IMG/VR virus record: IMGVR_UViG_3300020576_003530
Coordinates: 32,001-96,000 of that record
Strand: one strand, 5' to 3'
Length of the DNA: 64,000 nucleotides
Source of the DNA: a virus
Lineage: Duplodnaviria; Caudoviricetes
The notes below the pieces were generated by a model. It did not search any database. It saw nothing but the letters and a program-made list of their open reading frames with translations, and had not been told where the DNA came from. Below, piece after piece: positions 1 to 64,000 of the stretch (positions are counted from its first letter, which is position 1; each line of letters opens with the position of its first letter). A program made the position numbers and the translations under genes.

Positions 1-344
1 AGACTAAAGGTCACATTGGGGACAACCGCCATAGGGCAATCTTACATACAACTTTCGGCATCATGCTGGCTACTCAAGTATTTGGAGAAACCTTCGCTCG
101 AAAATCAGACGGCGTGATCGTATCCACCCGCGATGTAGGAGAGTCTCATGTCCTCGTGGATAACAATAATAAGTTCATTCCTACCATGCAAGACTATTTA
201 GCGGAAATGACGGTTCAACCTTGGATGTTAAATGGAAGAGATGGATATCCACCTTCCTGTCGCAAAATTGAAGAGATTGAACAAACTCAGTCCAAGCGTC
301 CCGTCACCTCGACAACGATTTATCAAACCTCTCTAAAGGATTAA
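1..344 (+). CDS. DUF6915-like conserved phage protein, 5'-truncated by the window
   Basis: The frame is open from position 3 (TKGHIGDNRHRAILHTTFGIMLATQVFG...RDVGESHV...FIPTMQDYL). This matches the recalled HR..H..FGI....FG / RD.GE.HV / IPT..D.L pattern. Confidence 0.6.
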   Translation, partial: TKGHIGDNRHRAILHTTFGIMLATQVFGETFARKSDGVIVSTRDVGESHVLVDNNNKFIPTMQDYLAEMTVQPWMLNGRDGYPPSCRKIEEIEQTQSKRPVTSTTIYQTSLKD

Positions 345-345
345 T

Positions 346-762
346 ATGAGCGAAGCAGAAAAGCCGTCCAAGTCCATTGCGGACAGATTTTATGAGCAAA
401 GAAGAAATTTGATCGCAGAGGCCAAAGCTAAAGTCCTACCCCTCTTAACCGACTTGTTCAAAGACTTTCCAGATCTCACTTCCTATAGCTGGATTGCCTA
501 TACCCCCTACTTCAACGATGGTGATACTTGCTATTTTAACTCTCACCATAATGACGACTGGTCTTTTCAAATCAATGATGAAACTTTTGGAGACCTAGAA
601 AATCGCGATAATGATGATTGCTGGCAAGCAATGGTGTTTGATCGCGTGAATGATATTCTGAATGCTATGCCAGATGAGTTCCTTCAGGAACTATTTGGTG
701 ATCACGTAAGAGTGATCGTCACTAAGGACAAAATTGATACTGAGCATTATGAGCATGATTAA
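346..762 (+). CDS. conserved phage hypothetical protein
   Basis: 138-aa acidic ORF with a W..YTPYFNDGD.C.F motif, tightly coupled to its neighbours. Confidence 0.6.
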   Translation: MSEAEKPSKSIADRFYEQRRNLIAEAKAKVLPLLTDLFKDFPDLTSYSWIAYTPYFNDGDTCYFNSHHNDDWSFQINDETFGDLENRDNDDCWQAMVFDRVNDILNAMPDEFLQELFGDHVRVIVTKDKIDTEHYEHD

Positions 763-776
763 GGAAGGAGATTCCG

Positions 777-1061
777 ATGGCCGCAACTAAAGAAATGACG
801 CAGGCGTTAGAACAGCTTGAGCGGGCCAAAGATGAATGTATGAAGGCCGTTAAGATAGCTATTGGTGACATTTGTAGACGACATCAAATAACCGCCGAAT
901 TTTATTACCTTACTACTTTGAAAGATAAAAATGGTAATGATGAAAACGTTTCAAAGGATGTTGCTGATCAAATAAGCGAGATTGAAGCTTGGTATTCCGA
1001 GCATGTTCATCGTAGCGGTTTCATGTATTTAGAATGTGTTCGAGGTAAATGGAATGAATAA
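777..1061 (+). CDS. hypothetical protein
   Basis: ORF preceded by a strong SD (AAGGAG). Confidence 0.6.
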   Translation: MAATKEMTQALEQLERAKDECMKAVKIAIGDICRRHQITAEFYYLTTLKDKNGNDENVSKDVADQISEIEAWYSEHVHRSGFMYLECVRGKWNE

Positions 1062-1302
1062 ATCTATTGATATTGTTGATTACCCTCATGTCGTATCAAA
1101 TGCCGGTGTGTATCGCCCTGTAAAATTTCCCCTCACTCGCCTAGTTACCTTTGGGGATAATTCTCTTACTCGTATCACTATTTTTGTGGGTACGGCCTCC
1201 ATTGAGGGTCTGAATAAAAATAGTCTGGTATGGGAGCATCAGGAATTTGAACTTATGATTGATGAACGGGCCGAAATAGTAATTAGCAAAAGGGATCAGT
1301 AA
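1054..1302 (+). CDS. hypothetical protein
   Basis: ATG overlaps the end of the upstream gene; dense packing. Confidence 0.55.
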   Translation: MNKSIDIVDYPHVVSNAGVYRPVKFPLTRLVTFGDNSLTRITIFVGTASIEGLNKNSLVWEHQEFELMIDERAEIVISKRDQ

Positions 1303-1303
1303 T

Positions 1304-1564
1304 ATGGGGCAAGAAGTGAAATTGCCATTTGAATTTGTCATGACGTTAGACTATGTACGCTGTAAAGACGTAAATGTTAGTAATGAATTATCTGATATTG
1401 CTGCCCACTATGAAATGGGACAAAATACCTATCGTAAAATTGATAGATATTATCTGTATGATGAAAACTCAGACGAGGATCCTCAACCTCTTAAATATCC
1501 TCATCTAAAAGCCCTCATGGATCAGCACGGCCTTGATTCGTTCATCCTTCTCTACTGGTGGTAA
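1304..1564 (+). CDS. hypothetical protein, paralog of the next gene
   Basis: C-terminus LKALMDQHGLDSFILLYWW resembles the C-terminus of the next ORF. Confidence 0.6.
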   Translation: MGQEVKLPFEFVMTLDYVRCKDVNVSNELSDIAAHYEMGQNTYRKIDRYYLYDENSDEDPQPLKYPHLKALMDQHGLDSFILLYWW

Positions 1565-1566
1565 TT

Positions 1567-1791
1567 ATGCACGAAGCAGTAAAACAAATTTGGGTCATAG
1601 ACGCCTGCGGCGGACTTCCTAAAGAAGTATCGAAAGATATAGACTATCTACAAGAAGAAATCTGGGAGTCTCCCAGCGGAACTATTCATCTCTTTAGTCA
1701 GTCTGACTGTGAAGAGCACAACCTTCACAATCTTCAAGTCTTCATGCAAGAACACGGTTTAAACTCCTGTTACATTCATATCAATTGGTAA
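1567..1791 (+). CDS. hypothetical protein, paralog of the previous gene
   Basis: C-terminus LQVFMQEHGLNSCYIHINW. Confidence 0.6.
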   Translation: MHEAVKQIWVIDACGGLPKEVSKDIDYLQEEIWESPSGTIHLFSQSDCEEHNLHNLQVFMQEHGLNSCYIHINW

Positions 1792-1800
1792 GGAAGATTC

Positions 1801-2271
1801 ATGTCTGATAATATTCCCACCCTCATTCTTATCTATGGACCACCCGGTTGTGGTAAAAGTACTCTCGCGAGAGAATTAGTCCAATCCCTCACTAATGCTT
1901 TTCACATCGAAACCGATCAATACTTCTCCATCGATGGTGAGTATAATTGGGATGCCACCAAGTTAGGCATTGCTCATGCTTGGTGTCAGGATGAGGCCTT
2001 TAAGGCCTTTGATCGATATACTACCGTCATTGTGTCCAATACCTTCTCGCGGCAATCAGAATTTGCCCCCTATCTTGCTCGAGCCAAGGAACGTGGAATC
2101 GAGGTAAAAATAATTACCCCATCTACCTCTTGGCGTCAAGATCCCATCGAGTGTTATAAGCGTTGCACTCATAATGTGCCCCTAAAGACCATCCAGGCCA
2201 TGCTAAGCAGAGATCAACAAAATGAGCAATTTGTCAAACACTATCGGTACGATTATACGCCCAATAAGTAA
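1801..2271 (+). CDS. P-loop kinase (AAA_33 / polynucleotide-kinase-like)
   Basis: Walker A GPPGCGKST plus ETDQYF, AHAWCQ, VIVSNT and HNVP motifs; adjacent to an RNA ligase. Confidence 0.85.
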   Translation: MSDNIPTLILIYGPPGCGKSTLARELVQSLTNAFHIETDQYFSIDGEYNWDATKLGIAHAWCQDEAFKAFDRYTTVIVSNTFSRQSEFAPYLARAKERGIEVKIITPSTSWRQDPIECYKRCTHNVPLKTIQAMLSRDQQNEQFVKHYRYDYTPNK

Positions 2272-2272
2272 G

Positions 2273-3322
2273 ATGAAGTGGGAAGAATTGAGCGAAGGCC
2301 TTGCGGAAGAGATTCTTACTGGCCGCGTTAATCGGATAGATGGAGTTGGTCATCAGTCCCACCTCTCCCTCTATAACTATACCGATGAGTGTTCCTTTAG
2401 TCGGGCTTGGAACTCATACAACACATTGGCACGAGGACTTGTCCTTGATCATCAGTCTAACTGTGTGGCGGCCCTCCCCTTTCCCAAGTTCTTTAACCTC
2501 TTTGAGGTAAACAAGTCAAACTTGCCCGATTTACCCTTCGAAGCCTTTGAGAAGTTGGATGGTTCGCTGGGGATCGTGTTCTATAATACGGTTACTCAGT
2601 CCTGGAATGTTTGTACGCGTGGTTCGTTCACTTCCGATCAGTCAATCTGGGCAACTAACTGGCTTAAAAGAAAGTGTAAGGTAAATCAGTTGGACTCTTC
2701 GATTACCTATTTGGTAGAAATTATCTATCCTGCAAATCAGGTAGTGGTGGACTATGGAGCATTTGAGGGATTAGTCCTTCTGGGCGGGTATCGCAAGGAC
2801 GACTTCTCCGAGATTGACCTTGAAGAGTGGTCTAACTGTTTTCAAGGTCGTGTTGTAGGATATTCATTTGCTAGCATCGATCATATTCAGGCATATTGTA
2901 AGACCCTCACTCATAATGATGAGGGAGTAGTGGTCCGCTTTAGCAATGGTTTTCGCATCAAGATTAAGGGCGAGGAGTATTGTAGGGTTCACGCTATTAA
3001 GTCTGACCTCACTCCTCTTAATATTTGGCGAGCTATGTCTGAAGGTCTAAACTTGGAGGAAATCAAAACTCACGTTCCTGAAGAATTGCTTGTTCGATAT
3101 GAAGAAATTGAGGACATTCTGAATGAGCGATTTAATCAGATGCTTGCGGAAAGTTCTTACCTATTAGAAAGTTTGTCAGATTTGCCCCGCAAAGACCAAA
3201 TTCAACGTATTCAGTCTGAGTTGCCTGAGCATCTTTGGCCCGTTTCGATCTGTCTCCTCAGTAATAAAAATCCCTCAACCTATCTTTGGAAGTATTTGCG
3301 TCCGGATGGAAATCAATTATGA
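2273..3322 (+). CDS. rnlA: T4 Rnl1-type RNA ligase
   Basis: LYNYT, ARGLV, PFPKFFN, motif I EKLDGSLG, EGVVV and RIKIKG. Confidence 0.92.
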   Translation: MKWEELSEGLAEEILTGRVNRIDGVGHQSHLSLYNYTDECSFSRAWNSYNTLARGLVLDHQSNCVAALPFPKFFNLFEVNKSNLPDLPFEAFEKLDGSLGIVFYNTVTQSWNVCTRGSFTSDQSIWATNWLKRKCKVNQLDSSITYLVEIIYPANQVVVDYGAFEGLVLLGGYRKDDFSEIDLEEWSNCFQGRVVGYSFASIDHIQAYCKTLTHNDEGVVVRFSNGFRIKIKGEEYCRVHAIKSDLTPLNIWRAMSEGLNLEEIKTHVPEELLVRYEEIEDILNERFNQMLAESSYLLESLSDLPRKDQIQRIQSELPEHLWPVSICLLSNKNPSTYLWKYLRPDGNQL

Positions 3323-3792
3323 GCACAAATGAGAAATACGATCTACGTGGTTATCAGACAAATAAGCCGACAATCTTTCTAGATCTCGATGGGACTGTTC
3401 TCGATACAGATCGATATAAACTTGAGACCTATCCCGATATCGACTATCCCGATCTCCCATCCTACTTCTGGTCATCCGTCCCATGGACTCCTCGCGGTCG
3501 CGAATTGTATGATTTTTGTCGCTCGCTCTGTTATACTTGCATACTGTCGTCTAGTGCGTGCAGTCCTGCATGTAGTCTTGGTAAACATCTGTGGCTAAAT
3601 CAACACATTCCCTCTCAAGATTGGGCACTCTGTCCTTCTAAATGGGCAATGGCCCATAGTAAGGCACTCCTAGTGGATGATTATGAAAAGAAGACTGAAG
3701 CCTTTGTTCAGGCTGGCGGATCCACCTATCTGTTTAAGGGTGATGTGGATGAGTGTAAAAAGTTCGTTACTGACTGGTATGGCAAATTTTAA
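3319..3792 (+). CDS. HAD-family phosphatase (5'(3')-nucleotidase-like)
   Basis: Motif I FLDLDGT, then ILSS, K..WL and LLVDD. Confidence 0.8.
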   Translation: MSTNEKYDLRGYQTNKPTIFLDLDGTVLDTDRYKLETYPDIDYPDLPSYFWSSVPWTPRGRELYDFCRSLCYTCILSSSACSPACSLGKHLWLNQHIPSQDWALCPSKWAMAHSKALLVDDYEKKTEAFVQAGGSTYLFKGDVDECKKFVTDWYGKF

Positions 3793-3801
3793 ATCCCCCA
3801 T

Positions 3802-4152
3802 ATGAAAATCGCTAACATCGTTAACAAAATATCGGTATTGTGGTTGCCACTACCAAGTACTCAAATTGATTTGATAGATGCAACCATCCAATATAGTGAA
3901 GCAAAAGGTGTAGTCAACACTTTAAAAGAACTCACTCATGAAGATAAAATAACCGGTTCCTACAAAACTTCTTACTATGTAAGATCTAAAGGCGGCAAAC
4001 ACATTATGTTTGACGCTGAAAAAGATGGTTATTACTCTCGTTATCCAATCAAATTTATCGAACTTGTAAGTAAAGATCGCGATCAAATTACTGGTTACTA
4101 CTATATTCCAGTAGGCTATTTTAACAGACCTGTAAGGTTTAACAAAGTATGA
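3802..4152 (+). CDS. 'MKI' paralog family member (subfamily 1)
   Basis: Starts MKIANIVNKI; aligns by eye with 22036 and 22421 (LP..QI.L, D.ITG.YK); C-terminal YYIP. Confidence 0.7.
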   Translation: MKIANIVNKISVLWLPLPSTQIDLIDATIQYSEAKGVVNTLKELTHEDKITGSYKTSYYVRSKGGKHIMFDAEKDGYYSRYPIKFIELVSKDRDQITGYYYIPVGYFNRPVRFNKV

Positions 4153-4394
4153 ACATTCTCCCTAATGACATCTTCATTCACTGTGAAGGAAAGACCGTCA
4201 GACTATACTTTGAACTGGAAGTGGTAGGAGATATTCCCAACTCCGAGTTTTACAGTCTCATCAATCCTCGCCCTTACTTTGTGGTAGAATGTGGGGATGA
4301 CTATCAGGCAACGCACAGCATTCCCGCCCCATCCTCCATCATATTCCTCTTACTGGGATTGCTTTTACTCCTCCCTCGGAAACGTAAACCATGA
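4149..4394 (+). CDS. small protein with a C-terminal PEP-CTERM-like sorting signal
   Basis: Ends IPAPSS, then a hydrophobic helix IIFLLLGLLLLLP, then basic RKRKP. Confidence 0.7.
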   Translation: MNILPNDIFIHCEGKTVRLYFELEVVGDIPNSEFYSLINPRPYFVVECGDDYQATHSIPAPSSIIFLLLGLLLLLPRKRKP

Positions 4395-4726
4395 AAATTA
4401 ATGCCTTGCTTCAATCTATCGTGACTGACGCTGCGGTAGATCCTTTATACTATGTAGGATATCCTATTGAAGGACATCATGGACTCAAAGTATTTTGTAA
4501 GTATTATCTAGATCAGACTCCCTTTTTAATTCCACAATCTAAAATAGCAAAAATGATAGAAACATGTGATTCCTATCTTCACTATTTAGATTTGAGCATT
4601 CAAGACTGGGCAGAAAACGACAATTATAATGCTATTGCTGCTTGTGTAGATGGGCAATGGTATGTAATACCAATGAATTCAGTTAAACAATATCGGTCCA
4701 TTAAGTATAAAGGAATTCAAACATGA
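4391..4726 (+). CDS. 'MKI' paralog family member (divergent)
   Basis: Starts MKINALLQSI, Tyr-rich, ends WYVIP...SIKYK. Confidence 0.6.
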   Translation: MKINALLQSIVTDAAVDPLYYVGYPIEGHHGLKVFCKYYLDQTPFLIPQSKIAKMIETCDSYLHYLDLSIQDWAENDNYNAIAACVDGQWYVIPMNSVKQYRSIKYKGIQT

Positions 4727-4980
4727 CAGTTCGAAGCATTATTCCATCTGTCGTAGATTTGTATAATCAAATTCCTTGTGATGGCGAGGACTGTAGAATT
4801 GCTGACGACATTCGTAAACAAATGGACTGGAGACATAAACAAGTCAGAATGACTATTTCTGATAGTAAAATTGAAATTTTGAAGAGCCTAGGCTATCGAC
4901 TCTCCCATTTCAAAAAGTGTCCATTCAGCGAAAATGCCTCGAGAGTGACTATTAGTTGGCGACATGGAGAAAAGAAATAA
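4723..4980 (+). CDS. hypothetical protein
   Basis: ATGA overlap with the upstream gene. Confidence 0.55.
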   Translation: MTVRSIIPSVVDLYNQIPCDGEDCRIADDIRKQMDWRHKQVRMTISDSKIEILKSLGYRLSHFKKCPFSENASRVTISWRHGEKK

Positions 4981-6116
4981 TGAAGATTTGGCCTCCGTTA
5001 TACTGTCGTGATAGCAAAGAAAAAGTAAGAACTTGGTTTGTGCGTCAAGAGGGTCCTTCCTACCGTATTACCTCCGGCCTGCTTGAAGGTAAGCAGGTAA
5101 CGACAGACCCCACAGTCTGTAAAGGTAAGAACGTAGGTAAAGCTAATGAGACTAGTCCGATCGAGCAAGCCACCAAAGAGATTGAGGCTCTTTATCGCAA
5201 GCAGATTGAGCAGAACTACTTTGAGGACATTTCCGAGATTGATAATTACTGGTTAGAGCCTCAGCTTGCAAAGGTTTACAAGGATTATCCAGACTATCTA
5301 GACTTTTCTAAAGGTGTTATCATTGATCACAAGTTAAATGGTGTGTGCTGTCTGGCTACGGCCAAAGGTTGCTTTACTCGCAAGAACAAACAGTTCTTTA
5401 CAATCCCACATATTGAGCAGGCTTTAAAGCCGATCTTTGAGGCTTTCCCTCATGCCTACTTACATGGAGAACTGTTTAATCCAGATCTCGTTAGAAATTT
5501 GGGTGACCTAGTTGAAATTGTCAGTGTTACTCGCAAACTCAAAGATGTGACGCCTGAACTATTAGAAAAATCACGCAAAATTGTCCAATTCCATCTGTAT
5601 GATGGGTATAATTTTGCCTCAGTCAAACAAGATAGTACAACATATGGCCGCAAAAATGGACTCACTCAATTAGTCAAAGATCTGAATAGTCCCTATATCA
5701 AAATTACTCCATGGTGTGTATCTGCTTCCATGGAAGAAGCCGAAGATATCTATCGTAAATATGTTAAAATTGGAGGCGAAGGCATCATTCTTCGTAAATT
5801 TGGTGCCCCTTATCAACATAAGAGAACCAAAGATCTTCTTAAATATAAAAAGCAAGAGACCGAAGAATTTGAGGTCGTCGAATTAGAAGAGGGTGACGGA
5901 AACTGGAAGGGCAAGGCTAAGGCTGCTGTCTGTAAGCTCCCCAACGGGACCACCTTCAAGACTAACCTCGAGGGCGATCAAGCTAAACAAGCCAAGGCTT
6001 GGAAGAATCGAAACTCTTATCGCGGCAAAATGATTACGGTAAGATTTCAGGAATACAGCCCAGATGGAGTGCCGCTGATTCCGTATTCAGATCTGACCGT
6101 CCGCGATTATGAGTAA
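4980..6116 (+). CDS. lig: ATP-dependent DNA ligase
   Basis: KLNGV (motif I), LHGELF, EGIILR, KRTKDLLKYK, and a C-terminal OB domain (ITVRFQE..DGVP). Confidence 0.92.
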   Translation: MKIWPPLYCRDSKEKVRTWFVRQEGPSYRITSGLLEGKQVTTDPTVCKGKNVGKANETSPIEQATKEIEALYRKQIEQNYFEDISEIDNYWLEPQLAKVYKDYPDYLDFSKGVIIDHKLNGVCCLATAKGCFTRKNKQFFTIPHIEQALKPIFEAFPHAYLHGELFNPDLVRNLGDLVEIVSVTRKLKDVTPELLEKSRKIVQFHLYDGYNFASVKQDSTTYGRKNGLTQLVKDLNSPYIKITPWCVSASMEEAEDIYRKYVKIGGEGIILRKFGAPYQHKRTKDLLKYKKQETEEFEVVELEEGDGNWKGKAKAAVCKLPNGTTFKTNLEGDQAKQAKAWKNRNSYRGKMITVRFQEYSPDGVPLIPYSDLTVRDYE

Positions 6117-6190
6117 TTTTATCGAGAAAGGGTCTTACTGTCTGCCGAATAGATTTTAACCCGAATCTGTTCTAGATTTTCCTAAAGGAA

Positions 6191-6219
6191 TTGATTTTTA
6201 TGCCCTCTAACCCTATACT
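6191..6219 (+). promoter_or_regulatory. sigma70-like promoter
   Basis: TTGATT-N17-TATACT. Confidence 0.6.
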
Positions 6220-6400
6220 TCCACATGATGATCAACACATCCTACTTACCGTTTTGGACGAGTTACGATTTCTGGTGAGAGAGTCAGAAAGACGAAACAA
6301 TCTAACTCTTACCGCCCGCTATCAAGAGATGGAAAAAACCCTGCGTGAATATATGCAGGTCATTGAATTACTTCCAAGCGAAGAATTCATGTTTGATTAA
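6200..6400 (+). CDS. hypothetical protein
   Basis: Short helical ORF filling the gap after the ligase. Confidence 0.45.
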   Translation: MPSNPILPHDDQHILLTVLDELRFLVRESERRNNLTLTARYQEMEKTLREYMQVIELLPSEEFMFD

Positions 6401-6422
6401 AGAATCTCTACGAGATCTTCCT

Positions 6423-6584
6423 ATGACACAAGTTACTTTTTGGGGCCTTCAAAACAAGAATACCAAGCAGCTTATCAAGATTCGGAACACCCGCGAGGAA
6501 GCTCGTCGGGATCGTAATAGTGCCGACAACAAGGGCAGCGTTGCTCTCGTTCGTATTCGCGGCACTATGACCGTGGCACGGTAA
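6423..6584 (+). CDS. small basic hypothetical protein
   Basis: In-frame ATG at 6423 (MTQVTFWGL...); basic. Confidence 0.5.
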   Translation: MTQVTFWGLQNKNTKQLIKIRNTREEARRDRNSADNKGSVALVRIRGTMTVAR

Positions 6585-6618
6585 GAGGTTATACAACCTC
6601 CTACCATAGGAGTTAGTT

Positions 6619-7044
6619 ATGACGGATAGTCAAGTAAATAATCGGGCCAATGGCGTAATTCCCTTCAATCCTCGCTTTCGTTATGCCAAGCGACCACGAG
6701 TGGTTTGGAGAAACGAGCAACTCACGCTGGGGACTTCTAATACCCCGCTAGTAGCGACTGATTGTAAAGTGCCCATTACTGAACTGCACCCCTTTGGACT
6801 GATTGCTTATAACTATGACGAGGCCAATCACAATCTTTCACTAGGGTTCTCCCTATGCTGCAAGACTGATCGTTTCAACAAGAATGAGGCCAGACGATTG
6901 GCCGTGGAAAAGCTTTCTACTCAACCTATTCAGATTGACACAAGCAAACTGAACGCAGACACGATTCCTACAATTCTACAACAACTTCCTTATAGTCTGC
7001 ACAGCCACACCATCTTCCTCCTAAATAAGTTTATTCCTTCATAA
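6619..7044 (+). CDS. hypothetical protein
   Basis: SD AGGAG upstream; G.SLC...DRFNK..AR..A motif of a kind seen in phage proteins. Confidence 0.6.
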   Translation: MTDSQVNNRANGVIPFNPRFRYAKRPRVVWRNEQLTLGTSNTPLVATDCKVPITELHPFGLIAYNYDEANHNLSLGFSLCCKTDRFNKNEARRLAVEKLSTQPIQIDTSKLNADTIPTILQQLPYSLHSHTIFLLNKFIPS

Positions 7045-7063
7045 TGTCAAGCTAACGCCAAAT

Positions 7064-7095
7064 GCAGGGGACCGTCAGGTTCCCTGTTATTTTTT
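7064..7095 (+). terminator. intrinsic terminator
   Basis: Hairpin GCAGGGGACC-GTCA-GGTTCCCTGT followed by TATTTTTT. Confidence 0.75.
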
Positions 7096-7428
7096 ATGTA
7101 CACAAGTAAGATAGATCAAAATACCAACTTGTCCCTATGGGTTCAGGAGAATAGCGAAAAAGTAGTAGAGTTGTTTGTGCAGACTACTCAATTTATCCCC
7201 TCTGATGATTATGATGAGTACGTAGAAGAGGTCATTGGTAAGTCTGTCTGCGTGGCAGTTGCCTGCATTAATGAGGCAGAAAAAGTTACAAACGGAATGA
7301 CTTTTTGCGATGATGACGCCGATCTGATTGCCGCTCTTTCCTACGCTATCACCTACTTTATTTGTTCCGTTATCGATAGTGATGAAGATGAGGACGATAT
7401 CCTCAAGGATTCTAACACCTCTTTATGA
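7096..7428 (+). CDS. acidic hypothetical protein
   Basis: 110-aa ORF; ATGA overlap into ruvB. Confidence 0.55.
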   Translation: MYTSKIDQNTNLSLWVQENSEKVVELFVQTTQFIPSDDYDEYVEEVIGKSVCVAVACINEAEKVTNGMTFCDDDADLIAALSYAITYFICSVIDSDEDEDDILKDSNTSL

Positions 7429-8582
7429 GTACTACACGTCCGACTTCTTTTGATGATCTTATCGGTCTAGACGAACAGGTTCAAGCAATCAGGTATGACA
7501 TACAGGGAGCTATTCAAAGAAATCAGAAAATTCAAAGCTTCATTATTGGCGGCGGTGCCGGTCTCGGTAAGAGTACTATCGGCAATTTGATTGCCAGTAT
7601 GACTGGCGGAGAGGTGGTTAAAATTCTAGCCTCCGATCTCACGCCTAATCTGACCTACGATTTGGCCCAACGCTGTAAGGATGGAGACGTGATCTATTTG
7701 GAGGAGGCTCATGCCATTCCTAAAAAGGTCGGCCCTATCCTTCTCGAATGGATCGAGAATAATAAAATATTAAGTGATGTAGGACCGCTCGAAGCCCCAA
7801 AGACTGTGTTTATTTTCCCAACTACGGATGCAGGAATGATTCTTCCTGCCTTGCGTAGTCGTTGTCAATATGTCAGTCTGAACTTCTACAGTGTAGAGCA
7901 CCTTAAGCAGATCATTGATAGGGCTGCTAGACTCATGGGTCACGAACTCAATGATGATGAGGCTCTTACTATGATTGCTCGGTCAAGTAGGGGGACTCCA
8001 CGAACCGCAATTGAAAATAGACTGTCTACAGTTCTGAATGTTATGGCTGTAGATAAGATTCCCTTTTGCGTAGATACGGTAGCGAAAGCCTTTGCTATCA
8101 AAAAGATCAATCCTTACGGTCTCGAGAAGGCAGACCTCGAATATTGCTCTCTCCTGTATGATTACCAGCGTAGTGATGGTGGTAAACCCGTATCTCTCTT
8201 AACTCTTGCCCAGCTAATGGGTATGTCACAGAATGTCTTGACCGACATCATCGAGCGATATCTAGTACAAATCGGATTTGTTCGTAAGGTAGCCAAGGGT
8301 CGTATTTTGACCAACTTTGCCTGCGAGTGCCTTAATTTCCCCCCGCTAGTAGAATTTAATGATTTCCTCGATAATGAGGAGGTTATGGCAGATGTGCTAC
8401 ATACATTAGAAACTGGCAAAGTAAAAACCGTTAAAGAATTTGCTGGTCTTATCGGCCTCAAATATCCCCAAGATCGAATTAAGATTCGTTCAGTCTTACA
8501 AAAGTTTGGCTACAAAGCAGTACAAAAGAAAGGTTTGGTAAAACTACATGAGTCGTCCGAGACAAACATTGAATCTGAATGA
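7425..8582 (+). CDS. ruvB: RuvB-like Holliday-junction branch-migration AAA+ ATPase
   Basis: RPTSFDDLIG, GLGKST, LRSR, ARSSRGTPR.A, and C-terminal wHTH (IERYLVQIGFV...KGR), with an extra ~80-aa C-terminal extension. Confidence 0.88.
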   Translation: MSTTRPTSFDDLIGLDEQVQAIRYDIQGAIQRNQKIQSFIIGGGAGLGKSTIGNLIASMTGGEVVKILASDLTPNLTYDLAQRCKDGDVIYLEEAHAIPKKVGPILLEWIENNKILSDVGPLEAPKTVFIFPTTDAGMILPALRSRCQYVSLNFYSVEHLKQIIDRAARLMGHELNDDEALTMIARSSRGTPRTAIENRLSTVLNVMAVDKIPFCVDTVAKAFAIKKINPYGLEKADLEYCSLLYDYQRSDGGKPVSLLTLAQLMGMSQNVLTDIIERYLVQIGFVRKVAKGRILTNFACECLNFPPLVEFNDFLDNEEVMADVLHTLETGKVKTVKEFAGLIGLKYPQDRIKIRSVLQKFGYKAVQKKGLVKLHESSETNIESE

Positions 8583-8811
8583 GGTTGATATTGATATGGC
8601 TGGCATTGAGCAGTTAATCATTAATAAGCGGTTTAAGCTTACTCAATTTGCTCAGTCTAACAATATCAATCCAAGTGAGTTAAAAACCAAACTTGTTGAG
8701 TATCTCACGGCTCAAGGCTATACTGTCAGTATTAAACGTGGTCGTTCTGGGGGAATTAGTATTGCAAAGACCGCCAGCAATGCTGATATCTCACCATCGG
8801 AGTTAGAATAA
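8548..8811 (+). CDS. small putative winged-helix DNA-binding protein
   Basis: Helical segment followed by a wing-like SIKRGRSGGI. Confidence 0.45.
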   Translation: MSRPRQTLNLNEVDIDMAGIEQLIINKRFKLTQFAQSNNINPSELKTKLVEYLTAQGYTVSIKRGRSGGISIAKTASNADISPSELE

Positions 8812-8835
8812 AAATTTGAAAGCGAGTCTTAACTT

Positions 8836-9048
8836 ATGTACCTCACAATTGTAGACTTTGTTCGTCCTGGACTTGCTCGTGTATTACCCGTTACTGAATA
8901 TGCTGATGGGGCACGAGATAATCGTACAATGCTGGCCATCATCAATACGTTCGCGAGAACTGGTCAAACGCTCCGATTCCAGCAGGCTTATCAGTTTGTG
9001 GCCGATCTTCCCAATAACGATGGTTTTATTCACTGGAAGCAGGCCTAA
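8836..9048 (+). CDS. hypothetical protein
   Basis: ORF fills the gap in the operon. Confidence 0.55.
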   Translation: MYLTIVDFVRPGLARVLPVTEYADGARDNRTMLAIINTFARTGQTLRFQQAYQFVADLPNNDGFIHWKQA

Positions 9049-9050
9049 CC

Positions 9051-9416
9051 ATGAAAATAGATGCTCTGCTGACTAGCTGTTATCAGGCATCATTAAGTAT
9101 GATGATGCCGTATAAAACTGGCGATAAGATTGATGTTGAAGATCATTACAAGATAGATACTAAAAGTAGAAAAATAAATTGGTCATATAAACATCGTGGC
9201 GAAGATGATTTCTTCTCTTTCTTAGGTTATGGAGTAGTAGTAGGGGATGAGCTTCTATCTTTCTCTCTCACTCTTACTCCTCAGTCCAATACCTATATTT
9301 TTACCGATTCCAACGTCGAACGTCAAATAATCAATCTTGTCTACCGTCATCCTTCTCTTGTTCGTTTTATTCCACTTCCCCTCTTCCATAGCCATGTTAA
9401 ATATCAAACTTCATAA
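9051..9416 (+). CDS. 'MKI' paralog family member (subfamily 2-like)
   Basis: Starts MKIDALL; contains LGYGVV...SN.YI; ends FIP...VKYQ. Confidence 0.6.
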   Translation: MKIDALLTSCYQASLSMMMPYKTGDKIDVEDHYKIDTKSRKINWSYKHRGEDDFFSFLGYGVVVGDELLSFSLTLTPQSNTYIFTDSNVERQIINLVYRHPSLVRFIPLPLFHSHVKYQTS

Positions 9417-9651
9417 CGGTAAAATTGTTCAAACAATGACGGGTAAAATGAAGGTAGAAGATCTGGTAACCATCTTACTAGCTCTTTCTACTGGAGAACT
9501 TTATGAGCAACTTATTCTGAAATTGGAAGAATCGGTGGGAGAGGACGTCTTTAATCAGATCAAGATGGACATCATCAAGCGAAATAAGATTGGTGAGCAG
9601 GTTCTCCTCCATCAGGCCGCAACCCCTCTGTCAAAAAAGAGTAGCGAATGA
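9395..9651 (+). CDS. hypothetical protein (start approximate)
   Basis: In-frame MLNIKLHNGK; ATGA overlap with the next gene. Confidence 0.5.
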
Positions 9652-10031
9652 ATATAGGTAAAATAGTTGATCAAATAAAAACAGTAAATGGTTTTCACTC
9701 ATTTCAGTTTGATGACAGGTTGAATCTATCAAAAAAAGAATTCGATAGTATTCTGTATGTAAAAATCGACAACGATGAGTTACAATATATTTCAACTCGC
9801 GGATATGGGACGGATTATTACGCATATGGATATGCTTACATTGTTGATAAGAAATACCTAAAAATGTCTGTAGAATATTTTGCTGAGGCAAACTACATTT
9901 TAGGTTATCATGGGTATTGGACTAGTAAAGAAGATTATGAGTACCATCTTGTTCGTGGTGGTGAAAACTATGAATATAATCTTCTGCCTATTGTGCCATC
10001 TTACAAAAAATTAACTTGGAAAGTAGGATAA
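9648..10031 (+). CDS. 'MKI' paralog family member (subfamily 2)
   Basis: Starts MNIGKIVDQI; YGYA...SVEYFAEANYILGY..YW aligns with 20786 and 21162. Confidence 0.7.
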   Translation: MNIGKIVDQIKTVNGFHSFQFDDRLNLSKKEFDSILYVKIDNDELQYISTRGYGTDYYAYGYAYIVDKKYLKMSVEYFAEANYILGYHGYWTSKEDYEYHLVRGGENYEYNLLPIVPSYKKLTWKVG

Positions 10032-10864
10032 TGACCACAGTAAATGTGTTAGATAAGGGGTTTGTTAGACTGGTAGATTCCATGCCTCTTACCAATGGGG
10101 ATGCGGCAGTTGTACAGGCCGCTAGAGTGTCTTACGGAGAAGGTACAAAAACCATCAATGATGATAGGGCTCTAATTCGCTATCTACTTCGCCATCAGCA
10201 TACCTCCCCGTTCGAAATGGTAGAGTTTAAATTTCACATTAAGTTACCGATATTTGTTGCTAGACAAATGATCAGGACCAGATGTGCTAGCACAAATGAA
10301 GAAAGTGCTCGTTATTCAGTCTGTAGGGACGAGTTCTATGTGCCCGAGCTAGATCGAATCCTCGGTCAAAGTAAGGACAACAAACAATGTTCGGGTGGAG
10401 AACTAGATTCCGATCTTAAGGCTCGTTTCCAGCGATGGATAGTAGATTCCTCCAATGCCCAATATTCAATCTATTCCTCGTTTGTCGAGGAAGGTGTAGC
10501 ACGCGAACTTGCCCGTATTGGCCTACCTCTCAACATTTATACCGAGTGGTATTGGAAAATCGACCTCCATAACTTGCTGAGATTTCTAAGTCAACGGACT
10601 CACTCTCATGCTCAGTATGAAATCCGCGTATATGCTGATGCAATGCTTGAATTGATTCGCCCGCTAGTGCCCCTCAGTCTTCAGGCCTGGGAAGATTATG
10701 TAAGAGGGGCGGTAAACTTGTCTGCTCAAGAAGTAGGAATTGTTAAGAAACTGTTAGAGAATCTTGACTCAGATAGTCTTCGTAACTTCATCTATGCCAA
10801 TTTCCCTGCCGACTTCCTTTCTAAGAGAGAGTTGTCCGACTTATGTCACAAATTAATAAACTGA
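10031..10864 (+). CDS. thyX: flavin-dependent thymidylate synthase
   Basis: AARVSY, H.SPFEM, PIFVARQ, R(T)R-x7-S (NEESARY), ARE.AR..LP and AQYEIR. Confidence 0.95.
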   Translation: MTTVNVLDKGFVRLVDSMPLTNGDAAVVQAARVSYGEGTKTINDDRALIRYLLRHQHTSPFEMVEFKFHIKLPIFVARQMIRTRCASTNEESARYSVCRDEFYVPELDRILGQSKDNKQCSGGELDSDLKARFQRWIVDSSNAQYSIYSSFVEEGVARELARIGLPLNIYTEWYWKIDLHNLLRFLSQRTHSHAQYEIRVYADAMLELIRPLVPLSLQAWEDYVRGAVNLSAQEVGIVKKLLENLDSDSLRNFIYANFPADFLSKRELSDLCHKLIN

Positions 10865-11424
10865 TCTTTCAGGACGAGCCCCTCATTAGGTATGAGAGAG
10901 TACTGTGCCCGGCCTGCAAACAGCCTGCCTGTCCTCAAACCAACTGTACCAATCCGACTCTGGCCAAAGGGTTCAAAATTGATTCAGCCTTCTTCTATAC
11001 GCCACAATGCAGGTTTCGAAAGTACTCATACTACAACTTCTTTACTAATTGTCCGGTAAGTCAGTTGTTAATTGAGCGACTGGAACTCATTCAAGGTTTG
11101 GCAAAGATCTCCGTTAATTCGGCCTACGAATTTCAGGTCTGGATTTCGCCCGAGTTTAACGAAGACGAAGTTCGTTCCTCTATCATTGCTGAGTACAAAA
11201 AGTTTGTCAAAGAATTAAAGATTGTCGAAGCAAGAGTGTTTCTTGCTAATCAACAGTGGAAAATTGGCATTCGTATGCCTAACAATAAGGAGTTTTATTA
11301 TGTAACCGACACTATGAAGAAGGATTCAGATTCGAGCATTTTCAAGCTTATTGCCGAATCTATAGAGGGTGCAAAATTTATTGAGACATCAATTGATTTA
11401 AACCCGCCCAAAAGCTATACTTAA
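10843..11424 (+). CDS. hypothetical protein with an N-terminal Cys cluster
   Basis: CPACKQPACPQTNC. Confidence 0.55.
   Translation: MSQINKLIFQDEPLIRYERVLCPACKQPACPQTNCTNPTLAKGFKIDSAFFYTPQCRFRKYSYYNFFTNCPVSQLLIERLELIQGLAKISVNSAYEFQVWISPEFNEDEVRSSIIAEYKKFVKELKIVEARVFLANQQWKIGIRMPNNKEFYYVTDTMKKDSDSSIFKLIAESIEGAKFIETSIDLNPPKSYT
11393..11421 (+). promoter_or_regulatory. sigma70-like promoter of the ubiquitin-like operon
   Basis: TTGATT-N17-TATACT about 105 nt upstream of the Ubl ATG. Confidence 0.7.
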
Positions 11425-11526
11425 ACGTGTCCAATGCCGGGCGTTCCGGTAACGTATAAGTTGTTGTGTTGATTGTGTTTTGTTTGATGTTAGAGTTTAG
11501 TTTTCACTTTTTAAAGGATTTTTCAC

Positions 11527-11763
11527 ATGGCTAAGATTATTTTCAATGGTTCGCCCGTCACCCTGAATTCCGTCGTTGGTTCCACCGTTGGTCAGTTCCG
11601 CGACTCTGCGGCTTTCGAGCAGGCCAAGGACCTCCTCGAGGTTCCTGACAACGTCAACCTCGAAATTCAGGACGGCACCACTTGGCGTACCGCTGACAAC
11701 GACGACCTGATTGAGACCGGTACCAATCTCCGTCTGACTCAGACTGTCGGTACCAAGGGCTAA
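11527..11763 (+). CDS. ubiquitin-like (beta-grasp) modifier protein
   Basis: 78 aa with a beta-grasp-like pattern (STVGQFR helix, D..I..G..L.L last strand) and an exposed C-terminal GTKG; first gene of an E2-JAB-E1 operon. Confidence 0.8.
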   Translation: MAKIIFNGSPVTLNSVVGSTVGQFRDSAAFEQAKDLLEVPDNVNLEIQDGTTWRTADNDDLIETGTNLRLTQTVGTKG

Positions 11764-11818
11764 ATCGGAGTAAGCCAGACTAAGCTAGTTAAGTTAGTCT
11801 AATTGAAGTTCATACTGC

Positions 11819-11849
11819 GGGTTAAGTACGATCTCTAGATCCTCTGCTT
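11819..11849 (+). terminator. terminator-like hairpin 1 after the Ubl gene (end approximate; the structure runs to about 11860)
   Basis: Stem GGGTTAAG...CTTAACCC with an inner GATC-TCTA-GATC, followed by CTTTT. Confidence 0.5.
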
Positions 11850-11867
11850 AACCCCTTTTCATTCTTC

Positions 11868-11903
11868 GAGTCGGGTAGGGTTCACTCCCTGCTCGGCTTT
11901 TTT
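11868..11903 (+). terminator. intrinsic terminator between Ubl and E2
   Basis: GAGTCGGGTAGGG-loop-CCCTGCTCGGCTT followed by a T-run. Confidence 0.75.
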
Positions 11904-11953
11904 AATTCAGACGTTCTGAGTTAAGTTTTCACTCATACACAAGGATTTCATAC

Positions 11954-12817
11954 ATGACTGGTACACGGGTTAAGAAAGTTAAGTTGGCGGATAGCGTGGG
12001 GACTACTGCAGTAATTGGTAAGGCTACCGAAGCTATTGTTGGCAGTGAATCTGTTGTTAAGGCTAAGAAAAAGCGTGCCCCGCTCAAGGACAAGCTCAAC
12101 ACTAACAACACTATTGCTATCCTCAAGCCTGATGGTGTGCTTGTGCTTCAGATTGAGGCCAACGGCGAAACTGCCGAAGCCAAAGCTGTCGGTATGTGTG
12201 AGTGTTCGGATCTGATCGACGCCCTTCGCTCGGAAGAATCAATTTCTACCCCGATCCTGCCTCGCCATACTCGCTGCTATTCGACCATTCATAAGGGAGG
12301 TTCTAAGAAAGACGTATACCTGTTGGAGATTCCTCCAACTCTTCGCGTCCTCCAACACTCCATTCATGGCGAACTCCGTCTCTGGTTCCCCTATCACTAT
12401 TTCATTGTGAAGGCTTCCAGCATTAATGGCGACACTATTGTTGGCGGCCAGGTGATGACTTTCTTTGGTAATCGTCCGCTCAAGAACATGAATGACTATC
12501 CTCAGTCAATCGCTCTGAACAACGTGGAAACTCGTGGCATCATTTGTTTTGGAGAGAATACTATTGATCGTAATCACGCCGGTAAGGACTCCTCAGAAGT
12601 CATTAACGATGTGGTTCAAACCTTCTTTAGCTCCACCTTTAACAATCACTATGATGAGTACCTTCTCAATCTGATGCCCGCAGAACTTGCTGGCAAGAAC
12701 GCTAAGGAATTTTATGCTAATTGGCAAAAGAAAGCGGAAGACCCAATTTCTGCCTGCTCATTTAGCTGGCGGACTTACAACATTAGCTTTGCAGACCTTA
12801 TGAAAGGAAATTCTTAA
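11954..12817 (+). CDS. prokaryotic E2 (Prok-E2_D / PRTRC protein B-like) conjugating enzyme
   Basis: TPILP, L.FP...F, LNNV...G.ICFG (putative catalytic Cys) and FFSSTFN; operon context. Confidence 0.8.
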   Translation: MTGTRVKKVKLADSVGTTAVIGKATEAIVGSESVVKAKKKRAPLKDKLNTNNTIAILKPDGVLVLQIEANGETAEAKAVGMCECSDLIDALRSEESISTPILPRHTRCYSTIHKGGSKKDVYLLEIPPTLRVLQHSIHGELRLWFPYHYFIVKASSINGDTIVGGQVMTFFGNRPLKNMNDYPQSIALNNVETRGIICFGENTIDRNHAGKDSSEVINDVVQTFFSSTFNNHYDEYLLNLMPAELAGKNAKEFYANWQKKAEDPISACSFSWRTYNISFADLMKGNS

Positions 12818-13044
12818 TGTCCAAGACTATTGACGTAGAATTACTGAAAGACCGAACAAAGAATACTAAGAAGACCAGCACGGGCAAACTAGACGATAAT
12901 TTCAGTCGTCTCGTTAGTGCTCTCAATAAGTGTTCGTTCTATGACTGTAAGGGTATTGAAGATACCGACGAGTTTGTGGAATTCATCAATCAGACTGACA
13001 AAGGTAAATCAGTCGTTTCTCTCGCTAAAGGAGTCCGTAGATGA
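12817..13044 (+). CDS. hypothetical protein inside the Ubl operon
   Basis: Translationally coupled on both sides (TAATG, ATGA/TAG overlaps). Confidence 0.6.
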   Translation: MSKTIDVELLKDRTKNTKKTSTGKLDDNFSRLVSALNKCSFYDCKGIEDTDEFVEFINQTDKGKSVVSLAKGVRR

Positions 13045-14444
13045 TTATTGATGTTGGAATTGCAAAGTTAGAAATTGTTGCTCCCGAGGGAGAAGTTACG
13101 CATGACTCTTCGATCAATTATCACAATTATCGTGGTACATGGTTGAAGAGACGGCAAATCGGACCTGCCACCTATTTGGTGCCAGTAAATGATCGTGAGG
13201 AAGGTAACATCAGCAAATGGATGGAACAATCTCTTGGTGAGGCAAAATATAAGCCCGCCATGATTTACTTCCTGAATTATGATCAGAAGGTCAAACTAGA
13301 TCCTGAGGATCTCCGTTACTTCATGCGTTATGCACAGGCCATTCATAACAAGCATAAGACCGAGTGTGCGGCTCTCCTGCTGTACAATCCTGACAATAAC
13401 GATTGGAAGTTCTTCTATCCATTGCAGGTTGATACAAGCGGAGGTGCCGTTACCTACATCTTCCCAACCTCAAACTTGGCAGATCCCAAGATTGCTAAGT
13501 ACTTTGAGAAGAACGAGGAAAATGTTAAACTGCACGAAAAAATCGTTGCAGACTACAATGAGTTGTTCGATGCTGGATACTCTGTGGCGGGCACCATTCA
13601 TAGCCATCACACTATGAGTGCGTATCACTCGGCAGTTGATGATGCCGACGAAATGAAGTTTGACGGACTCCACTTGGTTGTTGGTCACATCTTTAGCGGA
13701 TTTGACTTTGCTGCTCGGTGGATGCTTCAGCGGACTGAGTTTAAGCTCGATATTACCGATGTGGTCGATATCAGTAGGGAAGAATTAGTCAAAGACGTCG
13801 AGTCCATCGAAGTCTCTGACTGGGATATGGATCTACTGCGTCACTACACTAATCCGACGCCAAATCTGGCATTCTGGCACGGGAATAGCTGGGAAGGCTT
13901 TGAGGACCAGCGTGGTAATGCCTATGGTCATTATGGGAGTTACGGCAATCATGCAGGGTTTCTTCGCTCGGCTGAAGACTTGGTGTCAAGCCGTCGTGGG
14001 GGCGATTCTCTGTTTACCTGTTGCGATGCCTGTGGCAAACAAGTCAAGGAAGACGAAGGAAACAGACCCTTTGCCGGGTTCTGTGCAGAGTGTGGTAACC
14101 GATTTCTCTCCAACAACCCAAAAAGCATCTCGGCTATGTTCAACTACCGATATGCCAGCAAAAAACCGGGCAGCTACTTCCTCGAAGCGGACTATATTAG
14201 ACTATACGATCCCGATGTCAAAGAATTCGTCTGGATCAACCGCGAAGAATACGAAAAAGACAAATCTTTCTACTCCAAGTGCATCGTCAGAGAGCTTGAC
14301 GAAATCCGAATTGAGGAAGTTTCGGAAGCAATTGAAGAAATCCAAAAACAAGAAATGGGGCAAACGGTAGTAAAAAACGACAGTGAAGGTGAGGATATTT
14401 TTAATTTCCTCGATGAAGTGATGGATCCTAATAGGGAGTCTTAA
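13041..14444 (+). CDS. JAB/MPN+ metallopeptidase (deubiquitinase-like) with C-terminal Zn ribbon
   Basis: Catalytic Glu (KTECAA), JAMM motif HSHHTMSAYHSAVDDADE, and CDACG...CAECG. Confidence 0.85.
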   Translation: MIIDVGIAKLEIVAPEGEVTHDSSINYHNYRGTWLKRRQIGPATYLVPVNDREEGNISKWMEQSLGEAKYKPAMIYFLNYDQKVKLDPEDLRYFMRYAQAIHNKHKTECAALLLYNPDNNDWKFFYPLQVDTSGGAVTYIFPTSNLADPKIAKYFEKNEENVKLHEKIVADYNELFDAGYSVAGTIHSHHTMSAYHSAVDDADEMKFDGLHLVVGHIFSGFDFAARWMLQRTEFKLDITDVVDISREELVKDVESIEVSDWDMDLLRHYTNPTPNLAFWHGNSWEGFEDQRGNAYGHYGSYGNHAGFLRSAEDLVSSRRGGDSLFTCCDACGKQVKEDEGNRPFAGFCAECGNRFLSNNPKSISAMFNYRYASKKPGSYFLEADYIRLYDPDVKEFVWINREEYEKDKSFYSKCIVRELDEIRIEEVSEAIEEIQKQEMGQTVVKNDSEGEDIFNFLDEVMDPNRES

Positions 14445-15164
14445 ATGATTTTTGAAGTAAAGCGAATTCTTGTGGTGGGAGCTGGCGGTACTGGTAGTAT
14501 TTTGTTGCCTCAACTAGCCAGACTGTTGCTTCTGACCGAAAACATGCCCGAACTCCACATTGCTGACGGAGATTCTTACAGTGAGTCCAATATCACTAGA
14601 CAGAATTTTGCTCTGCAATATGTGGGTGAAAATAAGGCAAAGTATCAGGCCGAGTTGTTAGTCTTCCAAATGCCTAACATTGCGGATAAGATTTTCTATC
14701 ACGATCGATATTTGTCAAAGGCCGACATTGACGAACTCGTCATTGATGGCACCATCGTAATTAACTGCGTGGACAATCTTGCAGCCCGCAAGCACGTTGA
14801 AGACGCGGTGTGTAAGATGGATAATGGTGCCCATATCTGCTGTGGTAATGAACTCAAACACGGACAAGTTCAAATTAGCGGCCGCAAAAAGGGCGTTCAG
14901 TTTTCTCCCACTATTTTTGAGCGTAATCCCGAATGGAATTCGACCGACGATGATCGCTCCGAAATGACATGTGAGCAGATCGCCACACTGCCATCGGGCG
15001 GTCAGGTGATTTGTTCTAACATGACAGCAGCGTCGATTGCCCTTAATTTTGTGTATCAATTGATGTTTGCTCGTCGCAGTATCCCAAATTGCGATCAAGT
15101 CAATTTTACTATCATTGATAATGGGTATGAAAAGCTGGGGGCACAGGTGTTGGCAGCCGTGTAG
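14445..15164 (+). CDS. E1/ThiF-family Ubl-activating enzyme
   Basis: VVGAGGTG, DGD, N..RQNF, NKA, CVDN..AR, CGN, GQV and TCEQ (putative catalytic Cys). Confidence 0.9.
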   Translation: MIFEVKRILVVGAGGTGSILLPQLARLLLLTENMPELHIADGDSYSESNITRQNFALQYVGENKAKYQAELLVFQMPNIADKIFYHDRYLSKADIDELVIDGTIVINCVDNLAARKHVEDAVCKMDNGAHICCGNELKHGQVQISGRKKGVQFSPTIFERNPEWNSTDDDRSEMTCEQIATLPSGGQVICSNMTAASIALNFVYQLMFARRSIPNCDQVNFTIIDNGYEKLGAQVLAAV

Positions 15165-15190
15165 TATGATGCAGTATGATGCAGTATGAT
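15161..15190 (+). repeat. 3x 10-bp tandem repeat G(T/C)AGTATGAT
   Basis: gtagtatgat gcagtatgat gcagtatgat, starting at the E1 stop codon. Confidence 0.9.
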
Positions 15191-15226
15191 TAGATAGCGT
15201 TTCGTTTTACTTTTTAATTCTTTCCT

Positions 15227-15886
15227 ATGATCTCCAACCTAGAAATCTACAGTACAATTCCCTACTTACACCAGTCCGAGATCAACTATTGCAATCAGAT
15301 CTCCCTTGATTGTGGATTGCGGGCTATTAATTTTGGTCCGCAATTCTATTATGGTTATTTAGAAAATCAGGATAAGACTCAGTTTAATCTAAATCTTGAT
15401 AGAAACTATGGTGCTCATCTCTACGATGTGCGGGCACTCATACTGCAGTCTTACTGTCAAAAATTTGATCTAGTACGTACCATTAACTATGTACCAATTG
15501 CCAAAGATGTAATGGACAAAAATGTAGGAGCTCTTAGACAAGATAATGCCACCATTCTCAAAGTGTGTCACCGCTATGAAAAACATCCCCGCATTATTGT
15601 AGATATCAATAAGTTTGCCAATGAGCATGAGATCGAACAGTATGTGGGATTGCTGCTGTCGGATGGAATTTCTGATGTAATTCTCACAAACACCGACAGA
15701 TCGAGGCCGCTCAGCGACAATATAATGATACTGCAATTCCTTATGAGCAGTTTAAATCTTAAAATGTCCTATCTGGGCTGGCTGACCCCTGAGGACCTAT
15801 CAGATTACGCGATTTTTACCGATCCCCGCTTGACGTCTGTTCTGACCTTCCCCTACGGTGCCTATAAGATTTTAAACCTTTCGTAA
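15227..15886 (+). CDS. degenerate DeoC-like TIM-barrel protein
   Basis: Spacing resembles DeoC (INYV ~ IDMV, PRIIVD ~ LKVILE, GISDVILTNT ~ GADFVKTST); the Schiff-base Lys appears absent. Confidence 0.4.
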   Translation: MISNLEIYSTIPYLHQSEINYCNQISLDCGLRAINFGPQFYYGYLENQDKTQFNLNLDRNYGAHLYDVRALILQSYCQKFDLVRTINYVPIAKDVMDKNVGALRQDNATILKVCHRYEKHPRIIVDINKFANEHEIEQYVGLLLSDGISDVILTNTDRSRPLSDNIMILQFLMSSLNLKMSYLGWLTPEDLSDYAIFTDPRLTSVLTFPYGAYKILNLS

Positions 15887-15891
15887 GATTA

Positions 15892-15898
15892 GTGTATA
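15892..15898 (+). promoter_or_regulatory. putative phage late-promoter motif GTGTATA
   Basis: The same motif lies just upstream of the genes at 22864(+), 18370(+) and 59330(-). Confidence 0.45.
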
Positions 15899-15924
15899 GA
15901 AAGATATCAAAAGGTACATAAACT

Positions 15925-16443
15925 ATGGCACAACAATTCTCACTAATCAACTCGGCTGTCGCAACCAACGTTGCTGGCTCTACTATTTCTGGTCCTAATC
16001 TGGGTATTCAAAGCACTCAGTCGCAGATTACGTCTGTGGCTGAAAGTGCCAAGATTGCTCGGAGAGAGTTCATCAACCCGGCTTCGACTGGCAACGCGGC
16101 ATTCATTACGGGAACTACGCTGGGAGCGGTCGATAACTTCACCAAGATGATTGACTCGACTCCGGGCGATCAGATTGCAAGCTTGCCAGTTAATGCTAAG
16201 ACAACCGATAAATGGTTGCCAACCAACTTTAATAATGCTACTGAGGATGGCCCTATTAATTCCGTTATTCAAGGACTTGATGGACAATATTACAGCTACG
16301 ACTCTCTTGGTGTGCCCCTCAAGACTACGATGAAGACATCGTTTTCCCCACTATCAGCCAACTTTGGTGCCGATAACTCAGTTACCGGAACTCCTCAGAT
16401 CAACTTCAAGTTTGGCCGCTTGAACGCCACCGGCGTCCTGTAA
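15925..16443 (+). CDS. putative virion structural protein
   Basis: S/T/N/G-rich, low charge, GTGTATA motif upstream. Confidence 0.45.
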   Translation: MAQQFSLINSAVATNVAGSTISGPNLGIQSTQSQITSVAESAKIARREFINPASTGNAAFITGTTLGAVDNFTKMIDSTPGDQIASLPVNAKTTDKWLPTNFNNATEDGPINSVIQGLDGQYYSYDSLGVPLKTTMKTSFSPLSANFGADNSVTGTPQINFKFGRLNATGVL

Positions 16444-16486
16444 GTTAAGAAGTTAGAATGTTTTGACCTCTTCCTCGATTCTCCTA

Positions 16487-16822
16487 ATGCTTTCCACATC
16501 TACTCCCTCTACCATTCTCGCCGATCTAACCATCGGCGATTTCTTTATCTTTGAGCATGATTTGTCTGACTTTAACCATCGCCACGATGGCCACGTTCCT
16601 ATTTGTCAAATTATGGAACCAGTCCAACCTATCAATTCTCTCTCCGGGTATTCAATAGGTGTCGAGTATATCCTAACTGGAAATACCTACCTAGATAATC
16701 GTAGAAAACCGAAAGTAATTCGAGGACGAGGGGTAGCAATGTCCAGTGCCGTTGTACTAAAGGTGCCCTATGGCGTCACACTACAAGGTCAAACTGGTCA
16801 GTCGCCCTGGTCAACAAAATAA
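16487..16822 (+). CDS. hypothetical protein
   Basis: ORF with an LADLTIGDFF motif. Confidence 0.5.
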   Translation: MLSTSTPSTILADLTIGDFFIFEHDLSDFNHRHDGHVPICQIMEPVQPINSLSGYSIGVEYILTGNTYLDNRRKPKVIRGRGVAMSSAVVLKVPYGVTLQGQTGQSPWSTK

Positions 16823-17222
16823 ATACTGGTCAGTTGTACGTGAGATCGAATTAGAGACCTTTGCCACTGATCGTCCATACGATTTGTCTAAAGGTTATTG
16901 GTGGCTAATATATTATAAAAACACTCCCGTAGGATTTGCCGGTTTGGACGAGTGTCCAGATGGTACTTACTTTCTAAGTCGTGCAGGAGTACTATCTGCT
17001 CATCGTGGTAAGGGACTTCATAAGAGACTTATTACCATCCGATTGGCCTATGCCAAACGATTAGGGGCTCATGAAGTTTGGACTTATGTGTCAGAATCGA
17101 ATGTAGCGAGCAAAAATAATCTGTTGACCAAAGGTTTTAAACCTTATTATACTAGCGTAAGTCCAACATCTTATGGTAAAAAATGCACCACGTGGATTAG
17201 TTTAAGTAAGATAATTAAGTAA
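16770..17222 (+). CDS. GNAT acetyltransferase
   Basis: VGFAG, GV...HRGKGL acetyl-CoA motif, N.AS...L...GF. Confidence 0.85.
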   Translation: MASHYKVKLVSRPGQQNKYWSVVREIELETFATDRPYDLSKGYWWLIYYKNTPVGFAGLDECPDGTYFLSRAGVLSAHRGKGLHKRLITIRLAYAKRLGAHEVWTYVSESNVASKNNLLTKGFKPYYTSVSPTSYGKKCTTWISLSKIIK

Positions 17223-17263
17223 GAGTTAGAATGATTTGCGATTTTTAAAGGATTTGTTCCTCA

Positions 17264-17563
17264 ATGAGTATTGAAAATATTAAGTCTTCAATGGATAAGA
17301 TTGATAAGGTTGTAGATGAGCATGGGTTGGCAATGGCCAACACTATCTTAGTTCAAACGCTGGGATTGCTCAAGCAAAATAAGGTAAAAGCGACTGAGGA
17401 AAATATCTTGACTGTTTCCTCTCTCCTTCATACTTGTCGCCAGCAAGTTTATAATTCCTTCATGGAATTACTACAAGCAATGAATATGGAAAATACAACA
17501 GAAACTCAAGAAATAAATAACTCATCAAATATTGTTACTAATTTAGATCTGGAGGTCAACTAA
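17264..17563 (+). CDS. hypothetical protein
   Basis: Helical ORF with an AAGGA SD. Confidence 0.55.
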   Translation: MSIENIKSSMDKIDKVVDEHGLAMANTILVQTLGLLKQNKVKATEENILTVSSLLHTCRQQVYNSFMELLQAMNMENTTETQEINNSSNIVTNLDLEVN

Positions 17564-17564
17564 T

Positions 17565-18008
17565 ATGTTTCAAGAAATTCCTGAAATTCATGTAAAAATT
17601 GTTAATCCCGATGCGATCATGCCAGCCAAGGCAGGTCCCAATGAATGTGGATATGATGTGACGGCTGCATCGGACCCCATTCTTACTGATACCTTGGTTG
17701 AGTACGATATTGGAATCCAAGTAGAGCCTCCGCCCGGTTTTTACTTTATTCTTGTTCCTCGTAGTAGTATTACCAAGTATGACTTGGTGTTTGCTCAAGG
17801 CGTTGGTATCATCGATCCCACCTATCGTGGCAATATCAAGATGCGATTTAAGCTGAATAAGCCGCAGGCCGAAGCCAAGTATTATGCTAAGGGTGAACGA
17901 GTTGGGCAACTTATTCTTATGCCTTACTTTAGTGCTCCTATCATTCAGAAAGAGACCCTTACTAATACTGCTCGTGGCGATGGCGGATTTGGTAGTACAG
18001 GAAAATAA
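17565..18008 (+). CDS. dut: trimeric dUTPase
   Basis: GYDV, PRSS, GIIDPTYRG, GERVGQL and RGDGGFGSTG. Confidence 0.96.
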   Translation: MFQEIPEIHVKIVNPDAIMPAKAGPNECGYDVTAASDPILTDTLVEYDIGIQVEPPPGFYFILVPRSSITKYDLVFAQGVGIIDPTYRGNIKMRFKLNKPQAEAKYYAKGERVGQLILMPYFSAPIIQKETLTNTARGDGGFGSTGK

Positions 18009-18010
18009 CG

Positions 18011-18223
18011 ATGATTATTCTATCTCTCATTTTATTAGGTATTGTGTTTGCAAACGCATACTTTCTTAATGAATACATCTCTCAGAGAGATAAACAGTCT
18101 AAAATAGAAAATATTTGTTGTTTGTTTGCCATCATTTCTTGCTTCCTAGCCGGTTTCTATTTGGCCAAAATAGTTTACGAGTTGCCTCCAGTAGATATAA
18201 AAATTCAAATCAATGAAAAATAA
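18011..18223 (+). CDS. small two-TM membrane protein
   Basis: Two hydrophobic segments. Confidence 0.5.
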   Translation: MIILSLILLGIVFANAYFLNEYISQRDKQSKIENICCLFAIISCFLAGFYLAKIVYELPPVDIKIQINEK

Positions 18224-18335
18224 GTTCTCGTATCTTGCCTACCTTCGTTCCGATCAGGCCATGCATATTGCAGGATTTTCCTGCGGTTTTCTCTTTGGTC
18301 TCGTACTATTCTTTCTTATTCTTACATTGATTTAA
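18213..18335 (+). CDS. 40-aa membrane peptide (not in the ORF track)
   Basis: MKNKFSYLAYLRSDQAMHIAGFSCGFLFGLVLFFLILTLI*, translated by hand. Confidence 0.4.
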   Translation: MKNKFSYLAYLRSDQAMHIAGFSCGFLFGLVLFFLILTLI

Positions 18336-18369
18336 ACTCCTATATCAGTGTATGTAATTCTACCTATCT

Positions 18370-20355
18370 ATGACAAATTTCTCATTATCGTTTCCAACAG
18401 CAGAGAACATCCTGTCCGAAGAGTTTCTATCTAAATATCGCGGTAAACAACCTGAATGGGGTTTCAATGGGCTCGGTTACATAGTTTATAAAAGAACCTA
18501 TGCTAGATTAAAAGAAGATGGTTTGACAGAAGAATGGAATGAAACAGTAGAACGCTGTATTAGAGGTGCTCAAAAAATTGGAGCCGGTTATACCGTAGAA
18601 GAAGCGGAAAGATTATATGATCACATGTTTAATCTACGTGGTAACATGGCTGGCCGTTTTTTGTGGCAACTTGGTACAATAACAGTAGATAAATTAGGTC
18701 TTCCTAGTCTTTGTAATTGTTGGTTTGTTACCATGCATGAGGCAGAGTCTTTCTGTTTCTTATTTGAGCATCTTATGTTGGGCGGCGGCGTTGGTTTTAG
18801 TGTTCAAAAAGAGCATATTTATCAACTGTCCAAAGTAAAGAAATTTTCAAAATCTATTCTTCATGAAAAAACTAAAGACGCTGATTTTATCGTTCCGGAT
18901 TCTCGCGAAGGATGGGTTGAGCTCCTAAGAAAAATTCTCCACTCTTACTTTGTAAGTGGTAAGGGTTTTACCTATTCAACTATTCTTGTTCGCGGAGCGG
19001 ATGAACCCATCAAGGGATTTGGAGGGACAGCAAGCGGTCCACAAATTCTCATCGATGGCATGAACAACATTTTAAACATATTCAATAGTCGTGGCGGCAA
19101 ACGTTTGCGTAGTATTGATGTTCTTGATATCTGTAATATTCTTGGCTCGATTGTAGTTGCCGGCAATGTACGACGTTCTGCTGAATTGGCTATTGGTGAT
19201 GCAGATGACAAATTGTATCTGCAAGCCAAAAACTGGTCAAAGGGAAATATTCCTAACTGGCGTGCTATGAGTAATAATAGCATCAACGCCGATGGCTATA
19301 ATTATCTTAGTAATGATTTTTGGTCAGGATATAGTGGCGACGGAGAACCTTATGGTATTACTAATATTCGACTTACCCAAAAATATGGGCGTTTAATAGA
19401 TGGACCTATGAAACATTCTGGTTTGTATCCTTTTAAAGAGGATCCTGCTGTCGGATTCAATCCTTGTGTTGAAGCTAATCTAGAATCCGGCGAACCATGT
19501 GATTTAGCCGAACTCTATCAAAATAGATTAAATAGTAAAGAAGAAATGTTAGATTGTGCTATTTTACTATATAAAGCACAAAAGGCAGCTCTCACTCTAC
19601 CGTCTATCTATCCGATTACTGAAACTATTGTACGTAAAAATATGCGTATTGGTCTTGGTGTTACTGGAATTTGTAACGACATCTCTAAGAGGGATTGGTT
19701 AGATTGGGTATATGTAGAGTTACGTAAATTTGATAAAGAATGGTCAAAACAACGTGGTTGGGCCGAAAGTATTAAAATGACCGTTATTAAACCAAGTGGT
19801 ACACTTAGTTTATTAGCTGGTTCATTTCCTGGCGGACATCCTGGTTATAGTGACTATTTTATTCGTCGAGTTAGAATGTCTTCGAAAGATAGATTAGTGG
19901 AAGTATGTCGTAATCTTGGATGTCCTATCGAATATCAAATTAATTTTGATGGTACAACCGATTATGCAACATCAATTGTAAGTTTTCCATGTACTGCTGG
20001 TGAAAATGCTCTTGTAGCGGATAACGTTTCTGCTGTTGATCAGTTAGAAATGATGAAGTATCTTCAGACTTATTGGGCAGATCAATCGGTATCAATTACG
20101 GTTTACTATAAAAAAGAAGAGTTGCCAGTCATTAAACAATGGTTAGAAGAAAATTACGAAACATCTGTTAAAGCGGTAAGTTTCTTACTTCATTCAGAGC
20201 ATGGTTTTAAACAAGCTCCTTATGAAAAAATCAGTAAAAATGAATACGAAAAAATGTGTAAGCACATGAAGCCAATTTCTTCTATGCACGCAGATGTTGG
20301 AGATCAACTGTTAGATTCCTCAGAATGTGTCAATGGGGCGTGTCCAGTAAGATAA
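18370..20355 (+). CDS. nrdJ: class II (adenosylcobalamin-dependent, RTPR-like) ribonucleotide reductase
   Basis: YKRTYAR, GRFLW, CNC, GGGVGF, VAGNVRRSA, NPCVE, KPSGT.S and C-terminal C..GACP. Confidence 0.93.
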   Translation: MTNFSLSFPTAENILSEEFLSKYRGKQPEWGFNGLGYIVYKRTYARLKEDGLTEEWNETVERCIRGAQKIGAGYTVEEAERLYDHMFNLRGNMAGRFLWQLGTITVDKLGLPSLCNCWFVTMHEAESFCFLFEHLMLGGGVGFSVQKEHIYQLSKVKKFSKSILHEKTKDADFIVPDSREGWVELLRKILHSYFVSGKGFTYSTILVRGADEPIKGFGGTASGPQILIDGMNNILNIFNSRGGKRLRSIDVLDICNILGSIVVAGNVRRSAELAIGDADDKLYLQAKNWSKGNIPNWRAMSNNSINADGYNYLSNDFWSGYSGDGEPYGITNIRLTQKYGRLIDGPMKHSGLYPFKEDPAVGFNPCVEANLESGEPCDLAELYQNRLNSKEEMLDCAILLYKAQKAALTLPSIYPITETIVRKNMRIGLGVTGICNDISKRDWLDWVYVELRKFDKEWSKQRGWAESIKMTVIKPSGTLSLLAGSFPGGHPGYSDYFIRRVRMSSKDRLVEVCRNLGCPIEYQINFDGTTDYATSIVSFPCTAGENALVADNVSAVDQLEMMKYLQTYWADQSVSITVYYKKEELPVIKQWLEENYETSVKAVSFLLHSEHGFKQAPYEKISKNEYEKMCKHMKPISSMHADVGDQLLDSSECVNGACPVR

Positions 20356-20381
20356 AATAAATGTAATTTTTTGTTTAGTCC

Positions 20382-20411
20382 AAGCCGATTAACCTCGGCT
20401 TTTTCTATTTT
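20382..20411 (+). terminator. intrinsic terminator after nrdJ
   Basis: AGCCGA-TTAACC-TCGGCT followed by TTTT. Confidence 0.7.
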
Positions 20412-20426
20412 GTAGGAATAGTTAAT

Positions 20427-20789
20427 ATGAAGATTGACAAACTAATCGAGTTGATGAATACTCCTATTGCATCATTAGGAGAATCACCCCTTATTCTTAA
20501 TTGTTTCAATCAATACTATTATAAACGTCATAATACAAGATCATATTCAGATCATAGGCCATACACAATTGTTTGTGGCTATGCTAAATATGATAAAACA
20601 ACAGACAAAACAACTGATATGAGTATTAAATACAACCCACATATTCACAATGTTTATGTTTTATACTCTATTTTATGGCATGAGCCGGATGAAATTCAAT
20701 CTCGATTTGATAGATTTATGAATAATGAATCTTCACTATTTTATGGTCTTTCCTATATTAAGACGGATCTAAAATTAAGGCTAGTATGA
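20427..20789 (+). CDS. 'MKI' paralog family member (subfamily 2)
   Basis: MKIDKLIELM...YTIVCGYA...GLSYI. Confidence 0.7.
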   Translation: MKIDKLIELMNTPIASLGESPLILNCFNQYYYKRHNTRSYSDHRPYTIVCGYAKYDKTTDKTTDMSIKYNPHIHNVYVLYSILWHEPDEIQSRFDRFMNNESSLFYGLSYIKTDLKLRLV

Positions 20790-21172
20790 AAATACAACAT
20801 CTAATCAATCACATACCTCCAATAAAAGGGTTCAATATATTGCCGATTAAAACACGACTCAAACTCGAAGACATCATAGTCTGTGCTGCATGGATTAATG
20901 GGGCGTTTGATTACTATGAACCTGACATATATGACATCGTATGTGGATACGGTCGCGTTATCTGGGAAAACGATCGACCATATTATATTGAGCGAGCCAG
21001 CACAAAATATTTCCCTAGTGCTAACCATTATCTTACCTACGATTCCTTCTGGTGTGATGAGCCTGATTTAAACGAACAGTTGCAAAATATGATTGATGAC
21101 AATGAATATATAAGTTTGGGTCTCTCCCCCATTCCCACTCAAACAATCAAGAGTATTCGATATGAAAATTGA
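20786..21172 (+). CDS. 'MKI' paralog family member (subfamily 2)
   Basis: MKIQHLINHI...YDIVCGYG...YFPSANHYLTY..FW...GLSPIP. Confidence 0.7.
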   Translation: MKIQHLINHIPPIKGFNILPIKTRLKLEDIIVCAAWINGAFDYYEPDIYDIVCGYGRVIWENDRPYYIERASTKYFPSANHYLTYDSFWCDEPDLNEQLQNMIDDNEYISLGLSPIPTQTIKSIRYEN

Positions 21173-21587
21173 TCAAATTATACAAACTCTAGGGCCAAGT
21201 AAATTTCCTATATTGAAGATTAAACACAAAATCGATCCTAATAAGCTTGATTTTTACGGTAGTTGGTACAAGGGAATTTGCGATAAAAACCAGTGGAAGA
21301 AAAACGATAACGATGGCGATGTCTTCTATTTCACAGTTTGTGGATATGCTCACGTGATCAAAGATGATGAGCAGTACGAAATTCTATCTGCCAACATCTC
21401 TTATTTTAAAGAAGCTAATGCCTATCTAACCTATTCTGCTTTTTGGACTGACACCGATTCCATGAGTGACCTTTGGAATAAGATCTCCACCAAACCCGTC
21501 GAGTTGTATTTGGGAGTTTCATACATTCCTGTTGGGTTTGAAAAAATTGTATACAAAAATAGTGATAAATTGATCTCAAGTTTTTAG
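21162..21587 (+). CDS. 'MKI' paralog family member (subfamily 2)
   Basis: MKIDQIIQTL...YFTVCGYA...YFKEANAYLTY..FW...GVSYIP. Confidence 0.7.
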   Translation: MKIDQIIQTLGPSKFPILKIKHKIDPNKLDFYGSWYKGICDKNQWKKNDNDGDVFYFTVCGYAHVIKDDEQYEILSANISYFKEANAYLTYSAFWTDTDSMSDLWNKISTKPVELYLGVSYIPVGFEKIVYKNSDKLISSF

Positions 21588-21595
21588 GATTTACT

Positions 21596-22039
21596 ATGAA
21601 ATTAATCATTGCTGGTTCTCGTGATGTAAAAGATATCAAAGTATTAGAAACAGCCATTGAGCGGGCTGGTCTTGATCCTGCCTCTATTAGTGAGGTTGTA
21701 AGTGGTAAGGCTCCCGGAGTGGATACGCTGGGAGAGATTTGGGCTAAACAGCATGGAATCACGGTCACCCCATTCCCTGCCCTCTGGGATGATCTCGAAG
21801 GCGTTCCTGCTAAGCAGATTAAAACTAATAGTTGGGGCAAGAAGTATAATATCAAGGCAGGTACAGAACGTAATCAGCAAATGGCCGACTACGCCGATGC
21901 TGCCCTAATCATTATTAAGGATGGATCATCAGGATCGACAGATATGCTCAAGAGGGCCAAAAAGGCCGATCTTACTATCTACTACTTTATGTATGAGCAG
22001 TTATTAATGGAGGAGGGCGATGATACCCTCACACTATGA
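21596..22039 (+). CDS. SLOG/YspA-like (DUF2493) protein
   Basis: IIAGSR, VVSG.A.GVD..GE.WA, AG..RN..MA.YAD and S.G..DM. Confidence 0.85.
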   Translation: MKLIIAGSRDVKDIKVLETAIERAGLDPASISEVVSGKAPGVDTLGEIWAKQHGITVTPFPALWDDLEGVPAKQIKTNSWGKKYNIKAGTERNQQMADYADAALIIIKDGSSGSTDMLKRAKKADLTIYYFMYEQLLMEEGDDTLTL

Positions 22040-22404
22040 AGATTGCCAAAATCGTTAGTAAAATTCAAAGGCCTGCGACCAATTTGCAATATCTAGCGAA
22101 TAATCAAGTCCGACTACAAAATTGCCCCGTAATTTTGGAGTACGATACGCCAATTGATTTTGATTTTTGGACACCCGCAACGCATTCCAATATTGAATAT
22201 AAGGATCGTATGACAGGCGTGTTTCAAATATACAATATGTTTTGTCACGAACCCGGCCTGTGGACCAGAGTCTCTTCAAAAACACAAGCGTTATGGATAA
22301 GTTGTTATAGTAGTGGTCACAACGATTATAGTCCAGACTACTTCTATATCCAGTTGGCAGATGTTACTCATGGTAATAAGTTAGTTAATCTATCCTATCG
22401 TTAA
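22036..22404 (+). CDS. 'MKI' paralog family member (subfamily 1)
   Basis: MKIAKIVSKI...NCPVIL...DRMTG...FYIQL.DV. Confidence 0.7.
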   Translation: MKIAKIVSKIQRPATNLQYLANNQVRLQNCPVILEYDTPIDFDFWTPATHSNIEYKDRMTGVFQIYNMFCHEPGLWTRVSSKTQALWISCYSSGHNDYSPDYFYIQLADVTHGNKLVNLSYR

Positions 22405-22420
22405 AAGGCGTACTCATACT

Positions 22421-22795
22421 ATGAGAATTGATAAAATCATCGATAAGTTAACACTACCAATCTTTGATGTAGTCTTTCTTCCTAATCATCAAATCCTTCT
22501 TCACAATTGTCCTGTTATTTTAGGTCATCATCCACCATTAGATTTTGCCTTTAGCGATCTTGAATGTCATAAAAAGATTAACTATACTGATCGCCTAACC
22601 GGGATGTATAAAATCTCGTTTTATTACTACCATCTCGGACATAGTTTGTGGCATACAACTGAGAGCTGGGATCCTCGTACGGTTTGGATTGCAGGATACC
22701 GTCGCGAAGACCAAGATACTTCCGATTTCTATATCCAACTGAAAGATGTTAATCTGGTTAATGAAGAACGTAAAATGTCATACTGTCTAGCCTAA
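22421..22795 (+). CDS. 'MKI' paralog family member (subfamily 1)
   Basis: MRIDKIIDKL...NCPVIL...DRLTG...FYIQL.DV. Confidence 0.7.
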   Translation: MRIDKIIDKLTLPIFDVVFLPNHQILLHNCPVILGHHPPLDFAFSDLECHKKINYTDRLTGMYKISFYYYHLGHSLWHTTESWDPRTVWIAGYRREDQDTSDFYIQLKDVNLVNEERKMSYCLA

Positions 22796-22863
22796 AAGTA
22801 CTCACCGTTCCTAAATCTATGATTTGCCCAGCCTAGTATCCCTCTTACTGTGTATAAAATGCT

Positions 22864-23577
22864 ATGAAGACTACCTTAAAATCCCTGATATTGAGTACTT
22901 TAATAGTCTCTGCCGTCTTTCTCTCGTCCTGTGCCGACATTAATCGTGTCCGTGGCGGCAATATCAAGGTAGAACAGACTAGTAAGATTGCCAATCCCGG
23001 CAGTCCTATTGATAAAAATCCGCCCAAAACCTATACTGTAGAAGTAGAGCAGCCGGATAATGCCAAGCAACCAGCAGAAATTCATATCCAGTTTGCTCCA
23101 GATGGCACCCCATCAGTCTTTGATGTGACGACTGGAACGACTCAAGATGTTGCCGGATTACTGTCCGCGGTTTCCAAGGTAAATCTGCTCAACCCATTAA
23201 TTTGGATTGGGGCGGGATTAATTGTTATGGGTGTTGTGTTAGCAGTTGTGATCAAAAAACCTACTTGGGGATTGTATGCAGGGGGAACGGGTGTAGGACT
23301 GATCGTGGGATCATACCTTCTTGCCCAGTATAGCGGAATCTTCCTAATTGTCGGTCTAATTGCAGTCCTCGCCTTTGTTGGCTTCTTTCTGTACGATCAC
23401 TTTGTATTACGGAGAGCTAATCTCGAGAATATTGATGTGGTTGATGAGCTTAAAAAGTATCTCGATCCCTCTGACTTAAATCGACTATTCCTCGATAAAG
23501 ATGCTACGGTTAAAAAGATGCAATCTAAAACTACTCAAAAGGTTGTCAAAACCGTCTTAGATAAAAAAGTAAAGTAA
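22864..23577 (+). CDS. lipoprotein with three C-terminal TM helices (possible lysis/envelope protein)
   Basis: Signal peptide II with lipobox LSSC, a beta-rich polar domain, three hydrophobic helices and a charged tail; GTGTATA upstream. Confidence 0.65.
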   Translation: MKTTLKSLILSTLIVSAVFLSSCADINRVRGGNIKVEQTSKIANPGSPIDKNPPKTYTVEVEQPDNAKQPAEIHIQFAPDGTPSVFDVTTGTTQDVAGLLSAVSKVNLLNPLIWIGAGLIVMGVVLAVVIKKPTWGLYAGGTGVGLIVGSYLLAQYSGIFLIVGLIAVLAFVGFFLYDHFVLRRANLENIDVVDELKKYLDPSDLNRLFLDKDATVKKMQSKTTQKVVKTVLDKKVK

Positions 23578-23619
23578 GATCGATAGGTTAAATCTACAAA
23601 TCACCTACCCGTTCCTCCC

Positions 23620-23811
23620 ATGAACAAACAAGAAACACTAGCTGTCGTTTTACGCTACTTGTTGAATTGCCGATCTAATCGCGAGCGATTAAATTTCTTT
23701 GCCGCTCTTCGCGAAGAGTACTGTATAAATTGCGGCGAACTTACCGGTGGTGATCAGTGCGGATGTCGTGATGAGTATGATTTTGAAGGACTTGACGAGC
23801 AGGCTAAATAG
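23620..23811 (+). CDS. small Cys-cluster protein
   Basis: YCINCG...QCGC. Confidence 0.55.
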   Translation: MNKQETLAVVLRYLLNCRSNRERLNFFAALREEYCINCGELTGGDQCGCRDEYDFEGLDEQAK

Positions 23812-23830
23812 ATTTCTCCCCATTCCTACT

Positions 23831-24133
23831 ATGATATATGAATTTAGACATCCAGATGGAAGATTAGTTGAAGAGTCCTTTCCAATCGGAACCTGTCCTG
23901 AAAGAATTATCGTTGATGGAGTTGTGTGCGAACGCCATTTTTCTGTACCGATTGTCCTCATGGAACCCAGTAAGCCTAAGACGATTGGTGCGTTGGCCGA
24001 TAAGAACGGACGAGAAAAAGAAAAGCGAGAAGGTAAGAAAGATGTCAAGCCTCGCAAGAAGATTGATATGAGTCTGGCTAAAATGACTGCTGCCCAGAAA
24101 GATCATTACATCAGAACAGGTGAAAAGAAATAA
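23831..24133 (+). CDS. FmdB-like zinc-ribbon-related protein
   Basis: M.YEF...CP...ER.FS; PKTIG.LADKN; YI.TG. Confidence 0.55.
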   Translation: MIYEFRHPDGRLVEESFPIGTCPERIIVDGVVCERHFSVPIVLMEPSKPKTIGALADKNGREKEKREGKKDVKPRKKIDMSLAKMTAAQKDHYIRTGEKK

Positions 24134-24134
24134 G

Positions 24135-24407
24135 ATGGACTGGAATAAGGACTTAGTCCTCACGCTTAAATGTCGTTCTTGCAATAAGAAATTGCTTAAT
24201 ATCCTGAAATATAAAGACACCGATCTTGAGACCAAGATTAAGGCAACCTGTCCATTTTGCGACGACGAATCGGTAGTTCATACTATTAAAGGGGCTGTCT
24301 ACCACGGTCCCATTACAGAGGAAGAATCAGTGAATCAGACCCAGATCTACGATATTGATATGGCAGATACTTCCGACATTATTACCTTCATCATGAGAAA
24401 GAAATAA
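24135..24407 (+). CDS. zinc-ribbon protein
   Basis: CRSC...CPFC. Confidence 0.65.
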   Translation: MDWNKDLVLTLKCRSCNKKLLNILKYKDTDLETKIKATCPFCDDESVVHTIKGAVYHGPITEEESVNQTQIYDIDMADTSDIITFIMRKK

Positions 24408-24414
24408 GCAAGAT

Positions 24415-24795
24415 ATGAAAGCACAGCCCGGCGATATTCATAAAATTAATGCAAGCGAAATTGATGTAAGTTCTAATGCGGCCCTCGGTCCTTATCATCG
24501 AACAATCATTGATGATCAAACTTATGCGGCCTCGCTGCCTAAAACTCTTGGCACTCAATTCTATATCAAGGTCAATCTGCAAAATTCGGCCTGGGATTTG
24601 TTCGATCCGTCCTTCATTAGTAAAGCGACCAATATGGGTCGGTCGTTTGGACGTCCGGACAGATTTCTTCAGGTTAATGAGACCATTTATGCTAACTATC
24701 TAAATTACCTCGAAAGTAAGAATAAGAGTCATCTGGCCAAAGTAAATCAGGCTATCAAGAATGGTGGGTATCGATTGATTAATACGGACCTGTAA
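24415..24795 (+). CDS. hypothetical protein
   Basis: ORF within the operon. Confidence 0.6.
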   Translation: MKAQPGDIHKINASEIDVSSNAALGPYHRTIIDDQTYAASLPKTLGTQFYIKVNLQNSAWDLFDPSFISKATNMGRSFGRPDRFLQVNETIYANYLNYLESKNKSHLAKVNQAIKNGGYRLINTDL

Positions 24796-24797
24796 AA

Positions 24798-25043
24798 ATG
24801 AATACCAAAGAGACCTTCCAAAAAATTATGGCCTCGCACGTAGGATTGGCGGCTAAAAACGATCAAGACCACATTAAAATTCCACTCAGCGATGTGCGTC
24901 ATTTAATCGATGTGGTATATGCCTCATATTATGAGGGAATCTTAGAGGGTCGTATGGATTCTCAGTCTCTTAATAGGGTTGAAAAAGACATTTATGCTTT
25001 AAGTGAAAAATATCCGAAAGGACTCTTTAATGAACGAAACTGA
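24798..25043 (+). CDS. hypothetical protein
   Basis: ORF within the operon. Confidence 0.55.
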   Translation: MNTKETFQKIMASHVGLAAKNDQDHIKIPLSDVRHLIDVVYASYYEGILEGRMDSQSLNRVEKDIYALSEKYPKGLFNERN

Positions 25044-25350
25044 TTATGATCTCAAACATGCAGAGGCTCCGCAACCAATCGAGGATATGGAAGAGCTGTG
25101 GGAGATTCTACATGGTTCAAACAAGAGATTTATATCTGTTCAGCATAATGAAGAGGGTGGTAAACACGATTGTACCTATCACTCTATTTTACTTCAACAT
25201 GTCAAAACCGGCAAATATTATGGTTTTGAATACGAGCAAAGTTACAACAACGGGTTTGATCCCGGTGACTGTATTACCTATCCCCTCACTCTAGATGAGG
25301 TCGAAGTCACGCCCGTTCAAACCTTTACTTGGAAGGTAAAGAAAGCCTAA
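25030..25350 (+). CDS. acidic hypothetical protein
   Basis: In-frame ATG overlapping the upstream gene. Confidence 0.55.
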   Translation: MNETDYDLKHAEAPQPIEDMEELWEILHGSNKRFISVQHNEEGGKHDCTYHSILLQHVKTGKYYGFEYEQSYNNGFDPGDCITYPLTLDEVEVTPVQTFTWKVKKA

Positions 25351-25366
25351 GTTCGAACTCTCCACT

Positions 25367-25777
25367 ATGCTATACATTGCTGCCAAAATGTCTGATGGGT
25401 TTTTTACTCACTTTCCCACAAATCACACTTCTCGCTGGTTAGAGTTAGATCAGCGAGACATTCAGGAAGTATGTCTAACCAAAGAATCTCAGCATCTTGA
25501 TCGGTTTGATCAGTACGAGGGAGTCCGGTTTGATGCCTGCGAAGGATGTCAAGGATTTGTGCTGATTAAAAAGATTGTGGCGGACTTCTTTGGTAATTGT
25601 GCCCATTTGGTCGGAATTGGCAAGATCATTCATAATAAGACTGTAATTCTCTACTACAATTCAGACTTACAAGGTATTGAATCGGAGCAACGCGAACTTG
25701 GAACCTGCAGCAACACCATTGTCAGAATCGGAACTCAGTCCATATATATCGATGATCGTGCCCGGTTTGAAGGTTGA
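25367..25777 (+). CDS. hypothetical protein
   Basis: ORF within the operon. Confidence 0.55.
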   Translation: MLYIAAKMSDGFFTHFPTNHTSRWLELDQRDIQEVCLTKESQHLDRFDQYEGVRFDACEGCQGFVLIKKIVADFFGNCAHLVGIGKIIHNKTVILYYNSDLQGIESEQRELGTCSNTIVRIGTQSIYIDDRARFEG

Positions 25778-26177
25778 TGCTAGTAATTACATTACTGAGA
25801 TATTTATACTGAGACAGGCCAAGGCTCGTAAGTCTAACATTCCTCCTATTCCCTTTTGGCAAAAGCAGTATAGTGAAGGGTATGAGAAGCTGACCGAGTC
25901 ATATGTATATGAATTGACTCAGGTCAAAAAGATGTTGAAAGTGTTCTGTCCAGAAGTCCTCGTTCGATACTTTCAAGGCAGTAAATGGCCGTCGCTTCGC
26001 TATCTAACGAAGGAAAATCTGGCCATCGTAGTTACCGATCTGTTTAAAGCCCAAATCAAATATATCGGGACTATTGAAGAAATTAAGAAGTCCGACTTGG
26101 AACGTCAGGTTAACAAGGTCGAGTATATTGAAATCGTTCGAGCAAAAGCAAACAATGCAATCGGAAAAGGGTTATAA
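25752..26177 (+). CDS. hypothetical protein
   Basis: ORF upstream of the dCMP deaminase. Confidence 0.55.
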   Translation: MIVPGLKVDASNYITEIFILRQAKARKSNIPPIPFWQKQYSEGYEKLTESYVYELTQVKKMLKVFCPEVLVRYFQGSKWPSLRYLTKENLAIVVTDLFKAQIKYIGTIEEIKKSDLERQVNKVEYIEIVRAKANNAIGKGL

Positions 26178-26604
26178 GCGAATTGGCTGGGATGAGTACT
26201 TTATGCGGATGGCATTTCTGGCTGCACAGCGTTCGCCCGACTCCCAAACGCAGCACGGCTGCGTGATTGTTGATGAGCAACATAGAGTTATCTCCACCGG
26301 CTATAATGGATTTCCCGCTGGCATGAGGGATGCCGAGCTACCAAATGTTCGTCCTGCCAAATACGCCTTCATTATTCACTCTGAGGTCAACGCGGTCATT
26401 TCTGCCAAACAGCCACTCAGTCAATGCAAGGCCTACATTACTGGTCCACCATGTAACGAATGTCTAAAAGTCCTCATTCAAGCTGGTATTCGCGAGATCA
26501 TTGTCGGTGATCGCGATCACATCAAGCCCGATAACTACGAAGCCGTCCAGTCCGTCCTGCTAGAGCATACAAATACTACAATTAGAAAGTTCACCTTTAC
26601 ATGA
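26155..26604 (+). CDS. dCMP deaminase (ComEB-like)
   Basis: WDEYFM..A..AAQRSPD, GYNG, HSEVNA and PC..C. Confidence 0.92.
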   Translation: MQSEKGYKRIGWDEYFMRMAFLAAQRSPDSQTQHGCVIVDEQHRVISTGYNGFPAGMRDAELPNVRPAKYAFIIHSEVNAVISAKQPLSQCKAYITGPPCNECLKVLIQAGIREIIVGDRDHIKPDNYEAVQSVLLEHTNTTIRKFTFT

Positions 26605-27614
26605 GCGAGTTACTTAAATGGATCGAGAAGGATTTTGGAGAAGTTTGCCACACTGCTATGGAAACTGCAGAGTATGAGGGTGATTTCATCCCAACCACCC
26701 TTTCCATGGATATTGCCCTGTATGGTGGTCTGAAAGAGGGCACCATTACGAGTCTGGCTTCCGCTCCTAAATGCGGCAAGACTACTTGGTCGCTGACGGT
26801 GGCAGCTAACGCTCAGGCTATGGGCAAGACCGTCTATTATGCGGATGCTGAAAATCGTTTGGAAAATAGTCTGCTTGACTCGATTCCTGGTCTGGACAAA
26901 TCTAAGTTACTGATCATCCGGTCGAGTCTCGATAAGGTGCTGTCGGCCGAAGACTATCTGAATATCCTCGAGAGAGCCCTAAAGGACGATCCGGGCTGTC
27001 TCTGCATCGTCGATTCGGTGGCGGCAATTTGCCCCGAGGCCGAGCTTGGAGAGGCTGTAAGGGGTAATAATCGATCCCAGACGCCCAAGATCATGTATAA
27101 CTTCCTGCGAAAAATTGCTCCGATTATGAGGCCCACCCGTTCCAGCCTCATCCTCATCACTCATATGCAGGCTAATACTTCTGGCTATGGAGCTAGCAAG
27201 GTTCAGGTTGGTGGTAATGGAATTGAATTCTTTGCGTCCAACTGGTTGGTCATCAAGAAGGTCGAGAAGATTGACGATCCTAAGACCGCCAAGGAAATTG
27301 GTAAGAATAGCCAGTTTGAGGTCAAGGCGGCTGCGTGTGGTGCCCCCAATGGCGAGCCAACAATTTATGTGAGGTACGGTCTTGGCTGCGATAAGTATGA
27401 GGACATCATTGGGTTGAGTCAGGATCTAGGTTTCCTCAACAAGGCTGGTGCGTGGTTTAACTTCTCTGAGGACCTCCTCAAAGATGAAAAGGGTAAGCCT
27501 GTTAAATTCCAAGGTGGCCCGGCTGTCCGTGAGTACTTAGTTAAGAATCCCGAGTTTTACAAGCTACTCGATACTAAAATTCGCGAAATTGCTTTGCCCA
27601 AAAAGAAGGGATAA
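26601..27614 (+). CDS. recA: RecA/UvsX recombinase
   Basis: Walker A (S)APKCGKTT, DAEN, IVDSVAA, GG...F, KAGAWF and KFQG. Confidence 0.9.
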   Translation: MSELLKWIEKDFGEVCHTAMETAEYEGDFIPTTLSMDIALYGGLKEGTITSLASAPKCGKTTWSLTVAANAQAMGKTVYYADAENRLENSLLDSIPGLDKSKLLIIRSSLDKVLSAEDYLNILERALKDDPGCLCIVDSVAAICPEAELGEAVRGNNRSQTPKIMYNFLRKIAPIMRPTRSSLILITHMQANTSGYGASKVQVGGNGIEFFASNWLVIKKVEKIDDPKTAKEIGKNSQFEVKAAACGAPNGEPTIYVRYGLGCDKYEDIIGLSQDLGFLNKAGAWFNFSEDLLKDEKGKPVKFQGGPAVREYLVKNPEFYKLLDTKIREIALPKKKG

Positions 27615-27624
27615 CTGTCCTACA

Positions 27625-28020
27625 ATGAAAGTTCGTGGTATAGACGATAAGGAATACAAGTTTCCGGTCGATCGCTCGGCTTATCCGCTCAGAAGCGAGG
27701 CAGGATGTCGTTCAGGGGTACAATACAGGTGTGGGCAGGTTCTTGCCTCCATCTATCCGTTTGATCCGATTCTAGAAGATGTGCCGGTTCCTCCGCGTGC
27801 CCAGTTTTATCTCGACTTCTGGTTGCCCAAACGTAAGTTGGCTATTGAAGTTCAGGGCGAACAGCACACAACCTATACTCCCTTCTTCCATGGGACTAAA
27901 GATAAGTATTACAGAGCCATGTCGAGGGACAGGGATAAATTGGCTTTTTGCGAGAAGAATGACATTACTCTCTACTGCGTTGACTCTCCAGAACAACTAA
28001 AGGAACTTCTACTTGGATAG
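27625..28020 (+). CDS. DUF559/Vsr-like PD-(D/E)XK endonuclease
   Basis: YLDFWLP..LAIEVQGEQH...FFHG...RD..K..FC..N.I. Confidence 0.8.
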   Translation: MKVRGIDDKEYKFPVDRSAYPLRSEAGCRSGVQYRCGQVLASIYPFDPILEDVPVPPRAQFYLDFWLPKRKLAIEVQGEQHTTYTPFFHGTKDKYYRAMSRDRDKLAFCEKNDITLYCVDSPEQLKELLLG

Positions 28021-28489
28021 GTATGATTTAAAAGGTATTGCTGAAGGAATTGAGATCAAGCGTTCGGAGTTTCAATTCCCTAAAATCAGTCCACCCGTCA
28101 ATATTCAGATCATTATGAATCATGTGCAGCAAGGCCAGATTACGACCTTCGATTCGGTCACCCTGTATGGCTTTGCTGTTGAACTTGCTCAGTATGCTCT
28201 TTACTTGGCCATCGAAATTAATCGATTGCAGGCCAAGGCTAAATGTCTCGAGTCCAACCTCAAGCATATTGTGGGCAAGAATCTCGAAAACGCCGTAGGC
28301 TTTACCTTCCAAGAGAAGGATCATTCGATTAGAGCTAACGACAATTTAGCTGCTCAATATGAAGAGCAAAAACTTGCTCTAAGTGCTCAAATTGACACTT
28401 TCAACTTCGTCGATCGTAAGGTAAGTTTTGTGGCCGAACTCATTAGAGATTTGGCTCGCAATAAGGGTATGCAGCGTTTAGATGTCTAA
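28013..28489 (+). CDS. helical protein, possible recombination mediator (UvsY-like)
   Basis: Coiled-coil composition, located near recA; TTG start. Confidence 0.4.
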   Translation: MDRYDLKGIAEGIEIKRSEFQFPKISPPVNIQIIMNHVQQGQITTFDSVTLYGFAVELAQYALYLAIEINRLQAKAKCLESNLKHIVGKNLENAVGFTFQEKDHSIRANDNLAAQYEEQKLALSAQIDTFNFVDRKVSFVAELIRDLARNKGMQRLDV

Positions 28490-28525
28490 GATAGGTCAGA
28501 AATCAGTCACAAGGTATTTTTCACT

Positions 28526-29059
28526 ATGAGTAATCCATTAGAAATGATCAAAGAGGGACTTCAGGCTGGCAATCTTCAGCAAATTGCTGACGGTTATGCC
28601 ATGATGACGGGACAGAAAATTAGCGTTCCCAGCAGTACTGTTGTTGCCCCGCCCACCATTAATATTCCCGGCGTAGGTGTCTACACTATTACTGGTGAGG
28701 TTGCTCCCGCCAATACTCCTACCGTTCATACCGGCCATATGGCTCAATCTATTGCTTCCCGTCCATATAGTCAACCAGCAATTAGTGATTCGCCAGATTA
28801 TGTAACGGTAAGAACGCCTAAAAACAACGCTTCTAAAATGCAGATCTGGGAAGGGGATACTGAACCGGTCGATCCTAAGGAAGAGGCCATCCGAGAGAAA
28901 CTTAACCCTACCCCTCGTACTCGCGATGAGTACGTGCCCAACTTTGTTAAGTGCTCTAACGCTAGCTGTCATGAACTAGTGGACGCAAACAAGCCGGGCG
29001 GCAAGGTCATTATTGATGGCAGTAGTAATCCCGTCCACTATTGTAACAAGCACGTTTGA
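28526..29059 (+). CDS. Pro-rich protein with C-terminal Zn finger
   Basis: CSNASC...YCNKH. Confidence 0.55.
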   Translation: MSNPLEMIKEGLQAGNLQQIADGYAMMTGQKISVPSSTVVAPPTINIPGVGVYTITGEVAPANTPTVHTGHMAQSIASRPYSQPAISDSPDYVTVRTPKNNASKMQIWEGDTEPVDPKEEAIREKLNPTPRTRDEYVPNFVKCSNASCHELVDANKPGGKVIIDGSSNPVHYCNKHV

Positions 29060-29091
29060 TGTAAGAATTTAATTCAAGGACTTTCTCCCTC

Positions 29092-30501
29092 TTGTTTACC
29101 GATCTACAAAAAGAGAGACTTCTACTTTCGGGTATCGTCAAAGGTGGTAGCTCGGCCTATCATAATGCAGACTTCCTAATTGATGTTAACAACTTTTCGA
29201 CCCAGAGCCATCAATTAATCTATTCGGTAATTAAGAAATTGGCAGCAGATGGTGTGGATCAGTTTGATCTACCTCTTATTGCCCAGCACTGTAAGAACGT
29301 CAATGAAGTCGTATTCAATCGTGGTAATGTCTATGAGATTCTAGAAGAACTCAATCAGTCCAATGTCCGGGCAGAAAATATTGAGCAGTATGCGAAGGAA
29401 TTGGCAAGATTAGGCTTGTATCGCGAACTTCATGAACGGTTGGAAGAGGCTAAGTATAAGTTGGAAGGTGTCAATCCCTCTCAATCAGTCCTAAAGACCT
29501 TCGGCGATATTGAAAAAACCATCTTTGACTTCGAAAATAAGCTAATTGCCAATCAGCAAGACTTTGTTGACATGGGCAAAAAGGTTGTAGAATTACTCAA
29601 CTTCTTGGCCGAAACTAAGCCAAAGAATCAGGGCATTCCTACTGGATTCCCTGTCTACGATCACTGTATTGGTGGAGGATTACGTCCAGGCGTTCATATC
29701 ATTGGAGCTAGATCGGGATGCGGCAAAACCACCCTGAACACTAATCAAATTGTGAATGTGGGGCTGGCCAATATCCCCATGTTATACTTGGACACTGAAA
29801 TGTCTGATAAGGATATCTTAGTCAAGGCTGTAGCCTCGTTGTCCGGCGTCTCCGTCACGAACATTGAAAGCGGACTCTTTGGCGATTCGATGGTATTGGC
29901 CAAGCAAGTCGGAGAGGCTCAGGCTAAAATTCAGGCCTTCAACTTTCAGTACAAGAATATCTCTGGCTACGCCCCACAGCAGACTGTCAGTGTTATCCGC
30001 AATTGGATCATGAAGTATGTAGGATTTGATGCGAACGGAAATCTTAATCCGTGCGTAGTCTTCCTTGATTACATTAAAGTCATGGACATTAAGGATATGG
30101 GGAACGTTCAGGAGTATCAGTATCTTGGACAGTATATTACAGATTTGCATAATCTGACTGTTAAGTACCCTCTCCCTATCGTTGCTATGATCCAGCTTAA
30201 TAGGGACGGCATTGATCGAGAGGACGCTGGAGCAATCTCTGGTTCAGACCGTATTACTTGGTTGGCAACCAGCGTGACCATCCTTAAAAAGAAAACGGTA
30301 GAGGACTTTGTGGCAGACCCCATCACGAACGGATCTCACAAGATGGTCCCCATCAAATCTCGCTATGGGCCACCACTTGATCAAGGTGTTTACATCAATC
30401 TGGCGACCAACTTTGCTTGTGCTAAAATCGTAGAAAACGGTACTAATGTCAACACAAGAGGAATCAACATCGCGGGCGGTAACGACACAGTTGCTCTCTG
30501 A
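29092..30501 (+). CDS. dnaB: replicative DNA helicase
   Basis: GIPTGF..D...GG, GARSGCGKT, DTEM, LDYIK, QLNR and KSRYGP. Confidence 0.93.
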   Translation: MFTDLQKERLLLSGIVKGGSSAYHNADFLIDVNNFSTQSHQLIYSVIKKLAADGVDQFDLPLIAQHCKNVNEVVFNRGNVYEILEELNQSNVRAENIEQYAKELARLGLYRELHERLEEAKYKLEGVNPSQSVLKTFGDIEKTIFDFENKLIANQQDFVDMGKKVVELLNFLAETKPKNQGIPTGFPVYDHCIGGGLRPGVHIIGARSGCGKTTLNTNQIVNVGLANIPMLYLDTEMSDKDILVKAVASLSGVSVTNIESGLFGDSMVLAKQVGEAQAKIQAFNFQYKNISGYAPQQTVSVIRNWIMKYVGFDANGNLNPCVVFLDYIKVMDIKDMGNVQEYQYLGQYITDLHNLTVKYPLPIVAMIQLNRDGIDREDAGAISGSDRITWLATSVTILKKKTVEDFVADPITNGSHKMVPIKSRYGPPLDQGVYINLATNFACAKIVENGTNVNTRGINIAGGNDTVAL

Positions 30502-31357
30502 ATCAGATCTAGTTAGTTCTCTTCAACTCAATAATGGGCGTGGTCGCTGCCCCATTCATGGTGGCGATAATGATACGGCTTTTCACTATAATGAAACGAC
30601 TGGCAGGTGGCGGTGTTACACGCATGGCTGCCATAATCTAGTAGATAGGAATGATCTAAGAGGGTTGGCCAAGCATCTTGGTTGGCGGCTGAATGCTGTT
30701 CGGCCAGTCAAGGTAGTAAAAAAGAAGCCTGAGATCGTCTTAGACCGTGTTGCTGTCGAAGATGCTGGCATCACTGATACTTACTTTACCTCGAGAGGAT
30801 TTCGCCCCGAAACATCCTCATTCTTTGAAGCTTTTAAGTGTAACAATCCAAGTCATCCGCTGTTTGGCCGCTCAGTCATTCCTCTTAAAAATGACGAAGG
30901 CATGGTGGTAGGATACTCTGGTCGAACATCCGTAGGTAGTATGGTCAAGTGGTTACACTATCCTAAAAACCTCGTAAAAAGCGAAATTCTATACAATTTA
31001 CATCACGCTAAATCATTTATTCAGGCTCATCATACAATAATATTGACGGAGGGCATTCTAAAGGTCTGGAGACTGTGGGAAGCAAAAATTTGCTGTTCGG
31101 TCGCCACGCTGGGCACCTCTTTCTCTGACAAACAGTTTGGACTACTCAACAAGTACGGCGTTAATAAGATTATCCTCCTCATGGATGAAGATGAGGCGGG
31201 AATGAAGTTTACAAACTCCATCTATAACAGATGTCCCGATAATATAGAAATCTTTAGTCTACGACATCTAATCACTAGCGATATCGACGAAATGACTGTA
31301 GAGCAAATTAATCAGCAAATCAAACCGACTATTAAATCTATCATCTATGGCAACTAA
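30446..31357 (+). CDS. dnaG: DNA primase (CHC2 Zn finger + TOPRIM)
   Basis: CPIH...WRC..HGC, VGYSGR, LYNL, TEG, ATLGT and MDEDEAG. Confidence 0.9.
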   Translation: MSTQEESTSRAVTTQLLSESDLVSSLQLNNGRGRCPIHGGDNDTAFHYNETTGRWRCYTHGCHNLVDRNDLRGLAKHLGWRLNAVRPVKVVKKKPEIVLDRVAVEDAGITDTYFTSRGFRPETSSFFEAFKCNNPSHPLFGRSVIPLKNDEGMVVGYSGRTSVGSMVKWLHYPKNLVKSEILYNLHHAKSFIQAHHTIILTEGILKVWRLWEAKICCSVATLGTSFSDKQFGLLNKYGVNKIILLMDEDEAGMKFTNSIYNRCPDNIEIFSLRHLITSDIDEMTVEQINQQIKPTIKSIIYGN

Positions 31358-32024
31358 AATTCTACTTATTTCCGGCAAGGCTCAGTCAGGTAAGGATACG
31401 GCGGCAGATTGTATTACTGCCAGAAGTCATCTTCGGTATGATCAACGGCGAGGTAAAGCTTTAGTAACGACCTCCTATGTAAAATGCGAAAGCCAAAAGT
31501 TCTCATTTGCCGATCCTCTCAAAGAGTTCTGCATTAATGTGTTTGGGCTGACTCGTCAGCAGTGCTATGGTACAAACGACGATAAGAATACACCCACAAA
31601 TATTAAGTGGTGCGATCTTCCATTGCCGACAGAGAAGATCTTGAGTTTGATCCCCTCTCCCGACCGCCTTTCCTCCTTCATGACAGCCCGAGAGGTCCTC
31701 GAGGTATTTGGCTCCCAGATCTGCCGCAAAATGTATAATGACTGCTGGGCCTATGCCACGAAGAAACGTGCTATCGAGGCTAAGTGTGACTTGTCCATCA
31801 TTGCAGATGTAAGATTTCCAAATGAGATCGATCTGTTCCTAGAACTTGACCCTATTGTGGTCCGTTTTACTCGAAATCTGTTAAATCGGCAGACCGAGTC
31901 TGAATTGGCCCTTGATCATTATGATTGGTCTAAGGTAAAGAATTTTATCCTAATTGACAACATTAATATGACGGTAGATGAAAAGAATAAAAAGGTGCTC
32001 GAAGCCATTGTTCAATATCTATAA
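31347..32024 (+). CDS. deoxynucleoside monophosphate kinase
   Basis: SGKAQSGKDT, SFADPLK and DVRFPNE. Confidence 0.88.
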   Translation: MATKILLISGKAQSGKDTAADCITARSHLRYDQRRGKALVTTSYVKCESQKFSFADPLKEFCINVFGLTRQQCYGTNDDKNTPTNIKWCDLPLPTEKILSLIPSPDRLSSFMTAREVLEVFGSQICRKMYNDCWAYATKKRAIEAKCDLSIIADVRFPNEIDLFLELDPIVVRFTRNLLNRQTESELALDHYDWSKVKNFILIDNINMTVDEKNKKVLEAIVQYL

Positions 32025-32047
32025 CCTCGCCGAGGGTATAATCAAAT

Positions 32048-32536
32048 ATGGCACTACCGAACATCTACATTTCTGCCATAGGGCCCAAGAACGCTGGTCT
32101 TGGTGGCTACGATGTAGATAATCCGAGCAGAACGGCCTTAAAACGACTTTATGAGTCCATTATCGATCTATACAGTCTGAACTACAACGTAATTGGTATT
32201 AGTGGTTTGGCCACCGGTACTGAGCAGGACTTTGTGGCAGCGTGTATTGCGAAAAAGATTAAGTATAAGTTGATCCTGCCGTTCAAACATCAGGAAAAAC
32301 TGTGGCCTCAAGTACCCTCCTATTATGAGGATTATCTCGCAAAGGCCTCCTCGTTAGAGTATGTTAGTAAGGGTCAATATTCCCCAAAGAAAATTATCGA
32401 CAAACAGGTCATTATTGTTGATCAAAGTGACGTCGTCATCTATATTCAAAATAAACTCAAACACCGTTGTGATCTACTAAACTACATCATTCATAACAAC
32501 AAAAAATTCTTCATCACAACCTGTCCATATGTATAA
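32048..32536 (+). CDS. SLOG/YspA-like (DUF1273) protein
   Basis: ISGLATG.EQ, LPF..QE..W and IVDQSD. Confidence 0.7.
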   Translation: MALPNIYISAIGPKNAGLGGYDVDNPSRTALKRLYESIIDLYSLNYNVIGISGLATGTEQDFVAACIAKKIKYKLILPFKHQEKLWPQVPSYYEDYLAKASSLEYVSKGQYSPKKIIDKQVIIVDQSDVVIYIQNKLKHRCDLLNYIIHNNKKFFITTCPYV

Positions 32537-32915
32537 ATTATTCTTTGATGGAAGTGTCCGAAATGGCGTAGCCTACTATGGGTACGTAATCTACCATAAC
32601 GATAAAAAGATACATTCTAATTGCGGCGTCTTACTTCACGAGGACAACAGCAGTATCGCCGAATACGTTGGATTAATTTACGGGCTCAAGCGAGTTATTG
32701 AGCTTAAAGGTCCAACTAAGGAAGCTGTTCACATCTTTGGTGATAGTCTGTTAATCATACAACATCTCAAAAAGAAACAAATCAAGTCTAAAAAACTTCT
32801 ACCAGTTTTCGAAGAAACAAAACTACTTCTACTTCAACTAAACTGGTCTATTGCTTGGATTCCAAGCAAAAATAATAGCGAAGCCCATAAAATGGCACGC
32901 TCTATCAACGCCTAA
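32529..32915 (+). CDS. rnhA: ribonuclease HI
   Basis: FDGS, AEY.GL, GDS.L and WIP...N..A(H). Confidence 0.85.
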   Translation: MYKLFFDGSVRNGVAYYGYVIYHNDKKIHSNCGVLLHEDNSSIAEYVGLIYGLKRVIELKGPTKEAVHIFGDSLLIIQHLKKKQIKSKKLLPVFEETKLLLLQLNWSIAWIPSKNNSEAHKMARSINA

Positions 32916-32966
32916 GATCAGATCAGACCAGATAGACTACTCTTACTATTTCCTCTCTATCCTTCT

Positions 32967-33962
32967 ATGAATATCTCCTCACTAAGCCCCTCCAAGATTG
33001 AGACCTATAAGTCCTGCCCGTGGCTCTTTTACCTAAGTGCTATTCTGGGACTGCCCGATGATCCTAACCCCAAAACCATTTGTGGCAGTATTGTTCACCA
33101 TGTTCTGGAAATTATGGCAAGGGCTAAAAAGAATGGGCACTATCTCCTCAATGACAAATACATCAACCCCAATTATCTTCTAAAGATCTGTTGGGTCAAA
33201 TACGTAAGAGAGAATCCCAAACTTGAGTTCACTCAGGAGCATTATGACTTCTGCAAGGAAATGCTTACCCAAGTCTTAAAGACCGCTTATAATCCGCTCA
33301 AACAAAAGATTGTGGCGGCTGAGGCCTTTTTCGAACTTAACATGAACGATAAGGGTTTTCAGTATAAGTACAAGAATCATGTGGACGGCTCTCCTAAAGA
33401 GGGCAACCTCATGGTTAGAGGGATTATCGATCTAGTGATCGAACTCGACGAAGATACCATCGAGATTGTAGACTATAAGACCGGCCAACGTAAAGACTGG
33501 AATACGGGCAAAAAGAAGCAGTTGGACGACTTCTATAAGGATACCGCCCTCAATACGTACGATTTAGCAGCACAAAGACTGTTCCCTCAGTATAAAAACC
33601 GAATCATTACTCTAATTTACATTCGAGACGGAGGTCCCTACTCTATCTCGATGGATTCACGCCATAACAAAGCCGCTATCGATACTCTTCGTAAGTCATA
33701 TCGTAATATTCTGTTTGATGAGAACGTTGAGCGTCTGAAAGACCAACCCAACAGTAATAGTTACTACAAGTGCAATAAAATGTGCTCTTTTGGAACTACC
33801 AAGATTGATGGCAAGAGTTTGTGCGATATCCTCTATAAAGAATTCAATGCGGGTGGCAAGTTGAAGTCTACACCAGTCCTATATGAGATTACCTCTGAAA
33901 GACGCAGTCTAAATAAGCGTTCCTCGCTGGGTAAATCGAACAAGATCAACCTCCGCAATTGA
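32967..33962 (+). CDS. PD-(D/E)XK exonuclease, Cas4/RecB-like
   Basis: SPS......CP, G...H..LE, RGIIDL, IVDYKTG and a C-terminal C...C...C. Confidence 0.85.
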   Translation: MNISSLSPSKIETYKSCPWLFYLSAILGLPDDPNPKTICGSIVHHVLEIMARAKKNGHYLLNDKYINPNYLLKICWVKYVRENPKLEFTQEHYDFCKEMLTQVLKTAYNPLKQKIVAAEAFFELNMNDKGFQYKYKNHVDGSPKEGNLMVRGIIDLVIELDEDTIEIVDYKTGQRKDWNTGKKKQLDDFYKDTALNTYDLAAQRLFPQYKNRIITLIYIRDGGPYSISMDSRHNKAAIDTLRKSYRNILFDENVERLKDQPNSNSYYKCNKMCSFGTTKIDGKSLCDILYKEFNAGGKLKSTPVLYEITSERRSLNKRSSLGKSNKINLRN

Positions 33963-34186
33963 TAACAACGTCCTCTATTCCTATACTAATACGACCAATG
34001 GAACACTCCGTCTTTATTGATAAGTTAGATTCGATCAACGATGTCTTGTCGGATATTACGAACGTTACTGCCCGGCAGGATGATGCGTTAGCCAAGGTGC
34101 AAGAGATTCTGACGCTTTTAGCCACTCTCATCGAATCCGACCAGTCAATTTTACTGTCCGATCTTCCCTCTTACCTGAGTATCTAA
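33959..34186 (+). CDS. hypothetical protein
   Basis: Coupled ORF between the nuclease and dnaE-N. Confidence 0.45.
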   Translation: MITTSSIPILIRPMEHSVFIDKLDSINDVLSDITNVTARQDDALAKVQEILTLLATLIESDQSILLSDLPSYLSI

Positions 34187-35826
34187 TGACATTTCAAATT
34201 AGGACTTTTACTCACTACTCTATCCAGCAGGCGTTTTGCCACATCCCAGATGTGGTAAGTAAGGCATATAAGTTGGGTCTCTCTGGTTTGGCCATCTGCG
34301 ATTTAGAGTCGATGTCGGGATGTCCAGAGTTTGTTTCGCTAATTGATAAAAAGAACAAGAAAGAAACCAGTAAAATTACACCAATTCTCGGTGTAACTCT
34401 CAAGCATACAACAGGGCTATTTTCCTTCTTTGCCCTGAACTATGCTGGATATCTGGACATTACCCTCCTGCTTTCCAAGTACAACTTTCATAAGAAAGAT
34501 ATGAACTTGTGCATGGAGTATGTCACGAAGAATATGGTCTGTATAGCAGATGCTCCGCATGAGGAAGTTAGTAAGAGGGTCAAATTCTTCGACCTTCACT
34601 CGTCGTTTGAGCAGAACGAAGTTTATTATGTCAACGAGGAAGACAGGCTGTATCAGCAGATTATCATTTGCTCCAAGCATAAAGCCACTCTCAATGATGA
34701 GAAGGAATTGGTTGAGCAGTTTCCAGAGTACAAGAAGTTTTTTAGCACAGATGTACTACATCTAACCAACTCTGGCAATAAGAAGTGTGATGACTTGTTA
34801 GGCCTGTTTGAGCCATACTCAATCTTTATCGATCCTCAAATTCCCTCCTGCATTGAGGACGGAAAGGCCATCCTTGATCCCGATGCCTACTTGCTAAATG
34901 CCTGTAGAGCAGGCTGGAAGTCTAAGGGGTTGGATAAAAAGGTTGAAAAGGATGATACCCTTAAAAAGGTTTATGTCGAGCGAATTCAGGAAGAATTAGG
35001 TACGATTACCAAGGCTAAGATCTCCAACTACCTTCTCCTAGTTCGTGATATCGTCCTTTTTACTCGTCGTTCTGGCCAGGGTATCACGCTAAGAGGTTCA
35101 GCGGCAGGCTGCTTAGTCTCCTACTTGTCCGATCTTAATAGTATTGATCCAGTATTACCCGATCCTACTCTTCCATACCATCCAGATAGATGTCTACTCT
35201 TCTCTCGCTTCCTTAATGCCGGACGTATTACGGAAGGTCGTATTACACTCCCCGATATTGATATCGATGTGGGGATTGAATTCAGATCGGTCATTCGTGA
35301 ATATCTGCGTACTAAATATGGACACGATCATGTCTGTAACATCATTACCTTTCAGAAAATGAAGGGTGCTGGCAGCATCAAAGAGGTTTTCCGAGTACTT
35401 AATCGTCCCTTCGATGTGGCCAATAAGATTACCTCAGCCATGGTTGATGAGGCTAAAGTGCAGGATGAATTGGAAGATTTGAAAGAGGATAATCCTGACT
35501 ACAACATCATTAACTACTGTGTGGATCATATCCCACTCATTAATCAGGCCTATCAGGAATACAAGTATGAGTTTGATATTGCCATCAAACTGGCCAATAC
35601 TATCCGGGCAACCGGACAACATGCAGCCGGAGTGATCGTGGCTAATCGACCAGTAGAGACGTTCCTACCAGTAGACTACGATGAAAATGGCGACGTTATC
35701 GAACAGTATCATATGAAGGACGTCGAACTCATGGGTGGTGTCAAGTTTGACCTGCTTGGAGTTGCGGCCCAGTCAAAAATCCGCGTTATCAAAGATAGAT
35801 TAAAACAGAAAGGTATTAATGCTTAA
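34186..35826 (+). CDS. dnaE: DNA polymerase III alpha, N-terminal half (degenerate PHP + palm)
   Basis: RGSAAGCLVSY, FSRFLN..R, PDIDID, GQHAAGV and KFDLLG. Confidence 0.92.
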   Translation: MTFQIRTFTHYSIQQAFCHIPDVVSKAYKLGLSGLAICDLESMSGCPEFVSLIDKKNKKETSKITPILGVTLKHTTGLFSFFALNYAGYLDITLLLSKYNFHKKDMNLCMEYVTKNMVCIADAPHEEVSKRVKFFDLHSSFEQNEVYYVNEEDRLYQQIIICSKHKATLNDEKELVEQFPEYKKFFSTDVLHLTNSGNKKCDDLLGLFEPYSIFIDPQIPSCIEDGKAILDPDAYLLNACRAGWKSKGLDKKVEKDDTLKKVYVERIQEELGTITKAKISNYLLLVRDIVLFTRRSGQGITLRGSAAGCLVSYLSDLNSIDPVLPDPTLPYHPDRCLLFSRFLNAGRITEGRITLPDIDIDVGIEFRSVIREYLRTKYGHDHVCNIITFQKMKGAGSIKEVFRVLNRPFDVANKITSAMVDEAKVQDELEDLKEDNPDYNIINYCVDHIPLINQAYQEYKYEFDIAIKLANTIRATGQHAAGVIVANRPVETFLPVDYDENGDVIEQYHMKDVELMGGVKFDLLGVAAQSKIRVIKDRLKQKGINA

Positions 35827-36154
35827 GACTCCTAAGATTGTTAAAGTTGAGAAGTTTATCGGATTGGTCACTATTGAGGGCCAGGAAAGTCCTATTGAGA
35901 TTGAGCAAATGACGGCCTATGCTGGCTTCCCCGAGGGTGAGTTTAAGACTACCTTTGTGGCCCTGCTAAACCTGCCCACTAAGCTCGGCATTCCTTATAC
36001 CATCAAGATCCCTGTTGAAGCGACTACCATCGAAGAGGCTGTAGAAAAGGCCCCCGACGCCCTCATCGCAGCTTACAATGAAATGGAAGCCGAAGCACAA
36101 AAGGCTCGCATTATCACTCCTAGTAATACTCCCCAAGCACTCAAACTCGTCTAA
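35819..36154 (+). CDS. hypothetical protein
   Basis: ORF between the dnaE halves; ends RIITP...LKLV. Confidence 0.6.
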   Translation: MLKTPKIVKVEKFIGLVTIEGQESPIEIEQMTAYAGFPEGEFKTTFVALLNLPTKLGIPYTIKIPVEATTIEEAVEKAPDALIAAYNEMEAEAQKARIITPSNTPQALKLV

Positions 36155-36201
36155 GTTAGATTCAATAATCGTTTCATACACTATTCCATTTACCTCCTAC
36201 A

Positions 36202-36834
36202 ATGAACAAGCGTAACTACGTAATTTTCGACTTCGAGACCAGCGGCCTCAAATTCCATGAGGGTGCTGAACCTCTTCAATTAGCTGCCATTGCAGTCACC
36301 CCTCAACTTACTTATCATGAGATTGAACCTTTCGAAGTAATTATCAAACCGCAGACCCCGGAAAAAGCCGAGGCCGGAGCCCTCAAGGTAATTGGTCCTG
36401 AATTATGGGCCAAGGCTAATGAGGAAGGGCTGGACCCCAAGGCTGCCTTTAACTCGTTTGCTGAATGGTTGAATCGTGTCAACACGGATGCCCGCAAGGG
36501 CACGTATGGTGCCCCCATCCCTGTCGGCTTTAACCTCAAGTTCGATGTAGACATTGCTGAACTCTACATGATTGATCGGCTCAAATTGTATCCTGATAAG
36601 GATAAGATGCCCTTCCAGTCACGTGGAATTGATCTCTGGCAATCTCTGTTCACACTCTTTGAGTCCGATCCTACCATGGAACGATTCAATGCGGACGCTA
36701 TGTTTGCCGCCATGAAGTTGTCTCGTACTCAAGGTACTCACGATGCAATGGAGGATGTGAAATTGACAGCCGCCTCATTCATCCGCTTCATGCAGTTTTA
36801 TCGTAACTGCCGAAAGAAAATGTCAATCAAATAA
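36202..36834 (+). CDS. dnaQ: DEDDh 3'-5' exonuclease (DnaQ/epsilon-like)
   Basis: ExoI FDFETSG, ExoII GFN..FD and ExoIII HDAMEDV. Confidence 0.88.
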   Translation: MNKRNYVIFDFETSGLKFHEGAEPLQLAAIAVTPQLTYHEIEPFEVIIKPQTPEKAEAGALKVIGPELWAKANEEGLDPKAAFNSFAEWLNRVNTDARKGTYGAPIPVGFNLKFDVDIAELYMIDRLKLYPDKDKMPFQSRGIDLWQSLFTLFESDPTMERFNADAMFAAMKLSRTQGTHDAMEDVKLTAASFIRFMQFYRNCRKKMSIK

Positions 36835-36886
36835 GTAAGATCAAGTCAGGTATCAGTCAATTTTCTAACTTTCTAAACTCCCTCAT

Positions 36887-37384
36887 ATGTCCTACCGCTT
36901 TGACAATAGAGATAAAGATACCTTCAAGAAAGATATCAAGGATTGCTCCAAGATTGAGCGTCTCTTGATTAATAGATATGTAGCCCAACTAAACAACAAG
37001 CTGGGTAAATCTGTCTTTACCTATGTCAATCACGGCGTAGGTAACGATGGAAAGTTTCTCGAGAGCAATAAGGTCAACACTAATGCTGACTACATGCTGT
37101 TTAAGAATGGTAAGAATCCACGTAAAATTGAGATCAAATTCTCAAGGAAAACTGGCAAACTATTCAGACTGAAAGTTAGTCAAATAGAATCCTACATTAA
37201 ACAGCAGGCTATTGTGATCGTGTTTAACGGGATCGAGGAAGAGACAACGACTTTTACAGTCCTGACGCCTGACGACCTGTCCAACATCATGATTCTGTAT
37301 AAGACGGTCCCTTGTTTCCTTTGGGGCGATAAGTTAGTCAAAGAGGTTCCGGTCAGCGATTTTAACTGGGAAGTACTAGATTGA
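36887..37384 (+). CDS. putative PD-(D/E)XK nuclease-fold protein
   Basis: E...ADY...IEIK pattern. Confidence 0.5.
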   Translation: MSYRFDNRDKDTFKKDIKDCSKIERLLINRYVAQLNNKLGKSVFTYVNHGVGNDGKFLESNKVNTNADYMLFKNGKNPRKIEIKFSRKTGKLFRLKVSQIESYIKQQAIVIVFNGIEEETTTFTVLTPDDLSNIMILYKTVPCFLWGDKLVKEVPVSDFNWEVLD

Positions 37385-38901
37385 AGTATGACGATGTAAA
37401 AACTTGGAAACTGTATCAGACTGGACAGACTGTTGGAGTCTTCCAGTGTGAATCCGTCCTTGTTCAACACTGGCTCAAGAAAATTCGCCCCACCAATTTG
37501 TGGGAGTTGTCCGCAGTCATCGCTATTGTTCGTCCTGGTGCCCTTCAATCTGGCTTTGCTGATACTTACGTTAATAATCGTAACAATCCAGCTAATGTAG
37601 AGAAGTTTGGTAACTCAATTGTTGACAACATTTTGGGCAACACTAATTTCACGCTTCTCTACCAAGAATCCCTTATGCTTTTGGGTGAAAAACTTGCTTG
37701 GCCCCATCTGGATGAAAAAACTCGTAAGGTAAAGGCAGACGATCTTCGTAAGGCTGTAGGTAAGAAAGATCAGTCCAAGATTCTGGCCATCGGCAAGGAA
37801 TTTTCCGATGGTTGCCGTCTTAACGGCGTTCCTGAGGATATGATTACCAAGTTGTTTGAGGTAATCAAAAATTGTGGTCGGTATCTGTTCAATCTCAGTC
37901 ATAGCTTTTCTTATGCGTACGTTTCCTACGAGACTGCCTACCTCAAAGCCCACCATCCATTAGAGTTCTTTGAGACCACACTCAATTACAGCTTTGAGAA
38001 GCCCGATCCGGAGGAAGAGAAAAATAGACTAATTCAGGATGCCAAAAAGTGGCAAATCAAGACTGTACTGCCCAATTTCAACCTGTCCAACTATGACTTC
38101 GTTGGCGATCAGAATGTACTGTACTATGGGCTGGGCCACATTAAATTCTTTGGCGAGTCCTATAGGAAGATGTTAGAAACTAAGCCACAGGTCAATAGCC
38201 TATTAGATCTACTCCGTCTTGGCTTCACCACCCACTATGGTCAAGCCATTCGAAGTAACACTTTTAAGGCACTCATCCTTGCGGGTGCTTTTGACTATCT
38301 CGGCTATGATAGACAACAACTAAGTCACTTAGTAACCACGCTGGATATTCTCAGTCCCAAAGAGCTTTCCCACTTTGTTGAAAATGCTAGCAATAAAATC
38401 GAAGAGTTGCCAGCACTTCTCAATTACATTGCTGTTGAGGTTTCGGTCAAGAAACGTAAAAACCTTCTTACAAGTGAGTCTCAAATCCTCGAGAAGAATC
38501 TCAAGCATACGTCTAAGCCCGGCTGGATTGAAGAGCAGGAAAGAAACTATCTGGGATGTATTATTTCGGCCTCTGCTTCTGAAAAGTTCGAAAAGTACTC
38601 CAGCCATCGCTGTCTTGACATCATGCAGTTTGTGCCCCAACAAAAGATTAAGGGAACACTTATTGCTGTCATCGATAAGGTAAACATCAGGAAGGTCAGC
38701 AAAGGCAAGAATGTCGGACAGACTTGGGCCACCATCGATGTTCACGATTCTACCGGACAGGTCGAAAAACTATGTGTATTCAACACTACCTTTGAGGAAT
38801 GTTCTAACGCGATCGCCGAAAATAACGTCGTTCAAATCATGTTCGAACACAATGATCGAGGCATATCGGCCAAATCTATTACTACTTTAGAAACTGTTTA
38901 A
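37381..38901 (+). CDS. dnaE: DNA polymerase III alpha, C-terminal half (fingers, HhH, OB)
   Basis: GVFQCES, A..RPG, YQE, LRKAVGKK, Y.FN.SH...Y, YLKAH.P.EF, GL..IK and AGAFD; TTG start in a TTGA overlap. Confidence 0.9.
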   Translation: MKYDDVKTWKLYQTGQTVGVFQCESVLVQHWLKKIRPTNLWELSAVIAIVRPGALQSGFADTYVNNRNNPANVEKFGNSIVDNILGNTNFTLLYQESLMLLGEKLAWPHLDEKTRKVKADDLRKAVGKKDQSKILAIGKEFSDGCRLNGVPEDMITKLFEVIKNCGRYLFNLSHSFSYAYVSYETAYLKAHHPLEFFETTLNYSFEKPDPEEEKNRLIQDAKKWQIKTVLPNFNLSNYDFVGDQNVLYYGLGHIKFFGESYRKMLETKPQVNSLLDLLRLGFTTHYGQAIRSNTFKALILAGAFDYLGYDRQQLSHLVTTLDILSPKELSHFVENASNKIEELPALLNYIAVEVSVKKRKNLLTSESQILEKNLKHTSKPGWIEEQERNYLGCIISASASEKFEKYSSHRCLDIMQFVPQQKIKGTLIAVIDKVNIRKVSKGKNVGQTWATIDVHDSTGQVEKLCVFNTTFEECSNAIAENNVVQIMFEHNDRGISAKSITTLETV

Positions 38902-38949
38902 GTAAGACAACTCAGACAACATCAATTCTACTAACCCCTATCTCTTACA

Positions 38950-39423
38950 ATGAAACATGGATTGCGTGACATCCTCGAAGCAACAAAATACTACATTAAA
39001 TATGATTATGTAGATATTGGCAAATCAATTGTAGAAGTCTGTTTGGACGAAAACAGTCAAATTAAGTATGAAATTAAGACGGACGGTAACAGCCTAGAAA
39101 ACTCATTCGATAACAAAGTTCGTACATATCCCTCATACTATTTGCCGACCGCCATCGAAATCTTACTAAAGACGATTTGCGAGCACTATAAGTATCCTCG
39201 CTCATTTGTATTGAAATCGGTCGATGGCAATAAGATTAATAAGACCATTTGTAACTTGCAGGCCGAAGATGATGAAAAGGCCACCCTCCTATTAGATCTA
39301 TATGAGGAGATCAATCGTCAGGGACTCAAAAAAGAGCACTTAGATATTGCCCGCCTAGCAGGTATCGAGGACGGTTTTCGACTTCTCATCAAAGAATTGC
39401 TACAAATTGACTATGTTAACTGA
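38950..39423 (+). CDS. hypothetical protein
   Basis: ORF upstream of the sigma factor. Confidence 0.55.
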   Translation: MKHGLRDILEATKYYIKYDYVDIGKSIVEVCLDENSQIKYEIKTDGNSLENSFDNKVRTYPSYYLPTAIEILLKTICEHYKYPRSFVLKSVDGNKINKTICNLQAEDDEKATLLLDLYEEINRQGLKKEHLDIARLAGIEDGFRLLIKELLQIDYVN

Positions 39424-39949
39424 GCAAGAAATTCTGAACCACTGCGGCTATATTATGAATATGGCTCAAAAGTATGCTGAAAGTAGGAAGATTTCTCCTA
39501 CCGGCCAACGCATCAACGACCTATTTCAATCTGCCGTTTTGGCAGTCTTACAGGAAAAAGATAAGTATGACTCGTCCAGAGGGGCTATTTCTACCTGGAT
39601 TAGTTGTGTAGCCTACAGGGCTATTGATAACGAAGCAATAAAAATGAAGCAATCACTGTCGTATTCTCCAGATACATACCATAAAAAGGTTAAGTTGAAT
39701 CCGGAAATGTTGAGAAAAAATCTCGATATTTCTAAAGTAACCGTCATTAGTAAAGAGAACGCATACAATAATATCGAGGAATATCTGCCTGATCTCGACG
39801 AGCAAGAGCGATCAATTATCAATCTGCTCCGACAAGGTGAGTCCTACAAGGATATTCAAGTCAGACTTAACATCAAGCGGGCAAAGTTCGACCGCCGTCT
39901 AAAGATACTCTTCGAAAAAATCCGCCTAGCCAATGACGACCAACTATAA
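39413..39949 (+). CDS. sigma70-family sigma factor
   Basis: Region 2 (DLFQ......KYD.SRG..STW) and region 4 HTH (L.E.ER.II.L...G.SYKDI...L). Confidence 0.8.
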   Translation: MLTEQEILNHCGYIMNMAQKYAESRKISPTGQRINDLFQSAVLAVLQEKDKYDSSRGAISTWISCVAYRAIDNEAIKMKQSLSYSPDTYHKKVKLNPEMLRKNLDISKVTVISKENAYNNIEEYLPDLDEQERSIINLLRQGESYKDIQVRLNIKRAKFDRRLKILFEKIRLANDDQL

Positions 39950-41609
39950 AAAACGTATCCTCTTTGTGAACGAGTTCAGTAAGCTGGCCACAGGTTTTTC
40001 TACTTACGGCTATGAACTAATTAGTAGAGTATATCAAACGGGCGAGTTTGAGATCTGTGAATACGCTTCCTATCTCGATCCGACCAATCCTCTTCAATAT
40101 GAAGTTCCATGGGATGTAGTGCCAGTAATTCCGCATCCTAACGATCATGCCGCCATGAAGGAATACAACTCGGTTAAAGATGCCCAGTTTGGGTCTCTTA
40201 AATTTGCTGATGTTTGTATGAAGTTTAAGCCGGATTTTGTGTTTGATTTACGCGACCGATGGATGGCATCAGAATGGGAAGAAAAACATCCGTTCCGCCC
40301 CTACTTCAAATATATCTATATGCCCTGCATTGATGGCGAACCTCAGAAGCCCGAGTGGATTGAGTCCTATCGTAAAGCCGACGTGAGGACTTCCTACTCT
40401 GAGTGGGCTGCCAACATCATGCGGAATGCAGGAATGAGCGTTGAGGCTATTACTTATCCTGGGTCAAACCCTGATGTGTTTAAGCCCGTCAGTAAGACTG
40501 ACAAAGAGGATATCAGATCTCGCTTAGGCTTTCCGCCCGACGCCTTCATCATTCAAACGGTTATGAGAAATCAGCCGCGTAAGTTGTATCCAGACTTACT
40601 GCGTACATTTAAGCGGTTTCTCCAAGTTTGTCAGGAGAGCGGCCGTAACGAGATTGCCGATAAGACCTTCCTCCACCTTCATACCTATCTAAACGATGTG
40701 GGGTTTGACATTGCGGCTGAAATTCAAAGATATCATCTTGGCCACAAAGTCTTGCTTACCTACCAAGATATGGAGACTAAGCAGTATGAGGTCTCTTTCT
40801 ATAAGGGGATTCATCCTACATTCCTTCGAAGTGGAAAAAAGCCAGTCTCCATTACCCCCAACACTGGTGGTGGCCTCGACAAGACTCAGCTTGCCGAGCT
40901 AATGGGCGTGGCCGATCTGTATGTCCAGTACAGTGTGGCTGGTGCTTGTGAAATGCCAATCATTGATGCCAAGTCATGCGGAATCCCCGTCATGGCTCCT
41001 GCCTATGCTGCAATGGCTGAGCAGATGATTGATGGGGGTGGAATTCCTCTTAAAGTTGCTCGATTCTATCAGGAAGGTCGTAACGAGACTAGCCAGCGTC
41101 GGGCTCTACCCGATGAAGAATATGCGGCCCAAGCAATCTACAAGTTTTTCAATGCCCCTCAGACTTATCGTGATGAATTAGGGGAGCAAGCTCGTCGATG
41201 CGTCCTGTCCAAATATACTTGGGATGGCTGTGCGGACAAATGGTTGAAGATTTTCAGAGAGACTGACATTCTTGATAGAAATCTTACCTGGGATTCTCCT
41301 GCCTTTATCCATCAGCCCAACTTAGACATCCCCTCAGTAATGAGTGATGAACACTTTGTCGAATTGGCCTACCAGCATATTGTTGGTCGTCCGTGGGTCT
41401 TGTCTTGGGAGACCAAGCGTGGCATTGTAAACCTGCTCAAAATTGGTACTTGGAATCAGAATGGCAAGGAAGTACCATTTAACCGTACAGTCTTAGTACA
41501 ACAATTGATCGGTCTCAATACAAACATTAATCAACTTGAAGTGGCTCGAGCCAATCATGGGAAGCCGCAAAAACGCCCAGATAACTCTGTTGGATTTATT
41601 TCTATATGA
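39933..41609 (+). CDS. GT4-family glycosyltransferase
   Basis: GT-B pattern: TGF..YG, PG....F.P, RNQPRK, and ADLYV..S....EMP..DA..CG.PV. Confidence 0.85.
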   Translation: MTTNYKKRILFVNEFSKLATGFSTYGYELISRVYQTGEFEICEYASYLDPTNPLQYEVPWDVVPVIPHPNDHAAMKEYNSVKDAQFGSLKFADVCMKFKPDFVFDLRDRWMASEWEEKHPFRPYFKYIYMPCIDGEPQKPEWIESYRKADVRTSYSEWAANIMRNAGMSVEAITYPGSNPDVFKPVSKTDKEDIRSRLGFPPDAFIIQTVMRNQPRKLYPDLLRTFKRFLQVCQESGRNEIADKTFLHLHTYLNDVGFDIAAEIQRYHLGHKVLLTYQDMETKQYEVSFYKGIHPTFLRSGKKPVSITPNTGGGLDKTQLAELMGVADLYVQYSVAGACEMPIIDAKSCGIPVMAPAYAAMAEQMIDGGGIPLKVARFYQEGRNETSQRRALPDEEYAAQAIYKFFNAPQTYRDELGEQARRCVLSKYTWDGCADKWLKIFRETDILDRNLTWDSPAFIHQPNLDIPSVMSDEHFVELAYQHIVGRPWVLSWETKRGIVNLLKIGTWNQNGKEVPFNRTVLVQQLIGLNTNINQLEVARANHGKPQKRPDNSVGFISI

Positions 41610-42721
41610 AAATTGCCTATACAGCACCCTTCTCCGATGGAACCGGCTATAGTCATGCGGCTATTGCTGCGTTTGAGGCCCTCCATACTACTGGTGTAGA
41701 CATTGTAGCCTTAGATGTTAAGCTCAATACTAATAAGCATGAATTGCCAGATAGTCTCAATAAGGCACTATTAAACAGTAAAGATGGCGTGACCCACGTT
41801 ATCCATCACACTGTTCCTGAGTACTTTTACTGGAAAAACGGCGTTACCAATATCGGTTTCTTCTACTGTGAGACCAGTAATTTTATCGCCTCGAATTGGC
41901 AATTTCACTGTAATCTGATGGAAAGAGTAGTTGTCTCAAGCCAACATAACTATCAGGCCTGTTTAGCCAGCGATGTGGAAGAGTCTAAGATGAGAATTCT
42001 TCCCTATAGTTGTGAGCCGTCGAAATATGAGGAAAAGACTGAAAGTCTAAACCTCCCATTAAAGAATAAATATGTATTCTACACAATCGGCGATTTTAGT
42101 GTCCGCAAGAACATTATCGACATCATTAAAGCATACTATGTGGCATTTACCAAGAAGGACAATGTAGTACTGGTCCTTAAGACCTTCATTGGTGGCAAGT
42201 CACCCCAAGAGGCCGTCACTCTCATTGGTGACGCAATTAATAAGTTGCGGCAAAATATGAGGTTGCACCTCACCGATAATTATCCTGAGGTCATGATTGT
42301 GCCCGAAATTGTGGACGATCGACAGATTGCGGCCCTACACGCTGCGGGCGATTGTTACATTTCTATCGAACGTGGCAATGGTTGGTGTATTCCGTTGTTT
42401 GATGCCTGTTGCTTTGGCAAGTCTGTCATTACTACCGATAATGGGTCCCATATGGACTATATTAACAAGTATAAGGGACGCGGCGGCGATGTTCAGTTAA
42501 TTCCCTCATACGAGGATTTAGTACTGGGCATGGACGATCACCCATTTACTAACCTATATACTTCCCGCGAGACTTGGTATCGTCCGGACGTCTTAAGACT
42601 GATTGAGGCGATGAAGTTGGCATATGTGATGCCGCAAAAATCAGACAATGCTGGCATGGAATTTGCAGAAATTTATTCCCACTCAAAGATTGGCCCACTA
42701 TGGCAAAATATTTTAACGTAA
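41606..42721 (+). CDS. GT4-family glycosyltransferase
   Basis: GYS.A, FYTIG....RKN and DCY.S..RG.GW..P.FDA...GK.VI. Confidence 0.85.
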   Translation: MKIAYTAPFSDGTGYSHAAIAAFEALHTTGVDIVALDVKLNTNKHELPDSLNKALLNSKDGVTHVIHHTVPEYFYWKNGVTNIGFFYCETSNFIASNWQFHCNLMERVVVSSQHNYQACLASDVEESKMRILPYSCEPSKYEEKTESLNLPLKNKYVFYTIGDFSVRKNIIDIIKAYYVAFTKKDNVVLVLKTFIGGKSPQEAVTLIGDAINKLRQNMRLHLTDNYPEVMIVPEIVDDRQIAALHAAGDCYISIERGNGWCIPLFDACCFGKSVITTDNGSHMDYINKYKGRGGDVQLIPSYEDLVLGMDDHPFTNLYTSRETWYRPDVLRLIEAMKLAYVMPQKSDNAGMEFAEIYSHSKIGPLWQNILT

Positions 42722-43044
42722 ATTGGCAAAACGGATGGGTTGAAATCTTTAATGTTTTGATTTGTTTGCCTCGATTTAATCGAGCGTTAACCGAACAACG
42801 TAGAAAGATTGATACCATCCTCGGCAATCTAACACTTGCTAAAGAATTGCTGAACGAACAGAATAGTAATAATCCTAACGTTCATCGTATTTCCGACCAA
42901 AAACTCATCGACGATCTCTCAGTAATCATTACTAATTCACTCTCTAGATCCCCCTATGCTCTCACCACATCGTTCCGCACTTTCAAAAATCAATCGTTCC
43001 GATCAGACTGGTCCTCTCAAGATTCTCACATTACCCACACATGA
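42700..43044 (+). CDS. hypothetical protein
   Basis: Fills the gap between two GTs; overlaps the next gene by ~89 nt. Confidence 0.4.
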   Translation: MAKYFNVNWQNGWVEIFNVLICLPRFNRALTEQRRKIDTILGNLTLAKELLNEQNSNNPNVHRISDQKLIDDLSVIITNSLSRSPYALTTSFRTFKNQSFRSDWSSQDSHITHT

Positions 43045-43939
43045 AGGGTATGCGGAAAACCTGAGTAAAACCGGCCACGAGTTTCATATGATTCAGGGTC
43101 CCGGCATTAAGACTTGGGACCATCATACAAGAAAGTTGCCCCACAATCATTTTATCTATCTGATTGATAATAATCAGTTTAGAGGCGAGACACAGTTTGA
43201 TCTATTTCTCGCTCAAGAACGCCACGCTGGCTATGGCATAGGCAAACAGATTAAAGAACGGTATAACATCCCTTTAATCATGATCGATCATACTGAGCCT
43301 CCGCCCAACAAAAAGATTGCCAAAATCCTCTCTGAGTATCGAGCAGATGCACACGTTTTTATTACCGCTCACAATCAGTCCACATGGGGACACACAGATG
43401 CAACCTCGACGGTCATTCCCCATGGAATCAATACGGACGTATTCGCTGGGTATGAGGGAATCGTTCCTCGTGGAATCTCCTGTGTGAATCAATTTGCCAC
43501 CCGTGATGTATTTTGTGGTTGGAATCTATGGAACCAGATTAAGCAAACCGTTCCGCTCGATCTAATTGGCGATAATCCCGGCTTGTCGGACTCTATTAAC
43601 CAGTCAGATAAATTGGCTGCTAAACTCGCCTCTTATCGCTTCTTCCTGAATACTTCACAGTTAAGCCCCTGTCCGCTTTCCCTATTGGAAGCCATGGCTG
43701 TCGGCCTTCCCATCGTGAGTACTGCCAAACAGGAAATCCCAAACATTATTACCCACGGGGTAAATGGGTTTTTATCAAATGAGCCAGAAGAGTTAGTAAA
43801 ATACTGTAACCTACTCATTGCCGATCCTGTTTTGGCCCGCACTATGGGTGCTGCCGCCCGTCAAACCATTCTAGATCGTTTCAGTATATCCTCTTTCGTT
43901 CAGTCTTGGAATAAAGTCTTCTACTCGGCGATTAACTAA
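42956..43939 (+). CDS. GT4-family glycosyltransferase
   Basis: IPHGI..D.F, LLEAMAVGLPIVS and I.HG.NGF. Confidence 0.88.
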   Translation: MLSPHRSALSKINRSDQTGPLKILTLPTHEGYAENLSKTGHEFHMIQGPGIKTWDHHTRKLPHNHFIYLIDNNQFRGETQFDLFLAQERHAGYGIGKQIKERYNIPLIMIDHTEPPPNKKIAKILSEYRADAHVFITAHNQSTWGHTDATSTVIPHGINTDVFAGYEGIVPRGISCVNQFATRDVFCGWNLWNQIKQTVPLDLIGDNPGLSDSINQSDKLAAKLASYRFFLNTSQLSPCPLSLLEAMAVGLPIVSTAKQEIPNIITHGVNGFLSNEPEELVKYCNLLIADPVLARTMGAAARQTILDRFSISSFVQSWNKVFYSAIN

Positions 43940-44112
43940 TGAATACACTACAAAAAAATTACGTCCTCATGAAGGAATTTTTAGACTACTTGGCTAATCT
44001 TTCCGAAAACGACCCCTATACTTATGAGAACGAAGAAGCTTTAGCTAACATTTCTACTCAGGCCTCTGAATTACTACGGGAAATCAACAAAAATGAAAAA
44101 AGTAAAACTTAA
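43939..44112 (+). CDS. 57-aa hypothetical protein (not in the ORF track)
   Basis: TAATG coupling; MNTLQKNYVLMKEFLDYL...EKSKT*, translated by hand. Confidence 0.45.
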   Translation: MNTLQKNYVLMKEFLDYLANLSENDPYTYENEEALANISTQASELLREINKNEKSKT

Positions 44113-44578
44113 TTTAGGGTGTGGTTCAGATGTCCGCCTTGGCTACATTAACGTGGATGTCCGACCTGGCGATCACATTATGCAGGCCAACGCGTTTGAG
44201 ATCACTCAGGATAATCAGACAGTCGAAGTAGAAGAGATTATTGCTCTGAATTTGATCCAATATGCTGGATTAGGCCAGTTAGGTGCTATTCTTAAAAATT
44301 GGACCGATATCTTGCTTCCTGAGGGAACCATTACTATTCAGGCCCCCGATTACGAGTTGGTCATGAATCACGTTGTAACTGGCCGCTTGAATATCCATCA
44401 GGCTAACGAACTCTTATTTGGGTCTGACATCGGTTATCGAGGTTGTTATAATCTAGGGACAATTGCTCTAACTCTGGAAGATCTTCAAATGGAAATCTTA
44501 GAAAAGACCTACGTTGGATATGAAATGTTTATTAGAGCACGTAAGAAAGCAGTCGCTTCGATCGGAACTCCCTCCTAA
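44093..44578 (+). CDS. class I SAM-dependent methyltransferase
   Basis: LNLGCG, YINVD and L.P.G...I..PD. Confidence 0.82.
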   Translation: MKKVKLNLGCGSDVRLGYINVDVRPGDHIMQANAFEITQDNQTVEVEEIIALNLIQYAGLGQLGAILKNWTDILLPEGTITIQAPDYELVMNHVVTGRLNIHQANELLFGSDIGYRGCYNLGTIALTLEDLQMEILEKTYVGYEMFIRARKKAVASIGTPS

Positions 44579-45297
44579 TGGATGCAAGTAAATTACCCTT
44601 CAAAGTTTCGGTTATTATTCCCAACTACAATCAGGGAAGATTTGTCGAAGAGGCAGTCCAATCCGTCCTTTCTCAGGACTATCTTAACAAAGAAATCGTC
44701 ATTGTGGACGATGCCTCGACGGATGATTCGGTAGAAGTGATTGAGGAAATGTTAGCCCGCCTTAACAATCCGACAATTACGTTTATTAAACGTCCCATCA
44801 ATGGCGGTACCGCTGCCACTCGTAATGAGGGAATTAAACACTCGAAGGCTCCAATTCTAGCCTTTCTTGATGCTGACGACTTCTATCTGCCTAACAAGAT
44901 TTCCTACTCAGTTGGTAAATTGGTTCAAAAGAATGGTATCGGGGTTGTTTATTCTGACTACTATACTAAGAATGAGCAGACTGGTCAAACATATCGAGAA
45001 ATTAAATCCCCCTTTCGCTTTGACCATCTTCTTTCCTACTGCATGGTCTCAACCAATAGCGTTGTCCATCGTGCAGTCTTTGATAAGTTAGGGCTTTTTA
45101 ATGAATCTATTAGAGGAATGGAGGACTATGAGTTCTGGCTTCGTGCTGCTACGCAATATATGTTACTTCATATCCCGCTCCCATTATTCGTTTATCGTAA
45201 TCATGGAGCAAACAAGACAGAAACAACCAATCGGACTGCGTGGCTCAAAGAGGAACAGTCTATGAAGCAAGCTTTTGCGGAGAAATATCTTGTCTAA
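44578..45297 (+). CDS. GT2-family glycosyltransferase
   Basis: VSVIIPNYN, VDDASTD, RNEG, FLDADD and EDYEFWLR. Confidence 0.92.
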   Translation: MDASKLPFKVSVIIPNYNQGRFVEEAVQSVLSQDYLNKEIVIVDDASTDDSVEVIEEMLARLNNPTITFIKRPINGGTAATRNEGIKHSKAPILAFLDADDFYLPNKISYSVGKLVQKNGIGVVYSDYYTKNEQTGQTYREIKSPFRFDHLLSYCMVSTNSVVHRAVFDKLGLFNESIRGMEDYEFWLRAATQYMLLHIPLPLFVYRNHGANKTETTNRTAWLKEEQSMKQAFAEKYLV

Positions 45298-45886
45298 GAC
45301 TACTCAGGGTACTACAATTAAGGAAAAGATTGGTCAGGCTGTTCAGTCTGGCTTCTTTCAGGACGATTTGACTACTATCACTCCGATCGCTTTCCTTCTT
45401 GATAATGCGGTTTCCAGTCAGGCATTCTTTAATCTTGCGACCAATATCGGTCCTCTAAGCGTTTCCAATCACAGATATGAATATTCCATCTATATTGACT
45501 CTCTATCAAGACTTAATCCTCCGATATGGCCATCTCTTGCAATTTATGAGCACGGAGAATTTCATAATTTTAACGGTCATGGCATTGCAACTAGCGTCGA
45601 AACTCTCCGAATTTTAGCTCATTCTAACTGTAAATACAAGTATTTTTACGTGTATGATATAGTAGAGTTGATGGGTAATTTGAATGAGGAAACACGGAGT
45701 CTGCTGGACGGCATCACCATCTTTACCCGCACAAAAGAGTATTCCGACTTTTTGAATTCAAAGGGCGTAAAAGCTATACTATCTACGGCGATTGATTTTA
45801 TTCACGAGCCCATCGCGGGAATTATTGCAGAACGAGTTAAAGCGGACGAGTCTAAAGGAAAAGGAAGAAATGGCAAAGGCAAGTAG
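45275..45886 (+). CDS. hypothetical protein (start uncertain)
   Basis: ORF downstream of the GT2 gene. Confidence 0.5.
   Translation: MRRNILSKTTQGTTIKEKIGQAVQSGFFQDDLTTITPIAFLLDNAVSSQAFFNLATNIGPLSVSNHRYEYSIYIDSLSRLNPPIWPSLAIYEHGEFHNFNGHGIATSVETLRILAHSNCKYKYFYVYDIVELMGNLNEETRSLLDGITIFTRTKEYSDFLNSKGVKAILSTAIDFIHEPIAGIIAERVKADESKGKGRNGKGK
45752..45780 (+). promoter_or_regulatory. sigma70-like promoter of the annealase-SSB pair
   Basis: TTGAAT-N17-TATACT; shares AAAGCTATACT with the Ubl promoter. Confidence 0.65.
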
Positions 45887-46724
45887 TAAGAAAGTGGAAA
45901 AGTCTGAGAAGTCGGAAAAGGCGGTTGCAGTAGTCGAAGTGTCTCCTACTGATATTCCCGGCCAACTGGTCATTGAGGTCGATAACAAAGCTATTACTGA
46001 ACCAGTAAAAGGTGAGGTTATTGCAGATCCAGCACCCGCTCCTACACGCCCCGCTCGTACCTCTCTGGCTTGGAGCGATTATGTAATGAGTCAGTTTGAT
46101 AAGTCTGAACTTATTAATGGGTCGCCCACAACTGACGGACTGCGTCGAGTCTTCGAGCAGGAAATTGGCAACATCTATTCCTGTCATATGACCTCAGTAG
46201 AAACTCCTAACAATCAGAATCAGTATCGAGCAACCGTTCATTGTGAAATGAAGTATGCCGATATCGAGAAGGATCTAATTCTCGAGGTCTCAGACTTGGC
46301 CGATTGTTTTCCCGGCAACACCAAGACCCCATATGTCCTGTATGCGACTGCGACCGCAGCAACCATGGCTGAGTCTAGATGTCTAAGAAAGGGGTTGAGA
46401 CTCACTCGAGTAATTTCCGCCGAAGAGGCGATGTCGGCTGATAAGGAAACTCAAGAGGCCTATCTGCAGGATCATATTACCAATACTGAAAGTAATAAGG
46501 CCCAGCGAAACGTCATCTTGACGCTTCTCAATAAGACTGGCATCGATGGAGAGAAACTGTTCCAACTGCTGGTCAAGGAAGAGAAGATTTCGCCCTCAGT
46601 TTCCCTTGAGGCTTTTGACGCCCTCTCCTACAAAGATGCTCAAACGATCGTACAAATCCTAAACAAGTTCCATCAAAAGCTAGAGGACGGCGGAGTTGCT
46701 GTGCCTGATGCTCTACTGAAATAA
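45870..46724 (+). CDS. Rad52-superfamily-like single-strand annealing protein
   Basis: GLRRV....G, beta strands, then A.A.T.AE.R.LRK.L helix and AEE; upstream of the SSB. Confidence 0.55.
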   Translation: MAKASSKKVEKSEKSEKAVAVVEVSPTDIPGQLVIEVDNKAITEPVKGEVIADPAPAPTRPARTSLAWSDYVMSQFDKSELINGSPTTDGLRRVFEQEIGNIYSCHMTSVETPNNQNQYRATVHCEMKYADIEKDLILEVSDLADCFPGNTKTPYVLYATATAATMAESRCLRKGLRLTRVISAEEAMSADKETQEAYLQDHITNTESNKAQRNVILTLLNKTGIDGEKLFQLLVKEEKISPSVSLEAFDALSYKDAQTIVQILNKFHQKLEDGGVAVPDALLK

Positions 46725-46735
46725 GAAAGGTTCTC

Positions 46736-47383
46736 ATGTCTAACGAACAAAATCAATCTACCGAGTCATTCCCTACCGTCTACGAACTTCCCTTCTGGAA
46801 GCCCTACCAAGGCAAGGGAGCGGCTTTCATCGTGGAGGCCTCCCTGCGTGGCATCTTCTTCACCTTCATGCCAGAAGGGCCAGGAGAGAAAGAATTTAAT
46901 CCCACACGTAAGGTAGTATTTAAGGTTGGTGCCCCGGATGTGGCAGAAATGCTGGCTGTCCTTGGCGGTTTTAAGGAAGCGGCTGGTCCGCTCGATAAGG
47001 ACGGCAAACCTAAGGGTCTCTATCATAAGAATAGTAAGGGCAACTGTATCTTCCAGATGCAGTATAACGCGGAGAAGAACGGGTTCTATGTTAGTGTGTC
47101 ACAGGACAAAGAGGGTGATAAGAACCGTATTGGGCTCGGTATTTCTCAGCCCGAAGGCATCCTGCTCGCAGAGTTCCTGAAAGCCGTCATGTTGAATGCT
47201 CTGTTCCTGCGTGAACCTTGGAGTAAGGGTGAGCAAGAGCAAGGCAATAATGATGTTCCGGCCAAGCCAGAACCGGCAAAGACTGGTAAGACTACTGCCA
47301 AAACCTCAGTGAATACTAACTCGGCCCCTAAGACTACCAAGACCCCCGTCCCAATTGATACCGGCGAAGATATTCCGTTCTAA
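46736..47383 (+). CDS. single-stranded DNA-binding protein, Whirly-like fold with acidic DIPF tail
   Basis: YQGKGAAF.VE resembles the Whirly KGKAAL motif; flexible linker; C-terminus GEDIPF. Confidence 0.7.
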   Translation: MSNEQNQSTESFPTVYELPFWKPYQGKGAAFIVEASLRGIFFTFMPEGPGEKEFNPTRKVVFKVGAPDVAEMLAVLGGFKEAAGPLDKDGKPKGLYHKNSKGNCIFQMQYNAEKNGFYVSVSQDKEGDKNRIGLGISQPEGILLAEFLKAVMLNALFLREPWSKGEQEQGNNDVPAKPEPAKTGKTTAKTSVNTNSAPKTTKTPVPIDTGEDIPF

Positions 47384-47399
47384 TTTGTCCCTTTCATAG

Positions 47400-47435
47400 C
47401 TGTCCAAGAGTAAAATTGCTCTTGGGCAGTTTTTT
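47400..47435 (+). terminator. intrinsic terminator after the SSB gene
   Basis: CTGTCCAAGAG-loop-CTCTTGGGCAG followed by a T-run. Confidence 0.75.
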
Positions 47436-47459
47436 CTTATCTCTAACAAAGGATTTTTT

Positions 47460-48317
47460 ATGGAATTTCTTGATTCGTGCAATCTGGGATATACTAACAC
47501 CGAATGGCTATCACTTTCGGACATTGCGGTCCTCCCACTGTTCTCACTGTTGCCAAAACCAATGTCCAACAAAATCTCCACGGGCGTCGAATTTGCCCCC
47601 AAATACTACTCGTCCATTCCGTTTGCTAAGATGGGCGGCTTTAACACGATCGTCGAAGCGGGCCAGCAAAATCACATTAGTATTATTGCTCCGGAAGATG
47701 GACAGGACTATCAGGATTATATGGAGGCCATTAAGCAGGCTTATCAGATTAATGCTGCCCCAATTGTGACTGTCGGTTCTAAGGAATCAGACTTAACTCT
47801 GATCGATGAGGTATTAAAACTCAACGAAAATCCCCTAATCCTAATTCGCGAGCCCTATGCTGAGACTCAGGTTATTCTCGAACAAATTACCAGAATCCGT
47901 CGTTCCTACGGTAATAGAATCAACCTCATTGTGGGTGACTTTGTCAATGCCGCCTCCATCATGAATGCTATTAATGCGGGTGTGAGTGGAGTCATTCTAG
48001 GTTCCTCAGGCTTGAAGTCTACCTATGTTCCTGACTTCTCAATTCTCAATTCGGCCCGTAAAATTGTTTACGCAATGAAGAAAAATGTAACTCTATATGT
48101 ACAGATGGACGAGGAAAGTCCTAAGAATGCGGCCACCGCCTTTGCGGCAGGAGCAGATGTAGTGTTACTGAGTAAGCAGGCAAATGTAGATTCATTCACT
48201 AATACTCTGAGAGAGCTTTTATTCCTGACCAACTCCTCCGATCTCGTTCAACTTTACGATAACGCCCGCTTTGTTCGCCTATCTACATCTGGAATGGTAT
48301 ATGCCCGGAATAAGTAA
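47460..48317 (+). CDS. degenerate IMPDH/GMP-reductase-like TIM-barrel protein
   Basis: LSLSDI..LP, KMGGF, LIVGD.V, AG..GV..G, A.A.AAGAD.V.L and A.FVRLS; the catalytic GS.C.T loop is absent. Confidence 0.6.
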   Translation: MEFLDSCNLGYTNTEWLSLSDIAVLPLFSLLPKPMSNKISTGVEFAPKYYSSIPFAKMGGFNTIVEAGQQNHISIIAPEDGQDYQDYMEAIKQAYQINAAPIVTVGSKESDLTLIDEVLKLNENPLILIREPYAETQVILEQITRIRRSYGNRINLIVGDFVNAASIMNAINAGVSGVILGSSGLKSTYVPDFSILNSARKIVYAMKKNVTLYVQMDEESPKNAATAFAAGADVVLLSKQANVDSFTNTLRELLFLTNSSDLVQLYDNARFVRLSTSGMVYARNK

Positions 48318-48627
48318 AGATAAGAAGGAAGTGGAGGTAGGGCAAAGTGTTTACGGACTCGTTACCGATAAACAGGGTCTACCTCACATCATCATCTTTG
48401 ATGTTGTAGAGATTCTACCTGATAATACTGCTAATCTCAAGGGAAGCATTCAGAAAGGCGATTTAGTCTTTGCCCATGCGATCAAGGCTAATTTGTCTGG
48501 TTACTATACTGATAAACAACAATTGGTAGCCGAGCTATACATCAAACACAAACCCATCTGCGATCAATGGAGTAAAATATTCGGCGAGTTTGGATTGACT
48601 GCTGGTCAGGAGGAAATAGAGATATGA
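48300..48627 (+). CDS. hypothetical protein (start approximate)
   Basis: In-frame MPGISKD; ATGA overlap downstream. Confidence 0.5.
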
Positions 48628-49352
48628 TACTTGATAGAGTTACTGTGACCGGAGCAGATGATAGTGTTACACCAGAAGATCTGATAGGATTATCTGTAAG
48701 ATTTCCGTTTGTTGAATGGGGAATTCTACTCTCTAAGAATAACGAAGGCTCTTTTCGCTTTCCAACTCGAATTTGGATTGAAAACCTAGTAAATCAAATT
48801 AATCAACTATCGTTTCACAAACCAAAACTTTCCGGACATATCTGCGGCCGTTGGGTAAGAGATATTTGCGAAGGTCAATGGACAATCGCTACAGAAGTTT
48901 CTCATCTTCTTCATGCTTTCCAAAGATTGCAACTTAATTTTCATGCTCAAGTCCATAGTTTGAATAAGCGAAAATTTTTCTATGGTAGTATGGAATTTCT
49001 AGATAAATATAATTCGGAATTAATTTTCCAAATGGATGATGTCAATAATGCACTTCTTTATGAAGCAAAAGAATTAGGCATCGTCCCAAGTCCACTATTC
49101 GACTTATCAGGAGGGGCCGGTATTCTTCCCTCTTATTGGCCCGCAGCCAAAGAGTTTTATACAGGTTATGCTGGAGGTCTTTCTCCAGATAACGTAACGG
49201 AGCAGATTGAAAAGATTAAATTAGTCGCTCCAAATTCTCGTATTTGGATTGATGTAGAGAGAAGGGTTCGATCAGAAGACGACTCCCGGTTTGATCTCGA
49301 TAAAGTGTATCGTTTTCTTGAGGCGGCAGAACCTTTTGTAACCAAGGTATAA
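48624..49352 (+). CDS. TrpF (PRA isomerase)-like TIM-barrel protein
   Basis: TGADD, VEWG.L, H.CG, RLQLN, LFD.SGG.G, GYAGGL.P.NV and WID.E..VR. Confidence 0.7.
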   Translation: MILDRVTVTGADDSVTPEDLIGLSVRFPFVEWGILLSKNNEGSFRFPTRIWIENLVNQINQLSFHKPKLSGHICGRWVRDICEGQWTIATEVSHLLHAFQRLQLNFHAQVHSLNKRKFFYGSMEFLDKYNSELIFQMDDVNNALLYEAKELGIVPSPLFDLSGGAGILPSYWPAAKEFYTGYAGGLSPDNVTEQIEKIKLVAPNSRIWIDVERRVRSEDDSRFDLDKVYRFLEAAEPFVTKV

Positions 49353-49414
49353 TATGTGATGGAGACAAAAGAGTTAATGTTTGATCAAATCTATGATAAT
49401 CTTCCAGAGGTCCA

Positions 49415-50254
49415 ATGCTACAAACTATAATTTTTAGTAAAAATCGTCCATCCCAACTGTCATACTTTCTACAAAGTCTACAATTCTTAGAGGGTTTAAA
49501 AAACAGTGGTCCTATTACCGTATTATGGACATCAAGTAGTCCAGAAGACTATGATAAGTATCAATTGGTTATCAAATATGCTTCCTATGTTATGGAAGAA
49601 TATAATATAAAATTTGTTGAACAAACCAATTTCTATCAAGATCTTACAACAATTATGGCAGATCATCCGTATACACTATTCGGTGTAGATGATGGTTTAT
49701 ATTATAACTACATTAACATTGATCAATCTATTGATTTCTTAAATAAGAATCCAGCTATTTTTAGCCACAGTCTAAGACTGCATCCAAATGTTACCTATTG
49801 TCATCCAGCGGGACAAGAGAATGTTGTACCAAACATTCATATTGCATATCGATATCCTGGAATTGGATTCTACAATACCCGCCAAGGACGCTACGATTGG
49901 TGCTACGCCTTTGAACTCTGTGCAACAATCCTTCGTACCAACTTTGTACAAGAGGTCTTAGAGCGGTTTAAAACCGATATTGCCAATCCCAATAATTTAG
50001 AGGCCCTAGGTCACACTCTCTGGATCAGTCGCTTATTAGAAGATCCAGATCAGTATTCACATGCTGGTTGCCTCTTATATGAGGCCTTTTGCGTACCAAC
50101 AATCAATCGTGTACAAGATGAGTATAAGAATCCAATTTATACTAATGAAGTAGAAAAGGACAAATTAAGTATATTTACATCACCTAATTATTCTTGGTAT
50201 AGATCACAAAAGTTTAATCGTATCCATGTCCCAGAGTTAAAACTAAATTACTAA
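49415..50254 (+). CDS. putative GT-A-fold glycosyltransferase
   Basis: IIFSKNRP.QL...L.S, F.VDD, SLRL and PN..E. Confidence 0.6.
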   Translation: MLQTIIFSKNRPSQLSYFLQSLQFLEGLKNSGPITVLWTSSSPEDYDKYQLVIKYASYVMEEYNIKFVEQTNFYQDLTTIMADHPYTLFGVDDGLYYNYINIDQSIDFLNKNPAIFSHSLRLHPNVTYCHPAGQENVVPNIHIAYRYPGIGFYNTRQGRYDWCYAFELCATILRTNFVQEVLERFKTDIANPNNLEALGHTLWISRLLEDPDQYSHAGCLLYEAFCVPTINRVQDEYKNPIYTNEVEKDKLSIFTSPNYSWYRSQKFNRIHVPELKLNY

Positions 50255-50258
50255 TACT

Positions 50259-51134
50259 ATGAAATATGCTATTGTAGCTACAGATAATAATCCATCCTAC
50301 TATTTTTATGCCCCAATTGTATCATACTTTTGGAATAAGCTAGGTTATAGGACTTTTATCTTTACCATTAATGATATTCCTGATTTTGTTAAGCAAACTG
50401 CTCGAGATGTAGGCGGTTATTTCTGGAAGCTAGATAAAAACTATCTAGAAAAGCTTAATCCAGAGTTTAAAAAATTACCCGCGGGAAATATGGCGGCATT
50501 TAGTAGACTCTTGGCGGGTATGATTTTAGATAGTGGAGACTATCTTCTCATGTCTGATATTGACATGATTCCACTCGATAAAGAGTTTTTTGACTATACA
50601 TTTCCCAACAATAAGGATATGGATCTCGAGATTTGTGGAGAAGATGCCACAACTGGTGGATATGGTACCACTCGATTTACTATGTGTTATATTGGTGGTC
50701 GCCTTGAATCTTGGGTAAATCTATTTTCTAACTATGGAAAAATTGGATCTCCCATACACTATCTAAAAAGAGTATATGAAGCGATCCCCAACATCTTAGA
50801 CAATCAACCATTTTATCATAGTTTAGATGAACTGCTTGTAACAGAACTCATTCTAACTAGCGGTATGAACTCATCTTTCTGTGCTCGTCCAATGGTAAAA
50901 AACTTAGGATATACAGGTCAGCCTCATGGAGTTCCTGGTATTCTTCCCGAACGACGCATTGATCGCTCTTACTGGGAGTATCAAGAAAAAGCGATTGATG
51001 CTCATTGCCCAAGAGATATATTCAGACCCAATTTTATAAATGATTTTTGCTCTGCCTTGGGTAATAATATCTCATCCAATGATGAACGGTTTCTCCGCAA
51101 TTATCATCAAATTTTTATCGAAACCTTGAAATAA
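50259..51134 (+). CDS. putative glycosyltransferase (DxD)
   Basis: SDIDMIPL, MCY, DE and RIDR. Confidence 0.55.
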   Translation: MKYAIVATDNNPSYYFYAPIVSYFWNKLGYRTFIFTINDIPDFVKQTARDVGGYFWKLDKNYLEKLNPEFKKLPAGNMAAFSRLLAGMILDSGDYLLMSDIDMIPLDKEFFDYTFPNNKDMDLEICGEDATTGGYGTTRFTMCYIGGRLESWVNLFSNYGKIGSPIHYLKRVYEAIPNILDNQPFYHSLDELLVTELILTSGMNSSFCARPMVKNLGYTGQPHGVPGILPERRIDRSYWEYQEKAIDAHCPRDIFRPNFINDFCSALGNNISSNDERFLRNYHQIFIETLK

Positions 51135-51148
51135 AAGAATCTTACACT

Positions 51149-51697
51149 ATGCATAAATTATTCAATATTACAGAATTTGCAACTTTAGGTAGGCTAAAGG
51201 CTCAATTTATTGAGACCGGTTCATATCATGGCGAAGGTATTAAAGCAGCCCTTGATGCTGGTTTTACTCATATTCAATCAATTGAGATAGACAAAGACAG
51301 AAGCGATCATTGTCGAGCAATGTTTAAAGATCGCCCGGAGGTTATCTGTCTTCATGGATCAAGCGATCAACGACTAGAAGAAATGTTGAAATCAACAAAG
51401 GTAGATCAACCGCTTTTTATCTGGCTAGATGCTCATATCAACCTCAACAGCGAAAGTTTTGATCCTACTTGTCAAGTTGCCTGTCCTCTGTATGAAGAAC
51501 TATCAATGATTGCCGCGTTTAACTTTCCCTATCTTGTCATCGCCATTGATGATATGAGAATTATTGAGAAAGATGGATGGGGTATTAATATACTCAAAAC
51601 TAAACTGATTGAATATGCGAAGAAAGCTATTCCTAATGCTAAAATTAGTTATGCCAATGGCGAGGTAGAAAACGACATCATGGTCATTACACAGTGA
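51149..51697 (+). CDS. class I SAM-dependent methyltransferase
   Basis: FIETGSY.G, SIE, G.S, WLDAH, PL.EEL and IDD.R. Confidence 0.8.
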   Translation: MHKLFNITEFATLGRLKAQFIETGSYHGEGIKAALDAGFTHIQSIEIDKDRSDHCRAMFKDRPEVICLHGSSDQRLEEMLKSTKVDQPLFIWLDAHINLNSESFDPTCQVACPLYEELSMIAAFNFPYLVIAIDDMRIIEKDGWGINILKTKLIEYAKKAIPNAKISYANGEVENDIMVITQ

Positions 51698-51704
51698 GGC
51701 TATT

Positions 51705-52508
51705 ATGACTTATCTGAGGCCAGCAATAAGAGTTGAAGATATCATCACGGGTGAGAAATTTAAAGGATTGGCCCAACAGACATATAAATACTATGATAGT
51801 AAAAACAATCTTGCTGGCTGGAATGATAGTCCTATTTATTCCGATACAGAAACTGCAGTAGAATTATTAAGTCTACATAATCTTACCACAATAGCAACTA
51901 CTTTTATTTTCCATAATAGCGATGAAAAATTTTGTACAAATGTATCTAAGTCAGGCACTGTGTTTACTCAAAATTTAGCGGTTCCACACTCATATAATCT
52001 TCACGCTATTCCGATTGGTCTCGAGAACAATCGCTGGTTTCCAGAATTAAGAAAAAAAGAAAAACTACTCAGTGTTCAGGGTCCTGCTATCCGCCTAGCC
52101 TATTTAAACTGCAATATTAATACCAATCGTGCCGAACGAGAGCCGTTATACGAATTATTTAAAGATGCTGAATTTGTCACGCTTAAACACTGTCTTAATG
52201 GCTTCGGCTTTGATCAGTATATTTCAGCCCTCACCGACCACCATTTTGTAATCTCCCCCGAGGGCAATGGTTTGGATTGTCATCGTACATGGGAAGCCCT
52301 GTATGCCGGTCGAATTCCTATTATCAAACGCAATCATCATACCTATATGTATGAGGACCTTCCAGTCCTGATTATTGATAGTTGGGATCAAATTACGAAA
52401 GAACTTCTCCTTCGTACTCTTTCCGACTTTCGTCGTCGTAAGTTTAAACTCTGTAAGCTATACTTTCGTTACTGGCAAGAAAAAATACTAGGATCATCTC
52501 ATGAGTAA
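51705..52508 (+). CDS. exostosin/GT47-like glycosyltransferase
   Basis: IPIGLEN and F.ISPEGNG.DCHRTWEALY.G.IPI. Confidence 0.75.
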   Translation: MTYLRPAIRVEDIITGEKFKGLAQQTYKYYDSKNNLAGWNDSPIYSDTETAVELLSLHNLTTIATTFIFHNSDEKFCTNVSKSGTVFTQNLAVPHSYNLHAIPIGLENNRWFPELRKKEKLLSVQGPAIRLAYLNCNINTNRAEREPLYELFKDAEFVTLKHCLNGFGFDQYISALTDHHFVISPEGNGLDCHRTWEALYAGRIPIIKRNHHTYMYEDLPVLIIDSWDQITKELLLRTLSDFRRRKFKLCKLYFRYWQEKILGSSHE

Positions 52509-53361
52509 TCGCCCCTCTACCATTTGGTTCACAGGCTTTTGGGGCGACTTCAATCCCCACAATAATTATTTTAGAAGTCTATTGCCTGAATGTAAAATCT
52601 CACCCGACAATCCCGATATTGTTTTCTATTCAGTCTTTGGAGGTCCAGATGATCATAAACAGTACCCAAAGGCTCTCAAACTCCACTGGTCAGGCGAAGC
52701 CAGAGAATACAATGTTAACTGGCAGGACGAACTTCTCCTGCGAATTCCCCTATTTTATCTCTATATTGACTGGTTCAATATTCAATCTTGGGGAAATCCT
52801 TCATACCTTGTTCCACTACATAAGTTGTTTACACCGTCACCTATCTCTTCGTCCAAGTTGTTGGCTGCTAATTTCATTCATAACAACATAACAGATAAAA
52901 GACGAGTTGCGTTAGAGCAGCTTAAAAAAGTATTACCTGTTCATTCTTTTGGTTCTGGAATGAATAATATGGGCAAAGTTCTTGGTGGTAATGAGGAAGA
53001 TAAAATTAATCTGCAATCAGACTACCTTTTTACCCTCTGTTTTGAAAACGGGTATCGCTCCGGATATATTACGGAAAAAATCCTTCACGCCCTCGTAGCA
53101 AATACTATTCCTATCTATTATGGTGATGATGCGGTATTGAATTACTTTAATCCTGAAAGAATCATCTATGTAAGAGATGGTATATTGAGGTTAGAACATG
53201 TAGAGAAAATTACTAAGTTACTTGAAGATGAGGACTACAGAAAACACGTTCTCTCTCTTCCCATTATGACTGACATTGGTATGCCGTCATCAGATCGCTC
53301 ACACATTTTAGAGGCTTATGAAAAATATGGTAGCAAAAAAATATCTAATCTCGTTCGGTAG
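52501..53361 (+). CDS. GT10 (alpha-1,3-fucosyltransferase-like)
   Basis: PDIVFYSVFG, W.GE and Y.F.LCFEN...GYITEKI..A..A.TIPIYYG. Confidence 0.85.
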   Translation: MSNRPSTIWFTGFWGDFNPHNNYFRSLLPECKISPDNPDIVFYSVFGGPDDHKQYPKALKLHWSGEAREYNVNWQDELLLRIPLFYLYIDWFNIQSWGNPSYLVPLHKLFTPSPISSSKLLAANFIHNNITDKRRVALEQLKKVLPVHSFGSGMNNMGKVLGGNEEDKINLQSDYLFTLCFENGYRSGYITEKILHALVANTIPIYYGDDAVLNYFNPERIIYVRDGILRLEHVEKITKLLEDEDYRKHVLSLPIMTDIGMPSSDRSHILEAYEKYGSKKISNLVR

Positions 53362-54034
53362 TGAGGGTTATGAGCGGGGTCTATCCTCACTTAAACAATC
53401 CGCTCTCCATTATTTTAATGATATCGTCCTATTTCAACCAAAGGATATTGGGGAGGACTTTAGAGAGGCTAATAAAGAATTATTTAAACATAAGCGAGGA
53501 TATGGTTATTGGGTATGGAAGCCGTATTTCATTCAGCGAATGTTGTCGGTCATTAATGAGGGAGATGTAGTTTTCTACTGCGACTCACTGATAAACTTTG
53601 TAGCAGATCCTGCCTCCGTCATTGAATTCGCCAAACAATCCTCCATTTTAATTGGTACTCAGGAGTATCCAGAAAAGCACTATACTAAGCAGGATACGTT
53701 TCATCTTATGGGTTTGACCGACCCATCCTATCAAGACACCAATCAACGCAATGCCTCTCATCAAATATATGTAAAAAATAATCTTGCGATGGATTTTGTG
53801 AGTGAGTATTTACACTACTGTACAATGCCGCAGGTAGTAAGTGACGCTGTAGTCATGCCTAATCATCCCGACTTCAAAGATCATAGGCACGATCAAAGCA
53901 TTGTGTCATTACTCCATAAGAAGTATAAGATAAAAGAGTTTTCAACTCTGTGTCAATTCGGACACCGATGGAAGCCACAAGACGCCCCAGATTATCAGCA
54001 TATTTTAAATCATCACAGGAATGTCAATGTATAG
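53327..54034 (+). CDS. putative glycosyltransferase
   Basis: RGYGYW.WKPY.I, Y.D, YTK.D and HRHDQS..S.L. Confidence 0.6.
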   Translation: MVAKKYLISFGSEGYERGLSSLKQSALHYFNDIVLFQPKDIGEDFREANKELFKHKRGYGYWVWKPYFIQRMLSVINEGDVVFYCDSLINFVADPASVIEFAKQSSILIGTQEYPEKHYTKQDTFHLMGLTDPSYQDTNQRNASHQIYVKNNLAMDFVSEYLHYCTMPQVVSDAVVMPNHPDFKDHRHDQSIVSLLHKKYKIKEFSTLCQFGHRWKPQDAPDYQHILNHHRNVNV

Positions 54035-54671
54035 TTATCAAACATTTTTTGAAAAAGGCCTCTATCAATATACTACAGAATTATGTCATATCCTACATAA
54101 TCATGGTAGTGATAAATCGGCTGTAGGAGGTAAAAAGCATAACTACGGCAGTTTTTATCATTATTTACTTTCTAATCAACGATTACAAATTGCCAACGTA
54201 TTTGAGTTGGGGCTTGGTACAAATGATACTAGCATCCCTTCCAATATGGGAGGCGGAGGTACTCCTTGTGGTTCCTTAAGGGCTTGGAAAGAGTATTTTC
54301 CTAACGCCACCATCTATGGTGCTGATATCGACGAGAAAATTTTAGTACAAGAAGATCGTATTAAAACCTATTATTGTGATCAGCAAGATCCTGAGTCTAT
54401 CAAGACGATGTGGAATAAAATTGCGTTAAGAATGGATCTTATTATTGATGACGGACTACATACATACAATGCCAATTCATGTTTTATTAATCACTCTCTA
54501 GATAAGCTTAATAATGGTGGTCATTTTATTATCGAAGACATACAGACTGCCCATATTAGTCAATACGAGCAGTTAATATCTGATCTAAGAAAAACTTGCC
54601 AATCTGTCTCGGTTCTTACATTACCTCACTTCAACGACGTCGATAATACCTTACTGGTAGTACAAAAATGA
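54021..54671 (+). CDS. SAM-dependent (sugar O-)methyltransferase
   Basis: GSDK, HNY..FY, FELGLG, SLRAW..YF, GADID, DQ, DLIIDDG.H and IIEDI. Confidence 0.85.
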   Translation: MSMYSYQTFFEKGLYQYTTELCHILHNHGSDKSAVGGKKHNYGSFYHYLLSNQRLQIANVFELGLGTNDTSIPSNMGGGGTPCGSLRAWKEYFPNATIYGADIDEKILVQEDRIKTYYCDQQDPESIKTMWNKIALRMDLIIDDGLHTYNANSCFINHSLDKLNNGGHFIIEDIQTAHISQYEQLISDLRKTCQSVSVLTLPHFNDVDNTLLVVQK

Positions 54672-55204
54672 AAAAAGTCTTCTTTGATATTGGAACAAAT
54701 CTTCTGCAAGGTTTTCGTGAAATTGCAGGTAAATTAAATCTTAATGAGAAAGAGTGGACATATGTATTTGTTGAGCCTAATCCAGACTTTATTGGAACCT
54801 CAGAACATCAAGCTATTTTAGCAATGTCCAACGCGATCTTTTATCCGGCTGCCTTATATGACGCAGATCCTAACGTAAAAGAGTTATCTTTTTTTAAACG
54901 TAAACAAATGGATGATGGTGGCAACGTATTTAATTATAGTGGGCAATTTAGTTGTATGGTCCCCGCTATTAGCATTCAGCAACTCACAAAAGATTTTGTT
55001 AATGATGAGTTATACTTTAAATTTGATTGTGAATTTGCAGAATACGACTCTATTCCTAAATTACTACAATTAAATCTCAACATTAAAAAGATCTTCTGCG
55101 AATTTCATTACAATCCTACATCGTATGACTCGCATCTAATCCTCAAAGCAAACATCATCAAACAAATTCACGATCATCAAATTGAATTTGAAGAATGGCA
55201 CTAA
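54668..55204 (+). CDS. FkbM-family methyltransferase
   Basis: FDIG.N, EPN, K.DCE.AEY and EFH. Confidence 0.8.
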   Translation: MKKVFFDIGTNLLQGFREIAGKLNLNEKEWTYVFVEPNPDFIGTSEHQAILAMSNAIFYPAALYDADPNVKELSFFKRKQMDDGGNVFNYSGQFSCMVPAISIQQLTKDFVNDELYFKFDCEFAEYDSIPKLLQLNLNIKKIFCEFHYNPTSYDSHLILKANIIKQIHDHQIEFEEWH

Positions 55205-56022
55205 TGAGTATCATCAATAATATTAGTAAAAATTGTGAAAACGAGTATCTGGGAGCGATAGCCGATCTTATTAATCTACCTCCCCATTGGGATCTCGTTC
55301 TTTCGGTCTGGTCCCATGATGTACCAGAAACTGGGCGTCCAAAAGTAGTCCTTCTTACTTCCCACGAGGAACATAGTATTCCTAATAAGTGGATAGATCA
55401 TCCCGATGTCAAATTGATTTTTACCCAGTATTTGGGTCCAGCTCACCCTAAACTCTTTGGACTTCCTTTAGGTTGGTCGTCAGGATTTAAGACTGTCTAC
55501 AAACCTATTCGCGATCGCAAATATTTATTCTCCTTTATCGGAGCTATTAACGATAGCGGACGTCGCGAAATGCTACAATCATTATCAAAATTGCCCGAAT
55601 CTATTCGTTCTCAAGGCTTCGTTCATGTCTATGAGGGATGGAATAATGGATTAGGAATTGAGAGATATTCCGAGGTTATGAGTGAGACCAAGATTGCCCT
55701 CTGCCCGCCCGGCTATATTAGTCAGCAATCTTTCCGTTATTTTGAGGCTATGAAGGCTGGATGTCTAATTATTGGGCCAGATTTTACTACTCACAATCTA
55801 TGTAATCGTCTACCTTGGTATGATTACTGTGGTACTAGTTTTCAAAATAATCAATGGCATTTAACTGGAAGTATTTTAGAAACACTTTATCAAACTGTTG
55901 ATAAGCCATTTCCATGGCAAGCTCTAAACGAACGTTTGGTAGCCGACTATATTGATCCCGCTGGACTTGTTACTAACTGGATTCAACCCATCATTAATAC
56001 GGAGTTAAATCTTACTTGCTAA
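55195..56022 (+). CDS. exostosin/GT47-like glycosyltransferase
   Basis: PLG, R.Y.FSF.G and K.ALCP.G....SFR.FEA...GC. Confidence 0.75.
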   Translation: MALMSIINNISKNCENEYLGAIADLINLPPHWDLVLSVWSHDVPETGRPKVVLLTSHEEHSIPNKWIDHPDVKLIFTQYLGPAHPKLFGLPLGWSSGFKTVYKPIRDRKYLFSFIGAINDSGRREMLQSLSKLPESIRSQGFVHVYEGWNNGLGIERYSEVMSETKIALCPPGYISQQSFRYFEAMKAGCLIIGPDFTTHNLCNRLPWYDYCGTSFQNNQWHLTGSILETLYQTVDKPFPWQALNERLVADYIDPAGLVTNWIQPIINTELNLTC

Positions 56023-56708
56023 CTCAAATTATCCATTATACAAAAGTACCAGACAGGTTGTACAAACTTCTGCCTCAGGTAATCAACGCTGGCTTATTAG
56101 ATATTTCGATTGTGGCTGACCTAGATAAAGAGCACCCGTGGATTAATGATTGGCATAGAGAGAATTATGAAGGCGGAGAGGGAAGATCTGCAGCAAAACT
56201 TTGGGGTGAACGTCTCGCTATTGCTAAGTATGACTTCTCGGAGTTTAGACCTCTCCGTCTGGCCGAACTATCTCTAATTTATAAGCACAAACTAGCATGG
56301 GAAAATCTGGCCTACTCCTGCAATGCCTATAGTCTGATATTAGAGGATGATGCGATTATTCAGCCCGCTCTGACCGAGTTTCTATCAAATCCAGCAATCT
56401 TTTCAGACTCCTCTTGGGACATCGTTTATCTGGGCGGGGAATTTCCAAATAGATTTCCTCGTGCTGAACTATATGACGGGAAAGTAATTCTCCAAAATGC
56501 CCCCTCATCTAACTGTACTGATGGATATATCATGAGAACTGATGCTGCACAAAGATTGCTCACCCATATTGAGCGATCGGGCTATCAATGGGTTCTTCCA
56601 TTAGACTTTGAATTGTCGTTTCTAGCTGAGACCCTCGGTTTAAATGTTGGTCATGTTCCCACACCATGTATTCTGCAAGATAAGTCGTTACCGAGTACTG
56701 TGCAATGA
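56016..56708 (+). CDS. GT25-family glycosyltransferase
   Basis: E.S...H..AW, LILEDDA, WDIVYLG, GY.....A..LL and PLD. Confidence 0.8.
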   Translation: MLTQIIHYTKVPDRLYKLLPQVINAGLLDISIVADLDKEHPWINDWHRENYEGGEGRSAAKLWGERLAIAKYDFSEFRPLRLAELSLIYKHKLAWENLAYSCNAYSLILEDDAIIQPALTEFLSNPAIFSDSSWDIVYLGGEFPNRFPRAELYDGKVILQNAPSSNCTDGYIMRTDAAQRLLTHIERSGYQWVLPLDFELSFLAETLGLNVGHVPTPCILQDKSLPSTVQ

Positions 56709-57499
56709 AAATTTGTATCCTTCTGCTAGGCCGCATGGGCGATATCATTAACTTCCTACCTGCGGCCAAATGGTATCGGGATCAGGGGCACACGGTAGAT
56801 TGGTGCTCACTGGAAGAATATGGGATAGTACTACACGGCTGTTCTTACATTAATGAAGTATATACGGTGCGTTGTGGATTGCATCAAATTCCTGAAATTC
56901 AAGAACGTCTTCGTCAGACCGGCAAGTATGATCAGGTTATCACCCCACAGATCTATGGTAATCCCAATCCAGTCAGCTATAAGAATTCCAGCTTTGACAT
57001 TGAGTCTTGGAACATGGCCGGAATAAAGAGGTTAGATCTTTGGTCAAACTTACCACTTATCTTCGATAAGAGAGACTCTAAACGGGAAGCCGAAGTCTTC
57101 GATAACATTACCGCCCAAATGGGCATTGATCAGTCCAAACCAATCCTCCTATTCAACCTTAATGGAATGTCTAGTCCGCTTGGACAAAGAAATGCCGAAA
57201 AGTTGGATGCGTGGATTCATGAAACGTTCCGTGATCGTTTTTCGGTGCTCAATTTGAGTTTTGTTCGCATTCCCGTTTACTACGATCTGCTCGGTCTTTA
57301 CGAACGATCCGCAGCCCTCATTAGTATTTGTACCTCGACCCTACATCTAAGTCGTGCTGTAGGTATTCCTACTGTTGCCCTGCTTGGCACTCGTACATGG
57401 GGTCGGTCCTCTCGTCGTCCCCACTGGATCTACGAGACGTTTTATGACGTCGTATTTGATCACCTAAATGATATAAAAGAAGTGGTAAACTCTATATGA
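56705..57499 (+). CDS. GT9 (heptosyltransferase-like) glycosyltransferase
   Basis: GRMGDII..LP and T..LHL..A.G.PTVAL.G. Confidence 0.75.
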   Translation: MKICILLLGRMGDIINFLPAAKWYRDQGHTVDWCSLEEYGIVLHGCSYINEVYTVRCGLHQIPEIQERLRQTGKYDQVITPQIYGNPNPVSYKNSSFDIESWNMAGIKRLDLWSNLPLIFDKRDSKREAEVFDNITAQMGIDQSKPILLFNLNGMSSPLGQRNAEKLDAWIHETFRDRFSVLNLSFVRIPVYYDLLGLYERSAALISICTSTLHLSRAVGIPTVALLGTRTWGRSSRRPHWIYETFYDVVFDHLNDIKEVVNSI

Positions 57500-58338
57500 A
57501 TGAAATAAATAATGAAATTAAGCAGGACGATCGGTCTTCTCCCTCTCCCACTTATCGTGGTGGCGATCGCGGAGGCAGTCTGTATAAAGAGCTTTACAAG
57601 GCTTGTCAGACCGACTGGCTAGCCTTTGACGGCCATTGGCGGGCTGTAGACGATGGTCGTCCGGTAATCCTGCATGAAAGTATTTCGGTATTCGGTCAGG
57701 AAATGGTCATGAGGTTTGTGGGATTTATCCGTTCACCCATTCTGACATATATTCCGGGCCTACATGGATATAGGAATTTTATTCATGTCCCGATCCCCTA
57801 TGACTTTGCTAATATTGCTCCTCTCACCCATCCTGATCCATGGAATCGCACATGTCAGGCTTCCTACGTCTTTGGCCGCAAATGGTTAACTTCTCATTCT
57901 CGAGGGCAGGTTTATGGGATTAGATGGGAGAATATCGATGCCTATAGGCATGAATTAAGTAAGAATGCGGCAATCATTTGTCCTGAGATTGACGATCTAT
58001 TGATCAGTAAGTTGGCCAACGCTCATTCCTATCGCTTCGGAATTGCCTGCGAAAACGCCATCTGTCCGGGCTACATTACTGAGAAATTGTTCGATCTACT
58101 CATGGCTGATACGGTTCCCATTTACTTTGGGGCGGAATTACCCCCTCCGCTCGAAGAATGTGTGGTAAGAGCGAACTTGAACGATCTAGAACAGGCTATC
58201 CGCTCTACAGATCAATCCGTCTACATGGATAAAATAAAGAAAATTCGCTCAGTAAGAGCGAATGGAGCGTTGCACGCTTATTCCTATCAATCTTTTACGG
58301 AGAGGGTTTTGCCCTTGCTCGATCTTCCAAGAGTGTAA
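57496..58338 (+). CDS. GT10-like glycosyltransferase
   Basis: YRF.IACEN..PGYITEKLFD...A.TVPIYFG. Confidence 0.8.
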   Translation: MNEINNEIKQDDRSSPSPTYRGGDRGGSLYKELYKACQTDWLAFDGHWRAVDDGRPVILHESISVFGQEMVMRFVGFIRSPILTYIPGLHGYRNFIHVPIPYDFANIAPLTHPDPWNRTCQASYVFGRKWLTSHSRGQVYGIRWENIDAYRHELSKNAAIICPEIDDLLISKLANAHSYRFGIACENAICPGYITEKLFDLLMADTVPIYFGAELPPPLEECVVRANLNDLEQAIRSTDQSVYMDKIKKIRSVRANGALHAYSYQSFTERVLPLLDLPRV

Positions 58339-58696
58339 TTCGCTTGTCTAGATTGGCGATTACGGCATCGAAAGATCGATTCTGATTGACAGTTTCGCGA
58401 TTCATTTCGGCTAATTTCAACAGTGTTTCTCTCTGATTTAACTCAGATGTGGTATTAAGTTTTGCTACTTCTGCATTTAGTTTAGTAATTTCTGTCTGAA
58501 AATTAGACATAGAAAGTTTTTGGTCTTTATTGTCCATCAAAGAGAAGTAAAAGCTGGAACCAACCCAAGTCATACCAGCAATAACTAAGGCTGTAATAAT
58601 GTTAGTTGCAATAGGAGATTGCATCAAATTAAATACGGGATCTGTGGTTTTGGGTGACTCGTGATTTTCTAACTCATGTTCTGACGAATTTGGCAT
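58295..58696 (-). CDS. single-TM coiled-coil membrane protein (possible lysis protein)
   Basis: N-terminal hydrophobic helix followed by a coiled coil ending RITLLE. Confidence 0.55.
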   Translation of the reverse strand: MPNSSEHELENHESPKTTDPVFNLMQSPIATNIITALVIAGMTWVGSSFYFSLMDNKDQKLSMSNFQTEITKLNAEVAKLNTTSELNQRETLLKLAEMNRETVNQNRSFDAVIANLDKRITLLEDRARAKPSP

Positions 58697-58718
58697 GACG
58701 TAACCTTATATTTCTTAC

Positions 58719-59330
58719 TTAAATATATTCAATTTGGAAAAGAAGGCCAAATTGAGTTTTTGAACCAATGGTATTAGGACTGGACGAAATCCCTAGATAA
58801 TAATCATGCTGTGTGGCCGAACCACCCATAATGCCAGATAGGCCCGGCGAATTACTCAAACTAAGGAAGGTGCCCGTTCCTGCTGCATTTACCCACGAAG
58901 AGGAGCCAGAGCCGGTCGGAGTTGGTCCGCTAAAGGGACGAATACACTCAAAAATCTGACAAGTCACACCGCTAGGACCGTTATTTACACTCGATCTGTC
59001 ATAAATATAGACGCGGCCATTTTGAGTCTGAATTGACGAATCTGATGTAATACGGATATTAAGAGGGCACAAGCTATTAGGAAGCTGTCTCAGATAATAA
59101 GAGGCTCCCAATTGGCCATATATTCCCGAGTTAGGGTGTGTATACTTAAAGTTAGAAATTTCAGGACCCTGATTTGTCCCGTTCGCATTGGTAATATACA
59201 TGCGATCCTGATAGGAACCAATCTGAACGGCATAGCCAAATCCGTTCGATCCAAAAAAGCCAATACCGCTACCCGCAAGATTAACGAGGGTAGAGCCATT
59301 AGCACCCAAAAATTGTACTGTAGTTGCCAT
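58719..59330 (-). CDS. putative virion structural protein
   Basis: G/S/N/T-rich beta composition; GTGTAT motif just upstream on the minus strand. Confidence 0.55.
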   Translation of the reverse strand: MATTVQFLGANGSTLVNLAGSGIGFFGSNGFGYAVQIGSYQDRMYITNANGTNQGPEISNFKYTHPNSGIYGQLGASYYLRQLPNSLCPLNIRITSDSSIQTQNGRVYIYDRSSVNNGPSGVTCQIFECIRPFSGPTPTGSGSSSWVNAAGTGTFLSLSNSPGLSGIMGGSATQHDYYLGISSSPNTIGSKTQFGLLFQIEYI

Positions 59331-59366
59331 AATAGTTAATACACGCGGGGAAGCCTTGAATCCTAT

Positions 59367-59759
59367 TTACGAGTCCGTTTGTCCAATAGTTAAATGAGTC
59401 CATTTAGAAAGAGGGCAAACATCGACTTGAGTCTTGCAAAGAATGAAGCAACCACATTGAGCACCATCTTTTGCTGGATCTGGAGCCATACATTGGGACT
59501 GAGAGTAGAGAACTCCCGCAGCATTCTTGGTAGAATGTTCGCAGCCGCGACAGATTTCCCTGTTCCTCTTAATGGTCTCATCATCGTACTTACTGGTGGT
59601 CCCAATACATTTAATCAGACCCGATAGGCCATCTTTGAACCACTTTAGTTTTGATTCCTGAGTAGAACCAGCTCGAACTAGATTGGTAATAGGATTGGAA
59701 CCTAGCGATCTACCTACTGGTGTTCCGGGTATAGTGACTTCTTTTTTACAATTACACAC
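59367..59759 (-). CDS. DUF6171-like Cys-rich Zn-binding protein
   Basis: R.IC..C...QC...CGCF..KT....CP..KW. Confidence 0.65.
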   Translation of the reverse strand: MCNCKKEVTIPGTPVGRSLGSNPITNLVRAGSTQESKLKWFKDGLSGLIKCIGTTSKYDDETIKRNREICRGCEHSTKNAAGVLYSQSQCMAPDPAKDGAQCGCFILCKTQVDVCPLSKWTHLTIGQTDS

Positions 59760-62700
59760 AGGTTGCTCCTAATCTGTCATCGCCGAGATCTGTAGTTTCC
59801 ATAAAATTACCCACATCGCACCGCCACTTAATAGTAGATTTCCAGTCTTCGATATAAGACCAAGTTTTACCATTAGTATAACCGGGACAACTAGTATATA
59901 CAGTATCCGTTCTCGTAATCGTTGATTCTGCCGTGTTTGTCAGTGTGGTAGTGCAACCTCTCACTCCTGGAGATACCCCACAATTGTTGGATGGGCTATA
60001 GATGTGAGATTCTGATCCCGTTATACTATATCCGTCACAACCAATTTCACTGGTCACACTTTCACAAACGGTGGTCTCATACACTGCAGAGTTACAAATA
60101 TTACACTCGTCAATGTCACAAATATCACCACTAAAATCAGTGCAGTTACCGGCTTCAGTAATACCAAAATTAGAGCAATTCAACTCGATTGAGACGTTGT
60201 CTCCACAAGTATTAGGCATGACTAATGTGCTGCATCCGCCCGACTCTCCGTTAGAACAGGTTGGTGTCTGTGAGCAAGATGCTGTATATGTGCCAGTAAT
60301 ATCTGAGTCAATACAGGAACATGGAATTACTACACTATGCGAGGCATCTGTAATTCTTTGGGTGAAAGTTTGTACGCCGCAAATTGGTCTGCCAAAACAC
60401 TGACCCTGTCCTGCACGACAAGTACAGCACATTGGTGCGGTATTATTACAATCTATGTTGGAATACTCACAATTAACAAACGACTGTGTTACTTGTTCCC
60501 AGTTGCCAGATATTGTATAGGTCCAAGGATAGCGTGTAAAGCCGCCAGCACAGTCTACGTATACACCGCCACAGCACTTAGTTGCACAATTTACATCCAC
60601 TCTTTGATCACCCTGACCACCGTCAATAGCCTGATCGGGTGCTATTTCCAACAGTGAACCGTTCGTAATAATTGGGCGGAATACGGCTTTTAGGCCTCCC
60701 AACACTGATTCTCCCATATTGTCATCATCAATCCACATGACAGGAGGAAGTGAGCAAGTAGAACCCCAACTACCTAAATATTCGAGTGGAACATGTGGAA
60801 ATACACCCTGAATCTCGTCCCAGCCTCGATAACCGGCAGTTGGAGCAGCATTATATATCGCTGCTTCATTATAGAGATTGATTGAGCAGAAGGCTGGATA
60901 TCCCTGATCTGCGACATAAGCTGTGGGCGGCCAAGTACGAGGAATATCCTTCTTCTGGACTAAAATCTGGGCAGCGGGATCAATATATTGGCACCATCCC
61001 TGCATCTCACTGTAGAGATAAGGAATGGGGAATCCCCCGTTAATTTGTGTGGACCAGATGTAGTTAGATCCGCCCGCGATTGCGTTATTGTTCTGAGGCT
61101 CATACTTAATGCGAGTATCAATAGCACCAACAATTGCACCATCGCCCCAGCCAGATGCGTCGTATGCAATTCCAATGTCAGAAGCACCGCATTCTGCTCC
61201 GCGACCAAAACGAGAAACAATGTCTATTTTAGAACCTACAAACTGGAGCGGTACCTTTACCAACATTGGGATATCGCAGTCAGGGTGTATGTTTTGAGCA
61301 CAAATGTAGAGGGTTGGGGTACTAACCTTAATCTCGCCGCCTGGCGGATTAGAAAAGGCTGGCTGAACACTGCTACCGCGACCAGGAGTTCCGTCGTTTC
61401 CCTCTCGGTTGGTAATGTGGGGCTTGAAACTCCGTGTTCCGCAATCATACTGATCGTCGCACTCACACCGATTAGCCTTAACATACCAAGTCTCTTTAGA
61501 GCACTTTCCACCAGTACAACCATATCCTACAATGTAGGATGTATTAATAACCTTATCGCCATCGCAATCGAGCTTGCTGGCCGGACCATATGTAGTAGCG
61601 TTGGGAGGCAGGCATGAGTTTAGTACTGGATATTGGGTGGGCGAATAATCGCAGCGATAACGAACCCAGCAAGAAAGGTCGACTGGGCCATTAAATAAAT
61701 TGCGAACAGGTTTGTCTTCTAGCGGCTCCTTATACGACCAATTATAAAGGGTCCCTGTAGCAAGAGGATTTCCACTATTGGTTGGGAAATTGACGTCGGG
61801 TCCTGACTGAACAGTATAGGTACTATCATCTAACCAGACTGTAAATGGTTGAGAACCACTATTCGCGATTAGAGGATTATAGACTGCCCCAATGTTGAAT
61901 TGTATGGCATTGAGATCGGTCACGCAGTTAGAAACAGTATATGGATGACCAGAGCGATCGGTATTCAGCCCCGTAGATTGTAATAGGGTTTCGGTGACTC
62001 CACTGTAGGATCTAACATTGATCAGATGACCAGTTACCTCGACCTCAATCTTACTAATAAACGATGGAAGGTCGTCTGGCTTATATATGGTGAGCACAGA
62101 CTGAGAGCTGCCAGCCATCGCTGTCCATAGCGGAGAGCGGCGGCGAAGGCCGGATTTGTAGCTACCATTTTCAAAGGGTTGTTTAGGGCCTTTGTTATAC
62201 AAATGATTACAATAGGGTGGGCGACGGATAGTAGCGGGAGTTACGTCGGCATCTGCAATAGTATTAACAGATGTAATGTCGGCTCCGCCATACGGCCAAA
62301 TACGGGTAAAACGTTTTGGGGCAGCAATAATATCTCCGCCAGACCACAGGTTTGGGTCCGACTGAATTAATTCTGGGTGACCGCCACCAAAATCAGGGTC
62401 AAAAGGCTCTCCTGTGGCATCAAACATTTGTTGTGCCCAGTCCCACATTTCGGAATTGACATTGATAACCTTGCTAGCTGGGACCGCTCTTGCATCATTG
62501 CTGGCTGCACAGAATGCGAAAATAAAGCAGGACTCTCCTCCATCAATAGCTTTGGTTTTGATCGCATTGACAGCGTCTAAGAAGTCGCCAACCGTCTTGT
62601 CTTCGCAGTCAAAAGTAAGCGTGGTAAGACCGCAGGCAGAACCTTCGGTAGCTCCCTCATCAAAACCATTAACGGTAGATGAGTCTAACTCTGCATTTAG

Positions 62701-64000
62701 AGTGAGATCGTTCAGATCGGGGCCAATAAAATATGGGACTCCGCGTTTTACTCTAAAAGTAATCTGAATCTTCTTAGTTTCTTGCCACGTTCCCAGCGTT
62801 TTAATATATCCTAGCGGAGCATATTGGAACCCATAACGAGCACTCCAAGCAGAAACGCTGGCTGCATCGCCATTAGCCTGATGCTCTCGCTGTTCGATTT
62901 GATAGAAATAGGAACCAAACGGACCCCATGGGCAGGACTGATGGAATGAAGTAAGGAAGAGTTCAGGCAGGCAGACTGAGGCTGTATCGCAGTTATTTGT
63001 GAGGGTCGCTCCCCAATCGCAATCAGAAACAACATAGCCAATGCGGCCACCAATTGGGCTCTCGGAAAAACGACCAGCTTTACCAAAAATAAACCAGAAT
63101 GGGTCGATGGTATGGCACGTACCCAGTATGATAGTGTTTTCTAGATTACTAAATCTAGTAGTACTTGGATTGTAACCATAGCCAATATCGGGACCAGCAC
63201 TTGGACTAATATATTGGTTGGGTCCAACAGTTACGCCTTTTTGTGGGCAACATTGCGTGTTGTTAAAGCCTGATGGGCCAATACCAGCAATGAAGTTATC
63301 CTCATAAGGACAGGCGTTAAGACCAAACAAGGTGTCAGTTATTGGTCCACCAGCAATGCTGTAGTCAATAATACTAAATGAGTCGCCCCAAACCTGACCG
63401 TCTCCATATTCACCGTAAGAACCAGAAACGGCCGCTTCTGGGCTACCTGGATAAATGGTGTAGTTTAAGTAGCAATTTTTAACGTTAAAATGCGGCTGTT
63501 CAAATCCACAAAGATTGTCTTTATAGATAATCTCGTAATATTTGTTGTCTGTGGCCGCTGGATTAAATATGGCGTTATAGTTAAACTCAATAGTGTCGCC
63601 CGCTGACAACCCCATTGCATCAATAGCATTCTGGACGTTCGTACCTAGTTGGACTGGATCACTATCGAAAGCTATGAGATCGGTGGAGTAATTACCAAAC
63701 TGTAAAGCAAACGCAGATGGACGAGATAAGACACTTTTCGTCTCATTTAGAAAGAAATAGCTTGTTGGATGAATAATGGAGGCCGCATGATCAGTATCCA
63801 GCACATCAGAAGAAATACTAAAATCTGGGCCACAAACTAAATTGAAGTCAGAAAAGAATTCTGACAAAGTTTTGGTGCCATAATCAACGGTCACAGCATC
63901 ATTAATAATAGCGTTTGTATCTGTAAACTCAACTTTTCCAATAGTTGAACCATTGGTATATTGGAGTGTTGCCGCACTATTTTGACCCTCTAAGATGTAA
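59752..64000 (-). CDS. very large Cys/Gly-rich protein, probably virion tail or fiber; 5' end outside the window
   Basis: 1380-aa ORF; the frame stays open from 63894 to the window end (checked by hand); acidic, Gly/Cys/aromatic-rich. Confidence 0.7.
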   Translation of the reverse strand, partial: YILEGQNSAATLQYTNGSTIGKVEFTDTNAIINDAVTVDYGTKTLSEFFSDFNLVCGPDFSISSDVLDTDHAASIIHPTSYFFLNETKSVLSRPSAFALQFGNYSTDLIAFDSDPVQLGTNVQNAIDAMGLSAGDTIEFNYNAIFNPAATDNKYYEIIYKDNLCGFEQPHFNVKNCYLNYTIYPGSPEAAVSGSYGEYGDGQVWGDSFSIIDYSIAGGPITDTLFGLNACPYEDNFIAGIGPSGFNNTQCCPQKGVTVGPNQYISPSAGPDIGYGYNPSTTRFSNLENTIILGTCHTIDPFWFIFGKAGRFSESPIGGRIGYVVSDCDWGATLTNNCDTASVCLPELFLTSFHQSCPWGPFGSYFYQIEQREHQANGDAASVSAWSARYGFQYAPLGYIKTLGTWQETKKIQITFRVKRGVPYFIGPDLNDLTLNAELDSSTVNGFDEGATEGSACGLTTLTFDCEDKTVGDFLDAVNAIKTKAIDGGESCFIFAFCAASNDARAVPASKVINVNSEMWDWAQQMFDATGEPFDPDFGGGHPELIQSDPNLWSGGDIIAAPKRFTRIWPYGGADITSVNTIADADVTPATIRRPPYCNHLYNKGPKQPFENGSYKSGLRRRSPLWTAMAGSSQSVLTIYKPDDLPSFISKIEVEVTGHLINVRSYSGVTETLLQSTGLNTDRSGHPYTVSNCVTDLNAIQFNIGAVYNPLIANSGSQPFTVWLDDSTYTVQSGPDVNFPTNSGNPLATGTLYNWSYKEPLEDKPVRNLFNGPVDLSCWVRYRCDYSPTQYPVLNSCLPPNATTYGPASKLDCDGDKVINTSYIVGYGCTGGKCSKETWYVKANRCECDDQYDCGTRSFKPHITNREGNDGTPGRGSSVQPAFSNPPGGEIKVSTPTLYICAQNIHPDCDIPMLVKVPLQFVGSKIDIVSRFGRGAECGASDIGIAYDASGWGDGAIVGAIDTRIKYEPQNNNAIAGGSNYIWSTQINGGFPIPYLYSEMQGWCQYIDPAAQILVQKKDIPRTWPPTAYVADQGYPAFCSINLYNEAAIYNAAPTAGYRGWDEIQGVFPHVPLEYLGSWGSTCSLPPVMWIDDDNMGESVLGGLKAVFRPIITNGSLLEIAPDQAIDGGQGDQRVDVNCATKCCGGVYVDCAGGFTRYPWTYTISGNWEQVTQSFVNCEYSNIDCNNTAPMCCTCRAGQGQCFGRPICGVQTFTQRITDASHSVVIPCSCIDSDITGTYTASCSQTPTCSNGESGGCSTLVMPNTCGDNVSIELNCSNFGITEAGNCTDFSGDICDIDECNICNSAVYETTVCESVTSEIGCDGYSITGSESHIYSPSNNCGVSPGVRGCTTTLTNTAESTITRTDTVYTSCPGYTNGKTWSYIEDWKSTIKWRCDVGNFMETTDLGDDRLGATCV

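Follow-up and report, generated by a model that had tools for sequence, protein, structure and literature searches.

Nine small open reading frames (ORFs) lie dispersed in the window analysed here, a stretch of 64,000 nucleotides within a virus record, and begin with much the same residues, followed by bodies of several kinds. Do they form a family, and what could a shared N-terminus do on otherwise different proteins? The record (125 kb, 177 crude genes, 77% complete) belongs to an uncultured phage of freshwater, fish-associated and wastewater metagenomes. Each of the nine ORFs was found with the coordinates and length that the original prediction had given it (Table 1), and a scan of the full genome for the leader added eight members upstream of the window, at genome positions 15847-31895. 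By a looser leader motif and paralogy, the family comprises at least 17 members, about 10% of the record's genes.

Table 1. Family members and other features of the window (window coordinates)
Feature	Length (aa)	Position	Strand	Leader or N-terminus	Remarks
w3802	116	3802..4152	+	MKIANIVNKI	G1 link weak; hypervariable
w4391	111	4391..4726	+	MKINALLQSI	orphan body, no paralog detectable
w9051	121	9051..9416	+	MKIDALLTSC	distant G2 (hhalign E 4e-5, 77 columns)
w9648	127	9648..10031	+	MNIGKIVDQI	G2
w20427	120	20427..20789	+	MKIDKLIELM	G2
w20786	128	20786..21172	+	MKIQHLINHI	G2; the modelled member
w21162	141	21162..21587	+	MKIDQIIQTL	G2; body replaced or diverged in a relative
w22036	122	22036..22404	+	MKIAKIVSKI	G1
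w22421	124	22421..22795	+	MRIDKIIDKL	G1
Doubtful candidate	67	9448..9651	+	MKVEDLVTIL	from internal ATG of ORF 9337-9651
Ubl-E2-JAB-E1 operon		11527-15164

The leader and the genes that carry it

The family genes are all on the + strand, in the early/replication arm, amid genes of nucleotide metabolism and replication. Their products are 77-141 aa long and, as had been noticed, rich in tyrosine and other aromatic residues (6-14% Tyr, vs. a genome mean of 4.4%); with predicted pI values between 4.4 and 9.3, they are not uniformly basic. The 3' end of w9648 overlaps the start of ThyX, and w20427 opens a tandem cluster, after the terminator-like hairpin of RNR. The doubtful candidate of Table 1 was kept out of the family: it is not Tyr-rich, is without a paralog and has an ambiguous start. 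The family was not recognised at first reading. In searches of curated families, nothing reached a cut-off, whether with Pfam profiles (all 17 members) or with PHROG profiles (the nine window members). Sequence matches to the family are confined to 8 clusters among 1.84 billion representatives.

The N-terminal pattern goes well beyond generic MK starts. Indeed, in its strict form, M-[KRN]-I-x-x-[IL]-[IVL], it opens 13 of the 177 genes, vs. 0.24 expected from positional residue frequencies in the genome's other genes, and in control phage loci (1.24 Mb) only 2 of 3,452 ORFs have it. Family members account for twelve of these 13, all of them small and on the + strand; the thirteenth, w56705 (264 aa), is probably unrelated and was set aside. 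The leader itself has the 10-residue consensus M-[KN]-I-x-x-[LI]-[LIV]-x-x-[IL], with Lys at position 2 in 11 of the 17 members and N, Q or R in the other 6. Information content is high at positions 1, 2, 3, 6, 7 and 10 only and falls to background from position 11. The conserved positions are predicted to form an amphipathic helix, the helical hydrophobic moment over residues 2-11 being 0.55 in members vs. 0.30 in other genes (p = 1.5e-8). Because leader codons differ synonymously between members and conservation does not extend to the DNA upstream, selection on the leader acts at the level of the peptide.

Divergent bodies behind the leader

The bodies make up at least four groups, between which nothing in common can be detected without the leader. 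Group 2 of the original prediction (G2) was recovered, with w20786 and w21162 linked at E 5e-14, w20427 at 1e-6 and w9648 at 3e-5, and w9051, suspected of belonging there, joined it at the profile level. Group 1 (G1) stood in part: the link between w22036 and w22421 is strong (7e-22) and that of w3802 weak (0.01). Similarity across groups is limited to the first 10-30 residues; G1 and G2, for instance, align over a shared N-terminal stretch of about 30 residues (E 8.5e-5). After a trim of 12-14 residues, the only profile similarity left is between G3 and G4 (E 6e-4) and between G2 and w9051 (E 5e-3 to 1e-2). In addition, the core of G5 is Cys-rich, unlike those of the Tyr-rich groups. From the absent sequence similarity and from composition, we infer that the groups have different folds.

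Both termini had been described as fixed. This is firm for the N-terminus and only partly true of the C-terminus, where the motif [YFVPS][IL][PQ]-x2-14-[IVLM][KRSVT][YFW], defined post hoc, is present near the end of 6 of the 9 window members, in G1, G2 and singletons, and in 2 of 1,174 control small ORFs. It was sought in the upstream groups of the family and is absent from them.

The AlphaFold2 model of w20786, the only member modelled, is confident (pLDDT 85). Its body is predicted to be an alpha/beta domain, with pLDDT above 90 for core residues 21-115, 61-65 for the leader and about 50 for the last 8 residues, low terminal values that may stem from the shallowness of the alignment (15 sequences). 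In this model, leader and C-terminal tail are low-confidence appendages outside the folded core, and the leader is not confidently packed. The best Foldseek E values of the model are 2.2 (PDB) and 0.49 (BFVD), a missing match being no proof of a new fold; the best VIA-align Z is 2.6.

Comparison with relatives shows slower evolution of the leader than of the bodies. In ten close ortholog pairs, leaders are 80-100% identical and cores 34-91%. The extreme is w3802 against its ortholog P0021, where the leader is identical, the last 8 residues are near-identical and the length is equal, with a core at 34% identity. Distant G2 relatives, at 25-35% identity, still retain the leader pattern. Moreover, contigs of a relative with 95-96%-identical flanks keep leader and flanks and have lost the bodies of w3802 and w21162: at the w3802 locus of the relative of about 96% identity, the match is gone between 3831 and 4128, and at that of w21162 the joint runs from 21179 to 21594. 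In natural populations, diversification is concentrated in the bodies, with leader and flanks staying fixed on either side.

Possible functions of the leader

It had been proposed that a common element carries diversified payloads. For the N-terminal element this fits, since similarity across groups is confined to the N-terminus, the leader evolves more slowly and, in w20786, it lies outside the confidently modelled core. The reading that we favour, although we consider it an even call, is that the leader is a docking handle for one common partner, carried by a lineage-restricted, rapidly diversifying multigene family of accessory proteins. The amphipathic helix would bring otherwise different small proteins to this partner, which may be a machine of the host or else an assembly or hub of the phage, and the bodies would be interchangeable, fast-evolving effectors, probably of host takeover or anti-defence. 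That the leader docks, that the bodies act as effectors and that one partner serves them all are things that we infer. It is less likely than not that the leader is a non-cleaved address label unrelated to that of T4, which would deliver at least 17 interchangeable arms-race effectors to one destination. This could be the inside of the capsid, from where they would be co-injected, or a hub built by the phage, for example the Ubl machinery. One of these putative effectors has, judging from its model, an apparently new fold.

The main rival is that all members have a single small fold and are highly diverged paralogs, the N-terminal helix, with the C-terminal strand in some, being simply the most constrained element, with no targeting involved. 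The common size range and aromatic richness would suit it, as would the tandem arrangement, which suggests duplication, the G1-G2 alignment, the joining of w9051 to G2 and of G3 to G4, and the C-terminal motif that recurs across G1, G2 and singletons. However, protein N-termini are usually the least conserved part, not the most; the leader of w20786 is modelled with far lower confidence than its core; the Cys-rich G5 differs in composition; and the main groups share no similarity after leader removal. We find a single fold rather unlikely. Short tags common to divergent phage proteins are the hallmark of the protein-injection system of T4, which serves to deliver anti-restriction proteins and has found use in packaging foreign proteins into capsids. 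The capsid targeting sequence (CTS) on its internal proteins was reportedly dealt with by Mullaney and Black in 1996. The CTS is a 10-residue N-terminal tag on the divergent phage proteins IPI, IPII, IPIII and Alt; its targeting residues are 4 and 7, with i/i+3 hydrophobic spacing, and Asp10 prevents cleavage, not loading, so that targeting and processing are separable (PMC9026906, PMC3012670). A leader of this type would load proteins onto the prohead scaffolding core, where the head protease would clip it, and the bodies would be injected as anti-defence proteins. Here too, a short conserved N-terminal peptide (10-19 aa), as used to recognise a CTS, precedes divergent proteins: both tags are of about 10 residues, start with MK, have i/i+3/i+4 hydrophobic spacing (positions 3/6/7/10 in the leader) and occur several times per genome on divergent, fast-evolving small proteins. 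The separability seen in T4 and the hypervariable bodies, which suit an arms race, also favour it. In contrast, the sequences are unrelated (MKTYQEFIAE in T4 vs. MKIxxLLxxI), there are 17 members vs. 3-4 in T4, the pI range is wide, and the leader genes sit tightly between genes for nucleotide metabolism and replication. The capsid-targeting option of the original prediction finds no support in its T4 form. Within the first 25 residues, the gp21 cleavage motif [LIV]-x-E is carried by 2 of the 17 members vs. 48 of the 177 genes (27%), and the phiKZ-type motif [SAG]-x-E by 0 of 17; Glu makes up 0.9% of these residues in members vs. 5.2% in other genes. No T4-type head gene was detected with PF03420, PF04586 and PF07068 (Peptidase_S77, Peptidase_S78, Gp23), a weak negative in a 77% complete record with two profiles silent everywhere; likewise weak, for the same incompleteness, is the PHROG scan of ten structural-arm proteins, 9 of which had no match. 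Of the 13 structural genes with an upstream gap, 7-8 have a candidate late motif, AGTGTAT[AT], in the 70 nt that precede them; sought within 150 nt upstream of the leader genes, it was found at 0 of 17. A gene that bears this motif stands upstream of the G3/G4 cluster. Altogether we judge a T4-type CTS improbable.

The leader might instead be read by an enzyme. Upstream of the first members, at genome positions 14673-15590, is a gene for a divergent radical-SAM protein (PF04055, E 9e-8), for which the leader could be the recognition sequence, the tagged proteins being modified as by a RiPP maturase. Its weak NCBIfam matches are all peptide maturases, and the gene is directly upstream of three leader genes, g15847, g16148 and g17479. 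Its closest cultured homolog, gp128 of Microcystis phage Ma-LMM01 (41% identity), lies 6 kb from about 18 tiny ORFs that share a leader of their own. This array (gp137-gp157) resembles ours in being a tandem series of tiny orphan ORFs with an N-terminal leader starting MKI, in a freshwater phage that carries the homologous enzyme. However, the Ma-LMM01 leader has another sequence, MKIIN[CS]N.W[AT]PRN, which is not helical-amphipathic, on proteins of 50-86 aa; no similarity was found between the bodies of that array and those of the leader family, nor any relationship between the structural genes of the two phages. An array accompanies the enzyme in 2 of 4 lineages, with differing leaders, and the two other enzyme-bearing lineages are without one within 10 kb. 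In three lineages the conserved neighbour of the enzyme is a protein with an ETNSSS-H motif, a likelier partner, and 14 of the 17 leader genes are 14-40 kb away from the enzyme, only 3 of 17 adjoining it. The enzyme has no match to a SPASM domain (Pfam) and 6 Cys only, of which the Cx4Cx2C site accounts for three. It is related to RB43-type enzymes at superfamily level only, these matching just its generic radical-SAM core, over 27% of the query. The radical-SAM reading, once tested, is thereby weakened, and we regard it as highly improbable. Least probable of all is that the leader singles out proteins as substrates or adaptors for the phage Ubl-E2-JAB-E1 operon, or serves a host machine as a tag for degradation or chaperoning. 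A distance of 1.5 kb, within one arm, separates the operon from w9648, and Lys prevails at leader position 2, but six members have another residue there; phage collections contained no relatives of the E2 or JAB that the operon encodes.

Meaning of a shared leader on accessory proteins

The encapsulation peptides of bacterial microcompartments and the cargo-loading peptides of encapsulins are short terminal amphipathic helices (phi-x-x-phi-phi-x-x-phi) through which diverse cargo docks to a shell. The leader resembles them in principle only, no shell or compartment genes having been identified in this phage. The tag architecture is T4-like, in an unrelated, uncultured phage lineage, with a different sequence and no protease site, on about a tenth of the record's genes. 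Should cargo indeed be docked by the tag to one shared partner, this would be a second, independent solution to the problem of addressing many effectors. If this is true, the family would offer 17 candidate proteins of host takeover or anti-defence, at least one of them without a recognisable fold.

The leader and its genomic setting

The nine ORFs of the original prediction are all present as described, and their start pattern, M-[KRN]-I-x-x-[IL]-[IVL], occurs beyond chance: it is found in 13 of 177 crude genes, against 0.24 predicted from positional frequencies in the remaining genes of the genome. In control phage loci (1.24 Mb) obtained via the neighbouring RNR gene, only 2 of 3,452 ORFs carry it, both copies of one protein. 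Using a looser pattern and paralogy, 17 members are found, eight of them ahead of the window; all are + strand genes and fall within genome positions 15,847-54,795 (see the table; w-numbers denote family ORFs by window start, g-numbers those upstream of the window by genome start). A doubtful eighteenth candidate, an internal start, is left out of this count. The observation is real and bigger than originally stated.

Column by column, information is confined to positions 1, 2, 3, 6, 7, and 10 of the leader, the N-terminal ten residues, and drops to background from position 11. The hydrophobic residues at positions 3, 6, 7, and 10 fall on one helix face, and residues 2-11 have a helical hydrophobic moment of 0.55 in leader genes vs. 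0.30 in other genes (p = 1.5e-8). Glu is nearly missing from the first 25 residues of the members. Codons at conserved leader residues vary between members and upstream DNA is unconserved. Hence, selection acts on the peptide rather than on an element of the DNA or the mRNA, which rules out both a recombination cassette and a signal for translation initiation. A signal peptide or lipoprotein is also ruled out, since no hydrophobic stretch follows the leader. At the other end of the proteins, the proposed C-terminal motif, evaluated with a post-hoc pattern, holds in 6 of the 9 window members vs. 2 of 1,174 control small ORFs, while the upstream groups end differently.

The window covers bases 32001-96000 of the IMG/VR virus record, which has 125,275 bp (GC 0.43, CheckV completeness 77%), and fish, river, wastewater, and sludge metagenomes contain partial matches to the window. 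On the + strand, positions 1-90 kb are occupied by replication and nucleotide-metabolism genes (RNA and DNA ligases, ThyX, dUTPase, RNR, UvsX-like recombinase, DnaB-like helicase, primase, split DNA polymerase, glycosyltransferases). Leader genes are closely packed with the nucleotide-metabolism genes, overlaps of 4-11 nt being common, and a GroES-like co-chaperonin (Cpn10, E 2.6e-10) lies among the first of them. The polymerase is split into two ORFs of 546 and 506 aa, which correspond to consecutive parts of a single PHROG polymerase model and have three small ORFs between them. Large structural-type genes lie on the - strand at 90-125 kb; nine of ten scanned proteins of this arm have no PHROG match, the tenth being terminase-like, and tblastn against cultured phages gave no relative for either of two structural proteins. 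An intergenic motif, TAAGTARGATTGA, is enriched in the window (16 matches with at most 2 mismatches vs. 4.95 expected) and has no specific association with leader genes.

Coordinates of family members and of other features (family members are all on the + strand)
Feature	Frame	Position	Remarks
Group G1	window	3802, 22036, 22421	22036 + 22421 at E 7e-22; 3802 attached weakly
Group G2	window	9648, 20427, 20786, 21162
Group G3	genome	29390, 29719
Group G4	genome	30083, 31274, 31590
Group G5	genome	15847, 17479	Cys-rich core
Singletons	window	4391, 9051
Singleton	genome	16148
Doubtful candidate	window	9448	internal start
Two-gene module	genome	14240-15590	L072:240-1590
GroES-like gene	genome	16713-16973	L072:2713-2970
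Split DNA polymerase	window	34186-38901
Fish-relative joint, w3802	window	3831->4128
Fish-relative joint, w21162	window	21179->21594
Segment swapped in X4	window	4679-4987	309 nt
85-aa ORF	window	4723-4980
Near-zero X4 depth	window	18443-20365	RNR
Candidate late motif, + strand	window	15892, 22850
Candidate late motif, + strand	genome	28700	upstream of window
Candidate late motif, - strand	genome	90-125 kb	10 copies
Promoter-like TATACT-form sites	window	6191, 8696, 11393, 17124, 22560, 23009, 33959, 45752	+ strand
TAAGTARGATTGA sites, examples	window	973, 1789, 2265, 36152, 36832, 62045
Ma-LMM01 tiny-ORF array	L074	24643-29288	gp137-gp157
Five paralogs	L054	4635-7173	control locus

Bodies, their turnover and their distribution

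Within the genome, phmmer sorts the bodies, the remainder of the proteins after the leader, into five groups. In ortholog-enriched alignments, w9051 joins G2 (E 4e-5, 77 columns) and G3 joins G4, whereas the similarity of G1 to G2 spans the first ~30 residues only (E 8.5e-5). Once 12-14 N-terminal residues are cut, all cross-group matches are lost except G2-w9051 and G3-G4.

Across ten close ortholog pairs, leader identity is 80-100% and that of the cores ranges from 91% down to 34%. In the extreme pair, w3802 and its ortholog P0021, the first ten residues are identical and the last eight nearly so, with an equal-length core at 34%. The leader pattern is retained in the most distant G2 relatives. 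In relative contigs from a fish metagenome, flanking genes are 95-96% identical to the window; at w3802, the first ~30 nt match and the match is then lost until 25 nt before the stop. It is likewise lost over the body of w21162 and over the N-terminal half of w20786. Thus, the leader is fixed and some bodies turn over very fast.

Other differences were noted in the fish-metagenome relative X4. A 309-nt segment spanning the end of w4391 and an 85-aa ORF is swapped for 61 other letters, an indel polymorphism that adjoins a family member. The RNR is missing or replaced, X4 depth being close to zero across it though the flanks are 95-96% identical. This RNR has 661 aa in the present genome vs. 803 and 955 aa in the phage loci L062 and L054, where the greater length suggests inserts such as inteins.

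Database searches returned few relatives. Pfam gave no match for any member, PHROGs none for the nine in the window, and the ESM Atlas, searched with two members, gave no usable match. An exhaustive HMMER search of 1.84 billion representatives with the G2 profile retrieved only 8 clusters, all of 120-137 aa, hence no fused forms; word-indexed searches with G1 and G3/G4 gave a handful of metagenome orthologs only. With family members as queries, nothing was found in metagenome, viral, and genome contig collections, or by tblastn in cultured phages. Neither core homologs nor the leader family occur in any of 70 RNR-anchored IMG/VR loci, including L062, the closest syntenic relative fetched, which has dUTPase, RNR, and four downstream genes in common with this genome and no leader genes. 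The few orthologs and the leader-less L062 therefore indicate that the family expanded in a single, narrow lineage of phages.

An AlphaFold2 model of w20786 from 15 sequences reached a mean pLDDT of 85 and a pTM of 0.76 (with only 9 sequences, pLDDT was 39). Residues 21-115, at pLDDT above 90, form a beta-rich core that includes a single long helix. Foldseek found no structural neighbour (best E 2.2 in PDB, 0.49 in BFVD), and an exhaustive VIA-align comparison with 48,161 chains gave a top Z of 2.6. The modeled protein may thus have a new fold, even if the absence of a match is no proof. The leader helix (residues 2-8) and the linker after it have pLDDT values of 61-65, and the last eight residues ~50. 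Both conserved termini are modeled as poorly packed appendages. They look like segments that would fold upon binding, which is suggestive only, as the alignment is shallow.

Capsid targeting and enzyme association as alternative readings

The T4 capsid targeting sequence (CTS) is a propeptide of 10-19 residues whose first ten are enough for loading; targeting needs residues 4 and 7, processing needs residues 8 and 10, and the internal proteins bearing it are otherwise divergent (PMC9026906, PMC3012670). With its MK start and i/i+3/i+4 hydrophobic spacing, the leader resembles the targeting half of the CTS but is devoid of the processing half. T4-type capsid targeting, as originally put forward, is not borne out. 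Within their first 25 residues, only 2/17 members contain the cleavage motif [LIV]-x-E, compared with 27% for the whole gene set, and 0/17 contain [SAG]-x-E. Leader genes are packed, often with overlaps, among nucleotide-metabolism genes. A candidate late-promoter motif, AGTGTAT[AT], precedes 7-8 of the 13 structural genes with an upstream gap, at a distance of no more than 70 nt (~0.16 expected); none of the 17 leader genes has it in the preceding 150 nt. T4-style load-and-clip targeting is therefore unlikely. A T4- or HK97-type prohead protease and a gp23-type capsid gene were also looked for and went undetected, which are weak negatives. The G3/G4 cluster does sit downstream of a gene with the candidate late motif, and uncleaved docking of the leader to a capsid component is possible. 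A link to a divergent radical-SAM enzyme of the same genome is weak. Its gene immediately precedes the first three members, and its closest cultured homolog, in Microcystis phage Ma-LMM01, is near a tiny-ORF array with a shared leader of its own. On the other hand, the gene conserved next to that of the enzyme in three lineages encodes an ETNSSS-H-motif protein and not a leader-family member, a leader array is missing from two further enzyme-bearing lineages, no SPASM domain is matched, and RB43-type radical-SAM enzymes are similar in the generic core only.

The RB43-type link was dismissed at the family level, as the match covers only 27% of the query. The enzyme (Cx4Cx2C) belongs to a conserved two-gene module, where it follows a 148-aa protein starting MKHVTIRESAFETNSSSTHS; the same pairing is seen in Ma-LMM01 (gp130/gp128) and in the IMG/VR locus L076. 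A control locus carries five paralogs starting MK[IV]R.G[YF]VSNSSSSSF. The Ma-LMM01 array consists of ~18 tiny ORFs of 50-86 aa with the N-terminal leader MKIIN[CS]N.W[AT]PRN in common, on the same strand as the radical-SAM gene and 6 kb away. As for a possible link to the nearby Ubl operon, phage collections contain no relatives of its E2 or JAB.

The candidate late motif extends to A(A/G)AGTGTAT[AT], and its copy before window ORF 15925 is 16-nt identical to that before the structural gene ending at genome position 114289. A generic sigma-70 and terminator scan stayed at background level. Promoter-like TTGAnn-N17/18-TATACT sites (TTGAnT-N17-TATACT) are modestly enriched on the + strand (8 vs. 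1.9 expected), mostly inside crude ORF calls.

Proposed role of the leader

The most economical mechanism is that the leader would act as a conserved N-terminal docking helix, borne by diversifying small accessory proteins and recognized by a putative partner. Since it lacks one of the features that define the T4 CTS family, the leader family is related to it in kind without being a member. By its architecture, it groups with leader-tagged phage protein families.

Follow-up and report, generated by a model that had tools for sequence, protein, structure and literature searches.

Gene kits that combine a ubiquitin-like (Ubl) tag, an E1, an E2, and a trimming protease have so far been studied only as bacterial anti-phage defense. 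Here, such a kit is carried by a phage and its relatives. The window analyzed is a stretch of 64,000 nucleotides from an IMG/VR virus contig, a 125-kb record (77% complete) of an uncultured wastewater phage of ~160 kb. The phage origin on which the initial annotation depended was borne out by this record, which contains phage-type replication genes as well as weak structural and terminase matches. At this level of completeness, a gene missing from the record can be called absent only provisionally. The five co-oriented ORFs that the initial annotation had described (Ubl, E2, X75, JAB, and E1), and the motifs quoted for them, were all found in the ORF list. The features of the locus are the following:

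10016 to 10864, + strand: thyX, flavin-dependent thymidylate synthase (ORF; Pfam Thy1 on orthologues, equivalently placed in all related loci)
10843 to 11424, + strand: p193, conserved Cys4 protein of 193 aa (alignment; C22, C25, C35, and C56 invariant)
11393 to 11421, + strand: sigma-70-like hexamers TTGATT-N17-TATACT (9/12 positions match)
11527 to 11763, + strand: ubiquitin-like modifier of 78 aa, beta-grasp, C terminus G75-T-K77-G78 (AF2 model, fold matches, conservation)
11868 to 11905, + strand: terminator-like GC-rich hairpin (11868 to 11899) and T run in the Ubl-E2 spacer
11954 to 12817, + strand: E2-like carrier of 287 aa, related to Prok-E2_D (NNVETRGIICFG and FFSSTFNN motifs; homologues; AF2 model)
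12817 to 13044, + strand: X75, small, basic, fast-evolving protein of 75 aa (ORF; translationally coupled to E2 and JAB)
13041 to 14444, + strand: JAB/JAMM metallopeptidase of 467 aa (HSH-x7-S-x2-D and CxxC...CxxC; Pfam Prok-JAB)
14445 to 15164, + strand: ThiF/MoeB-type E1 adenylating enzyme, single domain of 239 aa (GAGGTGS, RQNF, NKA, NCVDN, and MTCE; Pfam ThiF)

The end of thyX, the conserved upstream neighbor, overlaps the start of p193. Within the cassette, one base is common to the E2 stop codon and the X75 ORF, whose 3' end runs 4 nt into the JAB gene, and the E1 gene starts at the base directly after the JAB stop. All five cassette genes are real and under purifying selection, with dN/dS values of 0.033 to 0.145 relative to a ~90%-identical relative (locus L002). 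A synteny survey of related phages revealed the same gene order at nine loci: thyX, a Cys4 protein of ~190 aa, Ubl, E2, a small protein, JAB, and E1. At all nine, the cassette lies between thyX and replication genes, and its proteins have diverged to 20 to 48% identity (only 20 to 30% for the E2s). These sequence comparisons show that a clade of uncultured phages of ~160 kb carries the cassette as a constant component of its replication/nucleotide-metabolism region. A fixed position in such diverged loci, together with strong purifying selection, suggests a core phage function, unlike that of a sporadic defense island.

The cassette had initially been read as a five-gene operon behind its own promoter. 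While the five co-oriented genes are present, the hairpin 3' of the Ubl gene parts it from the other four, and the cassette is thus not a simple five-gene operon. The promoter is not supported: the hexamers are present, but sigma-70-like matches in this region are no more frequent than chance (12 found versus 10 +/- 3 expected in shuffles). A hairpin with a T tract was found in the Ubl-E2 spacer of all eight loci with DNA, and the hairpin sequences are unrelated to each other. The GC3 of the Ubl gene (0.67) ranks first among 173 ORFs in this genome and, in 8/8 loci, equals or exceeds that of every neighbor; relative to L002, synonymous divergence is ~0.4 for the Ubl gene versus ~1.1 for its neighbors. 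The 3' hairpin and top GC3 fit an abundant tag accompanied by catalytic amounts of enzyme. High GC3 could also have causes besides expression.

The AF2 model of the 78-aa protein (pLDDT 87.6) has the beta-beta-alpha-beta-beta-beta topology of a beta-grasp fold, in agreement with its first assignment as a Ubl. Foldseek matched it with a probability of 0.9 to 0.99 to Caldiarchaeum ubiquitin, ubiquitin, NEDD8, a Bil Ubl, and MoaD; VIA aligned it to ISG15 with a Z score of 7.6 (RMSD of 2.5 Å over 68 residues), and its best structural matches include ISG15, Fubi, ubiquitin, SUMO, and MoaD. A G-x-K-G motif is invariant at or near the C terminus in seven lineages, and tails of +1 and +6 residues follow it in two of them. 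These extra residues imply trimming by JAB in those two lineages and not in this phage, consistent with the original view that the terminal Gly of GTKG needs no processing.

The E2-like protein contains a predicted catalytic cysteine, C198, in the motif N190-x7-C198-x-G200, which in the family takes the UBC-like form (P/N)-N-x3-G-x-[IV]-C-x-G. Alignment revealed C198 in 48/48 and N190 in 47/48 homologues. The family is rare: an exhaustive HMMER search recovered 59 homologues, and 29 of 47 match Pfam Prok-E2_D. The E2 of this phage is itself below threshold for that model (E value of 0.03; 14.5 bits versus a cut-off of 25), whereas the orthologue from locus L019 exceeds it (32.1 versus 25). The AF2 model (pLDDT 83.9) has a UBC-like fold, as expected for the E2 candidate of the initial annotation; each of its best 19 VIA matches is a protein of UBC fold, with middling Z scores of 4.7 to 5.5. 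The model also contains an extra small domain at residues 50 to 95, and the N-terminal ~45 residues are disordered, Lys rich, and lineage specific.

The E1 has invariant G12-x-GGTGS, R52-Q53, K64, D110, C108, C132, C133, and C176 in the alignment, and its ThiF/E1 identity was confirmed by a Pfam ThiF match above cut-off (1e-17; 64.5 bits versus 28.1). Its best NCBIfam model is PRTRC_ThiF (1.2e-23; 83.8 bits versus a cut-off of 144.75), and PDB profile matches include SUMO, ubiquitin, and NEDD8 E1s, MoeB, and ThiF. It is a minimal enzyme that lacks a CYS or UFD domain, a feature that weighs against a conjugation system, in which the Ubl would have to be passed to an E2. In JAB, E108, H187-x-H189, S197, and D200 are invariant in the alignment, and the protein matches Pfam Prok-JAB (3.7e-8; 33.7 bits versus a cut-off of 25) and, below cut-off, NCBIfam PRTRC_A (1.4e-7). 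It also has a long C-terminal region. The JAMM motif and Zn ribbon previously attributed to this protein are both present, but the ribbon is a lineage-specific insertion and not a family feature.

Two further proteins accompany these components. The p193 gene is always directly 5' of the Ubl gene, overlaps the Ubl start in relatives L015, L016, and L019, and has the lowest dN/dS in the region (0.018 versus L002). Homologues of p193 were detected solely in this phage group, and it has no match in Pfam, PHROG, the PDB, or the Atlas. It may be a substrate receptor or an E3-like factor, or else a target. A gene encoding 49 to 133 aa occupies the X75 position in every related locus. X75 itself has a dN/dS of 0.061 (versus L002), a low-confidence Atlas model, and no family match in Pfam, PHROG, or NCBIfam.

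Collectively, these data indicate that the cassette, a fixed part of its clade, probably constitutes a thioester-type ubiquitin-like protein-conjugation system encoded by the phage. We infer the following chemistry and roles. The Ubl would be made abundantly, as suggested by its biased codons and by a terminator that would pass only some transcription on to the enzyme genes. E1 would adenylate the free C-terminal Gly78, and the Ubl would then form a thioester with C198 of E2, perhaps after transfer through a cysteine of E1 (C176 or C132/133), before being joined to lysines of target proteins. JAB would take the Ubl off again and, in relatives with C-terminal extras, also trim the precursor. 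p193 and X75 probably either act as subunits for specificity or regulation or are themselves targets.

A different fate for the adenylated Ubl, which we consider unlikely, is conversion to a C-terminal thiocarboxylate whose sulfur would end up in a thio-modified nucleotide, tRNA base, or cofactor. Such a modification might relate to the co-transcribed thyX/nucleotide genes, and JAB would then only mature or recycle the carrier. ThiF-type proteins of ~239 aa are typical of sulfur-carrier pathways, and the TtuB/TtuC/TtuD and SAMP systems perform both sulfur transfer and conjugation. The minimal ThiF/MoeB-type E1, the presence of MoeB, ThiF, and Uba4 among its profile matches and of MoaD and ThiS-like proteins among the Ubl fold matches, and the tight linkage of thyX in all loci are consistent with such a pathway. 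The E2-like protein, present in every locus with its invariant Cys and UBC active-site motif, argues against it; we know of no sulfur relay with an E2-like protein. Moreover, the best structural matches of the Ubl are the protein modifiers ISG15, Fubi, and SUMO, and the reported lack of ThiG, MoaE, and other sulfur-relay genes now extends to rhodanese, PP-loop ATPase, and cysteine desulfurase across the 125-kb record.

The cassette could instead serve anti-phage defense or superinfection exclusion in the manner of Bil, by tagging structural proteins of competitor phages or mobile elements and blocking their assembly. Its gene order, Ubl-E2-DUB-E1, is that of BilABCD (PMC10557695), and the sole bacterial Ubl-E1-E2-DUB operons with a demonstrated role, Bil and type II CBASS, act against phages, while such a role for Bub was suggested by its authors from genomic context (PMC10557695, PMC11601596). 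The fixed placement between thyX and replication genes and the strong purifying selection described above suggest a core function, the multidomain architecture of Bil is missing from the E1, and PADLOC returned only weak matches to the Cap2 adenylation domain, all of which render this role improbable. We give equally little credence to counter-defense, in which JAB strips host Bil/CBASS-type conjugates and/or abundant Ubl competes with the Ubl machinery of the host or poisons it, with E1 and E2 only loading the decoy: the predicted Ubl excess and the intact active site of the conserved JAB would suit it, but in all lineages both E1 and E2 are retained with their catalytic residues intact, which deconjugation alone does not need, and resemblance of the Ubl and E1 to Bil components is undetectable beyond the fold. 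Because the cassette belongs to the core of these phages and does not occur sporadically, we favor a part in their own infection program, through modification of host or phage proteins, over accessory defense.

Among known systems, ThiS-ThiF and MoaD-MoeB likewise pair a minimal E1 with a small carrier that has a beta-grasp fold and a terminal Gly, but those pathways have no E2, and the 125-kb record lacks ThiG, MoaE, and sulfur-donor genes. Type II CBASS Cap2/Cap3 resembles the cassette in its ThiF-type adenylation domain (weak E1-E2 matches in PADLOC, 1e-8), JAB peptidase, and E2 catalytic Cys; however, in Cap2 the E2 is fused to the E1 and the protein conjugated is a CD-NTase rather than a Ubl, and no CD-NTase or effector was found here. 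Bub (6E/DUF6527) also has a single operon for E1, E2, Ubl, and peptidase, and the BubB-containing entry 9eav weakly matches the E2 model in fold (Z score of 4.0), but Bub uses Tyr/Ser oxyesters, no catalytic cysteines, and a Ser-His protease (PMC11601596), in contrast to the E2 Cys and JAMM metalloprotease here. Bil is an ISG15-like anti-phage conjugation system of types I and II (PMC10557695). In addition to gene order, it shares a thioester-type E2 Cys and a conserved Ubl Gly, followed in some members by a few residues that the DUB removes, and Bil Ubl structures 8tyx and 8tyz are among the Ubl fold matches. The Bil E1, however, comprises inactive and active adenylation domains and a CYS domain, no Bil protein was among the sequence matches of the cassette, and Bil is a sporadic host defense.

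The cultured Bacillus phage vB_BceM_WH1 (LC597490.1) has the order E2-JAB-E1 in gp214 to gp216, with no small Ubl, X, or p193 gene visible beside the trio. By hhalign, gp214 is homologous to this E2 family (probability of 99%; E value of 2e-18), with N..ICWG and FF..FN.DL motifs common to both; gp215 is a JAB homologue (probability of 94%), and gp216 is a ThiF protein. All three are annotated as hypothetical.

The cassette is closest to the PRTRC/"6d" type, here compared as one set comprising PRTRC (ParB-related, ThiF-related cassette; NCBIfam TIGR03734-03742) and operon type 6d (Iyer, Burroughs, and Aravind 2006; PMC1779556). The literature searched yielded no experimental data on this family or on PRTRC/6d. 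The cassette and PRTRC/6d are both borne by mobile elements. In each, the small Ubl is a separate protein with Gly at its C terminus, the ThiF-type E1 consists of one domain, a JAB and an extra fast-evolving protein are present, and the E2-like protein has a conserved Cys, lacks the His of HPN, and belongs to a family overlapping Pfam Prok-E2_D. Among NCBIfam models, PRTRC_ThiF and PRTRC_A score best for E1 and JAB, although all PRTRC scores are far below cut-offs; nothing in the cassette matches PRTRC_B or PRTRC_C, and the record has no ParB. The His after Cys, described as absolutely conserved in 6d (PMC1779556), is not kept here, where position 232 is Asp in 29/48 and His in 14/48 homologues. 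Further differences are that the cassette resides in a large, presumably lytic phage, adjoins thyX, and is accompanied by the Cys4 partner p193.

The cassette is a real, well-supported, phage-borne set of genes predicted to encode ubiquitin-like (Ubl) conjugation. All five open reading frames (ORFs) and every motif quoted for them in the initial annotation are present in the window, and the assignments of two products as ThiF/E1 and JAB were borne out by Pfam searches (ThiF, 1e-17; Prok-JAB, 3.7e-8). The genes, in 5' to 3' order and together with the two that precede them, are as follows.

10016-10864, thyX
10843-11424, p193, gene for a Cys4 protein of ~190 aa
11527-11763, Ubl gene (78 aa)
11868-11905, hairpin after the Ubl gene
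11954-12817, E2 gene (287 aa)
12817-13044, X75, gene for a small protein (75 aa)
13041-14444, JAB gene (467 aa)
14445-15164, E1 gene (239 aa)

The E1 and the JAB exceed the Pfam cut-offs for their families, the E1 with 64.5 bits against ThiF (PF00899; cut-off, 28.1) and the JAB with 33.7 bits against Prok-JAB (PF14464; cut-off, 25). Across five lineages, G12-x-GGTGS, R52-Q53, K64, D110, and four cysteines of the E1 are invariant, and no other protein of the set is as well conserved (46 to 48% identity across lineages). Its profile matches MoeB and ThiF in addition to the E1s of SUMO, ubiquitin, and NEDD8. The catalytic and metal-binding residues of the JAB are likewise invariant (E108, H187, H189, S197, and D200; motif E ... 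H-x-H-x7-S-x2-D). The Zn ribbon of this protein is an insertion confined to the window and L002, an ~90%-identical relative.

No Ubl family matched the 78-aa protein at the sequence level in Pfam, NCBIfam, or PDB profile searches, and its orthologues, recovered through synteny, are 23 to 26% identical. All of them carry G-x-K-G at the end, and G78 is invariant. Additional residues follow this motif in some related stretches (six in L014; one in L015 and L016), which is the classic signature of a protease-exposed Gly and supports both the reading of this protein as a tag and a maturation role for the JAB in those lineages. The AlphaFold model of the Ubl (pLDDT, 87.6) has a beta-beta-alpha-beta-beta-beta topology and a disordered tail at residues 76 to 78. 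Foldseek matched this model to Caldiarchaeum ubiquitin, ubiquitin, NEDD8, the Bil Ubl, and MoaD (probability, 0.9 to 0.99), and VIA, a structure search independent of Foldseek, matched it to ISG15 (best Z, 7.6; 2.5 Å over 68 residues), Fubi, SUMO, and MoaD; the top 50 VIA rows were all beta-grasp proteins. As modeled, with a beta-grasp fold and a flexible tail ending in Gly, the 78-aa protein is a ubiquitin-like beta-grasp modifier, in agreement with the initial annotation. Prediction of an E1-Ubl complex from protein alignments A6 and A4 gave scores of 0.19 and 0.11, below the mark of 0.32, and counts neither for nor against the pairing.

HMMER, run exhaustively against 1.84 billion representative proteins, recovered 59 relatives of the E2-like protein. 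A word-indexed protein search returned no protein other than the E2 itself, and PDB sequence and profile searches yielded nothing significant, with the Bil E2 not among the matches. This protein had been assigned to the Prok-E2_D family (PF14460). The window protein itself falls below the gathering cut-off (14.5 bits, E 0.03, against 25 bits), but the syntenic orthologue in the related stretch L019 passes it (32.1 bits), and 29 of 47 length-similar homologues match the family (best, 1.6e-11). Because of these matches, the window E2 is, as judged from sequence scores, a divergent branch of Prok-E2_D rather than a non-member. In a 48-row alignment, Cys198 is present in every row (48/48), Asn190 in 47/48, and Gly200 in 46/48, and the family motif reads P-L-(P/N)-N-x3-G-x-[IV]-C-[WLF]-G. 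The signature of canonical E2s such as UbcH5 is HPN-x4-G-x-I-C-L; the Asn-to-Cys spacing of 8 is common to both, whereas the phage E2 family does not have the His.

The AlphaFold model of the E2, which was built on the 48-row alignment (pLDDT, 83.9), places a helix at residues 213 to 226, after Cys198. With this model, Foldseek retrieved nothing from the PDB at E ≤ 0.001, and E2s appeared among the weak rows only. The first 19 rows of a VIA search of 48,161 chains were all UBC-fold proteins (UbcH5, UbcH7, Ubc13, UBE2E1, and others), with Z values of 4.7 to 5.5 and rmsd values of 4.0 to 4.7 Å over 113 to 129 residues aligned within model residues 98 to 273; the Z values in this list are middling and its composition is uniform. 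With a predicted UBC fold and a Cys that lies 8 residues after the Asn and before helix 2, the protein is, on the modeled structure, a member of the E2/UBC superfamily, as the initial annotation had anticipated. Residues 1 to 45 are disordered, Lys-rich, and confined to the window lineage. The predicted pairing of a very small E1 (239 aa) with a UBC-fold E2 bears on the evolution of E1-to-E2 transfer.

A survey of synteny in related phages, which the initial annotation had proposed, revealed nine loci in which thyX is followed, in this order, by the genes for the ~190-aa Cys4 protein, the Ubl, the E2, the small protein, the JAB, and the E1 (the window, L002, L010 to L012, one 20-kb contig, L014, L015/L016, L017, L019, and L024), on contigs of up to 157 and 172 kb. 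A tenth, truncated locus (L020) retains E2, the small protein, JAB, and E1. L002, a 10-kb JGI contig, carries the same genes as the window with protein identities of 87 to 97%, and dN/dS between the two is 0.02 to 0.15 for all genes, both small ORFs included. Overlap is seen between thyX and the Cys4 gene and, in three loci, between the Cys4 and Ubl genes; E2, X, JAB, and E1 mutually overlap or abut. Searches with p193 gave nothing significant in PDB sequence and profile comparisons and nothing usable in the ESM Atlas, which holds for X75 a low-confidence model only (pLDDT, 0.45) with meaningless neighbors. ThyX is 366 to 372 aa in four lineages (L010:5039-6148, L017:4015-5115, L019:5048-6151, and L024:5392-6510), ~90 residues above the 277 to 282 aa of the window, and in L010 thyX and the Cys4 gene are separated by an inserted LAGLIDADG-like gene.

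In 8/8 loci with DNA, the spacer 3' of the Ubl gene contains a strong hairpin and, after it, a T tract, and the hairpin sequences are unrelated. In 8/8 loci the GC3 of the Ubl gene is equal to or higher than that of every neighbor, and its value of 0.67 is the highest among the 173 ORFs of the genome (mean, 0.416; standard deviation, 0.076). Synonymous divergence of the Ubl gene from L002 is below half the value for its neighbors. Because of the hairpin and T tract, the high GC3, and the low synonymous divergence, we infer a design in which the modifier is abundant and attenuated read-through reaches the enzyme genes, whose products are required at low levels. The cassette had also been given its own TTGATT-N17-TATACT promoter; these hexamers exist, yet they are no more frequent than in shuffled sequence. 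Two elements common to the Ubl and E2 upstream regions were discarded as signals: the motif GTTTTCACT occurs at chance frequency in the window, and AAGGA is simply a Shine-Dalgarno sequence.

Downstream of E1, most related loci (L002, L016, L019, and L024, among others) carry two genes of no assigned function, which in the window lie at 15227-15886 (~215 aa) and 15925-16443 (~175 aa). The ~175-aa protein is Ala/Ser/Thr/Gly-rich and fast-evolving (68% identity to L002; dN/dS, 0.14), and the two may or may not be part of the module. In two related lineages (L014:7298-7834 and the 20-kb contig of P0005), a gene for a sigma-70 region-4 protein lies directly 3' of E1, which hints that the cassette belongs to an early/middle regulatory region.

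The window corresponds to bases 32001-96000 of the IMG/VR virus record, which spans 125 kb, with completeness estimated at 77% by CheckV. Around the cassette lie genes for replication and nucleotide metabolism: ribonucleotide reductase, a split DnaE-type polymerase, a DnaB-like helicase, DNA ligase, clamp loader, RNA ligase, a UvsX-like recombinase, and thyX; a 147-aa ORF downstream of the cassette is read from its sequence as a dUTPase. The halves of the DnaE-type (Pol III alpha-like) polymerase (34186-35826 and 37381-38901) match consecutive portions of phrog_405 (positions 244 to 617 and 627 to 1060) and are separated by an exonuclease-subunit-like gene (36202-36834) and a 165-aa ORF. A pair of mutually adjacent glycosyltransferase-like genes in the replication region (39933-41609 and 41606-42721; phrog_2170) possibly has a role in DNA or protein glycosylation. 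Farther along, very large genes form a minus-strand block, with weak matches to head-decoration/virion proteins and large terminase. The block, presumably a tail or structural module, opens with a 1380-aa ORF without a PHROG match (59752-63894, minus strand) and includes genes of up to 2080 aa further on. The terminase families PF03237 and PF17289 had no match in the 125-kb record. A 921-aa protein (genome positions 122459-125224; L018:12460-15225, minus strand) has weak helicase/endonuclease matches and weak large-terminase PHROG matches (E 2e-5 and 3e-4), making it a candidate divergent terminase at the contig end. A 332-aa ORF without a PHROG match (genome positions 117473-118471; L018:7474-8472, minus strand) ranks second in the genome for GC3 (0.61) and is a possible major capsid protein for this divergent lineage.

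GenBank contains no close phage, and the polymerase of the record is at most 27% identical to any there. Searches of GenBank phages gave no DNA match and no tblastn match for E2 or JAB, and with E1 they gave distant ThiF matches only; the surroundings of the ThiF gene of Virus Rctr197k contain no cassette. Pattern scans of IMG/VR with E1, E2, and alignment A3 confirmed no close-relative locus. Metagenomes of sludge, wastewater, and freshwater, drawn from 12 studies, contain near-identical DNA. Four runs labeled RNA-Seq probably represent DNA and consist of contigs only.

To our knowledge, complete prokaryotic Ubl-E1-E2-DUB pathways have been demonstrated solely as anti-phage weapons of bacteria (Bil and type II CBASS), and Bub has been proposed to act likewise. 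The cassette described here is on the virus side, as a core module conserved across a deeply diverged wastewater/freshwater phage clade. Its design suggests that the modifier is abundant. It probably conjugates proteins, in which case phages too would use ubiquitin-like tagging. A role purely in counter-defense would leave the retention of an intact E1-E2 pair without explanation. A sulfur-carrier role would suit the minimal E1 and the linkage to thyX, but it is disfavored by the conserved Cys of the E2 and by the 125-kb record, where, in line with the initial annotation, no ThiG, MoaE, rhodanese, PP-loop, or desulfurase genes were found. The cassette occupies a fixed, core position, which disfavors Bil-like defense carried by a phage.

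Protein conjugation can be extended to a tentative joint reading, which we consider plausible but somewhat short of probable. The phage clade may run its own Ubl system as a core early/middle function, in which an abundant, codon-optimized 78-aa tag, a minimal E1, a UBC-fold E2, and p193 as a dedicated Cys4 specificity factor would tag host or phage proteins and so reprogram the cell, while the JAB would keep tagging reversible. If true, this system would be a prokaryotic-virus counterpart of viral ubiquitin manipulation in eukaryotes and a mirror image of bacterial Bil defense. The penultimate Lys, which is invariant in the tag, and the conserved Cys4 partner p193 are concrete leads.

A literature search on phage-encoded Ubl/E1/E2/JAB systems or PRTRC function found nothing relevant, and BFVD contains look-alikes without characterization, one of them from Acinetobacter phage vB_AbaM_ME3. 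The cultured, 230-kb Bacillus cereus phage vB_BceM_WH1 encodes an E2-JAB-ThiF (E1) trio, gp214 to gp216, that is homologous to the cassette (L022; LC597490.1, 181723-184817), and no Ubl gene was seen near it. Similar ThiF genes occur in Bacillus phages Edson and vB_BauM_KLEB27-3. BilABCD has its gene order in common with the cassette (PMC10557695); however, the Bil E1 is multidomain (IAD, AAD, and CYS domain), whereas the phage E1 is a single adenylation domain of 239 aa, and the Bil E1 and E2 chains are absent from the sequence matches of the phage E1 and E2. Bub differs from the cassette in its use of oxyesters and a serine protease (PMC11601596). The nearest NCBIfam neighbors are those of PRTRC (ParB-related, ThiF-related cassette; TIGR03734-03742), although every PRTRC cut-off failed and ParB is absent. 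The E1 scored 83.8 bits against the PRTRC ThiF model (TIGR03736; cut-off, 144.75), which is still its best-scoring NCBIfam model (1.2e-23), and the JAB scored 31.3 bits against PRTRC_A (cut-off, 101.8), its top-ranked model (1.4e-7). PRTRC proteins B (E2) and C (Ubl) had no match at E ≤ 0.1 for the phage E2 or Ubl, and ParB_N had no match in the 125-kb, 77%-complete record. Operon type 6d (Iyer et al. 2006, PMC1779556) comprises, besides a Ubl, a JAB, an E1, and an E2 without the His of HPN, one further protein that evolves fast. The cassette fits this description, although the invariant His given for 6d E2s is missing in the phage E2 family. The cassette is a divergent, ParB-less form of an already known kind, and if it conjugates proteins, it would offer the first functional handle on the large PRTRC/6d-type family.
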